A stretch of DNA of 64,000 nucleotides from the NCBI GenBank assembly GCA_012295275.1, contig CM022666.1:6510001-6574000 (forward strand), in the 5' to 3' direction. Positions 1-64,000 of the stretch are shown here, in pieces. The translations under genes were made by a program, and so were the position numbers. The DNA is from Chrysomallon squamiferum (Eukaryota; Animalia; Mollusca). The notes under the pieces are model-generated. The model was given only the letters and a program-made list of their open reading frames with translations. It was not told the origin of the DNA and searched no databases. The first letter of the stretch is position 1. Every line of letters begins with the position of its first letter.

Positions 1-49
1 CTAATTTATATATTTATGGAATTTTTTTAGAATTTAAAACAGAATTTAC

Positions 50-310
50 CTTTTTCATAATTTCACTGATCACTATTTCTCCATCGTTGTAACAACAATA
101 CATGGTATTGTTCCTGGTTCTCTTCGTAGATTTGTCATCACAACAGTTGTCTTCTGGTTTGCACGAGATTTTCACACACAGTTCCTTGTCAAACAACAAG
201 TTGGTTTCTCTGTTCAGAAATTGTTTTAATGTTACTGATACAATGGAACTGATGAGAATGAAGTTTAGTACCATAAGAGAAATGGCAATGACTGGAATAA
301 TTGACTTCAT
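50..310 (-). CDS. TNF-superfamily ligand copy A, exon 1 only (rest of gene lies beyond the left window edge)
   Basis: ATG at 310 gives MKSIIPVIAISLMVLNFILISSIVSVTL (hydrophobic segment), then a Cys-rich stalk; ends AAG|GTAAAT donor at 50; 261 nt, same as exon 1 of the intact copies. The ORF-track start at 370 is GTG. Confidence 0.85.
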
Positions 311-382
311 TTTCCTATTTTTCTTTTTGCACTGTATAGTGTATTTTATACTCTTACGTAGAATAGACACTGACTAGCGCAT

Positions 383-790
383 AAAAAATGTTATTGCCTG
401 TGTTTCTTGTATCAGCCGAGTGGCTTGGCAAACAGCTGTTTATAAACTATGCTCGGCTATAATTACTTTTAAAGATAAAGATATGCACTGGTAGTTTTTA
501 AAAGTTGTCCAATGAGCTGTCATTGTTACTGTCGGTTTTTTCCTAGCAGAAAAGAATTCACCCATGGACGACCGGATGACATTTCAACTTAACCATGACA
601 TAAGTGTTTGTGGTTTGCACGAATGTAGGTGTATTCACACATGATTATATAACAGCAATATTTAACATACTGTCTATAAAGTATACAAATTATGCTTTAT
701 AAAATAAAATTAAAATCATGTCACTGACTGGTGTACAAGCGAAAAATGACTTGAACAATGCTCCCATTAATATTACTTGACATTAACAAA
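383..790 (-). promoter_or_regulatory. Putative TNF proximal promoter module with TATA-like TATAAA at 444-439
   Basis: Conserved directly upstream of copies A, B and G; TATAAA lies about 130 bp 5' of the ATG. Function inferred from position only. Confidence 0.4.
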
Positions 791-1287
791 AACAAAATAT
801 AAAAATAAAAATTTCCAAAAACACAGACAAATACAGAACTAGACATTTGTACTTCTTTTGAAGTCAATGTCCAAGTAATTCTCGAGGAAATAAAAATAAT
901 GAAAATACTAATCAGATGTTGCCAGTGTCTGAGTCAGACTGCGGTTTCACGACATTGACTCTCTTGGTATTAATAATATTAACAAAAATAACTTTTGTAT
1001 CACCTACTGAACTGAGGTATCGCTGTAGTCTTTATTTAATAACAATGGCAACAGCAAACAGTAATTATTATAATAATGATGATGATAAATTTGATAGTAG
1101 CAGTAGTAGTAGTATTAATGACGATGATGATAGTGATAATAAAATTATTAATAATCAGAATATTTATGATTCTGAAATGCTTCTGAAAAGAAAACCTATT
1201 CAGAGAAAAAAAAAATGCTTTAAATAGATTGTTCATTATGCACATTTTACAGAAAATTTTAATTGTGTGTGTGCAGGTGTGTGTGTG

Positions 1288-1860
1288 CACTGATTTATGA
1301 GTTTAATTCGTTCCGTTACCGAGCTCATAATTCAGTTTGCTTGTATATCAAATCAATTTTCCCAACTGAAATTAAATTAAAAAAACAGCCCCCCAAATAT
1401 CACCCGAATTTTTGTAATGTGGTTTTAAATAAGAAAAAATGTATTTATAAAAGACAGATATTGCATAAAAACTAAACAAAAGAGAATGTAAAGAAATAAA
1501 TTGATTTTGTAAAGTGTATTTTATCTTGGAGATCAGACAAATTATTTTAACACCTTTGGCTGGAGTTACAGCCTTTATCGACTTCTTCACCTTCAATATG
1601 GCACATATCGTAGAAATACTTCGCTTGTACTGCCTAGCCAAGTCGACTATATGCACACCTCGCTCATGTTTTATATGAATTCGAGCTTTAATTTTATGGA
1701 CATCACCCGCTTCTTGTTCTCAGCACTGTCCTTTGCAGTCACTTTCTTAGGATCCATGGTTAGAAAAAAGAAATTTGCCAAAATGCTGCACAAAAACACG
1801 AGCACGTCAGAAAAGAGATGCTACCACAGCAAGGTAACCACGTGATGTAAATCAAGAGCT
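1288..1860 (-). mobile_element. Degenerate Tigger/pogo transposase fragment
   Basis: MDPKKVTAKDSAENKKRVMSIKLK...VDLARQYKRSISTICAILK, a CENP-B/psq-type HTH; frameshifted; boundaries approximate. Confidence 0.75.
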
Positions 1861-2184
1861 GTTTTATATTCACAGAGACATCAGATTTTCTGAAATATTA
1901 TGTTCGAATATGTACAGAGATTTGTTTCCATAATCTATAAGATAAATCAGGAATTTAGTTGTGTCATAACAAAACATCCAACATCATCCAACGTCACCAA
2001 TCAGATTTTCATTGTCAACATCATCATACAAAATTTCAATGTCAGCCTCATCGTTCAGAACTTTATTGTCTAAATCATGATCCAGAATTTTATTAACCAA
2101 AAATCAATGAAAGTCATCATTGTTCACAAAAGATAGACTCTGCTTCAGGTTATATTTACTATTATTTTAGGTGTTACTCACATT

Positions 2185-2840
2185 ATACAATGGATGTCCT
2201 TTTTCAATAGATGTTCTATGTACAATGGATGTTGTTGTACACTGAATATTCTTTGTACAATGGATGCTCTAGTACAGTTGATATTCTGTGTACAATGGGC
2301 GTTCTTCTGCAGTGGTTGTTCTACAGTCTGTGTCCTGTGTTAAAAGATGATCTTGTACAGATGTTCTGTCTACACTGCACATTGGATACTCAAGTACAGT
2401 AGAAGTTCAGTGTTCAGTGAATGTTCTTGTATGGTAGATGTTCTGTACACAATGGATGTTCTTCTGTAGATGTTCTATGTAAAAAGATGTTTTTGTACAA
2501 CTGAAAATCTAAACATGTACATCTATGGATTTTGTAAATATAATTAATGTTAAATGATAACGAATACTCCATGCATAATGGTTTTTCTTTGTACAGTGAA
2601 TATGTAATGTATGTACTATTGATGGTCTGTGTTCAATAAATCTGTACAGTGGATGTTCTACAAACAGTGAATGTGTTCTAGGGATGTTCTATATTAAATG
2701 AATGTGTGCTGTATTCAGAGAATAAATATTTACATATTATTGATTTTCTATATAAAGTAACTGATGAAAGTTAAATGTTCACTGATTGGTTTATAATGAA
2801 TAATACAAGTTAAGTGTTCTTTATACAGTATGTACTCATG
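2185..2840. repeat. Degenerate short-period repeat (tacagtggatgttct-like)
   Basis: Many variants of taca(a/g)tggatgttc / tagatgttctg. Confidence 0.6.
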
Positions 2841-3993
2841 CAATGAAACGATAATAGTATTAAATATTTATATATATGTTACATCTGAAATTTCATGTAA
2901 AATTTCCATAATACACAATCTATTTAAAGAATTTTTCTTCCCTTCAGAATAAGAAATGTTCTTTATTGAACATTTCAGAATCATAAATCTTATGATTATT
3001 AATAATTTTATTATCACTATGGTTATCAGAATTACTACTACTGCTCCTACTATTATTATAATCATCATTATTAGTATTCTTCTTCCTACTAATACTATTA
3101 ATATTAGTGCTGCTGCTACTATTATTAACTTTATCATCTTTTTAAAAAATATCAAGTCAAATTAACGAGAGCATGTTTCAGCTCACTTTTCACTTGTACA
3201 CCAGTCACTGAGTCAGTGACATGATTTTAATTTTTATAAAGCAAAATTTGTATATTTTATAGACAGTATGTTAAATACTGCTGTTATATAGGTACACATA
3301 CGTACGTGCACAGTCACACACACACATCACAATTACGTTTCAACGGTCATCCACTAGTCTCTCGCGTTTGATTTTTGCCGTCTTAAACCCCCCCCGCCTC
3401 CCCTCCCCCCAAAAAACCATACAAAAAAAAAAAAAAAATAACAATGGTAGCTCGGTGGACAAATTTTAAAAATCACCTGTCCATTCATTATCTTTACGCC
3501 TACGAGTTGTTTATAAATAGCTGTGACTCAGTCTGAGTGACTTCGCTGGCTGTGGAATGTATCTTATTTCACTGCCTGCTTATGTCACTGTTACCTCTTG
3601 TCCACACGAACACCCTGAAAAACTGATGCGATTTTAAAAATCAATCAATAAAATAAATAGTTTTTATCTGTCAGGGAATAATCAAATTTTTCATGACAGT
3701 GCCCCTGCGTGGATCTTGTGTAGATATATACTGTAGTGAATAGCTGGAGTGTATTAGGTTATTTGAAATTAAATAATGTAGATGTTCTGGATTAAATTTT
3801 TGATAATTTATTTAGGATTACACCACTGAAGAGTGATTGAATAAAAAGTAATAAAATACCTGGATAATTGTCAGTTGTTACGTTTATCTTTCTTTGTATC
3901 TTTCATGCATGTACATCACGTGTACTTGGCGTGATCAGGGCAAACTGAACAAAGCCAAAACTTAACATGATCACGGTGCACGCGCCCGCCTCT

Positions 3994-4044
<51 letters not shown>

Positions 4045-4665
4045 CTGAAAAACGGCAATCGTAATATTAATAAAAATTCTACTGTTTCTGTTTGTTTTAT
4101 TTAAGAACATTATGTATAAAGTACTCATGTAACATTAAAATAGCAGCAGACTCTAAACAAATTAAAAAAATTATTTAGATAACGAAAATTAAGTAAGAAG
4201 GCAATATATACAGGGTAGTCCTAATGTAGGTAGAAAGTAAATGATAATATTTATTTTGAGATTACATATACAGTTATATGTACTCCAAAAGTAGGTGGAC
4301 GTTTAAATAATTTAAATAATTGTAGTTATAAAATTTTAAATAACATAGCACAAATACCATAGTTATAATAAACATCATTGTAATAATATAACGCTTATTT
4401 TAATTTTTTTGAAAGAATATTCTATTGTTTGTGTAGTATCTCTGTGCACGCGTTGTTTTTACGTGTATTTGTGAGTGTGTGTGTGTGTGTGTGTGTGTTC
4501 TTGTTTTATTTATTATTTTATTTTTTGAAAGAATGTTATTCACGTGCGAATATCTGTATTCTCTACGTGTCTTTATCTTGGTATTATTTATTACCAATAA
4601 CATTTTTCTTCTTTTGGTCGTGTTTTACAGACTACGTCTAAAGGAATTAAAAGTTGTTACACGAA

Positions 4666-4704
4666 ATGGTACCAATTCGTCCAGTCATTGCCATTTCTCT
4701 TATG
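4666..4704 (+). pseudogene. Inverted TNF exon-1 5' stub (also 15441-15479, 49870-49908, 57707-57745)
   Basis: An ATG reads MVPIRPVIAISLM versus MKSIIPVIAISLM in the intact genes; homology stops after 13 codons. Confidence 0.65.
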
Positions 4705-5623
4705 AAGCATTTCTCAATCATAAATCTTTTGATAATTAATAATTTTATTATCACTATCATCATCATCATGGTCATTATTACTACTGCTACTAGTATTATT
4801 ATATAATCATCATTATTAGTATTATTTTTATTACTAATAGTATTTTACTGATATTTCTACATATGTGGATACCCACACCCACGCATATATGACGTTTCAG
4901 TTTAAATTACTGTGCAGTCGACACGAAGCGTGTCCAGAAAAAGAACCGACAGTAACAATGATTTTGGCTGCCGTATCTGCCTTTAAGGGACCAACAGAAA
5001 ATTATGCAAAAGAAACATTACTGACATCAAATTTTGTAACGACTAGTTGCTTTGGTACGAGTTCTTGGCATTCCGTGGTAGAAATGAAACATTGTATTGC
5101 CCTGGTAACGTAAAAAATGTTATTGCCTGTGTTTCTTGTATCAGCCGAGTGGCTTAGTAAACAGCTATTTATAAACTATGCTCGGCTAGAATTACTTTTA
5201 AAGATAAAGATATGCACTGGTGATTTTTAAAAGTTATCCAATGAGCTGCCATTGTTACTGTCAGTTTTTCTCCGACAGAAAATCAATAATGGGTCAGGGA
5301 TCACCGTTTAAGTGTTTGTGGTTTGCACGAATGTAGGTGTATCTACATATGATTATATAACAGCAATATTTATCATACTGTCTATAAAGAATACAAATTA
5401 TGCTTTATAAAATAAAAATTAAAATCATGTCACTGACTTCTATACAAGAGAAAAATCACTTGAAAAATGCTCTCATTAATTTTACTCGATATTAACAACA
5501 AAAAACAACAACAATAAACCCCCTAAAAAACCCTAAAGAATCCAGACAAATACAGAACAAGACATTTGTACTTCTTTTGATTTCAATGTGTAAGTAATTG
5601 TCGAGGAAATATATATATATATA

Positions 5624-6200
5624 CACTGATTTATGAGTTTAATTCGTTCCGTTACCGAGCTCATAATTCAGTTTGCTTGTATATTTAATCAATTTTCCCA
5701 ACTGAAATTAAATTAAAAAAACAGCCCCCCAAATATCACCCGAATTTTTGTAATGTGTTTTTAAATAAGAAAACAAATATATTTATAAAAGACAGATATT
5801 GCATAAAAACTAAATAAAAGAGAATGTAAAGAAATAAATTGGTTTTGTAAAGTGTATTTTATCTTGGAGATCAGACAAATTATTTTAACGTCTTTGGCTG
5901 GAGTTACAGCCTTTATCGACTTCTTCAGCTTCAGTATGGTACATATCGTAGAAGTACTACGCTCGTACTGCCTTGCTAAGTCGACTACACACACACCTCG
6001 CTCACGTTTCATATGAATTCAAGCTTCAGTTTCATGGATATCATCCGCTGCTTCTTCTCAGCACTGTCCTTTGCACTCACTTTCTTAGGATCCATGGTTA
6101 GAAAAAAGAAATTTGCCGAACTGCTGCACAAAAACACGAGCACAACACAACAGAGATGCTTCCACAACAAGGTAACCACGTGATGTAAATCAAGTGCTGT
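5624..6200 (-). mobile_element. Tigger/pogo fragment (segmental-duplication copy)
   Basis: RERGVCVVDLARQYERSTSTICTILK; near-identical to 16397-16970. Confidence 0.75.
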
Positions 6201-8699
6201 TTTATATTAACAGAGACATCAGATTCTCTGAAATATTATGTTCGTATGTGTATAGAGATTTGTTTCCATAATCTATAAGATAAGTCAGGAATTTAGCTGT
6301 GTCATAACAAAACATCCAACATCAACCATCGTCACCAATCAGACTTTCATTGTCAACCTCATAATCCAAAATTTCAATGTCAGCCTCATCGTTCAGAATT
6401 TTATTGTTCCTATAAATACTATTAATATTAGTGCTGCTGCTACTATTATTAACTTTATCATCTTGATCTTCCATCATTATTATAATTATTACTGTTTGCT
6501 GTTGTCATTATTGTTAAATAAAACTGCAGTGATACCTCTGGTCACTAGTTCATTATTTTTCTTACTTGGATATTTACTTTAATGTGTAATTTTGCATTTG
6601 ACATATTTGTTTTTTTAAATATCAAGTCAGATTAACGAGAGCATGTTTCAGCTCACTTTTCACTTCTACACCAGTCAGTAACATGATTTTAATTTTCATA
6701 AAGCAAAATTTGTATATTTTATAGACAGTATGTTAAATACTGCTGTTATATAGATACACATACGTACGTGCACAATCACACACACACACATCACAATTAA
6801 GTTTGAACGATCATCCACTAGTCTCTCACGTTTGATTTGCCGTCTTAACCCCCCGCATCCCCTCCCCCCAAAAAACCAACAAAAAACAACAAACAACAAT
6901 AACAATGGTAGGTCGGTGGACAAATTTTAAAAATCACCAGTCCATTCATTATCTTTACGTCTACGAGTTGTTCATAAATAGCTGTGACTCAGTCTGAGTG
7001 ACTTCGCTGGCTGTGAAATGTACACCTAGTGTGATATCTTATTTCACTGCCTGCTTCTGTCACTGTTACCTCTTGTCCACATGAACACCCTGAAAAACTG
7101 ATACGATTTTAAAAATCAATAAGTAAAAATAAACAGTTTTTATCTGTCAGGGAATAATCCAATTTTTACGACTGTGCGTCTCCGTGGATCTTGGGTTGAT
7201 ATATACTGTAGTGAATAGCTGGAGTGTATTAGGACATTTGAAATTAAATAATGTAGATATTCTGGATTAAATTTTTGATAATTTATTTAGGGTTACACTA
7301 CTGAAGAGTGATTGAATAAAAAGTAATAAAATACCTGGTTAATTGTCAGTTGTTACGTTTATCTTTCTTTGTATCTTTCATGCATGTACATCACGTGCAC
7401 TTGGCGTGATCAGGGCAAACCGAACAAAGCCAAAACTTTACATGATCACGGTGCACGCTCTCGCCTTTGCGTGTGTGTGTGTGTGCGTGTGTATGAGTTA
7501 CTGAACATCGACAACAGCAATCGTAATGTTAATAAGAACTACGACTGCAACAATACAACAGCAGTAATGAGTGTATGTAGTTTATTTAAGAACATTATGT
7601 ATAAAGTACACATGTAACATTTAAATATTTTCTTTCATTTTATTCTAGGTGGTTATCTTGTTTCCTAACAGTAAGGTTATATTACATTTTCTCATAGCTT
7701 TTCAAAAAGGTGATTTATAGGATTCGAAAAAAACACACCTGATTCGCGAAAATTCTAGTTTCTGTTTGTTTTTAATACTTTATTATTATCATCTAAAGGG
7801 CAGCAGACTCTAACACAAATTAAAAAAATTATTTAGATAACGAAAATTAAGTAAGAAGGCAATTTATACAGGCTAGTCCTAATGTAGGTGGAAAGTAAAT
7901 GATAATATTTATTTTGAGATTACATATACAGTTATATTTACTCTAAAAGTAGGTGGACGTTTAAATAATTTAAATAATTGTAGTTATAAAATTTTAAATA
8001 ACGTAGCACAAATACCATAGTTATAATGAACATCATTGTAATAATATAACCCTTATTTTAATTGTTTTGAAAGAATATTCTATTGTTTGTGTAGTATCTG
8101 TGTGCACGCGTTGTTTTTGTGTGTATTATTCTTCTTACTAATATTATTTATATTGGTGCTGCTATTACTACTACTATTAAATTTATCATTATCATCTTCA
8201 TCATTATTATAATTATTACTGTTTGCTGTTGTCATTGTTGCTAGATAAAGACTACAGTGATACCTCTGGTCATTAGTTCACTAATTTTATCACTTGGATA
8301 TTTACTTTAATGTGTTGTTCTGAATATGTCGTTTTACTTAAATATCAAGTCAAATTAATGAGAGCATGTTTCAACTCACTTTTCACTCGTACAGAAGTCA
8401 GTGACATGATTTTAGTTTTTATTTTACAAATCATAATTTGTATACATTATAGACAATGTGTTAAATATTTCTCTTATACTACCACGTACATATCACATAC
8501 TTATACTGACAAGGCTGGTGCAACCATATAGGCAAACCAGGCAGCCAACTAAGGCGCTGATTTCAGGGAGATCATTTTAAAATATTGCAGGGGGCAGTTC
8601 TGCAGTGAATGAATATTTTCTCGAATGATAAGATTTTAAACGTAAACGTGTCATTTCTACCGAAATCACATTTTGGGTGGAGTGACACCAGAGAGCCAA

Positions 8700-9200
8700 A
8701 CCAATGATTTTGGCTCCCGTATCTGCCTTTAAGGGACCAACAGAAAATTAGGCAAAAGAAACATTACGGACATCAAATTTTGTAACGATTAGTTGCTTTG
8801 GTACGAGTTCTTGGCATTCCGTGGTAGAAATGAAAAGTTCTATTGCCCTGGTAACGGAAATCTTTTGAAGATTATAGAATACAAAGCCCTTTTTGAAATC
8901 TTTTGAAGATTATAGAGTATCTAGCCCATTTTGATCCTATCATGAATGATCGTTTGCGTAGAGTTAAGGATTACGAATCCCTAGTTCACTATCTTGGAAA
9001 AGGTATCCAAACTGACCTTTTACAGCTTGTAGCTAGTGCTATAAAAAAAGAGAAAATTTTAATTTGTGTAAACTCTGCTAAATACTTTATTCCATAATTC
9101 TGGATTGATGTAAGTGCTACTGAAAAAATTACAATGACTGTTCATTTTGTTGACGTAATCACAACATCAGACAATGGGATAACTGAGCATGAAGTCATCA
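8700..9200 (+). mobile_element. Degenerate hAT (ZMYM1-like/DUF4371-type) transposase fragment
   Basis: LAFRGRNEK...GNGNLLKIIEYLAHFDPIM...HYLGKGIQTDLLQLVA...SAKYF.IILD pattern; stops and frameshifts. Confidence 0.7.
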
Positions 9201-10220
9201 CTAATGTCTATCTTTATGTTTATTTATTCTTGTCTTAATTTTGCAAATAAAATAGTATCAAATAGTGTATTTTGGGGGGGTGTCCGGACATTTGAGCAGA
9301 GAGGGGTAATATATTTTTTTATGTCTGGTCTGTGATGAAATTTTGAAATCTTTAATTTTTTTATTTATTGTTTCTATATTTTGAAACTGATATATTTGGA
9401 TACCCACACCCACGCATATATCACGTCTCAGTTTAAATTACTGTGCAGTCGTCACGAAGCGTGTCCAGAAAAAGAACCGACAGTAACAATGGTAGCTCAC
9501 TGACAAGTTTTAACAATCCCCAGTGCATTCGTTATCTTAAAAAGGTCTACCCAAGCAGTGTTTATGAACAGTTGTTTGCTAAGCGACTCGGCTGATACAA
9601 AATATTCTCAATATAAACTGATGTCAGGCTGGGACGTATGACTGCCACGACATCTTATTTCACAGCCTGTTTGAATGACGCGACTGCTATTGTATCGAGT
9701 CCACATAAACAACTGACACAGATTTGAAAATAAATGAATAAAAATAAATAGTTTTACTGTTAGAGAATAACCCAATTTTCATGACCAAGCGCTTCCGTGT
9801 TGCTTGTGTAGATATACTACAGTGTATAGCTGGAGTGTATTAGGACATCTGAAATTAGATAATGTAGAGGTTCTGGATAAAAAATTTGATAATTTATTTA
9901 GGTTTAGACCATTGAAAAGTGATTGAACAAAAAATAATAAATCTCGCAGAAACCCAGCGATATCCATTAAAGTGTAGTCTGAGCTGTTGTCCACCAGAGA
10001 AGACTCAGGCTAAATTATATGAAATTATGATTTATTTTTCTTTTAAATTTTTAAATGTTCATTATAAATTTAAAAAAAAAAAATGTTTTAATTTTTTTTT
10101 TTATAGATACACATGAAATTATAACAAAAGAGAAATTCAGTGTGCTCAAAACACATATTTATTCATTTAAAACGGCTTATTTTAGACATGACTCATTATG
10201 GTTTTTAATATTCTGTTTAG

Positions 10221-10350
10221 AAGCTGAATGAAAATTATGCAAGATAAGCAAAAGCTGTAAGCTGACACAAACACACACACACATACATATATTTCAGAAC
10301 AAAAACTTCAGCAGATCGCAGAGAACTGATTTTAGATAATAAAAACTCCG
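10221..10350 (+). pseudogene. Inverted TNF exon-2/exon-3 relics downstream of copy B
   Basis: tttag|aagctgaatgaaaattatgcaagataagcaaaagct|gtaag and tatttcag|aacaaaaacttcagcagatc resemble sense exons 2 and 3 with their splice sites. Confidence 0.7.
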
Positions 10351-10491
10351 TATGGGTGTGTAGCTATGTATTTAAACAGTATCTGGTCATAAAGAGTTAG
10401 TTTGATATATACACGTCCATGAGTACTCTCTTTCTGTCAGAGTGAAATTTTTATATATAACGAATTATAATTCAGGCCCCTCCAAACAATT

Positions 10492-12404
10492 TTACAGCAT
10501 ATACAGACCAAAGTAGGTTGTCTGTGGATCTCTCAAAATTCTGTTCACAACTGATGTTCTCACCACTACAGTGTCGTTGGCTTTCAGGTAGTAAACAGCT
10601 CCAATGTAAGAAGCAACAAAACCTTCCTGGTATCTTCGTACTTTGCATGTTGTTTGAGGATTTCTGTAGAGGACTTCATAATTTGGATATTTTTCAATTG
10701 AGTGACACAGCCTCGCGTATTCTAGCTCTCTGACTTGGTTGGCATGGAATAAAACGTTGCTGTATATGAAGTAGGGAGCAGCTTCTTTGACTTGAATCCC
10801 GTCAGCGACAACAGCAGCAGCTCCTTTCACAAACGATCTTTTACCAGACGACGTCCATTTGATGAGAGGCTTCGGTGTGTCTGAAAAGTTTGTAAGAAGA
10901 AAATATTTTTAAATAATATTTTTATTTTACATTGTCAACAGTTGTAGTTAATATTACTAATATATTTCGCTAACTTCTAGAAAGTCCTATTATTAACTAC
11001 TTTACTACCATCACTGATATTTTTACTACTAACACTGCTAAACTATTGTTATCACAATTTCTACAATTATTTCCTAACTACTACTAATAACTAAGTGATT
11101 ACCACTACTACTATCAACAGACCAACATTTTTCTAGTAACTACTACTATTTCTTCAATTTTACTACTACAACATTTATTACCAAATCACCTCTTTAACTG
11201 AGTACAACTACTCTACTACTACTACTACTACCATTCTACTGCTACTGCTATTACTGCTACTACAACTCTACTACTATTACTCTACTACTACAACTATTAC
11301 TACTACTACTGCTACTATTTGTCTTCTTACTTTTGTCATATATTGCGTTCACTTCCATTTGTAGATGAGCCGACGTCTTCACATTGTTTTTATTATTCAG
11401 ACGATCAGCGACCTCTCTGATCTGCTTAAGTTTCTGTTCTGAAATATATATACATATACACATATATACTGATACATATATAAATACATAGACTCCTATA
11501 CACATTGTTTGATTTTATCTAAATTCAGATGATTTGCGACCTCTCTGATCTACACACACGCGTCCACACACTCATATCACTTATATATGTGTACATACAT
11601 AGACTCGCACATACATACACACATAAATACAAATACATATTTCTAAAAACGTTTGTGGATATTTGAATATGTGTGGCTGAGTGTGTTTGTGTCTGTATCT
11701 TTTTTCGGTGTGTCTAGGTTGATGACTTTTCTTGTGTGTGTCTCTGTGTTTATGCGTCTTTGTGTTTTTAGGTATGTCTGTGTGTGTGTGTATATGTGTC
11801 GGTGTTAACTTACCACTTTTCTCAGCTTTTGTGTGACTTTCACTCAGTTTCTAAAAAGAATGTTAATAACCAATTTAAAACTATTCCATAATAATTTTTT
11901 ATATTTATAAATATATTTTTGCACAATGAATTTCTCCTTTTCATAATTATTAAACATATATGAATTTTTTTTCTTTTTTTAATTTCATTTATAATTAACA
12001 TAACGTTTTAATCTTTCTATGCAGAATTTATCTATTTCTTAATTTCGTACCGACAAAACTTTTATTTTAAATTATTATTATTTCTTTTTATTTTCTAATT
12101 TATGTATGTTTGGAATTTTTTTAGAATTTATAACAGAATTTACCTTTTTCATAATTTCACTGATCACTGTTTCTCCATCTCTGTAACAGCAATACGAGGT
12201 ATTGTTCCTGGTTCTGTTCTTAGATTTGTCATCACAACAGTTTTCTTCTGGTTTGCACGAGATTTTCACACACAGTTCCTTGTCAAACAACAAGTTGGTT
12301 TCTCTGTTCAGAAATTGTTTTAATGTTACTGATACAATGGAACTGATGTGTATCAAGTTTAGTACCATAAGAGAAATGGCAATGACTGGAATAATTGACT
12401 TCAT
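10492..12404 (-). CDS. TNF-superfamily ligand copy B, 264 aa, 4 exons
   Basis: Exons 12404-12144, 11850-11814, 11438-11331, 10880-10492 (261+37+108+389=795 nt), all GT-AG, phases 0/1/1 join in frame. TNF-homology-domain motifs: SAHL, IKW, DGIQV..A.YFIYSNVLF, SYIGAVYYL..NDTVVV, TYFGLYML-stop. Confidence 0.92.
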
Positions 12405-13429
12405 TTTCCTATTTTTCTTTTTGCACTGTATAGTGTATTCTATACTCTTACGTAGAATAGACACTGACTAGCGCATAAAAAATGTTATTGCCTGTGTTTC
12501 TTGTATCAGCCGAGTCGCTTAGCAAAGAGCTGTTTATAAACACTGCTCGGGTAGAATTACTTTTAAAGATAATGAGTGCACTGGTGATTTTTAAAAGTTG
12601 TCCAATGAGCTGCCATTGTTATTGTGAGGTTTTTCCCCGAGCCTAAAGAATTCACCCGTGGACGACCGGGAGACATTTAAACTTAATCATGATATTCGTG
12701 TTTGTGGTTTGCACGAATGTAGGTGTATCTACACATGATTATATTTAACATACTGTCTATAAAGAATACAAATTATGCTTTATAAAATAAACGTTAAAAA
12801 CATGTCACTGAGTGGTGTACAAGTGAAAAATGAGTTGAAAAATGCTCCCATTAATTTTACTTGACATTAAAAAAAACAAAAAAATTAAAAAAACAAAATC
12901 CCCCAAAACACGGAAATACAGAAAAAGATATTTCTACTTCTTTTGAAATCAATGTGCAAGTAATTCTCGAGGAAATAAAAATAATGAAAATACTAATCAG
13001 ATATTGCCAGTGACTGAGTCAGACTGTGGTTTCACAACATTGACTCTCTTGGTATTAATAATATTAACAAAAATAACTTTTGTATCACCTACTGAACTGA
13101 GGTATCGCTGTAGTCTTTATTTAATAACAATGGCAACAGCAAACAGTAATTATTATAATAATGATGATGATAAATTTGATAGTAGCAGTAGTGGTAGTAA
13201 TAATAATACTACTAATAATGATTATATAATAACAGCAGTAGCAGTAGTATTAATGACGATGATGATAGTGATAATAAAATTATTAATAATCAGAATATTT
13301 ATGATTCTGAAATGCATCTGAAAAGAAAACCTATTAAAAACAATGCTTTAAATAGATTGTTCATTATGCATATTTTACATAAAATTTTAATTGTGTTTAT
13401 ATATGTGTGTATATACACATACATACAAA

Positions 13430-13930
13430 CACTGATTTAAGAGTTTAATTCGATCCGTTACCGAGCTCGTAATTCAATTTGCTTGTATATCAAATCAGTT
13501 TTCCGAACTGAAATTAAATTAAAAAAAACATAATCTGTTCCAGCCTCCCAAATAATTTGTAAAGTGTTTTTAAGTTTTGTAAAGTGTATTTTATCTTGGA
13601 GATCAGACAAATTGTTTTAACGTCTTTGGCTGGAGTTACAGCCTTTATCGACTCCTTCAACTTCAGTATGGTACATACCGTAAACGTACTACGCTCGTAC
13701 TGCCTTGCTAAGTCGACTACACACACACACCTCGCTCATGTTTTTATATGAGTTCAAGTTTTAATTTAATGGACATCACCCGCTTCTTGTTCTCAGCACT
13801 GTCCTTTGCATTCACTTTCTTAGGGTCCGTGGTTAGAAAAAAAAATATTTGGCAAAATACTGCACAAAACGCGAGCACAGCACAACAGAGATGCTTCCAC
13901 AGCAAGGTAACCAAGTGAAGTAAACCAAGT
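13430..13930 (-). mobile_element. Tigger/pogo fragment
   Basis: VVDLARQYERSTFTVCTILKLKESIKAVTPAK. Confidence 0.75.
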
Positions 13931-14564
13931 GCTGTTTTATATTAACAGAGACATCAGATTCTCAAGAATAGGTGTATCTACACATGTTTATATGACAGCA
14001 ATATTTAACATACTGTCTATAAAGAATACAAATTATGCAAAACAGGGAAATACAGAACAAGACATTTGTACTTCTTTTGAAGTCAATGTGTTAGTAATTC
14101 TCGAGGAAATAAAAATACTGAAAATACAACTCAGATGTTGCCAGTGTCTGAGTCAGACTTCGGTTTCACGACATAGACTCTCTTGATATTAATAATATTA
14201 ACAAAAATAACTTTTGTATCACCTACTGAACTGAGGTATCGCTGTAGTCTTTATTTAATAACAATGCAAACAGTAATAATTATAATAATGATGATGATAA
14301 ATTTAATAGTAGCAGTAGTAGTAGTAGCAGCAGCACTAATATAAATACTACTACTATTATTATATAATCATTATTAGTAATAATATTATAGCATTAATAT
14401 TAATGACGATGATGATAGTGATAATAAAATTATTAATAATCATAATATTTATGATTCTGAAATGCTTCTGAAAAGAAAACCTATTAAGAAAAAAAATGCT
14501 TTAAATACATTGTTCATTATGCAAATTTTACATAAAATTTTAACTGTGTGTGTATATATACACA

Positions 14565-14602
<38 letters not shown>

Positions 14603-14611
14603 AATATACAA

Positions 14612-15078
14612 ACACTGATTTACCAGTTTAATTCGTTCCTTTACCGAGTTCGTAATTCAATTTGCTTGTATATCAAATCAATTTTCCGAACAGAAATTAA
14701 ATTAAAAAAACATTAATCTGTTCTAGCCCCCCAAATATCACTCGAATGTTTTTTGTAATGTGTTTTTAAGTTTTGTAAAGTGTATTTATCTTGGAGATCA
14801 GACAAATTATTTTAACGTCCTTCAGCTTCACTATGGTACATATCGTAAACATACTACGCTCGTACTGCCTTGCTAAGTCGACTATATGCACACCTCGCTC
14901 ATGTTTTTATATGAGTTCAAACTTTAATTTAATGGACATCACCCGCTTCTTGTTCTCAGCACTGTCCTTTGCACTCACTTTCTTAGGGTTCATGGTTAGA
15001 AAAAAGAAATTTCCCAAAATGCTGCACAAAAACACGAGCACAACACAACAGAGATGCTTCCACAGCAAGGTAACCATG
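14612..15078 (-). mobile_element. Tigger/pogo fragment
   Basis: MNPKKVSAKDSAENKKRVMSIKLK, with an internal deletion. Confidence 0.7.
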
Positions 15079-15228
15079 TTATGTATAAAGTACACATGTA
15101 ACATTTAAATATTGTCTTTCATTTTATTCTAGGTGGTTATCTTCTTTCCTAACAGTAAGGTTATATTACATTTTTTCATAGCTTTTGTGTAGTATCTGTG
15201 TGCACGCGTTGTTTTTATGTGTATTTGT

Positions 15229-15269
<41 letters not shown>

Positions 15270-16396
15270 CTTGTTTTATTTATTATTTTATTTGATTTTT
15301 TGAAAGAATGTTATTCACGTGCGAATATCTGCATTTTCTATGTGTCTTTATCTTGGTATTATTTATTACTAATAACATTTTTCTTCTTTTGGTCATGTGT
15401 TACAGACTACGTCTAAAGGAATTAAAAGTTGTTACACGAAATGGTACCAATTCGTCCAGTCATTGCCATTTCTCTTATGAAGCATTTCTCAATCATAAAT
15501 CTTTTGATAATTAATCATTTTATTATCTCTATCATCATCATCATGGTCATTATTACTACTGCTACTAGTATTATTATATAATCATCATTATTAGTATTAT
15601 TTTTATTACTAATAGTATTTTACTAATACTGCTACATATGTGGATACCCACACCCACGCATATATCACGTTTCAGTTTAAATTACTGTGCAGTCGACACG
15701 AAGCGTGTCCAGAAAAAGAACCGACAGTAACAATGATTTTGACTGCCGTATCTGCTTTTAAGGGACCAACAGAAAATTAGGCAAAAGAAACATTACTGAC
15801 ATCAAATTTTGTAACGACTAGTTGCTTTGGTACGAGTTCTTGGCATTCCGTGGTAGAAATGAAAAATTGTATTGCCCTGGTAACGTAAAAAATGTTATTG
15901 CCTGTGTTTCTTGTATCAGCCGAGTGGCTTGGCAAACAGCTGTTTATAAACTATGCTCGGCTATAATTACTTTTAACGATAAAGATATGCACTGGTGATT
16001 TTTAAAAGTTATCCAATGAGCTGCCATTGTTACTGTCAGTTTTTCTCCGACAGAAAATCAATAATGGGTCAGGGATCACCGTTTAAGTGTTTGTGGTTTG
16101 CACGAATGTAGGTGTATCTGCACATGATTATATAACAGCAATATTTATCATACTGTCTATAAAGAATACAAATTATGCTTTATAAAATAAAAATTAAAAT
16201 CATGTCACTGACTTCTATACAAGAGAAAAATCACTTGAAAAATGCTCTCATTAATTTTACTCGATATTAACAACAAAAAACAACAACAATAAACCCCCTA
16301 AAAAACCCTAAAGAATCCAGACAAATACAGAACAAGACATTTGTACTTCTTTTGAAGTCAATGTGTAAGTAATTCTCGAGGAAATATATATATATA

Positions 16397-16970
16397 TACT
16401 GATTTATGAGTTTAATTCGTTCCGTTACCGAGCTCGTAATTCAGTTTGCTTGTATATTAAATCAATTTTCCCAACTGAAATTAAATTTAAAAAACAGCCC
16501 CCCAAATATCACCCGAATTTTTGTAATGTGTTTTTAAATAAGAAAACAAATATATTTATAAGAGACAGATATTGCATAAAAACTAAATAAAAGAGAATGT
16601 AAAGAAATAAATTGATTTTGTAAAGTGTATTTTATCTTGGAGATCAGACAAATTATTTTAACGTCTTTGGCTGGAGTTACAGCCTTTATCGACTTCTTCA
16701 GCTTCAGTATTGTACATATCGTAGAAGTACTACGCTCGTACTGCCTTGCTAAGTCGACTACACACACACCTCGCTCACGTTTCATATGAATTCAAGCTTC
16801 AGTTTCATGGATATCATCCGCTGCTTCTTCTCAGCACTGTCCTTTGCACTCACTTTCTTAGGATCCATGGTTAGAAAAAAGAAATTTGCCGAACTGCTGC
16901 ACAAAAACACGAGCACAACACAACAGAGATGCTTCCACAACAAGGTAACCACGTGATGTAAATCAAGTGC
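16397..16970 (-). mobile_element. Tigger/pogo fragment
   Basis: Same HTH as 5624-6200 at offset about 10773. Confidence 0.75.
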
Positions 16971-18064
16971 TGTTTTATATTAACAGAGACATCAGATTCT
17001 CTGAAATATTATGTTCGTATGTGTATAGAGATTTGTTTCCATAATCTATAAGATAAGTCAGGAATTTAGCTGTGTCATAACAAAACATCCAACATCAACC
17101 ATCGTCACCAATCAGACTTTCATTGTCAACCTCATAATCCAAAATTTCAATGTCAGCCTCATCGTTCAGAATTTTATTGTTCCTACAAATACTATTAATA
17201 TTAGTGCTGTTGCTACTATTATTAACTTTATCATCTTGATCTTCCATCATTATTATAATTATTACTGTTTGCTGTTGTCATTATTGTTAAATAAAACTGC
17301 AGTGATACCTCTGGTCACTAGTTCATTATTTTTCTTACTTGGATATTTACTTTAATGTGTAATTTTGCATTTGATATATTTGTTTTTTTAAATATCAAGT
17401 CAGATTAACGAGAGCATGTTTCAGCTCACTTTTCACTTGTACACCAGTCAGTAACATGATTTTAATTTTTATAAAGCAAAATTTGTATATTTTATAGACA
17501 GTATGTTAAATACTGCTGTTATATAGGTACACATACGTACGTGCACAGTCACACACACACATCACAATTAAGTTTGAACGATCATCCACTAGTCTCTCAC
17601 GTTTGATTTGCCGTCTTAATACCCCCCGCCTCCCATCCCCCCAAAAAACCATACAAAAAAACCAAACAACAATAACAATGGTAGGTCGGTGGACAAATTT
17701 TAAAAATCACCAGTCCATTCATTATCTTTACGCCTACCCGAGCAGTGTTCATAAATAGCTGTGACTCAGTCTGAGTGACTGTGAAATGTACACCTAGTGT
17801 GGTATCTTATTTCGCTACCTGATTCTGTCACTGTTACCTCTTGTCCACACGAACACCCTGAAAAACTGATACGCTTTTAAAAATCAATAAATAAAAATAA
17901 ATAGTTTTTATCTGTCAGGGAATAATCCTAAATTTGAAATTAGATAATGTAGAGGTTCTGGATTAAATATTTGATAAAATTATTTCGGATTACACTACTG
18001 AAGAGTGATTGAATAAAAACTAATAAAATACCTGGATAATTGTCAGTTGTTACGTTTATTTCTT

Positions 18065-18264
18065 NNNNNNNNNNNNNNNNNNNNNNNNNNNNNNNNNNNN
18101 NNNNNNNNNNNNNNNNNNNNNNNNNNNNNNNNNNNNNNNNNNNNNNNNNNNNNNNNNNNNNNNNNNNNNNNNNNNNNNNNNNNNNNNNNNNNNNNNNNNN
18201 NNNNNNNNNNNNNNNNNNNNNNNNNNNNNNNNNNNNNNNNNNNNNNNNNNNNNNNNNNNNNNNN
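18065..18264. other. Assembly gap (200 N)
   Basis: Run of exactly 200 N; the true size is unknown. Confidence 0.99.
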
Positions 18265-18458
18265 TATGTATGAAACTGTTTGTTAGAAAGCAAAACATAC
18301 AGTTAATTTTCATAAAACACAAAGCTTATTTATTTATTTATTATTTAAAAAGGAAGCAAACATATGTTCCAGGAAAAAAAAAAATATATATATATATATT
18401 ATTGTTTTTAGTTATTATTAGGATTATCAAAGTTTGTTTATTATGTAATTTACTTTAG

Positions 18459-18646
18459 AAATTTACGGAATGCCAAAAACCAAACTAAAAGGTTAGAAGA
18501 GGAAAACATAAAAATGGAAGAACGTCTAAGAGAACTCAAACTAGCAATGAGCAGAGAGAAAGAAGAAAGAGAGTAAGTTAAAATCTTTTATTTGTTTTTA
18601 AATTTAATTTAATTAAAAAATAATAAATATTTAATGATTTTTAATA

Positions 18647-18688
<42 letters not shown>

Positions 18689-18709
18689 TTTTAATGAAAT
18701 TCAAATTTA

Positions 18710-18745
<36 letters not shown>

Positions 18746-21700
18746 TAAAATTTTAAATCCAGAACTCACAAAAAAATAGTTAAAAATTGTCAATTAATTC
18801 CTTAGAAAACTGCACAATTATTATTGTCATAATTTTGAATTATATAAATACAGTTTAAAATGTAACATTTAAAGATATCTGTATTGATACCGTTTTACCA
18901 CATTTTATAAAACTTTTTTTTTTTCGAACACAATAAATAACTTTATTATCATAAATTGTATTTTATATAAAAATTTAGATTTTGAGGTAGATATTTAAAT
19001 ATTTTACAGGAAGAAAGGTGGAGGCTTCTGGTCTAAGGGGCAAACTGGTGTACTAAGCAACTATGCTGGGGAAGTTTTGGAAAAGTCAAAGTCCAGAGTA
19101 TGATTTTATGACTGAGTCTTCTGTTTTGCTTTGAATATATAATTAAAAACATGAAAGTCTCTGCTTTGTTTCTCTAGCTGTTTCTTTCCTAAATACTGAT
19201 AAAACAGTTATTTTTAATCAGAATTCAGTCAGTTTATCATCACATGGAAATAAACTTTAATCTCAGATGAAAAATAAAAGATACTGGTGTTTTTCTAGAA
19301 CTTGAAACTAAAAAGGTAACTTTAGTTATTATTTTACAACTGTGAAAGATAAATATAAATCTGTTTGAATAGTTTGAAATTTTGCTATTTTATTTGTCTG
19401 TGTATTACATTTTATAATACATATTTAATTTCAGAAGAAAGAAAAAGGTTTCAAAATTCTCAAGAATGAACCAATAGGTAAATAGATAATCTTTAATATT
19501 TTGTTTTTAATTAACTGTCACTACATTTCATTTATTTAATGTGATGCAAATTTTAACAAATAAACAACATGCTATTATAGAGTAAAATTCAGTAATTATT
19601 TTAAATTTGATATTCTTATTTGCATTCATGACCTGAATATATATATGCTATTAGAATGTTACAGAAATAAAATATTGTATGTTTAATAAAAAACAACAAC
19701 ATTGTATTAAGATATGAATTTTTGTACTGATTGTTTTCATCCGTGTATCTTTCTAAATTATTTTATTTATTTCCTCTTTTTTTTTCTTTTCTCCTTTCTA
19801 TAATAATTTATGAATATATATGTATACAGTGATTTTAAATCTCATAATAACAGAAGTGATAATTAAATATTTAAAATTTAAATGTTTTTTGTTGTTATTA
19901 GTTTTGATGTTGGTATTCTATTTTATTCTATTCTATTCTATGTATTACATTATTTTATATATTTTATTTCATTTTATTTTTTTATTTTTTTATTTTTTTA
20001 TTTTTTATTTTTTATTTTTTTATTTAATATTTTATTTGAACTGAATTTTACGTTTCATATTTATTTATTTACTTACTTGTTTATTCTAGTTCTGCCAGAA
20101 CGAAGCAGTGAGCCTGGGACATTAAAGTACATTGCTCAGAGACCACTCAATGGCAAAGAAAACAAACCAAAAGGTTTGAAGTGTGGCCAGTGCGAAGAAC
20201 GAAGTGCATCACTGGTAATTTACATTAAAACTATTTAATAAATATATATAAATAAATGTTAGTAATATATATATACTCCGTATTTAAGAATTTATCTTGC
20301 CTTGATTACTTGCTATCTCAAATTTTTATTCCACACAAAAACTGATGAACATAAGTCATAAATATTCCATTTCGTATTTTAATGCATCTTGGTATAGAGA
20401 CTGAACTTTATCATTTATGTCTACACATTTTCATGCAGTGTGAATCTTTAGATTTTGTGACTGTTGTATCCTTTGGTACTGTGCTTCCTGCAGTTACTCA
20501 TATCTTTCATTCAGTGTTCACTGAAAGTTACATTTTTAACCATTTTATGGAATATCTAGAAAGAAATTAGTGGGTTGCATTGTGGATGTAGAAACAGTAT
20601 TAAGGGGTCTGTGAAGTTAAAAATTCAGGGAATCACTTGTTAATGCATTGCTGGTTACACGCTCTGTTTATATTTGTTTCTGTTTGTCAAGACTTGAAAA
20701 GATGCGTTGTTATTAGATACATGAAAATGTTTTGTAAGATAATGAGAAAAGAAAAAAGAGTTTTCTAATAAAACATTTTATATTATTCAAAATGTTACAG
20801 TAATAATCTGACAGTAATAATAAAAAATGCCAGTCACAGAAAATCTATACCAAGACTGTTAGTTATATTTATGTATGCAGACACAAACACACAAACTCAC
20901 ACACAGTTTATACACAGACAGACACACTCACTTGCACATGTACAAGTAGGAAAAAGGAGCAATAGATAATAATTTGTTGAGATGTGTGTGTGTGTGTTAT
21001 ATTAATTATTATCTACCATATTAGTGTAAATAACAGTATATAATTGATTATTTAGTTTTTTCTGTTTTTGTCTTTTCATTTCCCTAGGCTTGTCTGCAGT
21101 GTTCAGAGCATTACTGTACCAGATGCTTTGCAGCATTTCATATCAAAGGTGCTCTGAAAAAACATCGAAGCATTCCTGTAACGGTATGCTGTTTTGTCAT
21201 ACATGTCTTTTTAAATACTAGATTAGTGAACTATTATTAACATAAAACTTAATTTCTTTTATTCTTTTTTTATCTTCGTGCATTTATTTGTTTCGAATGT
21301 AATTACATTGTTTTTAAATATAACATATATATTTCTAAACTGTATCGAGTGTTCTTACTATTAATAAAAAAACAGTGGATATATTGATTTTAAATATTAT
21401 GTCTTTTATCTCAGTTATGTCTTTTATTATCGTACAGAATCTGTAGATTGATTTTTTTTTACAATTTTTTTTTTTTAATTTACTGTGAATAAAGAGTAGA
21501 TGTATCTTCAGAATTAATTAATTCATAATTTTAGCATTAATATTTCATAATCTGAATACTTCTTTACTTATGTTTTCACTTATCTGACATAATAATTTTT
21601 GATATTTTTGGTCTTTTGCAGGCCATGGGGCCAAGACAAAGCATGTCTCCAAGACCATTGAATTCATACAGGTTAGTGTTTTTACATTATTAAGATTATA

Positions 21701-24700
21701 TTCTGGAAAGTACTCTTTATTATGTCATAATGTTGTGATATATTTGAAATGGTTAATTCATTTTAATGTGGTATGGTTTATGATCTTATAATTAGTAAGA
21801 CTGCTGTTATCATAAGATTAAATTTGTAGTCTATCAATATAGTAACAGCTGTAAGTATGCATTAACAATTATTTAATAAAATAATAAAAATATTTTATCT
21901 TATTTATACAATGATATTCAGTCCATTTTCTCTTCTTTTTTTTTATAATCATTATTATTATTTTTTAATATATTTAAAATGTAGTGATGTTTCTGATTAA
22001 AATATATTTAAATAAAACTAATTTTCAGAGAATATGATTCAGCTCGTGATGTCAGTGTGGTTGGAGCAATGTCTAGCAGTATTGATAATGAGGTATTTTT
22101 CGTATTAACAAACTAAACTTTAATTTATAAACAATAATTTCCATTGGTAGTTCTTCTGCAACAAATATGGTGAACTTTATTATCAATCTTACATTCTAAC
22201 AATATTGGTGTAGCTTTAGTAATGATGTTTGACGCATTATTTCAATGATTATTTTCATTTGATAATTGTAAACTCCAAGAGAAAGAAATACAAGTTAATG
22301 ATACAGTCACAAGAACATTTATTCATTAATAATACCCAATTATCCAACAAATTATGAATACAAAATGGTTTTTTTTTGGTTTTTTTAGGAGTCTGATCCA
22401 GATGGTCCTGAAGGAGCTAGTGGCTCCTACGATAGGCCGTCTTTGATGGCAGGCCGTTACGATGAAGCTGAGAGTGCAGCATCGTTTCAGCAGGCACTGT
22501 CGGCATGGAGAAGTGGTGAGAAGAGTCCAGGTCAGAAGATGTCTGAAAACAAAGAACTTAGTTCACGGAACTCTGCAAAAAATCCAGGTGAAAAAATGAA
22601 AACTGTTTTTGACATATTAGTAGTATTTTTTTTTCACATTGTTCTGGTGTCGATTACAAATGTCAGTCTTATTGGAAAAAATAACAAAGATGTGTTTATT
22701 TTTGTCTTAGTTTAAAGTGTTATCTGCTCTGATTTTGTAAAATGGTTAAAAATTATAGTTATTATTTTAGTTTTTTGACTTAATTAATATAGTTGGCGAA
22801 ATTAAGCATTGGGATTGTTTTGATAGTTGTGCATATTTATAAAAAAAAGAATCTTTCATTCATTTATATTTTTATTTACTGACACATATTTTTATATTTT
22901 ATATATGTGTGTGTGTATATGTATGTGTGTGTATGTATATATATATATATATATGTATGTATAAATATATATATTGTTTTTTAATCCTAATCATATTTTT
23001 ATTTTTATATATTTTTTCTAAAATGTTTAAAACAATTTATTTATTTTATTATTATTATTTTTTAACACATATTTGTTTTATACATATATATATATTCTAA
23101 TGAATGTTAACATATTTTTTTTTTTCTCTTCAGTATTTAGCACTGAAAGTTCCACAAGCACTACAGCTGTCATAGTGTCACCTGAAATTCATTTCCATAG
23201 CAAATTGACCTATGCTGAGAGATTGCTACTGAAGACACATCGAAGAACTGAAATCCCTTCTCTGGGTTCAGTGACCCCAACAAGTGGACGTCAATCTTCT
23301 TTTTCACGTAGAGATGATGATGACAATGATGGTAAATATTTAATATTCCACTTCTATAGCTATGGTTTTCTAATGGTAATAATATAATCATAGTCTCATC
23401 AGTACTGCTTGATGTTTGTTTGTGCACTAGTTGTAAGGTGTTAAATTTTGATCATGAATTTTTTTTTTATGATATGTTGGCTAAGCTTGTGTTATAAAAC
23501 TGAATGGGAAGATAAAAATTTAACATTTTTATTTTTATTTTTTTTATTCATTTATTTTTATATTTATTTTATATTTTTTATTTTATTTTATTTTATTTTA
23601 TTTTATTTTATTTTATTTTATTTTATTTTATTTTATTTTATTTTATTTTATTTCATTTCATTTCATTTTACATTACTTTACCTTACCCTACCATACCCTA
23701 CCCTACCCTGCCCTGCTCTACTGTCCAGTATTTCACCTAACCAGTTCTGGTTTTTTTTTGTTAAAATAATAACTTCTTGAAAAATATTTTGAGTAACATC
23801 TGTTTATTTGAAGTATTTTATTTACATCTTACTTAGATGATTTGGATGGAGAGCCAGTAAGTTTCACTGCCCTGTACGAGGCATCTGTCAATGTACAGTC
23901 ACCACGGCAACCAGCAAGAGTAGACTCTGACATTTCCATGATAGAACTGGACTCAAACTCCGTGAGTATTCTTAATTTGATTCTAAAAAAAATTTTGTTA
24001 TCGTAGATGTACTGTGTCTGTTAGTATATTTATAAAATATAAATATTGTTAGAATGTTCCATCATTATATCTTGTCCAGGGGAGACAATTATGATCATAA
24101 TTATTTGGTGGTTGACTCTACTGGTTTCCCTTCAGAGTGAGTGTCAAAGTATCCATGTTGCTGACTGTTCTTTTTTTTCTTTTTTTTTTCTTATTTATTA
24201 ACTGAATATACAGAAAAAAATACAGGAAATACTAATTACTGTCTTAAGATGTTAGTGATTTGCAGTGAGACATACACACACACACACACTTTCAATCTTT
24301 CTTACAGCTGCCATAATATAAATATTAGTCCTTGCATTATTAATAATAACAGGAAGAAATAAAAAAACAGAAAAATCACATGTGTGGAATTTTTCAGAGA
24401 AATTTTACCATTTACGTTTCCAATTCATAATTGTAAAAATCACTTGTTACATGGAAAAATGTTGTTGTTGATATTTAAAAGAAAATAACATGAACTTCCA
24501 CAGCAGGGGCAAGATGTATTCTCAGATACTCTATACTCGTTATATTTAATATAATATCATTTGTTTTTGTTGTAGGCATACAAAGATCACCATTCCATGA
24601 AAATAATTGATCCGTATGAAGTTAAAGAAGTTGAACCATATGAAGCGTGGGAAGTGGAAAATTTGAAGTATGTATCCTCAGTTCAGAAATTACCAAAGCT

Positions 24701-26390
24701 ATTTCACTGATTTAAATAATATATTTAAAATGTGACATAAAATTGACACAAAACATTAAGTTTTCAACAATCATTTTTTGATTATTATTATTATGACACA
24801 ACCTCTTTATGACAGCTCTGTGAATTTAATAAACCTTTTATAAAGTTTTATCACATACTTGTTCTTAATACCTTAATGATCTCTAACAGAAGTTTTGGTA
24901 CCATCTTTTAATTTATTGTTATTTTATATTTTTAATTTTCAGAAATTATAATTTTGCAATATTTTTTATCCAATTAAATCGCTACACATTTTGTTCATGC
25001 ATTAACAGACCACACCAAAGCTGCTCTGTCATGGTATTTGGAAATGATTTATAGAAATGATAGATTTGCATTTCATTTCTCTTTATTTTTAGCAAAGTTT
25101 TGTCTGAAGCAACACAACAGGAAACACCACTGGCTGCCAAACCTCCCCCATCCAGAGGGTACAACAAGAAACAGTCTAGAAAATCAGCTGAACCAAAAAA
25201 TCAAACAAGCGACTCTACAGAAACCGACCATTCATCAACGAATCAAAATCACGAAAACAAAAAATACAAAACTACTTCCAGCAAACGGAACATTTCCTCC
25301 AGACAGGGAAGTGGAGATGGTGATGTGAAAATGGATTTTGTTGGTGATAACGAAGCTGAACCTGAGCTTCAGTTCAGTCAACCAAAGTCTCGTTGTGCTT
25401 CAGCTAGGTCTGTAAGGTCAAGGCCATCGTCTGCACGAGCCAAATCGTCCAAGTCACGAATGTCATCAAGACCTTCAAGCAGAGCAAAATCAAGAATTGG
25501 GTAAAGCTGAATTTTGTTTTTTCATTTGTTTGTTTGTTGTATATTTATTTGTTTCCTTTATCATTTTGTTTACCCCTATCATTCTATTAAATTTTACTTT
25601 TTTACTTATTTATTTATTTATTTTTTTATGCTCATATTTTTTATTCCTGGAGTCATTATTTATTTCCTTCCAACCTTTCTCATTTTTTAATTTATTGATA
25701 ATTATATTTTTATTTCATCATTTTGTAATTCCAAAATAAATATACAACATTTTTATTAACATAATACTTACTATCATTATTATTATTTTTTAGCACGTTT
25801 TTTTATGGGTCATATTGCTATCACTCTATTACAGTATTATAATAAAAATCTTGTCTTCCACATAATACTTACTTATATATCTATATTTAATCAATATTAT
25901 CTTACTACATATCTTATTCAGCTGTGTGCATATACAATGGTATGATTAAAAATTAATGGTAAGGAACACTCCTGACCTTTGAAGGAATTAATATTTGTCT
26001 TCTTTTTGTCAACAGAGAAGGAGTTTTAACAAAAGGACCAAATGAATTGTTAAGAGAAGTAGCCAGTCGTTTAAGTCATACTGAAACAAATGCGTACAAA
26101 TCTCCGATGGAGAATTTTTTCACAATGGGAGTGGAGAAGGAATTCCAGGAAAGAACAATGACTCCGTCCAAGAACAAGAAAGCCAAAGAAGATTCCTTTA
26201 AAGTTAGCAACAGACGTAAGTATTTCTTGTCATTTATTCAGAAAACACTGCCTGTGATGCACAGAGCATCAGGTTAGTTATCATGTTGTTGTTTTTTTTA
26301 GTCCAGAAAATTCTGTGTTGTTAATTTATCAGTTACATGTTCCTGTTTGTTTATAAAGATTTCTTATTCTTATTTATTACAGGAGTGGAA

Positions 26391-26460
<70 letters not shown>

Positions 26461-29375
26461 TCTTAATCTTTTTAATGCTTTCTTTGATTGATATTTGTCA
26501 CACTGATATCAAAATTTAATCTTAACAATAATGCTTAATCTTCACTTTGTAATTATATTTCCACTTGTACTTTATTTCATGAAAAAACAAATGCCTTATT
26601 ATTCTTGATATATAAAAACCCAATATTAAAATCAGACATAAAACATAACATCCTACATGTTAACAATAATAATGATCTTCTTTTCCAACAACAGATATCA
26701 TTTAAAACATATAAACTGTGCTTTGCAGAATTGCGAAATATTAATTTTACTTTCAGATAGTGAATATTATTCACATACAGCTTAATGAAAAGTTAATAAC
26801 ATTTTCAGATAATTATCATATTTTAAAATAAAAATCTTAAATATTGTTTATCAGCTGTTTAATGAATATATATATATTTTCAGATAATTATCATATTTTT
26901 AAAATACAGATTTAAATATTATTTATCTACTATTTAATGAATATTTATATTTTATGATAACTATCATATATTTTTTTAAAATACAAATCTTAAATTATAT
27001 TTTATCTGTTATTTAATGAATATTTATATTTCCAGATAATTATCACATTATCATATAATAATCCAAAACATTTATTTACCTGCTTCTTAATACTTTGTTA
27101 CAATTATTGTAATATTTTGTATTTATAGTATATCAGATGGCTCCATGTTCCTGGAAACCAGATAACAGCCTAGAAAACCACCTTCCTTCAGATACAGTTG
27201 TCTTAGATAATAGCGAATTTCTGTCACAGTTTGTTGGTAGTGAAGAGTTGAATGAAGAAGCATTAAGAGCTGAAAGGTATTTACGTTTTAAATCAATTTC
27301 CTTTAAGTGTATTATTATGATATTTTAGAAAACCACCTTCCTTCAGATATGGTTGTCTTAGATAAGAGTAAATTTCTGTCACAGTTTGTTGGTAGTAAAG
27401 CATTGGATGAAGAAGCTTTGAGAGCTGAAAGATATTTTACGTTTTAAATCAGTTTAGTTTGAGTGTATAATTGTGATATTTTGTTTGTTAAATTGTCATT
27501 GGCACCCGTTTTAATAATGTTTTAATAAAAATTAAAATAATATTTAAGTATTTTATACTTGCATTTTGTTAAATTATTTATTTATTTATTTTTATTTTTT
27601 TTTTGCTCTCTCTCTCTGTCTCTCTCTCTCTCATTTCTTTATTTATTTACAGAAGTGGAATGTCCAGAGGTGATATGCTAAAAGTTGAAAAGGAACAAGA
27701 TGACACTACCAGAAGTAAAATGTCAAGAAGTGAAGTGTATGAAGACGAGATTGCAAGACCTACATCATCCCAGTCTGACATGTATGGAGATGATCCACCT
27801 AAAAATGAAATATCAAGAAATGGGACACCCAGAAATGAAATATCATCACGTGGGACACCCACCAGAAATGAAATATCAAGAAATGGGACATCGAGAAGTG
27901 AAATATCAAGAAATGAGACACTCAGAAATGAAATATCGAGAAATAGTACACCCACAAATGAAATATCGAGAAATAGTACACCCACAAATGAAATGTTTAG
28001 AAGTGGGACACCCAGAAACGAAACATCAAGAAATAGTACATCCAGAAATGGAATGTCAAGGAATGCCACACCCAGAAATGAAACGTCCATAAATAAAACC
28101 CCAAGAAACAACAGGTCCAAGACTGAAATCACAAGACGTGAAATTCCAAGAAATGAACGGTCAAAAACTGAAATACCGAGTGACGAAAATTCTGAATCTG
28201 AATTCTACTACGTTTCTAGAAATGAAGAGACAAGAAGCATCGCACCCAGAAATGTGACTCCAAAGTGGCCATCTCCTCCTCCTGTTCCAAGACAGGACTC
28301 AGCCCATTTCAAAAGGCCAATTAGTCAAACAGAGCAAGTGAGATATGATACACCAGACACAGAAAGAACTCCGAGAGGAAAAACTCCCCGACAAAACAAC
28401 AATGGCCGACCTGTAAGTAAGCAGGGTAGCAGACCCAGTTCCAGATTTGCTGGTGATGGCAGAACCTCGAGAGCTATAGGTATTGTATTTATTTTCTGTT
28501 GATTTGTTTTATTATTATTATTATTATTATTTTTTTTTTTTACTTAAGTAGTGATATACGTTTATCATAGATTAAGTTTATTTTATACATGATATATTAA
28601 AAATAATAATAATAATAATAATAAAATTAAAAACAAAAACAAAAACGTAAGTCGGTCGAAAAAAACGTATCTGTTAATGACAGTGATCATTAGTTAATTA
28701 GTGAAATGAGAAACTTCAGTCTTGAGATTTTTCTCGTACAGTTTGTTTCAGTATCAGTTTTAGTAGTAGTAGTAGTAGTAGTAATAGTAGTATTATAGTG
28801 GAACCTCGGGTTACGAACGCCTCGAAGCACGAACAAATAAGATCACGATCCGTAATCTTGGGCAATTTTTGTCTAGGTTTACGCATAATGTTCCGAGTTA
28901 CGAACTACAGCGACGCGCCACGGCAATCTTTCTTTTGACGTCGGTTTTGACGTCATCATCTAGTAAAGATAAGAATAAATAGTTGCGTCAAAACGGAGTT
29001 CAAAGTAAGCATGCCCTATAGCAAATATATATCATAAATTATGGCCTTTAGTCTTCGATACGCAGTTGCAGCTCAATGGCTTTTGCACTGAGATCGTGCG
29101 CTTGCATTTTTTAAAGTTTGCTGCTTTTATGTGTATATTTTTTTATTATACCCTATCCAATATGGCGCCCAAGAAAACAAAAAGCCAAAGCGATAATGCT
29201 GGTGGAAAGTATAAACGTATCACAGAAGAGGTTAAAAAAGAAATCATTGCAAAACATGAGAGTGGCGTTCGTGTGTTTGATATCGCTTCACTTTATTTAC
29301 AATTCGGTTTACGAACCGAGTTCTGGAATGAATTAAGTTTCGTAACCGGAAGTTCCACAGTATATTATTATTGCT

Positions 29376-29407
<32 letters not shown>

Positions 29408-31878
29408 ATTATTATTATTATTATTAAGTTTTAACAAATAACATTTATTTTCAGAATCCAAAATGATATGAATAAATTTTTTTATTTTTTTTTTCTAAAT
29501 ATATCTTACAAATACTTTAATGGGTTTGATACTGCAGCAGCAGCAACAGCAACAACAACAACAACAACATCATTACAATAATAATAATTGTAATACTGTT
29601 AATATTATTATTATAATTATCATTATTATTATTGGTCGGCTTAAATGTTTAATGAAAAATTAATCATTATAAGTTATAATATAGCTCAATGAATTGTAAT
29701 TTTTTAAATTATTATCTCTAATTAGTTAATCATACATTTTATTTATAGTCGTTGATGGTGAAGATATGAGTAAATATGATGATGTTTATTGTAATGAAAT
29801 TCAAGAGAAGGAAGATAACGAAACTTTAGAGAAACTTGAATGGGAATTGGCTTCTGAGTCAGGTCGTTTGACAGGTGAGAGAACACACACACCATTCAGA
29901 ATTGTTTCTTTTAATTGTTGTGTGAGTGTTGTTGTTGTATGAACAGGCTTCTGAGTCTTGTTGTTGTTGTTGTATGAACAGGCTTCTGAGTCATATGTTG
30001 CTTACTTATGTCATTTACTCGGTAATCTTCCAAATTGTTTTAATTACTTCTGTTGTAAGTGTTAGTATTGTGGTGAATATTGTTGCTGTTGCTGCTGTTG
30101 TTGTTGTTTTTGTTTTTATATTATTGCTGTTGTAAGTTGTCAGTATGACAACTTGTGTTATATACTCAGTAATCTTGTGTTAATATTGTGGTGAATGTTA
30201 TTGTTGTTGCTGTTGCTGCTGTTGTTTTTGTTGTTATATCATTACTGTTGTTACTTGACAAATGAGAACTTATGTTATATACTCAGTAATCTTGTTGTTG
30301 TGTTAATGTTATGACTTTTGTTGTTGCTGTTCTGTTCATGTTGCTGTTGTTGTTGTTTTTGTTGTTGTAGGATCTAGTTTCCAAGACTGGATGCTTGACA
30401 AATGAGAATTTATGTTATATACTCTGTAACCTTCCATATTATTTGTTTTAATTATTGTTGTTGTTGTGTTAGTATTGTGGCATATATTGTTTATATGGAT
30501 GTTGTTGTTCTTTTGTTGCTGTTGTAGTAGTTTGTTGTTTTATGCTAGCTTTGGTAAATAGTAAAGTACAATGTTAATATGAAAAGCCAGCCAATAAGCC
30601 ATTATTTTTCTTTGCTCATGTGCTTATGTCAAATAGAAATATTGACATCAATTTGTATTACCTACATAGAATACTGTATTTTGTTTGCATTTCTGTTATT
30701 TTTGTTTTATATTTATTTATTCTTTCATTCATTCATTCATCCATTTATTTTATTTTATTTTATTTTATTTTATTTTTTTATTATTATTATTTTTTTATTT
30801 TTTTATTGTTAATTTTCACATCTAAATTATTGTTAAATTGCTGGGTTGTTGTCGTTTGTTTATTTGTTGTTTTTCTTCATTATTTTAACATTATTATTTA
30901 AATGTTTTAGCTGATGGCCAGATCTCAAGAATAAGTCTGAATGATGATGTTTTCTCTCTGTCTGGTAGTTCACAAGGAAGTACACCCACTGGACAATTCA
31001 AAACTGATCAGAGTTTTGACCTGAACTCCAAATTAAGGTATAAACCTAATCAAAAACCTGTATTATTAAGAATTGTTCTTAAATTATTCAAAATTTGGAT
31101 TAGATGAGGATTTTGGTGGGTTTTTTTTAATTGAATATAATTTTTGAATACCTAAAATAAAAGACAAAAATCCTCACGAGATTCTTATTGTATTGTCATA
31201 CTTAATTATTGGCAAAGGTTGACCATCAAAATAAAGCTATAATTTTTATTCGTGCTATTTTTGCTTACCAAAGTCACACTTTAAAGCAATGGTTTCAGAT
31301 CTTACGATAGCTTACATAAATATTAATTATTGCATAATTTTTGAATAACAAACAATATCTGTCTCAATACACCCTCACAAACTTCTTATTGTATTGTCAT
31401 ACTTAATTATTGGCAAAGGTTGACCATCAAAATAAAGCTATAATTTTTATTCGTGCTATTTTTGCTTACCAAAGTCACACTTTAAAGCAATGGTTTCAGA
31501 TCTTACGATAGCTTACATAAATATTAATTATTGCATAATTTTTGAATAACAAACAATATCTGTCTCAATACACCCTCACAAACTTCTTATTGTATTGTCA
31601 TACTTAATTATTGGCAAAGGTTGATCATCTAAATAAAGCTATAATTTTTATTCGTGCTATTTTTGCTTACCAACAACACACTTTAAAGCAATGGTTTCAG
31701 ATCTTACGATAGCTTACATAAATATTAATTATTGCATGAATCTATTACTTTATAATTTGTCATATATATACATATTTTTTTTTTTTTTTTTAATTTCAGG
31801 ATGGATGAATTAAGTGATGACACAGATGAAAATGACAACAAAGTTGTTGACACTGAAGATGTGAAAGCTCTCCACTAA
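18459..31878 (+). CDS. ZBBX: Zinc finger B-box domain-containing protein, 5'-partial, 18 visible coding exons
   Basis: Exons 18459-18572, 19010-19097, 19435-19477, 20090-20214, 21088-21183, 21622-21671, 22029-22092, 22389-22587, 23134-23331, 23837-23961, 24576-24667, 25093-25500, 26016-26215, 27129-27276, 27653-28479, 29749-29874, 30911-31037, 31800-31878, all GT-AG with compatible phases. N-terminal coiled coil [23 protein letters not shown]-box [37 protein letters not shown] and motif [19 protein letters not shown] match my recollection of vertebrate ZBBX. Confidence 0.88.
26795..27050. repeat. Degenerate AT-rich tandem repeat of about 75 bp
   Basis: Recurrent tttcagataattatcatattttaaaata...aatgaatat. 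Confidence 0.65.
27171..27481 (+). repeat. 155-bp tandem duplication of a ZBBX exon 3' part and its donor region
   Basis: tagaaaaccaccttccttcagata starts at 27171 and 27326. Confidence 0.9.
27804..28190 (+). repeat. Coding 30-nt (10-aa) tandem repeat in a ZBBX exon
   Basis: [10 protein letters not shown]-like unit, about 10 good copies plus a degenerate tail. Confidence 0.9.
28796..29360 (+). mobile_element. Internally deleted Tigger/pogo-type DNA transposon in a ZBBX intron
   Basis: Imperfect TIRs TAGTGGAACCTCGGGTTACGAA / TTCGTAACCGGAAGTTCCACAG flanked by TA on both sides; encodes the transposase N-terminal HTH MAPKK...[25 protein letters not shown]. Confidence 0.85.
31182..31737. repeat. 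201-bp tandem repeat, about 2.8 copies, in the last ZBBX intron
   Basis: ttcttattgtattgtcatacttaattattggcaaagg begins at 31182, 31383 and 31584. Confidence 0.95.
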
Positions 31879-32009
31879 CATTTTCATTAAAACCGTCATT
31901 TTTAATATCTTTTTTCTAAATAATTTTCATATATTTATTTGACTTTTCTTTTATAAATTAAGCAGAATTAAAATAACTATTTTATTTATTATTATTATTA
32001 TTTTTGTTG

Positions 32010-32062
<53 letters not shown>

Positions 32063-32321
32063 TTTTTAATTTTTTTGTATAAAATATGGGGATATTTGAA
32101 AAGTTCACATTAAATAAAAAATAAATAATAATAATAATAACCAAAATCTATAATAATATATGAATTAACAAATATTATTATTTAAATTATTTTTATTTAT
32201 TTATTGTTTATTAATGAATATATTTTTGATTAATTTACTTAAGGGTATTTAATAATAAAATAAAACCTTGATAAACAACAGATTTACAAAAAGAAAAAAA
32301 AAAAGATTTATAGATAACATA

Positions 32322-32353
<32 letters not shown>

Positions 32354-32629
32354 CATGATATCTGAATATTTTAATTAACTTATCAATCCTGAACAATGGA
32401 GACAGATTTGATTTAAAAAAAAATTAATTTTTTTTTTTTTTGTTGTTGACTGCCTTGTCACTGTACTGTCAGTAACATTTAAATTGTTATAATGTGATCA
32501 TTTGTGCTATACATGTCAAGTGGCTTAGTTTTCATGTGTGCTTCCTTCAATTTTTTTTCTTTTTTCTTATATAATGGTATGTTAGTCTCTTTGCTTTTAT
32601 TGCAATTGTTACTTGTATGTGTGTGTATG

Positions 32630-32661
<32 letters not shown>

Positions 32662-32868
32662 AGTATCAACATGTTTAAAGAAACATACACAATTAAATAT
32701 ATTTACAGCAAATTACCAGACTGATAGAATGGTAAAATATAATAAGAAGAAAATTTAAAAAAAGAAATAAGAGCTAGGATGAGAAGGCCAAACTTGTCTT
32801 ACAAATGAATGAATATCTGCCAAATAATTTTTTTTTTTTACTTTTCTCATTTGAAAAGAATTAAAAAA

Positions 32869-32902
<34 letters not shown>

Positions 32903-33521
32903 GTAATAGAAATAATAATAATTAAAAAATAAAGCTGTTTTATCACCGTGTACTGTGTCTTATAATTGTTGTAGAAATTGATGTTGTAAACTTCTGTGAT
33001 TTATTTTGTAAATTCTAAGTTGTTATTTGTGTGATGTTTTATGTTAGTTTGTAGAAAAATGATCTAAACACTGTGATTTCATCATATCAGTCTTTACTTA
33101 GTATCTCAAGAAAATCTTGAATTGTGGCTCATAGGTAACTCATTATTTAGAACATTTGTTAAAATGAACAAATTTTAAGCTAAATTTGGATTTTTTTTTT
33201 TTCTGTACTGTTAGTGTATATATTGCATATCTGTGATCAGTGGTTGTCACTTTATAAGTTGTATTTATTACAAGTAAAATTATATATGTCATTGGTCTAC
33301 TTTGTTTGTTTTTATTATTTTAAAATCTCCATCTGTTATATTACCATGTACATATCACATACTTATATAGACAGAGCCATCATTACCACATAGGCAAACT
33401 AGACAGCCACCTAGGGTACTGATTTCAGGGAGCTGATTTTAAAATATTGGAGGCACAATTCTGCTGCGAATGAATATTTTATCTTTCGAAATCACCTTAT
33501 GGTTTTTAATATTCTTTTTAG

Positions 33522-33682
33522 AAACTGAATGAAAATTATGGCAAGATACAGGAAAAGTGGTAAGTTGACTCAAACACGCACACACACACACACACCCACG
33601 TGTGTATATGTGGGTGTGTGTGTATTTCAGAACAAAAACTTCAGCAGATCACAGGTAGCTGAATTTAGATAATAAAAACTCA
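33522..33682 (+). pseudogene. Inverted TNF exon-2/exon-3 relics beside the truncated exon-4 fragment
   Basis: ttctttttag|aaactgaatgaaaa...gaaaagtg|gtaagtt and tatttcag|aacaaaaacttcagcagatcacaggt. Confidence 0.7.
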
Positions 33683-33804
33683 GTATGGGTATGTCAGGGC
33701 ATAAAATGTTAGTTTGATATATACACGTCCATGATTACTCCCTTTTAGTCAGAGTACAGAACATTATATATTAACAGTTATAATTGAGGCCTCTCGTAAC
33801 AGTT

Positions 33805-33900
33805 TTACAGCATATACAGGCCAAAGTAGGTGGTTTGAGGATCTCTCAAAATTCTGTTCACAACTGATGTTCTCACCACTACAGTGTCATTGGCTTTCAC
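33805..33900 (-). pseudogene. Truncated TNF exon-4 3' fragment
   Basis: Translates VKANDTVVVRTSVVNRILRDPQTTYFGLYML-stop, followed by the usual 3' flank; upstream it breaks into A/AAT-rich sequence. Confidence 0.85.
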
Positions 33901-33950
33901 AAACAAACAATCACAAAACAAAAAAAAAATAAACAAAAAATAAATAAATA

Positions 33951-33985
<35 letters not shown>

Positions 33986-34347
33986 TGCTGCCATTAAAGT
34001 CTATAAACGTGGAAAATTAATATTTATTACTTCTTGGAAAAATCTTCCAGGTGAAATGACAAACAAGCCAACAACATAGTGTTAATATGTTGTTATTCAA
34101 AATATTTGCAACTATCCAAAGAATCTTATTAGATCATCTAAAACAAAATTTAAATAATAAATATATGTAAGTATCTGGGTCTGTGTGTGTAAAAAATGAG
34201 ATAAAATGAACATTAACTAAATTAATTGACGAAAATATCTATTTATATGGACCAAAATAAATAAATAAATTAATAAATAGCAAAAACGACAATAGTAATA
34301 ATAATAAAAAATAAAAAAATAAAGTAATAAACAATAACAACAACAAG

Positions 34348-34379
<32 letters not shown>

Positions 34380-34639
34380 CAACAACAGTAGTATTGTAAC
34401 AATTTTAAGTGTTAGGCCTCTATCTAGGTCTCTCATATTCAACAATAAGAGAACAGACGAGATAATAATACACAATTTTATTTAATTTAACAATTTTTTC
34501 TATTTACAAAATACAATGTGTGTGTTAAAATCAGAAACAAACAAACAAACCCAGACATTAATTTTATAAAATCTAAAGGAATAGCCACACTCGTAAACCT
34601 TTTGGAAGTATAAGAAAAAATGGCTTAGATCATTTTCAC

Positions 34640-34675
34640 AAAACATAAAAAGACCAAAGTAGGTTGTCTGATTAA
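34640..34675 (-). pseudogene. Tiny TNF C-terminal relic
   Basis: agaccaaagtaggttgtctg matches the end of exon 4 and reads QTTYFGLFMF. Confidence 0.55.
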
Positions 34676-35117
34676 AAAACAAGTATCTAAAATTTATAAC
34701 AATTAACACTGAACATTTTATATAATAATTTTATATATATATATACCACTATTAAACACTGTAGAAATTTCACTGTCACATGATTACCGCAATAGAGAAA
34801 AGAGACGACCAAAAAAAAAAATATATATATATATATAACCTTTTAAAATCTATTTAAATTTTTTTTATCAAAAACAAAATTATAACAAACTATTTAGTGA
34901 AACTCCTGGTTTAAAGCTATGATGGAAATTTAAAGAATTTAAAGAACCAGGAATACGCTAAGATCAGCTGGATTTAGGGGCGTGGACACTATAAGTTAGT
35001 CAGTTAAGATATTTTGTTATTTTCTTATTGGTGGCAAGTAACAGAAAATTGTCTGTTACATGTTCTTATTCATGCCTCCCGTAACATTTCCTTATTCAAG
35101 ATGTTCGTGTCTCAGTT

Positions 35118-36969
35118 TTACAGCATATACAGACCAAAGTAGGTTGTCTCAGGATCTCTCAAAATTCTGTTCACAACTGATGTTCTCACCACTACAGTGT
35201 CATTGGCTTTCAGGTAGTAAACAGCTCCAATGTAGGAAGCAGCAAAACGTTCCTTGGAACCTCGTACTTTGCATGTTGTTTGAGGATTTCTGTAGAGGAC
35301 TTCGTAATTTGGATATTTTTCAATTGAGTGACACAGCCTCGCGTATTCTAGCTCTCTGACTTGGTTGGCATGGAATAAAACGTTGCTGTATATGAAGTAG
35401 GGAGCAGTTTCTTTGACTTGAATCCCGTCAGCGACAACAGCCACAGCTCCTTTCACAAACGATCTTTTACCAGACGACGTCCATTTGATCAAAGGCTTTG
35501 GGTTGTCTAAAAGTTTGTAAGAATAATTTATTTTTAAATAATATTTTATTTTATATTGTCAACAGTTGTAGTTAGTATTAGTAATCTATTTCTATTACTA
35601 CTACATGATCCTTATATTAACTACTACCATCACTGGTGTTTTAACTCCTAACAGTTTCTGTCACAATTTCTACAATTATTTCCTAACTACTACTATTATC
35701 TAAGTTATTACTACTACTACTATCAACAGACCAACATTTTTTAGTAACTACTACTATTACTTCAATTTTACTACTACTACATTTAACTGAGTACAACTAC
35801 TCTACTACTACTACTACGAGTACTACTACCATTCTACTGCTACTACTACTACTACAACTCTACTACTATTACTCTACCACTACTACTACTCTACTACTAC
35901 TATTACTAGTTCTCTACTACTACTACTTCTACTACTACTATTTGTTTTCTTACTTTTGTCATATGTTGCATTCACTTCCATTTGTAGATGAGCCGATGTC
36001 TTCATATTGTTTTTATTATTCAGACGAGCAGCAATCTCTCTGATCTTCTGAAGTTCTTGTTCTGAACATATACAAATACACACTCTTATACACATTGTTT
36101 TTATTATCTAAATTCAGATAATTGCGACCTCTCTGATCTACACACACGCGGTCCACACACATACACACTCACATCACTTATATATGTGTACATACATAGA
36201 CTCGCACATACATACACACATAAATACAAATACATATTTATAAAAACGTTTGTGGGTATTCGAGTATGTGTGGCTGAGTCAGTTTGTGTCTGTATCTTTT
36301 TTCGGTGTGTGTCTCTGTGTTTCTGCTACTTTGTATTTTTACGTATGTCTGAGTGTGTATGTGTCTGTGTTAACTTACCACTTTTCTCAGCTTTTGTGTG
36401 ACTTTCACTCAGTTTCTAAAAAGAATGTTAATAACCAATTTAAAACTCTTCCATAATAATTTTTTATATTTATAAATATATTTTTGCGCAATGAATTTCT
36501 CCTTTTCATAATTATTAAACATATGTGAATCTTTTTTCTTTTTTTAATTTCATTTATAATTAACATAACTTTTTAATCTTTCTATGCAGAATTTATCTAT
36601 TTCTTAATTTCGTACCGACAAAACTTTTATTTTAAATTATTATTATTTCTTTTTATTTTCTAATTTATTTATTTATGGAATTTTTTTAGAATTTATAACA
36701 GAATTTACCTTTTTCATAATTTCACTGATCACTTTTTCTCCATCTCTGTAACAGCAATACGTGGTATTGTTCCTGGTTCTGTTCATAGATTTGTCATCAC
36801 AACAGTTTTCTCCTGGTTTGCACGAGATTTTCACACAGAGTTCCTTCTCAAACAACACTTTGGTTTCTCTATTCAGAAATTCTTTTAATGTTACAGATAC
36901 AATGACACTGATGAGAATGAAGTTTAGCACCATAAGAGAAATGGCAATGACTGGAAGAACTGACTTCAT
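35118..36969 (-). CDS. TNF-superfamily ligand copy C, 264 aa, 4 exons
   Basis: Exons 36969-36709, 36415-36379, 36061-35954, 35506-35118; GT-AG, open frame, same exon lengths and THD motifs as copy B. Confidence 0.92.
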
Positions 36970-37078
36970 TTTCCTTCTTTTCTTTGTGCTATTCCACTGT
37001 ATTGCGTATAGTGTCTTTTATACTCTTACGTTGAATCGTCACTGACATGCGCACATGTTATCAAAATTCAGATTGGTT

Positions 37079-37329
37079 TGGCCTTCCTCCAAAATACAAT
37101 AGCTATCTGGCTCTTCTTCAAAATACAATAGCTATCTGGCTCTTCTTCAAAACACAATAGCTGTCTGGCTCTTCTCCAAAACACAATAGGTGTTTGGCTC
37201 TTCTCCAAAACACAATAGGTATTTGGCTCTTCTCCAAAACATAATAACTGTCTGGCTCTTCTCCAAAACACAATAGGTGTTTGGCTTTTCTCCAAAACAT
37301 AATAGCTGTCTGGCTTTACCTCTTCAAAA
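37079..37329. repeat. 29-bp minisatellite, 8 full units plus a partial, about 110 bp upstream of the copy C ATG
   Basis: Unit tggctcttctccaaaacacaatag(ctgtc|gtgtt); starts at 37079, 37108, 37137 and so on. Confidence 0.95.
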
Positions 37330-38453
37330 TCATTTTACACACACTATTACGTAAATTTAGTTAATCTTAACAGTTAATTGTTGCATGAACCAAATGGAAA
37401 TAAAACAACAAAATATAAATAAACTAACAAGCAAAACAATGGAAATAAGTCACATACTATTAGCGCACACACACACACACAAACACACATGCACGAAGAA
37501 ACAACATATATACATTTATACATGTGTTGATACACAGACTGGTACACACGTAACAACTGATTAGGTATTTTATTTTATTTTTTATTCAATCACTCTTCAA
37601 TAAATAAATGATCGAATATTTAATCCAGAACATCTACATTATCTAATTTCAAATGTCCTAATACACTCCAGCTATGCACTACAGTATATATCTACACAAG
37701 CTCCAAGGACGCGCACTGTCATAAAAATTGGATTATTCCCTGACAGAGAAAAACTACTTATTTTTATTTATTTGTTTATATTTAAAATCGTGTCAGTTGT
37801 TCAGGGTGCTCATGTGGACTAGAGATAACAGTGACAGAAGCAGGATGTGAAATAAGATATCGGGGAAACCACGTTACGTACACATTTCAGTCATTGTAGT
37901 TCGAGACTCAGAGTGAATACGTGGGCCGAGTATTTTGTATCAGCTGCATGGCTTAGATAAACAGCTATTTATAAACACTGCCCGGGTAGAAACTACTTTT
38001 AAAGATAACGAGTGCACTGGGGATTTTTGTAAGTTGTTCAGTGAGCTACCGTTGTTACTATCTGTTGTTTGTTTGTTGTTGTTGTTTTTTGTTTGTTTTG
38101 CAGATAGTAAACCAAACCGTCATGGACGTCTGGATGACCATTAAAACGTAATCATGATATAAGTGTGTGTGGTTGTGCAGGAATGTAGGTGTATCTGTTG
38201 TATAAGTATGTCATATATACATGGTTATATAACAGCAATATTTAATTTTTCCTAACCACTACTAATAAATAAGTGATTATCATTCCTTCTACTACTATCA
38301 ACAGACCAAGCTTGTAAGTAAGCACTACTATTACTTCAATTTTACTACTATCAAATCACCTCTTTAACTGAGTACAACTAGTCTACTACTACTATAACTC
38401 TGCTACTATTACTAGAAATCTACTACTACTACTACTACTATTTGTTTTCTCAC

Positions 38454-39465
38454 TTGTCAAATGTTGCATTCATTTCCATTTGTAGATGAGCCGATGTCTT
38501 CACTTTGTTTTTATTATTCAGATTATAAGCGACCTCTCTGAAGTTTAAGTTTCTGTTCTGAAATATACACACATACATACATACAGAGAGATAGATTGAC
38601 ACATGTATAAATACACTGACTCGTATACACATTGTTTTTGTTATCTAAATTCAGAAAATCAGCGACACCTCTGATCTTCATACACATAAGCACACACACA
38701 CACATACACACACATATATATATACATGTACATATACAGACTCGCACATACATACACATAAATACAAATACATAGTGAATATGTGCGACTTGTTGTTTCT
38801 GTTTGTATCTGTGTATTTTTTCTGTGTGTGTATGTTTATGACTTTTCTTGAATGTGTCTGTGTTAACTTATCACTTCTCTCTGCTTTTGTATGACTTTCA
38901 TTCAGTTTCTAAAAACGATGTTAATAATCACTTTGAAACTCGTCCATAATAATCAATTTTAAATTTATAAATATATTTCAGCACTATTAATTTCTCCTTT
39001 TCATAATTCTAATATTATTAAACCTATATGAATCTTTATTCTTTTTTCAATTTCATTTATAATTAACTTAACTTTTTTATCGATTTATACAGAATTTACC
39101 GATTTCTTAATTTCGTACCTATACAAATTTTATTTTATTTTATTTCATTTTTATTTTTATTTTTTTGTATTTAATGTATTTATGGACATTTTTTAGAATT
39201 TACTTTTTTCATAATTTCACTGATCATTTTTTTCTCCATCACTGTAACAGCAATACGTGGTATGGTTAATGGTTCTCTTCGTAGATTTGTGATCACAACA
39301 GTTTTCTCCTGGTTTTGCACGAGATTTTCACACACAGTTCACTGTCAAACAACAAGTTGATTTGTCTGTTTAGATATTCGTTTAATGTTACAGATACAAT
39401 GAAACTGATGAGTACAAGTTTAGTACCATAAGAGAAATGGCAATGACTGGAAGAACTGACTTCAT
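38454..39465 (-). pseudogene. TNF ligand pseudogene D (exons 1-3, no exon 4)
   Basis: ATG at 39465 gives MKSVLPVIAISLMVLN, then a 1-nt deletion and early TAA; exon-2 donor mutated GT>AT near 38871; exon 3 frameshifted; intron 3 runs into the upstream module of copy C with no THD exon. Confidence 0.85.
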
Positions 39466-40988
39466 TTTCCTACGTTTTATTTTCTGTGTGGTATTGCATT
39501 GTATAGTGTCTTTATATTGTTACATACAATAGACACTGACAAGCGCATAAAAATAGTTATTCAAGTCATGCGTAAATGTTTTTAAAAGTTCGACCCTCCT
39601 CCAAAACATTGGAAAGCTCTCTAGGCCCCTCTCTCCAAACTCATTTTATACATACCTACATACTATTACGTAAATTTAATTGATCTTAACAGTTAATTGT
39701 TGCATGAACCAAATGGAAATAAAAAACACAATACAAAACAAACAAACAAAACATACTATTAGTGCACACTCACACACACCTACACACACCCACCCACACA
39801 CACACAAACACACACACACATGGATTAGAGATAACAGTAATTGAAGCAGGTAGTTACATACACATTTCACAGCAAACGACGTCATTGCATCTATAGCTTA
39901 CAACTCAGCAGTTTATAAACAATGCTCGACTAGAATTACGTTTGAAGATAAAGAAATGCACTGGTGATCTTTTAAATTGTCCAATGAGCTACTATTGTTA
40001 CTATCTGGGTTTTTTTGGAGGGAGGGTTGGACGACCGGATGACCAATAAAACTGAATCATGATATACGTGTGGGTGGTCGTGCACGAATGTAGGTGTATC
40101 TACACATGATTATATTTAACATACTGTCTATAAAGAATACAAATTATGCTTTATAAAATAAAAATTAAAATCATGTCAATGACTTCTATACAAGCGAAAA
40201 ATGACTTGATCAATGCTCCAATTAATATTACTTGACATTAACAAACAAAAAAAAAACAAAAAAAAAACAGACAAATACAGAACTTTGTATTTCTTTTAAA
40301 GTCAATGTCCAAGTAATTCTCGAGGAAATAAAAATAATGAAAATACTAATCAGATTTGCCAGTGTCTGAGTCAGACTGTGGTTTCACGACATTGACTCTC
40401 TTGGTATTAATAATATTAACAAAAATAACTTGTGTATCACCTACTGAACTGAGGTATCGCTGTAGTCTTTATTTAATAACAATGGCAACAGCAAAGAGTA
40501 ATAATTATAATCATGATGATGATAAATTTAATAGTAGCAGTAGTAGTAGTAGCAGTAGTAGTAGTAGCAGCAGCAGCACTAATATAAATAGTAGTAGAAG
40601 TAATAATACTACTAATAATGATTATATAATAATAGTAGTAGCAGTAATATTAATGACGATGATGACAGTGATAATAAAATTATTAATAATCATAATATTT
40701 ATGATTCTGAAATGCTTCTGAAAAGAAAACCTATTAAAAAAAAAATGCTTTAAATAGATTGTTCATTATGCAAATTTTACATAAAATTTTAATTGTGTGT
40801 ATATATGTGTGTGTGTTTTCTTATTTTAATTATTATTTTATTTTTGTTTTTGAAACAATGTTATTCACCTGCGAATATCTGTATTTTGTGTGTGTCTATC
40901 TTGGTATTATTTATTACTAATAACATTTTTCTTCTTTAGGTCTTGTTTTAAAGACCACTTCTAAAGGAATTAAAAGTTGTTACAGAAA

Positions 40989-41860
40989 ACGGTACCAATT
41001 CGTCCAGTCATTGCCAATTTCTCTTATGGTACTAAATATCGTGGAAACCAGGAGAAAACTGTTGTCATGACAAATCTACGAACAGAACCAGGAACAATGC
41101 CACGTATTGCAGTTACAGAGATGGAGAAAAAGTGATCAGTGAAATTATGAAAAAGGTATGTTTGTTTTTCTTCATTTTTTTAAAGACACACGAAATTATG
41201 AATTTGGAAAAGTTTAAATATATAATTGAATGAAATTATGTTTATTTGTTGTTGTTATGCTTTTTTTTTTTTTTCGAATTTGATGCAGTTATGGGTTTAT
41301 TTTTGTAGTGTGTGTATATATGACAAAATAGTCTCTTTTTATTGTATCAGCGAACTTCAAAATGCCTGATCTAAAGGGACGTAAAGCAGAAATTACTCTT
41401 AAATGAGTATAATAGCTGGAATTGTTGTCTGAGCTGTTCAGAGCAAACTCAGGCTAAATTATGTGAAATTATGATTTATTATTCTTTTAACTTTTTAAAT
41501 GTTTATTTTATATTAAAAAATGTATTTTTTTTTCTTGATTTTATTTTTTTTTTATTTTTTTTTATTTTTGTTTTGGTTTATAGTTACACATGAAATTATA
41601 AAATAGAAACATTCAGTGTGCCCAAAACATATATTTATTAATTTAAAAATGCTTATTTTAGACATGTCTCATTATGGTTTTTAATATTCATTTTAGAAGC
41701 TGAATGAAAATTATGCAAGATAGAAAAAGTGGTAAGCTAACACAAACTGTAACCTGTGTGTGTGTGTGTGTGTGTGTTTGTGTGTGTGTATATACATATA
41801 TTTCAGAACAAAAACTTCACAGATCGCAGAGAACTGATTTTAGTTAATAAAAATTCCGTT
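40989..41860 (+). pseudogene. Inverted (plus-strand) TNF pseudogene: internally deleted exon 1 plus exon-2 and exon-3 relics, tail-to-tail with copy E
   Basis: 40989-41155 matches exon 1 (ccagtcattgcc..ctcttatggtactaaa...aaaccaggagaaaactgttgt...gaaattatgaaaaag|gtatg); 41697-41731 is ttttag|aagctgaatgaaaa...aaaagtg|gtaag (exon 2); from 41807 atttcag|aacaaaaacttca (exon 3 start). Confidence 0.8.
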
Positions 41861-42000
41861 TGGGTGTGTACCTATGTATTTAAACAGTATCAGGTCATAA
41901 ACAGTTTCTCTGATATATACACATCCATGAGTACTCTCTTTCTGTCAGAGTACAAAAAATTATGTATTACCAATTATATTTCACGCCTCTCGTAACAGTT

Positions 42001-43736
42001 TTACAGCATATACAGGCCAAAGTAGGTTGTCTCAGGATCTCTCAAAATTCTGTTCACAACTGATGTTCTCACCACTACAGTCTCATTGGCTTTCATGTAG
42101 AAAACAGCTCCAATGTAGGAGGGAACAAAACCTTCCTGGTATCTTCGTACTTTGCATGTTGTTTGAGGATTTCTGTAGAGGACTTCATAATTTGGATATT
42201 TTTCAATTGAGTGACACAGCCTAGCGTATTCTAGCGCTCTCATTTGGTTGGCATGGAATAAAATGTTGCTGTATATGAAGTAGGGAGCAGTTTCTTTGAC
42301 TTGAATCCCATCAGCGACAACAGTCACACCTCCTTTCACAAACGATATTTTACCAGACGACGTCCATTTGATGAGAGGCTTCGGTATGTCTGAAAAGTTT
42401 GTAACAATAAATGACTTTTAAATATTATTTTAATTTTAAATTGTCAACAGTTGTAGTTAGTATTAGTAATCTATTTCTATTACTACTACATGATCCTTAT
42501 ATTAACTACTACTATCACTGGTATTTTTACCCCTAACAGTTTCTATCACAATTTCTACAATTATTTCCTAACTACTACTAATAACTAAGTCATTACTACT
42601 ACTACTATCAACATACCAACATTTTTTTAGTAACTACTGCTATTACTTCAATTTTACTACATTTAACTGAGTACTACTACTCTACTACTGCTATTACTAG
42701 TTCTCTACTACTACTATTTGTTTTCTTACTTTTGTCATATGTTGCATTCACTTCCATTTGTAGATGAGCCGATGTCTTCACATTGTTTTTATTATTCAGA
42801 CGAGCAGCAATCTCTCTGATCTTCTGAAGTTCTTGTTCTGAACATATACAAATACACACTCTTATACACATTGTTTTTATTATCTAAATTCAGATAATTG
42901 CGACCTCTCTGATCTACACACACGCGGTCCACACACATACACACTCACATCACTTATATATGTGTACATACATAGACTCGCACATACATACACACATAAA
43001 TACAAATACATATTTATAAAAACGTTTGTGGGTATTCGAGTATGTGTGGCTGAGTCAGTTTGTGTCTGTATCTTTTTTCGGTGTGTGTCTCTGTGTTTCT
43101 GCTACTTTGTATTTTTACGTATGTCTGAGTGTGTATGTGTCTGTGTTAACTTACCACTTTTCTCAGCTTTTGTGTGACTTTCACTCAGTTTCTAAAAAGA
43201 ATGTTAATAACCAATTTAAAACTCTTCCATAATAATTTTTTATATTTATAAATATATTTTTGCGCAATGAATTTCTCCTTTTCATAATTATTAAACATAT
43301 GTGAATCTTTTTTCTTTTTTTAATTTCATTTATAATTAACATAACTTTTTAATCTTTCTATGCAGAATTCTTAATTTCGTACCGACAAAACTTTTATTTT
43401 AAATTATTATTATTTCTTTTTATTTTCTAATTTATTTATTTATGGAATTTTTTTAGAATTTATAACAGAATTTACCTTTTTCATAATTTCACTGATCACT
43501 TTTTCTCCATCTCTGTAACAGCAATACGTGGTATTGTTCCTGGTTCTGTTCATAGATTTGTCATCACAACAGTTTTCTCCTGGTTTGCACGAGATTTTCA
43601 CACACAGTTCCTTCTCAAACAACAAGTTGGTTTCTCTGTTCAGAAATTGTTTTAATGTTACAGATACAATGACACTGATGAGAATGAAGTTTAGCACCAT
43701 AAGAGAAATGGCAATGACTGGAAGAACTGACTTCAT
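42001..43736 (-). CDS. TNF-superfamily ligand copy E, 264 aa, 4 exons
   Basis: Exons 43736-43476, 43191-43155, 42837-42730, 42389-42001; GT-AG, open frame, THD motifs intact. Confidence 0.92.
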
Positions 43737-43845
43737 TTTCCTTCTTTTCTTTGTGCTATTCCACTGTATTGCGTATAGTGTCTTTTATACTCTTACGTTG
43801 AATCGTCACTGACATGCGCACATGTTATCAAAATTCAGATTGGTT

Positions 43846-44212
43846 TGGCCTTCCTCCAAAATACAATAGCTATCTGGCTCTTCTTCAAAACACAATAGCT
43901 ATCTGGCTCTTCTTCAAAACACAATAGCTGTCTGGCTCTTCTCCAAAACACAATAGGTGTTTGGCTCTTCTCCAAAACACAATAGGTGTTTGGCTCTTCT
44001 CCAAAACACAATAGCTGTCTGGCTCTTCTCCAAAACACAATAGGTGTTTGGCTCTTCTCCAAAACATAATAGCTGTCTGGCTCTTCTCCAAAACACAATA
44101 GGTATTTGGCTCTTCTCCAAAACATAATAGCTGTCTGGCTCTTCTCCAAAACACAATAGGTGTTTGGCTTTTCTCCAAAACATAATAGCTGTCTGGCTTT
44201 ACCTCTTCAAAA
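43846..44212. repeat. 29-bp minisatellite, 12 full units plus a partial, upstream of copy E
   Basis: Same unit; 43846-44193 = 348 bp = 12 x 29. Confidence 0.95.
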
Positions 44213-45336
44213 TCATTTTACACACACTATTACGTAAATTTAGTTAATCTTAACAGTTAATTGTTGCATGAACCAAATGGAAATAAAACAACAAAATATA
44301 AATAAACTAACAAGCAAAACAATGGAAATAAGTCACATACTATTAGCGCACACACACACACACAAACACACATGCACGAAGAAACAACATATATACATTT
44401 GTACATGTGTTGATACACAGACTGGTACACACGTAACAACTGATTAGGTATTTTATTTTATTTTTTATTCAATCACTCTTCAATAAATAAATGATCGAAT
44501 ATTTAATCCAGAACATCTACATTATCTAATTTCAAATGTCCTAATACACTCCAGCTATGCACTACAGTATATATCTACACAAGCTCCAAGGACGCGCACT
44601 GTCATAAAAATTGGATTATTCCCTGACAGAGAAAAACTACTTATTTTTATTTATTTGTTTATATTTAAAATCGTGTCAGTTGTTCAGGGTGCTCATGTGG
44701 ACTAGAGATAACAGTGACAGAAGCAGGATGTGAAATAAGATATCGGGGAAACCACGTTACGTACACATTTCAGTCATTGTAGTTCGAGACTCAGAGTGAA
44801 TACGTGGGCCGAGTATTTTGTATCAGCTGCATGGCTTAGATAAACAGCTATTTATAAACACTGCCCGGGTAGAAACTACTTTTAAAGATAACGAGTGCAC
44901 TGGGGATTTTTGTAAGTTGTTCAGTGAGCTACCGTTGTTACTATCTGTTGTTTGTTTGTTGTTGTTGTTTTTTGTTTGTTTTGCAGATAGTAAACCAAAC
45001 CGTCATGGACGTCTGGATGACCATTAAAACGTAATCATGATATAAGTGTGTGTGGTTGTGCAGGAATGTAGGTGTATCTGTTGTATAAGTATGTCATATA
45101 TACATGGTTATATAACAGCAATATTTAATTTTTCCTAACCACTACTAATAAATAAGTGATTATCATTCCTTCTACTACTATCAACAGACCAAGCTTGTAA
45201 GTAAGCACTACTATTACTTCAATTTTACTACTATCAAATCACCTCTTTAACTGAGTACAACTAGTCTACTACTACTATAACTCTGCTACTATTACTAGAA
45301 ATCTACTACTACTACTACTACTATTTGTTTTCTCAC

Positions 45337-46349
45337 TTGTCAAATGTTGCATTCATTTCCATTTGTAGATGAGCCGATGTCTTCACTTTGTTTTTATTAT
45401 TCAGATTATAAGCGACCTCTCTGAAGTTTAAGTTTCTGTTCTGAAATATACACACATACATACATACAGAGAGATAGATTGACACATGTATAAATACACT
45501 GACTCGTATACACATTGTTTTTGTTATCTAAATTCAGAAAATCAGCGACACCTCTGATCTTCATACACATAAGCACACACACACACATACACACACATAT
45601 ATATATACACATGTACATATACAGACTCGCACATACATACACATAAATACAAATACATAGTGAATATGTGCGACTTGTTGTTTCTGTTTGTATCTGTGTA
45701 TTTTTTCTGTGTGTGTATGTTTATGACTTTTCTTGAATGTGTCTGTGTTAACTTATCACTTCTCTCTGCTTTTGTATGACTTTCATTCAGTTTCTAAAAA
45801 CGATGTTAATAATCACTTTGAAACTCGTCCATAATAATCAATTTTAAATTTATAAATATATTTCAGCACTATTAATTTCTCCTTTTCATAATTCTAATAT
45901 TATTAAACCTATATGAATCTTTATTCTTTTTTCAATTTCATTTATAATTAACTTAACTTTTTTATCGATTTATACAGAATTTACCGATTTCTTAATTTCG
46001 TACCTATACAAATTTTATTTTATTTTATTTCATTTTTATTTTTATTTTTTTGTATTTAATGTATTTATGGACATTTTTTAGAATTTACTTTTTTCATAAT
46101 TTCACTGATCACTTTTTCTCCATCTGTGTAACAGCAATACGTGGTACTGTTCCTGGTTCTGTTCGTAGATTTGTCATCACAACAGTTTTCTCCTGGTTTT
46201 GCACGAGATTTTCACACACAGTTCACTGTCAAACAACAAGTTGATTTGTCTGTTTAGATATTCGTTTAATGTTACAGATACAATGAAACTGATGAGTACA
46301 AGTTTAGTACCATAAGAGAAATGGCAATGACTGGAAGAACTGACTTCAT
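45337..46349 (-). pseudogene. TNF ligand pseudogene F (duplicate of D)
   Basis: Same main lesions as D at an offset of about 6884 bp; ATG at 46349. Confidence 0.85.
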
Positions 46350-46675
46350 TTTCCTACGTTTTATTTTCTGTGTGGTATTGCATTGTATAGTGTCTTTATA
46401 TTGTTACATACAATAGACACTGACAAGCGCATAAAAATAGTTATTCAAGTCATGCGTAAATGTTTTTAAAAGTTCGACCCTCCTCCAAAACACTGGAAAG
46501 CTCTCTAGGCCCCTCTCTCCAAACTCATTTTATACATACCTACATACTATTACGTAAATTTAATTGATCTTAACAGTTAATTGTTGCATGAACCAAATGG
46601 AAATAAAAAAACACAATACAAAACAAATAAACAAAACATACTATTAGTGCACACTCACACACACCTACACACACC

Positions 46676-46707
<32 letters not shown>

Positions 46708-47254
46708 CACATGGATTAGAGATAACAGTAATTGAAGCAGGTAGTTACATACACATTTCACAGCAAACGACGTCATTGCATGTATAGCTTACAACTCAGC
46801 AGTTTATAAACAATGCTCGACTAGAATTACGTTTGAAGATAAAGAAATGCACTGGTGATTTTTAAATTGTCCAATGAGCTACTATTGTTACTATCTGGGT
46901 TTTTTGGGGGTAGGGTTGGACGACCGGATGACCAATAAAACTGAATCATGATATACGTGTGGGTGGTCGTGCACGAATGTAGGTGTATCTACACATGATT
47001 ATATTTAACATACTGTCTATAAAGAATACAAATTATGCTTTATAAAATAAAAATTAAAATCATGTCACTGACTTCTATACAAGAGAAAAATCACTTGAAA
47101 AATGCTCTCATTAATTTTACTCGATATTAACAACAAAAAACAACAACAATAAACCCCCTAAAAAACCCTAAAGAATCCAGACAAATACAGAACAAGACAT
47201 TTGTACTTCTTTTGAAGTCAATGTGTAAGTAATTCTCGAGGAAATATATATATA

Positions 47255-47830
47255 TACTGATTTATGAATTTAATTCGTTCCGTTACCGAGCTCATAATTC
47301 AGTTTGCTTGTATATTAAATCAATTTTCCCAACTGAAATTAAATTAAAAAAACAGCCCCCCAAATATCACCCGAATTTTTGTAATGTGTTTTTAAATAAG
47401 AAAACAAATATATTTATAAAAGACAGATATTGCATAAAAACTAAATAAAAGAGAATGTAAAGAAATAAATTGGTTTTGTAAAGTGTATTTATCTTGGAGA
47501 TCAGACAAATTATTTTAACGTCTTTGGCTGGAGTTATAGCCTTTATCGACTCCTTCTGCTTCAATATAGTACATATCATAAAAGTACTAAGCTTGTATTA
47601 CCTAGCTAAGTCGACTACACGCACACTTCGCACTATTTTCTATAATTTCATGCTTTAATTCAATGGACATCACCCGCTTCTTGTTCTCAGCACTGTCCTT
47701 TGCACTCACTTTCTTAGGATCCATGGTTAGAAAAAAGAAATTTGCCGAACTGCTGCACAAAAACACGAGCACAACACAACAGAGATGCTTCCACAACAAG
47801 GTAACCACGTGATGTAAATCAAGTGCTGTT
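47255..47830 (-). mobile_element. Tigger/pogo fragment
   Basis: MDPKKVSAKDSAENKKRVMSIELKHEIIE...ICTILKQKESIKAITPAK. Confidence 0.75.
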
Positions 47831-50589
47831 TTATATTAACAGAGACATCAGATTCTCTGAAATATTATGTTCGTATGTGTACAGAGATTTGTTTCCATAA
47901 TCTATAAGATACATCAGGAATTTAGCTGTGTCATAACAAAACATCCAACATCAACCATCGTCACCAATCAGACTTTCATTGTCAACCTCATAATCCAAAA
48001 TTTCAATGTCAGCCTCATCGTTCAGAATTTTATTGTTCCTACAAATACTATTAATATTAGTGCTGCTGCTACTATTATTAACTTTATCATCTTGATCTTC
48101 ATCATTATTATAATTATTACTGTTTCCTGTTGTCATTGTTGTTAAATAAAGACTACAGTGATACCTCTGGTCACTAGTTCATTATTTTTATTACTTGGAT
48201 ATTTACTTTAATGTGTAATTTTGCATTTGACATATTTTTTTTGTTTTTTAAATATCAAGTCAAATTAACGAGAGCATGTTTCAGCTCACTTTTCACTTGT
48301 ACACCAGTCAGTGACATGATTTTAATTTTTATAAAGCAAAATTTGTATATTTTATAGACAGTATGTTAAATACTGCTGTTATATAGATACACATACGTAC
48401 GTGCACAGTCACACACACACATCACAATTAAGTTTGAACGATCATCCACTAGTCTCTCACGTTTGATTTGCCGTCTTAATACCCCCGCCTCCCATCCTCC
48501 CAAAAACATACAAAAAACCAAACAACAATAACAATGGTAGGTCGGTGGACAAATTTTAAAAATCACCAGTCCATTCATTATCTTTACGCCTACCCGAGCA
48601 GTGTTCATAAATAGCTGTGACTCAGTCTGAGTGACTGTGAAATGTACACCAAGTGTGGTATCTTATTTCGCTACCTGATTCTGTCACTGTTACCTCTTGT
48701 CCACACGAACACCCTGAAAAACTGATACGCTTTTAAAAATCAATAAATAAAAATAAATAGTTTTTATCTGTCAGGGAATAATCCTAAATTTGAAATTAGA
48801 TAATGTAGAGGTTCTGGATTAAATGTTTGATAATTTATTTCGGATTACACTACTGAAGAGTGATTGAATAAGAAGTAATAAAATACCTGGATAATTGTCA
48901 GTTGTTACGTTTATCTTTCTTTGTATCTTTCATGCATGTACATCACGTGTACTTGGCGTGATCAGGGCAAACCGAACAAAGCCAAAACTTTACATGATCA
49001 CGGTGCACGCTCTCGCCTTTGCGTGTGTGTGTGTGTGTGTGCGTGTGTATGAGTTACTGAACATCGACAACGGCAATCGTAATATTAATAAGAACTACGA
49101 CTGCAACAATACAACAGCAGTAATGAGTGTATGTAGTTTATTTGAGAACATTATGTATAAAGTACACATGTAACATTTAAATATTTTCTTTCTATTATAT
49201 TCTAGGTGGTTATCTTCTTTCCTAACAGTAAGGTTATATTACATTTTCTCATAGCTTTTCAAAAAGGTGATTTATAGGATTCGAATAAAAACCACCTGAT
49301 TCGCGAAAATTCTAGTTTCTGTTTGTTTTTAATACTTTATTATTATCATCTAAAGGGCAGCAGACTCTAAGCAAATTAAAAAATTATTTAGATAACGAAA
49401 ATTAAGTAAGAAGGCAATTTATACAGGGTAGTCCAAAAGCAGGTGGACAGTAAATGATAATATTTATTTTGAGATTACATATACAGTTATATTTACTCAA
49501 AAAGTAGGTGGACGTTTAAATAATTTAAATAATTGTAGTTATAAAATTTTAAATAACATAGCACTAACACCATAGTTATAATGAACATCATTGTAATAAT
49601 ACAACCCTTATTTTAATTTTTTTGAAAGAATATTCTATTGTTTGTGTAGAATCTCTGTGCACGCATTATTTTTATGTGCGTGCGTGTGTGTGTGTGTGTG
49701 TTCTTGTTTTATTTATTATTTTATTTTTTGAAAGAATGTTATTCACGTGCGAATATCTGCATTTTCTACGTGTCTTTATCTTGGTATTATTTATTACTAA
49801 TAACATTTTTCTTCTTTTGGTCATTGTGTTACAGACTACGTCAAAAGGAATTAAAAGTTGTTACACGAAATGGTACCAATTCGTCCAGTCATTGCCATTT
49901 CTCTTATGAAGCATTTCTCAATCATAAATCTATCTTTTGATAATTAATAATTTTATTATCACTATCATCATCATCATGGTCATTATTACTACTGCTACTA
50001 GTATTATTATATAATCATCATTATTAGTATTATCCTTATTACTAATACTATTTATATTGGTGCTGCTATTACGTCATTATCATAATTATTACTGTTTGCT
50101 GTTGTCATTGTTGCTAAATAAAGACTACAGTGATACCTCTGGTCACTAGTTCACTAATTTTATCTCTTGGATATTTACTTTAATGTGTTGTTCTGAATAT
50201 GTCGGTTTTTTTTTTTTTTTTTGTCCGTTTTTTTAAATATGAAGTCAAATTATTGAGAGCATGTTTCAACTCACTTTTCACTTGTACAGAAGTCAGTGAC
50301 ATGATTTTAGTTTTTATTTTACAAATCATAATTTTTATACATTATAGACAATGTGTTAAATATTTCTGTTATATTACCACGTACATATCACATACTTATA
50401 CTGACAAGGCTGGTGCAACCATATAGGCAAACCAGGCAGCCAACTAAGGCGCTGATTTCAGGGAGATCATTTTATAATATTGCAGGGGGCAGTTCTGCTG
50501 TGAATGAATATTTTATCGAATGATAAGATTTTAAACGTAAACGTGTCATTTCTACCGAAATCACATTTTGGGTGGAGTGAGACCAGAGA

Positions 50590-51100
50590 GCCCAACCAAT
50601 AACTTTGGCTGCCGTATCTGCCTTTAAAGGACCAACAGAAAATTAGGCAAAAGAAACATTACTGACATCAAATTTTGTAACGATTAGTTTCTTTGGTACG
50701 AGTTCTTGGCATTCCGTGGTAGAAATGAAAAGTTGTATTGCCCTGGTAACGGAAATCTTTTGAAGATTATAGAATACAAAGCCCTTTTTGAAATCTTTTG
50801 AAGATTATAGAGTATCTAGCCCATTTTGATCCTATCATGAATGCTCGTTTGCGTAGAGTTAAGAATTACGAATCCCTAGTTCACTATCTTGGAAAAGGTA
50901 TCCAAACTGACCTTTTACAGCTTGTAGCCAGTGCTATACAAAAAAAAAAAAAAATTTTAATTTGTGTAAACTCTACTAAATAGTTTATTCCATAATTCTG
51001 GATTGATGTAAGTGCTACTGAAAAAATTACAATGACTGTTCATTTTGTTGACGTAATCAGAACATGAGACAATGGGATAACTGAGCATGAAGTCATCACT
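50590..51100 (+). mobile_element. hAT fragment, duplicate of 8700-9200 (shorter pieces at 4960-5111, 15735-15886, 58005-58104)
   Basis: KIIEYLAHFDPIMNARLRRVKNYESLVHYLGKGIQTDLLQLV. Confidence 0.7.
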
Positions 51101-52117
51101 AATGTCTATCTTTATGTTTATTTATTCTTGTCTTAATTTTGCAAATAAAATAGTATCAAATAGTGTATTTTGGGGGGGTGTCCGGACATTTGAGCAGAGA
51201 GGGGTAATATATTTTTTTATGTCTGGTCTGTGATGAAATTTTGAAATCTTTAATTTTTTTATTTATTGTTTCTATATTTTGAAACTGATATATTTGGATA
51301 CCCACACCCACGCATATATCACGTCTCAGTTTAAATTACTGTGCAGTCGTCACGAAGCGTGTCCAGAAAAAGAACCGACAGTAACAATGGTATCTCATTG
51401 ACAACTTTTAACAATCCCCAGTGCATTCGTTATCTTAAAAAGGTCTACCCAAGCAGTGTTTGTGAACAGTTGTTTGCTAAGCGACTCGGCTGATACAAAA
51501 TATTCTCAACATAAACTGATGTCAGGCTGGGACGTATGATTGCCCCGACATCTTATTTCACAGCCTGCTTGAATGATGCGACTGCTATTGTATCGAGTCC
51601 ACATAAACAACTGACACAGATTTGAAAATAAATGAATAAAAATAAAAAGTTTTTCTATCAGAGAATAACCCAATTTTCATGACCAAGCGCTTCCGTGTTG
51701 CTTGTGTAGATATACTACAGTGTATAGCTGGAGTGTATTAGGACATCTGAAATTAGATAATGTAGAGGCTCTGGATACAGATTTTGATAATTTATTTAGG
51801 GTTAGACCATTGAAAAGTGATTGAACAAAAAATAATAAATCTCGCAGAAACCCAGCGATATCCATTAAAGTGTAGTCTGAGCTGTTGTCCACCAGAGAAG
51901 ACTCAGGCTAAATTATATGAAATTATGATTTATTTTTCTTTTAAATTTTTAAATGTTTATTTTAAATTAAAAAAAAACAGAAAAAAACGAAATATTTTTT
52001 TATAGATGCACATGAAATTATAAAAAAGAGAAATTCAGTGTGCTCAAAACATATTTATTAATTTAAAACGTCTTATTTTAGACATGTCTCATTATGGTTT
52101 TTAATATTCTTTTTTAG

Positions 52118-52245
52118 AAGCTGAATGAAAATTATGCAAGATAAGCAAAAGTGGTAAGCTGACACAAACACACGCATATACATATATTTCAGAACAAAAA
52201 CTTCAGCAGATCGCAGAGAACTGATTTTAGATAATAAAAATTCCG
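52118..52245 (+). pseudogene. Inverted TNF exon-2/exon-3 relics downstream of copy G
   Basis: Same relics as 10221-10350; exon-2-like segment 52118-52153 ends aaaagtg|gtaag. Confidence 0.7.
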
Positions 52246-52387
52246 TTTGGGTGTGTAGCTATATATTTAAACAGTATCAAGTCATAAACAGTTAGTTTGA
52301 TATATACACGTCCATGAGTACTCTCTTTCTGTCAGAGTACAAAAAATTATATATTAACAGTTATAATTCAGGCCTCTCGAAACAATT

Positions 52388-54300
52388 TTACAACATATAC
52401 AGACCAAAGTAGGTTGTCTCAGGATCTCTCAAAATTCTGTTCACAACTGATGTTCTCACCACTACAGTGTCATTGGCATACAGGTAGTAAACAGCTCCAA
52501 TGTAGGAAGCAGCAAAACCTTCCTGGTATCTTCGTACTTTGCATGTTGTTTGAGGATTTCTGTAGAGGACTTCATGATTTGGATATATTTCAATTGAGTG
52601 ACACAGCCTAGCGTATTCTAGTTCTGTCACTTGGTTGGCATGGAATAAAACGTTGCTGTATATGAAGTAGGCAGCAGTTTTTTTGACTTGAATCCCGTCA
52701 GCGACAACAGCTGCAGCTCCTTTCACAAACGATCTTTTACCAGACGACGTCCATTTGATGAGAGGCTTCGGTGTGTCTGAAAAGTTTGTAAGAAGAAAAT
52801 ATTTTTAAGTAATATTTTTATTTTACATTGTCAACAGTTGTAGTTAATATTACTAATATATTTCGCTAACTTCTAGAAAGTCCTATTATTAACTACTTTA
52901 CTACCATCACTGATATTTTTACTACTAACACTGCTAAACTATTGTTATCACAATTTCTACAATTATTTCCTAACTACTACTAATAACTAAGTGATTACCA
53001 CTACTACTATCAACAGACCAAATTTTTTTTAGTAACTACTACTATTTCTTCAATTTTACTACTACAACATTTATTACCAAATCACCTCTTTAACTGAGTA
53101 CAACTACTCTACTACTACTACTACTACCATTCTACTGCTACTGCTATTACTGCTACTACAACTCTACTACTATTACTCTACTACTACAACTATTACTACT
53201 ACTACTGCTACTATTTGTCTTCTTACTTTTGTCATATATTGCGTTCACTTCCATTTGTAGATGAGCCGACGTCTTCACATTGTTTTTATTATTCAGACGA
53301 TCAGCGACCTCTCTGATCTGCTTAAGTTTCTGTTCTGAAATATATATACATATACACATATATACTGATACATATATAAATACATAGACTCCTATACACA
53401 TTGTTTGATTTTATCTAAATTCAGATGATTTGCGACCTCTCTGATCTACACACACGCGTCCACACACATACACACTCACATCACTTATATATGTGTACAT
53501 ACATAGACTCGCACATACATACATATTTATAAATACATATTTATAAAAACGTTTGTGGATATTTGAATATGTGTGGCTGAGTGTTTGTGTCTGTATCTTT
53601 TTTCGGTGTGTGTAGGTTGATGACTTTTCTCCTGTGTGTCTCTGTGTTTATGCGACTTTGTGTTTCTAGGTATGTCTGTGTGTGTGTATATGTGTCGGTG
53701 TTAACTTACCACTTTTCTCAGCTTTTGTGTGACTTTCACTCAGTTTCTAAAAAGAATGTTAATAACCAATTTAAAACTATTCCATAATAATTTTTTATAT
53801 TTATAAATATATTTTTGCACAATGAATTTCTCCTTTTCATAATTATTAAACATATATGATTTTTTTTTCTTTTTTTAATTTCATTTATAATTAACATAAC
53901 TTTTTAATCTTTCTATGCAGAATTTATCTATTTCTTAATTTCGTACCGACAAAACTTTTATTTTAAATTATTATTATTTCTTTTTATTTTCTAATTTATG
54001 TATTTTTGGAATTTATTTAGAATTTATAACAGAATTTACCTTTTTCATAATTTCACTGATCACTGTTTCTCCATCGTTGTAACAACAATACATGGTATTG
54101 TTCCTGGTTCTCTTCGTAGATTTGTCATCACAACAGTTTTCTCCTGGTTTGCACGAGATTTTCACACACAGTTCCTTGTCAAACAACAAGTTTGTTTCTC
54201 TGTTCAGATATTCGTTTAATGTTACAGATGCAATGAAACTGATGAGAATGAAGTTTAGTACCATAAGAGAAATGGCAATGACTGGAAGAATTGACTTCAT
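52388..54300 (-). CDS. TNF-superfamily ligand copy G, 264 aa, 4 exons
   Basis: Exons 54300-54040, 53746-53710, 53334-53227, 52776-52388; GT-AG, open frame, THD motifs intact; same 1913-bp span as copy B. Confidence 0.92.
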
Positions 54301-55087
54301 TTTCCTACTTTTCTTTTTGCACTGTATAGTGTATTCTATACTCTTACGTATAACAGACACTGGCTAGCAAATGTTATTGCCTGTGTTTCTTGTATCAGCC
54401 GAGTCGCTTACAAACAGCTGTTTATAAACTATGCTCGGCTAGAATTACTTTTAAAGATAAAGATATGCACTGGTGATTTTTAAAAGTTGTCCAATGAGCT
54501 GCCATTGTTACTGTCGGGTTTTTCCTGGCAGAAACTCAGTAATGGACAACCGGAAGACATTTGAACTGAACCATGATATAAGTGTTCGTGATTTGCACAA
54601 ATGTAGGTGTATCTACACATGATTATATAACAGCAATATTTAACATACTGTCTATAAAGAATACAAATTATGCTTTATAAAATAAATGTTAAAAACATAT
54701 CACTGTCAGGTGTACAAGTGAAAAACGAGTTGAAAAATGATCCCATTAATTTTACTTGACATTAAAAACTAAAAAAACTAACAAAAAACCCCCCCAAAAC
54801 AGGCAAATACAGAACAAGACATTTGTACTTTTTTTGAAGTCAATGTCCAAGTAATTCTCGAGGAAATAAAAATAATGAAAATACTAATCAGATGTTGCCA
54901 GTGTCTGAGTCAGACTGCGGTTTCACAACATTGACTCTCTTGGTATTAATAATATTAACAAAAAGAACTTTTGTATCACCTACTGAACTGAGGTATCGCT
55001 GTAGTCTTTATTTAATAACAATGGCAACAACAAACAGTAATAATTATAATAATGATGATGATAAATTTGATAGTAGCAGTAGTAGTG

Positions 55088-55660
55088 CACTGATTTATGA
55101 GTTTAATTCGTTCCGTTACCGAGCTCGTAATTCAGTTTGCTTGTATATTAAATCAATTTTCCCAACTGAAATTAAATTAAAAAAACAACACCCCAAATAT
55201 CACCCGAATTTTTGTAATGTGGTTTTAAATAACAAAAAATGTATTTATAAGAGACAGATATTGCATAAAAACTAAATAAAAGAGAATGTAAAGAAATAAA
55301 TTGGTTTTGTAAAGTGTATTTATCTTGGAGATCAGACAAATTATTTTAACGTCTTTGGCTGGAGTTATAGCCTTTATCGACTTCTTCAGCTTCAGTATGG
55401 TACATATCGTAGAAGTACTACGCTCGTACTGCCTTGCTAAGTCGACTACACTCACACCTCGCTCACGTTTCATATGAATTCAAGCTTCAGTTTCATGGAT
55501 ATCATCCGCTGCTTCTTCTCAGCACTGTCCTTTGCACTCACTTTCTTAGGATCCATGGTTAGAAAAAAGAAATTTGCCGAACTGCTGCACAAAAACACGA
55601 GCACAACACAACAGAGATGCTTCCACAACAAGGTAACCACGTGATGTAAATCAAGTGCTG
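55088..55660 (-). mobile_element. Tigger/pogo fragment
   Basis: RERGVSVVDLARQYERSTSTICTILK. Confidence 0.75.
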
Positions 55661-58600
55661 TTTTATATTAACAGAGACATCAGATTCTCTGAAATATTAT
55701 GTTCGTATGTGTACAGAGATTTGTTTCCATAATCTATAAGATACATCAGGAATTTAGCTGTGTCATAACAAAACATCCAACATCAACCATCGTCACCAAT
55801 CAGACTTTCATTGTCAACCTCATAATCCAAAATTTCAATGTCAGCCTCATCGTTCAGAATTTTATTGTTCCTACAAATACTATTAATATTAGTGCTGCTG
55901 CTACTATTATTAACTTTATCATCTTGATCTTCATCATTATTATAATTATTATTACTGTTTCCTGTTGTCATTGTTGTTAAATAAAGACTACAGTGATACC
56001 TCTGGTCACTAGTTCATTATTTTTATTACTTGGATATTTACTTTAATGTGTAATTTTGCATTTGACATATTTTTTTTGTTTTTTAAATATCAAGTCAAAT
56101 TAACGAGAGCATGTTTCAGCTCACTTTTCACTTGTACACCAGTCAGTGACATGATTTTAATTTTTATAAAGCAAAATTTGTATATTTTATAGACAGTATG
56201 TTAAATACTGCTGTTATATAGATACACATACGTACGTGCACAGTCACACACACACATCACAATTAAGTTTGAACGATCATCCACTAGTCTCTCACGTTTG
56301 ATTTGCCGTCTTAATACCCCCGCCTCCCATCCTCCCAAAAAAACATACAAAAAAACCAAACAACAATAACAATGGTAGGTCGGTGGACAAATTTTAAAAA
56401 TCACCAGTCCATTCATTATCTTTACGCCTACCCGAGCAGTGTTCATAAATAGCTGTGACTCAGTCTGAGTGACTGTGAAATGTACACCAAGTGTGGTATC
56501 TTATTTCGCTACCTGATTCTGTCACTGTTACCTCTTGTCCACACGAACACCCTGAAAAACTGATACGCTTTTAAAAATCAATAAATAAAAATAAATAGTT
56601 TTTATCTGTCAGGGAATAATCCTAAATTTGAAATTAGATAATGTAGAGGTTCTGGATTAAATGTTTGATAATTTATTTCGGATTACACTACTGAAGAGTG
56701 ATTGAATAAGAAGTAATAAAATACCTGGATAATTGTCAGTTGTTACGTTTATCTTTCTTTGTATCTTTCATGCATGTACATCACGTGTACTTGGCGTGAT
56801 CAGGGCAAACCGAACAAAGCCAAAACTTTACATGATCACGGTGCACGCTCTCGCCTTTGCGTGTGTGTGTGTGTGTGCGTGTGTATGAGTTACTGAACAT
56901 CGACAACGGCAATCGTAATATTAATAAGAACTACGACTGCAACAATACAACAGCAGTAATGAGTGTATGTAGTTTATTTGAGAACATTATGTATAAAGTA
57001 CACATGTAACATTTAAATATTTTCTTTCTATTATATTCTAGGTGGTTATCTTCTTTCCTAACAGTAAGGTTATATTACATTTTCTCATAGCTTTTCAAAA
57101 AGGTGATTTATAGGATTCGAATAAAAACCACCTGATTCGCGAAAATTCTAGTTTCTGTTTGTTTTTAATACTTTATTATTATCATCTAAAGGGCAGCAGA
57201 CTCTAAGCAAATTAAAAAAATTATTTAGATAACGAAAATTAAGTAAGAAGGCAATTTATACAGGGTAGTCCAAAAGCAGGTGGACAGTAAATGATAATAT
57301 TTATTTTGAGATTACATATACAGTTATATTTACTCAAAAAGTAGGTGGACGTTTAAATAATTTAAATAATTGTAGTTATAAAATTTTAAATAACATAGCA
57401 CTAACACCATAGTTATAATGAACATCATTGTAATAATACAACCCTTATTTTAATTTTTTTGAAAGAATATTCTATTGTTTGTGTAGAATCTCTGTGCACG
57501 CATTATTTTTATGTGCGTGCGTGTGTGTGTGTGTGTGTTCTTGTTTTATTTATTATTTTATTTTTTGAAAGAATGTTATTCACGTGCGAATATCTGCATT
57601 TTCTACGTGTCTTTATCTTGGTATTATTTATTACTAATAACATTTTTCTTCTTTTGGTCATTGTGTTACAGACTACGTCAAAAGGAATTAAAAGTTGTTA
57701 CACGAAATGGTACCAATTCGTCCAGTCATTGCCATTTCTCTTATGAAGCATTTCTCAATCATAAATCTATCTTTTGATAATTAATAATTTTATTATCACT
57801 ATCATCATCATCATGGTCATTATTACTACTGCTACTAGTATTATTATATAATCATCATTATTAGTATTATTTTTATTACTAATAGTATTTTACTGATACT
57901 TCTACATATGTGGATACCCACACCCACGCATACATGACGTTTCAGTTTAAATTACTGTGCAGTCGACACGAAGCGTGTCCAGAAAAAGAACCGACAGTAA
58001 CAATGATTTTGGCTGCCGTATCTGCCTTTAAGGGACCAACAGAAAATTATGCAAAAGAAACATTACTGACATCAAATTTTGTAACGACTAGTTGCTTTGG
58101 TACGTAAAAAATGTTATTGCCTGTGTTTCTTGTATCAGCCGAGTGGCTTAGCAAACAGCTATTTATAAACTATGCTCGGCTAGAATTACTTTTAAAGAAA
58201 AAGAGATGCACTGGTGATTTTTAAAAGTTATCCTATGAGCTGCCATTGTTACTGTCAGTTTTTCTCCGACAGAAAATCAATAATGGGTCAGGGATCACCG
58301 TTTAAGTGTTTGTGATTTGCACGAATGTAGGTGTATCTACATATGACTATATAACAGCAATATTTAACATACTGTCTATAAAGAATACAAATTATGCTTC
58401 ATAAAATAAATGTTAAAAACATGTCACTGACTGGTGTACAAGTGAAAAATGAGTTGAAAAATGCTCCCATTAATTTTACATGACATTAAAAAAATAAAAT
58501 TAAATAAAATTAAAAAAATCCCCCAAAACAGGGAACATTTCTACTTCTTTTGAAGTCAATGTCCAAGTAATTCTTGAGGAAATAAAAATAATGAAAATAC

Positions 58601-59074
58601 TAATCAGATATTGCCAGTGTCTGAGTCAGACTGTGGTTTCACTGCATTGACTCTCTTGGTATTAATAATATTAACAAAAATAACTTGTGTAGCACCTACT
58701 GAACTGAGGTATCACTGTAGTCTTTATTTAATAACAATGGCAACAACAAACAGTAATAATTATAATAATGATGAATTAAATAGTATTAGTAGTAGTAGCA
58801 GTAATAATGACGTTGAGATAGTAGTAATAAAAGCAGCATTATTATAAACAAAAGTAAAACTATTAATAACAAAAAAAAAAAAAAAAAAATTCTTTAAATG
58901 ATGATTATTAAATTTTATTTTAATTGTAAACAGTAGTAGCAGATCATAAAATAATTTTAACGTTTGGCTGGAGTTATAGCCCTTATGATGATAGTGGTAA
59001 TAAAATTATTATTAATCATAATATTTATGATTCTGAAAAGAAAAACTATTCCCAGAAAAAAAAAAGGAAAAGAA

Positions 59075-59290
59075 AAAAGCACAACACAACAGAGATGCTT
59101 CCACGGCAAGGTAACCATGTGATGTAAATAAGTGAGACACGGGATACTGGGTGTATGTAGTATTATTTCGTGTGCCATCTAGCAGCGGCGTATCTGAAGC
59201 TTACTCGTAACTCGGATTTTGGCTCGTAACTCAAAGCAAAACCTCGAAACTCGTAAATTGGTGCACTCGTAATTCGTAGTACAACACTGT
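59075..59290 (-). mobile_element. 5' end of the same Tigger/pogo element at the right border of the TNF array
   Basis: Shares agcacaacacaacagagatgcttccac..caaggtaacca.gtgatgtaaat with the other copies, then continues into repeated ctcgtaa subterminal motifs and a TIR-like end ..gtacaacactg. Confidence 0.55.
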
Positions 59291-62200
59291 TTATTATTAT
59301 CTAAAAATATTTTTAATGGCTAAAGAGTGGTTGCAAATTTAGCATAAATGAAACGACCGTGAGTTAAAATGCTATACATGCAAAGCCTTCTGTTATTTAA
59401 GCTTACATATATTTTTTCTGCATGCTTAATAAACACCTAAATAAAATAAAGAAATGAAAAATAAAATAAAATAAAATAAAGAAATGAAAAATAAAATAAA
59501 ATAAAAAATAAAAAATGAAAAATAAAATAAAATAAAGTAAAAAAGAAAAGTTATCTTTCAAGTACTTATTCACTTATCAAGTTTTATCCTATTAAATGTA
59601 TTATCATTTAATGTCTAACCATATATTTTTAAATGACTAACTCTTCAAAGTGATGATTCTGTGTAACAGAAATGATTAAAAAAAAAAAAAAAAAAAAAAA
59701 AGTTACTTCTGACATACATTTTATTAACACCTTTTCAGAAATGTACAAAGATACAACTTTATCACCAAACACTTTACAATAAAACAACAAAACACAAATT
59801 ACAAGTAAGATTCTAACATTCAGATCTTCATCATACATTTAGCTAAGGGAGTCTTTTACAATAAATAATAAACCATTTTTTATTTTTTAAATTATATATG
59901 TATTTAAAATATTCTAAACACTGAAAGATAGAAAAATGTTTTCTTTAAAAAAAAAAAAAAAAAAAAAAAAATCTCATCTTTAACCTTCTATGCTTGTTCA
60001 TGTTAGCTTATGAACCAAAAAAAAAAAAAAACAATAATAAATTAATCAGTGCATTTGTTCATATTCTGATACAAAATGAAATGTGCATAATTTTAATGGA
60101 ACAAACAAGGAAAGGTATACAAGTAATAATTTTTAAATGCATGCTTCTGTCACTAACAAATTACTGAAAACTTTAGATAGATCAGTTCAAAGATAATTCC
60201 AATAATACAAGAAAACTAAATGTATTTTCTCAGTACATTTTAAATAATATATCTATATGTATATACACACACACTTATTTCACATTACTGGAAGTTTCAG
60301 AGCTTGAAATGATCTGTTATCAGCATAACTTTTTTTCTGATTTAAGGATATTGATCCCACATGCTTTCAAAACTGAATTAAGATTTGGAATATCCTGTTT
60401 TTAAATATGTATATATAATGAGAGACTGACAGAGAAAGAAAATACTCTACTTATAGAGATATTAATATCAGAAATATTTCATAAGCAAATGTTGACATGA
60501 AATGAAATACTCTGTACTTTAACCTTCTGAGACTCTTTATTGAAAATGATTTTTTTTTCTGATATATATAATATTTAAAACATTTTCGAAATAAATATCC
60601 AAAGAACAGGATAAAATAGTTTTTTTTTCAGAAAAAAAGAAAAAAAGAAGACCTACTGATTTAATTACTGTTTTTCTGAAACAATCTTGTTTTTACAAGG
60701 CAGGACATTTTTTTTTTTTTTTTTTTTTTTTTTTCACTCCATTAAATAAACTGTATAAAAGGAATGTTTAGAATCCTTTACAAAGATGTGAGTGGTTTTT
60801 ACACAAAATGTCTACACATATCACACGAAGAACAAAATTTCTCATACACCACATACACCACATTGAAACAGCTCATGCTAAGGTTGGTTTTGGGTGGGTT
60901 AATTACTTGTGAACTGACTGGAAAGATCATATTTAAAAAAAGTAAAATATTTTATACATATTAGGAAATGTAATCAAATGTTTCATATTGCTTGCTTTTT
61001 AAAAATATAACTGAAATATGTTATGGAAATTTTTAAAAAGATTTTAATGCATATAAATATATATATATATATAGTGTTTAGTTCCTCTGATATTAAATAT
61101 ATCTTATGAGAGTCATTAGCAAAAGACTATAGTATTTGACACTTTAAAACAATGAAGTGATTTTTCCAAAATGTCTGTCAGCAGAACTAAGTCTATAGCG
61201 AAATGAACCAAGGTCTTGCATTTGCCATACACTGCCCCAAAGGTAAAAGTGTTTCTGCATTTAACATAGTATAATCACAAAAGTCTGAATGGTCACAGGT
61301 TTCTTTTGTGTATTTAAATGAATATAATATATACAGGCATGTATATTCACTTTAATGTACCGAAGAAATTGATGACCATTCAAAATACATGTATGTATAA
61401 ATGATCTGATATAGTCTTAGTCTTGAATATGATTTGTAAATCAGTTACAGTATTAATTTTTTTAAATCTTGGTACAGGTAATAAAAACAGACATATCCAT
61501 GTAATAATGTTCATTAACTAACAATATCACAACCAAGGATCTAAAAATTTATTTTGTTTTTAAATTGTTATGTAATAGTTTAATCATTCTTTCACAACTA
61601 CAATTGTCTGATTATAATTATAATGTGTTTAGAGAACAATCTCAACAAAAAAATATATATATACATAACAACAAACAAAACAAACGAGAACAGAATGACA
61701 AAGTTTTAACTCTAAGCTATACACATTCTGTGAATATACTGGAATGTACATCCATACTTCTTCATCTGTAATGTACATACTCTGTGCAATATATTTACAA
61801 CAATAATACAGTGATATAACTACACTCTAGACACTGAAAATTTCTTCGTTTCAAATAGATCTGTAAATCAAATTATTTATGGACATCAAAGAGTGGTAGT
61901 CAACAAAAATCCTAAAAAGAATATTTTAAATATATATCTACAAATGAGTCTTCTCAAGTACCCAGTACATTCTACCTTTTCTATAAAATAAAGTTAATAA
62001 TAGCAATACTGTATGAATTAACTGTTATTTGAATTCATAGAAGGAAAAAAAAATGTCCTTGAAAAGGTTGTGTTTTTCTCACTTTCCAAAACATGCTGGA
62101 AATAACCATCAAAATGTCCAGTTATCTGTTCAAATGAAATTTGAAAATAATAAAAGACTTAATTTAAGAGTGAATTTAATAAATAGTTTCTTTATCTGAA

Positions 62201-62746
62201 AAATCCAAGCTTTACAAAGTGATCTTTCTCTGTATACGTCATCAAATTCTGCATCCAATAACGAACCTAGCCAAAATCACAATTTCTTTTTTTACTATCA
62301 GTCAAAGTGGATACATTCATCATTTCATGGGCCAATCAGTAAACAGAATATTAGTAAAAAAAAAAAACTATGAAGTTATTGGAAAACAGTTTCATTTCTA
62401 AAAACAGAAAACAGAAAATATCAATATTATGATAGGTGGAAACAACATATGCTTTTCTATTTATGGAAATTAAACATTTTAGAAACATTTCGTTTTTACT
62501 GATATAAAATCTAGCTTGGCACAACTTGCTGTTGCCAATGATTATCACCTTTATGTACAAAATTTTGAAACCAAAGACATTTCAATTTTTTTTGGTTTTT
62601 TTAAATGCACTAACAAAAAATAATAAAAAATAAAAAATAAGAAAGAAAGAAAGAAAGCAGAGAGAGAGAAACAAAAAGAAATGTTAAATGAAAAAATGTA
62701 TTCTGCATCAGTTAATTATGAAATATTTAATGTAATTAATTAATAA

Positions 62747-63150
62747 CTAGTCTTTCTTCAGACGGGGACTTGTCATGCGGTAGATGATGCTCTCCCTTCC
62801 TGGATCCATGTACCAGATTCCATAGGCAACAGCGTACACAGCAACAGCCAGGAGAATCATTAACCAGAGGACGATGTTGAAGACAGGGGCAAATAAATCT
62901 GTATAGTTTTCGGCAAGGTTTTGAGGCAGACTTTGTGTCTAAGATTTAAATAATAAAAAAAAAAAAAAAAAAAAAACAATATAGTACATGTAAAGAATAC
63001 TGTGAAATAAAATTTAAAAAAAATCTATTTAATGATAATTTTAATTATGTTTCACTTGGTTAGTTAAATTATTCTGTTCATAATTAGGTAAAAGCTTTAA
63101 ATCAGGTTCTGGGAATGAAATTATTTTAATAATAATAATAATAATAATAA

Positions 63151-63185
<35 letters not shown>

Positions 63186-63694
63186 TGATTCATCTTGCTA
63201 TATTAATAGCCCAGAAAACAAATTTGTGTTTGAAATTAAAAAACAATGGGAATGTGAAACGTGATAGAAAAATGTAATTCTTGTAAATGTTTTTTTTTTT
63301 TTGTTATGATCAGTGAAGACATTTTTATGCTGGAAATATGTGTAATTAAAGCAGATTAGAACAGAATAGATATCGAATGAAAATTGAATTAATCTGAACT
63401 GAACTGAAATGAACTGAACTGAACTGAATTAAATATTAACCCCCCCTAAGTACATTTGGTATTATTATCTTAAAATGTAAAAAAAAAAATTAAAAAAAAA
63501 ACAAACAAACAAACAACACTTACAGTATTTGGTGCTGACATTGGTGCTAGTGTTGATGCTGATGTTGATGCTGATGTTGGGTCTGATGATGCCATAAGGC
63601 TTCTCACTTTTCGAGAATGACCTTTCCGGGAAGTTGTCAAGAAAACTTCAAACACCACATTATCCTTGTACAGTGATTTCAAATCATCTCTCAT
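62747..63694 (-). CDS. ATP6AP2: (Pro)renin receptor / V-ATPase accessory protein 2, last two coding exons (gene continues beyond the right edge)
   Basis: Exons 63694-63524 and 62938-62747 (phase 0): furin site RKVR, NLA..Y....PVFNIVLW transmembrane segment, tail MDPGRESIIYRMTSPRLKKD-stop, characteristic of ATP6AP2. Confidence 0.93.
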
Positions 63695-64000
63695 CTGCAA
63701 CAGAAAATATATGTATAATTCCTAGAAATGATTGTTAACTATTTTTCTCTTTTAAAAAAAACAATAATAATAATACCAGTAATTATAAAAAGGAATAAAA
63801 AGGATTCTTATCTCGATTTATTTTTCACTGAAGATTGTTGATAATGTAATTGAGATTTGTTTCCACTGAATTTTTTTATTTTTTTATCTACAGTAAAGTT
63901 TATTTAACACTCTTTAATAAAAAAAAAAATTTGTCAGTATAGGCATCAAAGATTCCTATTATTTAGATTAAATATAATTATTTGAATAACACTGTGTAAT

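What the first reader, a model, noticed from the sequence alone, without database searches (positions are those of the whole stretch)
10492..54300. Exons 1 and 4 diverge much more than adjacent introns between copies B and G
Seen by eye: B and G differ at 13 of 87 residues in exon 1 and 9 residues in exon 4 (plus roughly 8 silent changes). Exons 2 and 3 look identical, the 450-bp intron 3 has only about 3 differences and intron 1 only a handful. This inverts the normal pattern. Because silent sites also differ, exon-limited gene conversion from other paralogs or relics, or intron homogenisation, fits better than positive selection alone (inference). It could be a templated diversification system for a cytokine.
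Basis: partly seen in the sequence, partly recalled or inferred. Interest (0 to 1): 0.8.

Follow-up and report, generated by a model that had tools for sequence, protein, structure and literature searches.

The report
Patchwork snail TNF gene array
Two copies of a TNF-type signalling gene, in a tandem array of a probable deep-sea snail, differ more in their two long exons than in their introns, most likely because ordinary DNA copying between the many gene copies evened out the middle of the gene and swapped short patches into exon 1, not because of a dedicated diversifying system.

Summary
The counts hold. B and G are four-exon TNF-family genes that differ at 13 of 87 residues in exon 1 and 9 in exon 4 (12 silent changes in all), against 1.7% in introns. 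But exons 1 and 4 (5.7%) match 5.8 kb of flanking DNA (4.7%, p=0.29). The outlier is a near-identical central block (432 identical columns, p=0.0002). In the recent C-D/E-F duplicate, 14 of 24 mismatches lie in two 45-64 bp patches inside exon 1, one in a frameshifted relic pair, with 0 in 1,420 intron columns. Best reading (0.65): recent tandem duplication plus germline interlocus gene conversion in a family of likely tens of copies. Overall dN/dS is 0.56, no donor was found for the two patches, and nothing indicates a somatic or programmed system. B and G may be alleles across a scaffold gap (0.17). The pattern is known from opsins, and this scan noted it before on other DNA (IZUMO1, TMEM150C, G6PC arrays).

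The parts
12144..12404 (-). Copy B exon 1 (87 codons: hydrophobic N-terminal anchor, Cys-rich stalk)
   Evidence: RNA joint 11850/12144 in run X8
11851..12143 (-). B intron 1 (GT..AG, 293 bp; 4 mismatches to G)
11814..11850 (-). B exon 2 (37 bp, identical in B, G, C, E)
11439..11813 (-). B intron 2 (5' part 4.8% divergent from G, 3' part identical)
11331..11438 (-). B exon 3 (108 bp, identical in G)
   Evidence: RNA contig ends at 11438
10881..11330 (-). B intron 3 (450 bp; 4 mismatches to G)
   Evidence: RNA joint 10880/11331
10492..10880 (-). B exon 4, TNF homology domain
   Evidence: Pfam PF00229 E 1.5e-15; fold match to TRAIL and lymphotoxin
11134..11564 (.). Longest B/G identical run (432 columns: intron 3, exon 3, intron 2)
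   Evidence: permutation p=0.0002
9169..9494 (.). Second B/G identical run (326 bp), intergenic
52388..54300 (-). Copy G, intact (e1 54040-54300, e2 53710-53746, e3 53227-53334, e4 52388-52776)
   Evidence: Pfam TNF E 7.2e-15
50..310 (-). Copy A exon 1 (rest lies outside the window); B-like middle, G-like 3' end
35118..36969 (-). Copy C, intact
36838..36882 (-). 45-bp patch in C exon 1 holding all 5 C/E exon-1 differences
38244..39466 (-). Relic D (frameshifts, ends in intron 3, no exon 4)
39228..39291 (-). 64-bp patch in D exon 1 holding all 9 D/F exon-1 differences
42001..43736 (-). Copy E, intact
45127..46350 (-). Relic F (shares D's frameshifts, no exon 4)
35930..40150 (.). First unit of the recent C-D / E-F tandem duplicate (partner about 42705-47040); 10 mismatches in 3,699 bp outside exon 1
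33805..33899 (-). Fragment: 3' end of exon 4
40996..41155 (+). Inverted fragment of exon 1
18065..18264 (.). 200-N scaffold gap separating A and B from C-G

Best explanation
B and G are TNF-family genes in a tandem array, and their exon-over-intron divergence most likely comes from ordinary germline gene conversion acting on duplicated copies. Shown: the B and G units are about 5% apart in flanks and in exons 1 and 4, but nearly identical in a central block; recent sister copies differ almost only in short patches inside exon 1; exon 1 of A, B and G is a mosaic. Inferred step 1: unequal crossing-over made the sister units. Inferred step 2: a later conversion between B- and G-type copies reset the central block and one intergenic patch. 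Inferred step 3: exon 1 takes up short tracts from other paralogues, likely because long exons are the only parts that stay about 90% alike across many copies, while introns have few suitable donors. Selection is not needed to explain the pattern, though it may keep stalk variants.
For: Exons 1+4 5.7% vs flanks 4.7% (p=0.29); introns 1.7% vs flanks (p=8e-7). Identical runs of 432 and 326 columns against a 99th percentile of 211. C-D/E-F duplicate: 14 of 24 mismatches in two exon-1 patches, 0 in 1,420 intron columns. The chance that both patches fall inside an exon 1 is about 0.01. D and F share frameshifts and lack exon 4, so they were likely dead before the patch arose. For 13 of 19 B/G exon-1 differences both letters occur in other window copies. 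Four-gamete conflicts: exon 1 24 of 136 site pairs, introns 10 of 4,950. A equals B over 19 variable sites (p=0.002, one of 21 pairs); PHI-like p=0.014. A groups with G at 91% support in the 3' third of exon 1. At 88% likeness, summed contig depth over exons 1 and 4 is 83-169 times that of B/G-type intron 2, and over introns 1 and 3 only 6-19 times; this is a hint of many donors, not a copy number. At 12 of the 18 exon sites checked, the letter that other runs show instead of B's is G's letter.
Against: No donor was found for the C and D patches, so their templated origin is inferred; clustered mutation is not excluded. There are only two patch events, and p rises to 0.07 if overlap with any exon counts. 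The exon-1 alignment does not reject the intron tree (AU p=0.32). The G=A run alone is not significant (p=0.11). Exon 4 shows no exon-limited signal in C/E, and 9 of 18 B/G exon-4 differences are private to G within the window. No genome is held, so copies outside the window could not be read.
Confidence: 0.65

Rival explanations
1. B and G are alleles or alternative haplotypes of one array position, kept side by side across the scaffold gap. The introns would show allelic divergence, while exons and flanks would be raised by ectopic conversion or old polymorphism. This still needs conversion, but changes what is being compared.
For: 5362-13195 is collinear with 47000-55086, and a 200-N gap lies between them. 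Run X3 has contigs identical to G's flanks (51928-52090, 52311-52390, 54459-54644), yet its one contig over the three intron-3 diagnostic sites carries B's letters; X4 carries a mixed type there. X1 has a contig identical to B's 3' flank over 215 bases.
Against: Beyond the collinear part the two sides are arranged differently: A neighbours B, while relic F neighbours G. Flanks that are unique to B and G within the window still differ by 3-8%. Mixed intron types also fit ongoing conversion between paralogues. It does not explain C/E and D/F, which lie in one gap-free stretch.
Confidence: 0.17
2. Opsin-type case: conversion homogenises B and G throughout, and selection keeps exons 1 and 4 different because the two proteins have distinct functions.
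For: Silent exon divergence (8.5%) exceeds intron divergence (1.7%), as in L/M opsins (PMC3213168 abstract, PMC3924837 passages). Silent sites are slightly above flanks (p=0.047). Codons 53-80 of exon 1 hold 17 extra amino-acid states against 1 synonymous among 7 copies (window chosen after the fact, relics included). Two G changes flank the Tyr-Pro that aligns with the FasL 'SKYP' stretch; its role in receptor binding is recalled.
Against: The exons are no peak above the non-coding flanks. dN/dS does not exceed 1 for B/G. The relic pair shows the pattern without a protein. Variable residues in the TNF domain are not enriched in loops: 15 of 25 lie outside strands, p=0.51.
Confidence: 0.08
3. 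Assembly artefact: collapsed or polished repeats made the introns identical, or mis-mapped reads from paralogues wrote short patches into the exons.
For: The exons attract sequence from very many paralogues at 88% likeness. The patches are shorter than a short read. The assembly method is unknown and the source reads were not at hand (best run holds 0.56 of the words).
Against: B and G introns carry their own letters. B's three intron-3 letters occur in X1, X2 and X3, and two of G's three in X4. Contigs identical to B's and G's own flanks occur in other runs. G's letter at 52478 is covered without a difference in X3. The C and D patch letters themselves were not checked in reads.
Confidence: 0.06
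4. A dedicated templated diversification system (somatic, or RNA/cDNA-guided) rewrites cytokine exons from relic copies.
For: Both patches lie wholly inside exon 1, and nearby introns are untouched. Of the D/F patch differences 8.5 of 9 are amino-acid-changing in the old frame. Somatic recombination has been proposed for mussel myticin-C (PMC3164099, passages).
Against: Window relics do not hold the patch letters, and a relic pair is itself patched. All four intact copies keep all three introns. The patches are in the 5' exon, whereas reverse-transcript templates would favour the 3' end (recalled). Similar patchiness occurs in intergenic DNA.
Confidence: 0.04

Closest known systems
TNF superfamily ligands; nearest Gigantopelta aegis lymphotoxin-alpha-like XP_041372759.1
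   Same: Pfam TNF domain and TNF fold; 52% identity over exon 4; same N-terminal hydrophobic stretch and Cys-rich stalk; also multi-copy, 6 clusters at 75-100% to the query.
   Different: Window copies form their own clade (100% support) and are about 86-92% identical to each other (20-37 differences in 264 residues), so their expansion or homogenisation is more recent.
Catarrhine L/M opsin genes (PMC3213168, abstract; PMC3924837, passages)
   Same: Introns of tandem paralogues are more alike than exon synonymous sites because of gene conversion.
   Different: There the exon peaks are ascribed to selection on spectral sites. Here the exons equal the flanks, a relic pair shows the pattern too, and the family is likely far larger.
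MHC and other multigene families with short-motif conversion (PMC12674619, passages; PMC3924837, passages)
   Same: Exon-by-exon tree differences, motifs shared between copies, pseudogenes within the cluster.
   Different: A signalling ligand rather than a recognition receptor; no evidence of balancing selection was obtained.
Tandem TNF expansion in the clam Mercenaria mercenaria (PMC8905726, passages)
   Same: Large, recent, tandem expansion of molluscan TNF genes (76 genes).
   Different: The passages seen do not address gene conversion or intron versus exon divergence.
Sea urchin Sp185/333 family (PMC5103432, passages)
   Same: Clustered, microsatellite-rich immune genes with segmental duplications and proposed conversion.
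   Different: That family almost lacks pseudogenes, which led to a proposal of regulation; this array has two relics and several fragments in 64 kb.

Membership tests
TNF superfamily ligand | C-terminal TNF homology domain | tested here: met
   PF00229 at 55-60 bits vs cut-off 23 for B, G, C, E
TNF superfamily ligand | TNF beta-sandwich fold | tested here: met
   Model pLDDT 81.7; best Foldseek hit mouse TRAIL, E 7e-9, TM 0.80
TNF superfamily ligand | N-terminal membrane anchor (type II) | tested here: inconclusive
   19-residue hydropathy peak 2.1-2.7 starting at residue 5-8; anchor not told apart from a signal peptide
TNF superfamily ligand | Homotrimer that binds a TNF receptor | not tested
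   No complex predicted; no receptor in the window
TNF superfamily ligand | Expressed and spliced | tested here: inconclusive
   RNA run X8 shows joints for introns 1 and 3, but its contigs carry non-B letters at 12340, 12349 and 12392, so family expression only
Interlocus gene conversion | Identical tracts longer than chance between paralogues | tested here: met
   432-column run, p=0.0002; A=B run, p=0.002 before correction for 21 pairs
Interlocus gene conversion | Conflicting phylogenetic signal along the gene | tested here: inconclusive
   PHI-like p=0.014 and 24 of 136 conflicts, but AU p=0.32
Interlocus gene conversion | Donor sequence identified | tested here: inconclusive
Interlocus gene conversion | Partners are paralogues, not alleles | tested here: inconclusive
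   C/E and D/F lie in one gap-free stretch; B/G lie across a gap
Opsin-type selected peak of divergence | Introns less divergent than exon synonymous sites | tested here: met
   19/1110 vs 12/142, p=6e-5
Opsin-type selected peak of divergence | Divergence peak confined to selected exons | tested here: not met
   Flanks equally divergent, p=0.29
Programmed or somatic templated diversification | Sequence variation between cells or tissues of one animal | not testable with these tools
   Only contigs, no matched germline and soma
Programmed or somatic templated diversification | Adjacent pseudogene library acting as donor | tested here: not met
   Window relics lack the patch letters and a relic pair is itself patched

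The most novel reading that the evidence does not exclude
Exon 1 is a targeted conversion hot spot that keeps reshuffling the Cys-rich stalk among tens of snail TNF paralogues, with selection favouring new stalk variants: an MHC-like haplotype generator working on a cytokine, possibly also in somatic cells.
Probability: 0.08. Interest if true: 0.7.

Novelty: new member of a known kind. Interest (0 to 1): 0.3.

Why it matters
As it stands this is a clean example of a known process. It is also a caution: exons that look fast-evolving against their introns can simply sit beside a homogenised block. The useful extra is the relic pair, which shows exon-1 patches without a protein to select on. Searches for TNF with gene conversion in molluscs or invertebrates and for TNF in vent snails listed no paper whose title or abstract opening describes conversion in an invertebrate TNF array; most subscription journals are not in the library. 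If the stalk were shown to be shuffled under selection, it would extend MHC-like diversification to a cytokine.

Tried and rejected
No genome is held. Word-index protein searches with exon 4 found nothing at either length range. Metagenome scans found no related locus. So no donor outside the window could be read. One search used boundaries 1-8 bases off; supersede it. Positive selection on exon 4 rejected (dN/dS 0.36); loop enrichment not found. The AU test on exon 1 was not significant. X1 has almost no cover over G's 3' flank at 97% likeness (52102-52303, depth 0-0.7); a hole in contigs proves nothing, so it is not counted as evidence. Contig depths were too uneven to tell one B/G-type locus from two. 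Of 11 runs listed, 5 were laid (X1-X4, X8); X5-X7 and X9-X11 were not. Rows left out of the C-D/E-F count: C/E exon 4 and intron 3 and everything beyond 40150, because they lie outside the near-identical block; the interval was chosen after seeing the profile. Indels are not in the 0-of-1,420 count: a 9-bp one in C/E intron 1 and a 2-bp one in D/F intron 2. Paper searches returned nothing. No complex was predicted. No supplements were read.
Full report
What is there. The window holds a minus-strand tandem array of a four-exon gene: intact copies B, C, E and G, exon 1 of A at the window edge, frameshifted relics D and F, and fragments. Canonical GT..AG boundaries give 264-residue proteins. An RNA run joins across introns 1 and 3 exactly, which shows the structure for the family, not for B itself. 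Exon 4 encodes a TNF domain (Pfam E 1.5e-15; nearest solved sequences FasL and TRAIL; fold match TM 0.80). The nearest protein is a Gigantopelta aegis lymphotoxin-alpha-like protein at 52%, so the animal is likely a related gastropod. That species also has several copies, which branch apart from the window's. A 200-N gap separates A and B from C-G.

Observation. Exons 1+4 differ from introns at p=8e-6, and silent sites alone at p=6e-5.

Which side is the outlier. B and G sit in units that align over about 8 kb. The non-coding flanks differ at 272 of 5,771 sites (4.7%), exons 1+4 at 37 of 650 (5.7%, p=0.29) and introns at 19 of 1,110 (1.7%, p=8e-7 against flanks). The longest identical run is 432 columns across intron 3, exon 3 and intron 2 (p=0.0002), and a second one of 326 is intergenic. 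For B/G, therefore, the centre is unusually alike; the exons are not unusually different. dN/dS is 0.94, 0.36 and 0.56 for exon 1, exon 4 and the whole gene.

The other pairs. C-D and E-F form a recent tandem duplicate. In 35930-40150 there are 24 mismatches, 14 of them in two patches of 45 and 64 bp inside the exon 1 of C/E and of D/F; 1,420 intron columns have none, indels aside. The interval was chosen after seeing the profile, and C/E intron 3 and exon 4, outside it, diverge alike at about 7%. Counted as two events, the chance of both lying inside an exon 1 is 0.01, or 0.07 for overlap with any exon. D and F share frameshifts and lack exon 4, so selection on their protein is unlikely to explain their patch. 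Most patch letters occur in no other window copy, so the donors, if any, lie elsewhere.

Mosaic exon 1. For 13 of 19 B/G differences both letters recur in other copies. Site conflicts number 24 of 136 pairs in exon 1 against 10 of 4,950 in introns; the intron figure is low partly because the six copies fall into three near-identical pairs. A matches B over 19 variable sites (p=0.002 uncorrected) and groups with G in the 3' third (91%); a PHI-like test gives p=0.014. Against this, the exon-1 data do not reject the intron tree (AU p=0.32), and the G=A run alone has p=0.11.

Other animals. Five of 11 listed runs were laid, all as contigs. At 88% likeness, exons 1 and 4 gather 83-169 times the summed depth of B/G-type intron 2, and introns 1 and 3 only 6-19 times. 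The tool warns that this is no copy number; I read it as a hint of many paralogues that share exons but not introns. Contigs identical to B's own flank (X1) and G's own flanks (X3) exist. B's intron-3 letters occur in X1, X2 and X3, and two of G's three in X4. This speaks against simple collapse. X3 pairs G flanks with B intron letters, which fits either ongoing conversion or B and G being alleles.

Mechanism. Most likely (0.65): unequal crossing-over produced sister units, conversion between B- and G-type copies reset the centre, and exon 1 receives short tracts from the wider family because long exons offer the only good homology to many donors. The divergence profile is shown; these three steps are inferred. 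A promoter-side recombination hot spot could add to the exon-1 bias (PMC11703093, search listing only; untested). Rivals: alleles across the gap (0.17), selection-kept exon differences (0.08), assembly artefact (0.06), programmed or RNA-templated system (0.04). The first rival overlaps with the best reading in needing conversion.

Comparison with what is known. Introns more alike than exons between tandem paralogues through conversion is described for L/M opsins (PMC3213168, abstract; PMC3924837, passages). Motif shuffling is described for MHC (PMC12674619, passages), mosaic concerted evolution for mammalian gene pairs (PMC2720389, passages), and tandem TNF expansion for a clam (PMC8905726, passages). 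Proposed somatic or regulated variants exist for myticin-C (PMC3164099, passages) and Sp185/333 (PMC5103432, passages); nothing here tests as one. Searches listed no report of conversion in an invertebrate TNF array, judged from titles and abstract openings in an open-licence library. Earlier unreviewed notes of this scan describe the same pattern in other genomes; none matched this sequence or place.

Verdict. It is a new member of a known kind. Interest 0.3.

Noticed in passing
window 11509-11551 (also 53405-53447, 36091-36139, 42867-42915): Intron 2 holds a diverged duplicate of part of exon 3, preceded by AG and followed by GT; a possible pseudo-exon. C and E have 1-bp deletions in it.
   Followed up: partly
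window 10117-10320 (also 51953-52212, 41594-41817, 33623-33679): Downstream of B, G and E lies an inverted, roughly 70% identical relic of the intron 1 to exon 3 region, pointing to an older inverted duplication.
   Followed up: no
window 47256-50068, 55089-57904, 5624-8123, 16398-18064: A 2.8-kb spacer module repeats between copies with the same patchwork: 47856-50055 vs its partner has 6 mismatches, the first 600 bp have 37. It carries a 32-bp inverted piece of exon 1.
   Followed up: partly
window 29009-29377 (+) and 1372-1719 (-): Frames resembling the N-terminus of a pogo/Tigger-type transposase (resemblance recalled); no Pfam hit.
   Followed up: partly
window about 23000-28500 (+): An unrelated, likely multi-exon gene between the two TNF clusters, with a 309-aa frame of roughly 10-residue repeats at 27573-28502; only sub-threshold Pfam hits.
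   Followed up: partly
window 10775-10776: In all four runs laid, every contig counted at these two sites carries letters found in none of B, G, C and E, so the window's copies look like a minority subtype of the family.
   Followed up: partly
window 35121-35504 (copy C, domain residues 82-86): C has four clustered amino-acid changes in a loop of the TNF domain where B, G and E agree; another candidate short tract.
   Followed up: no
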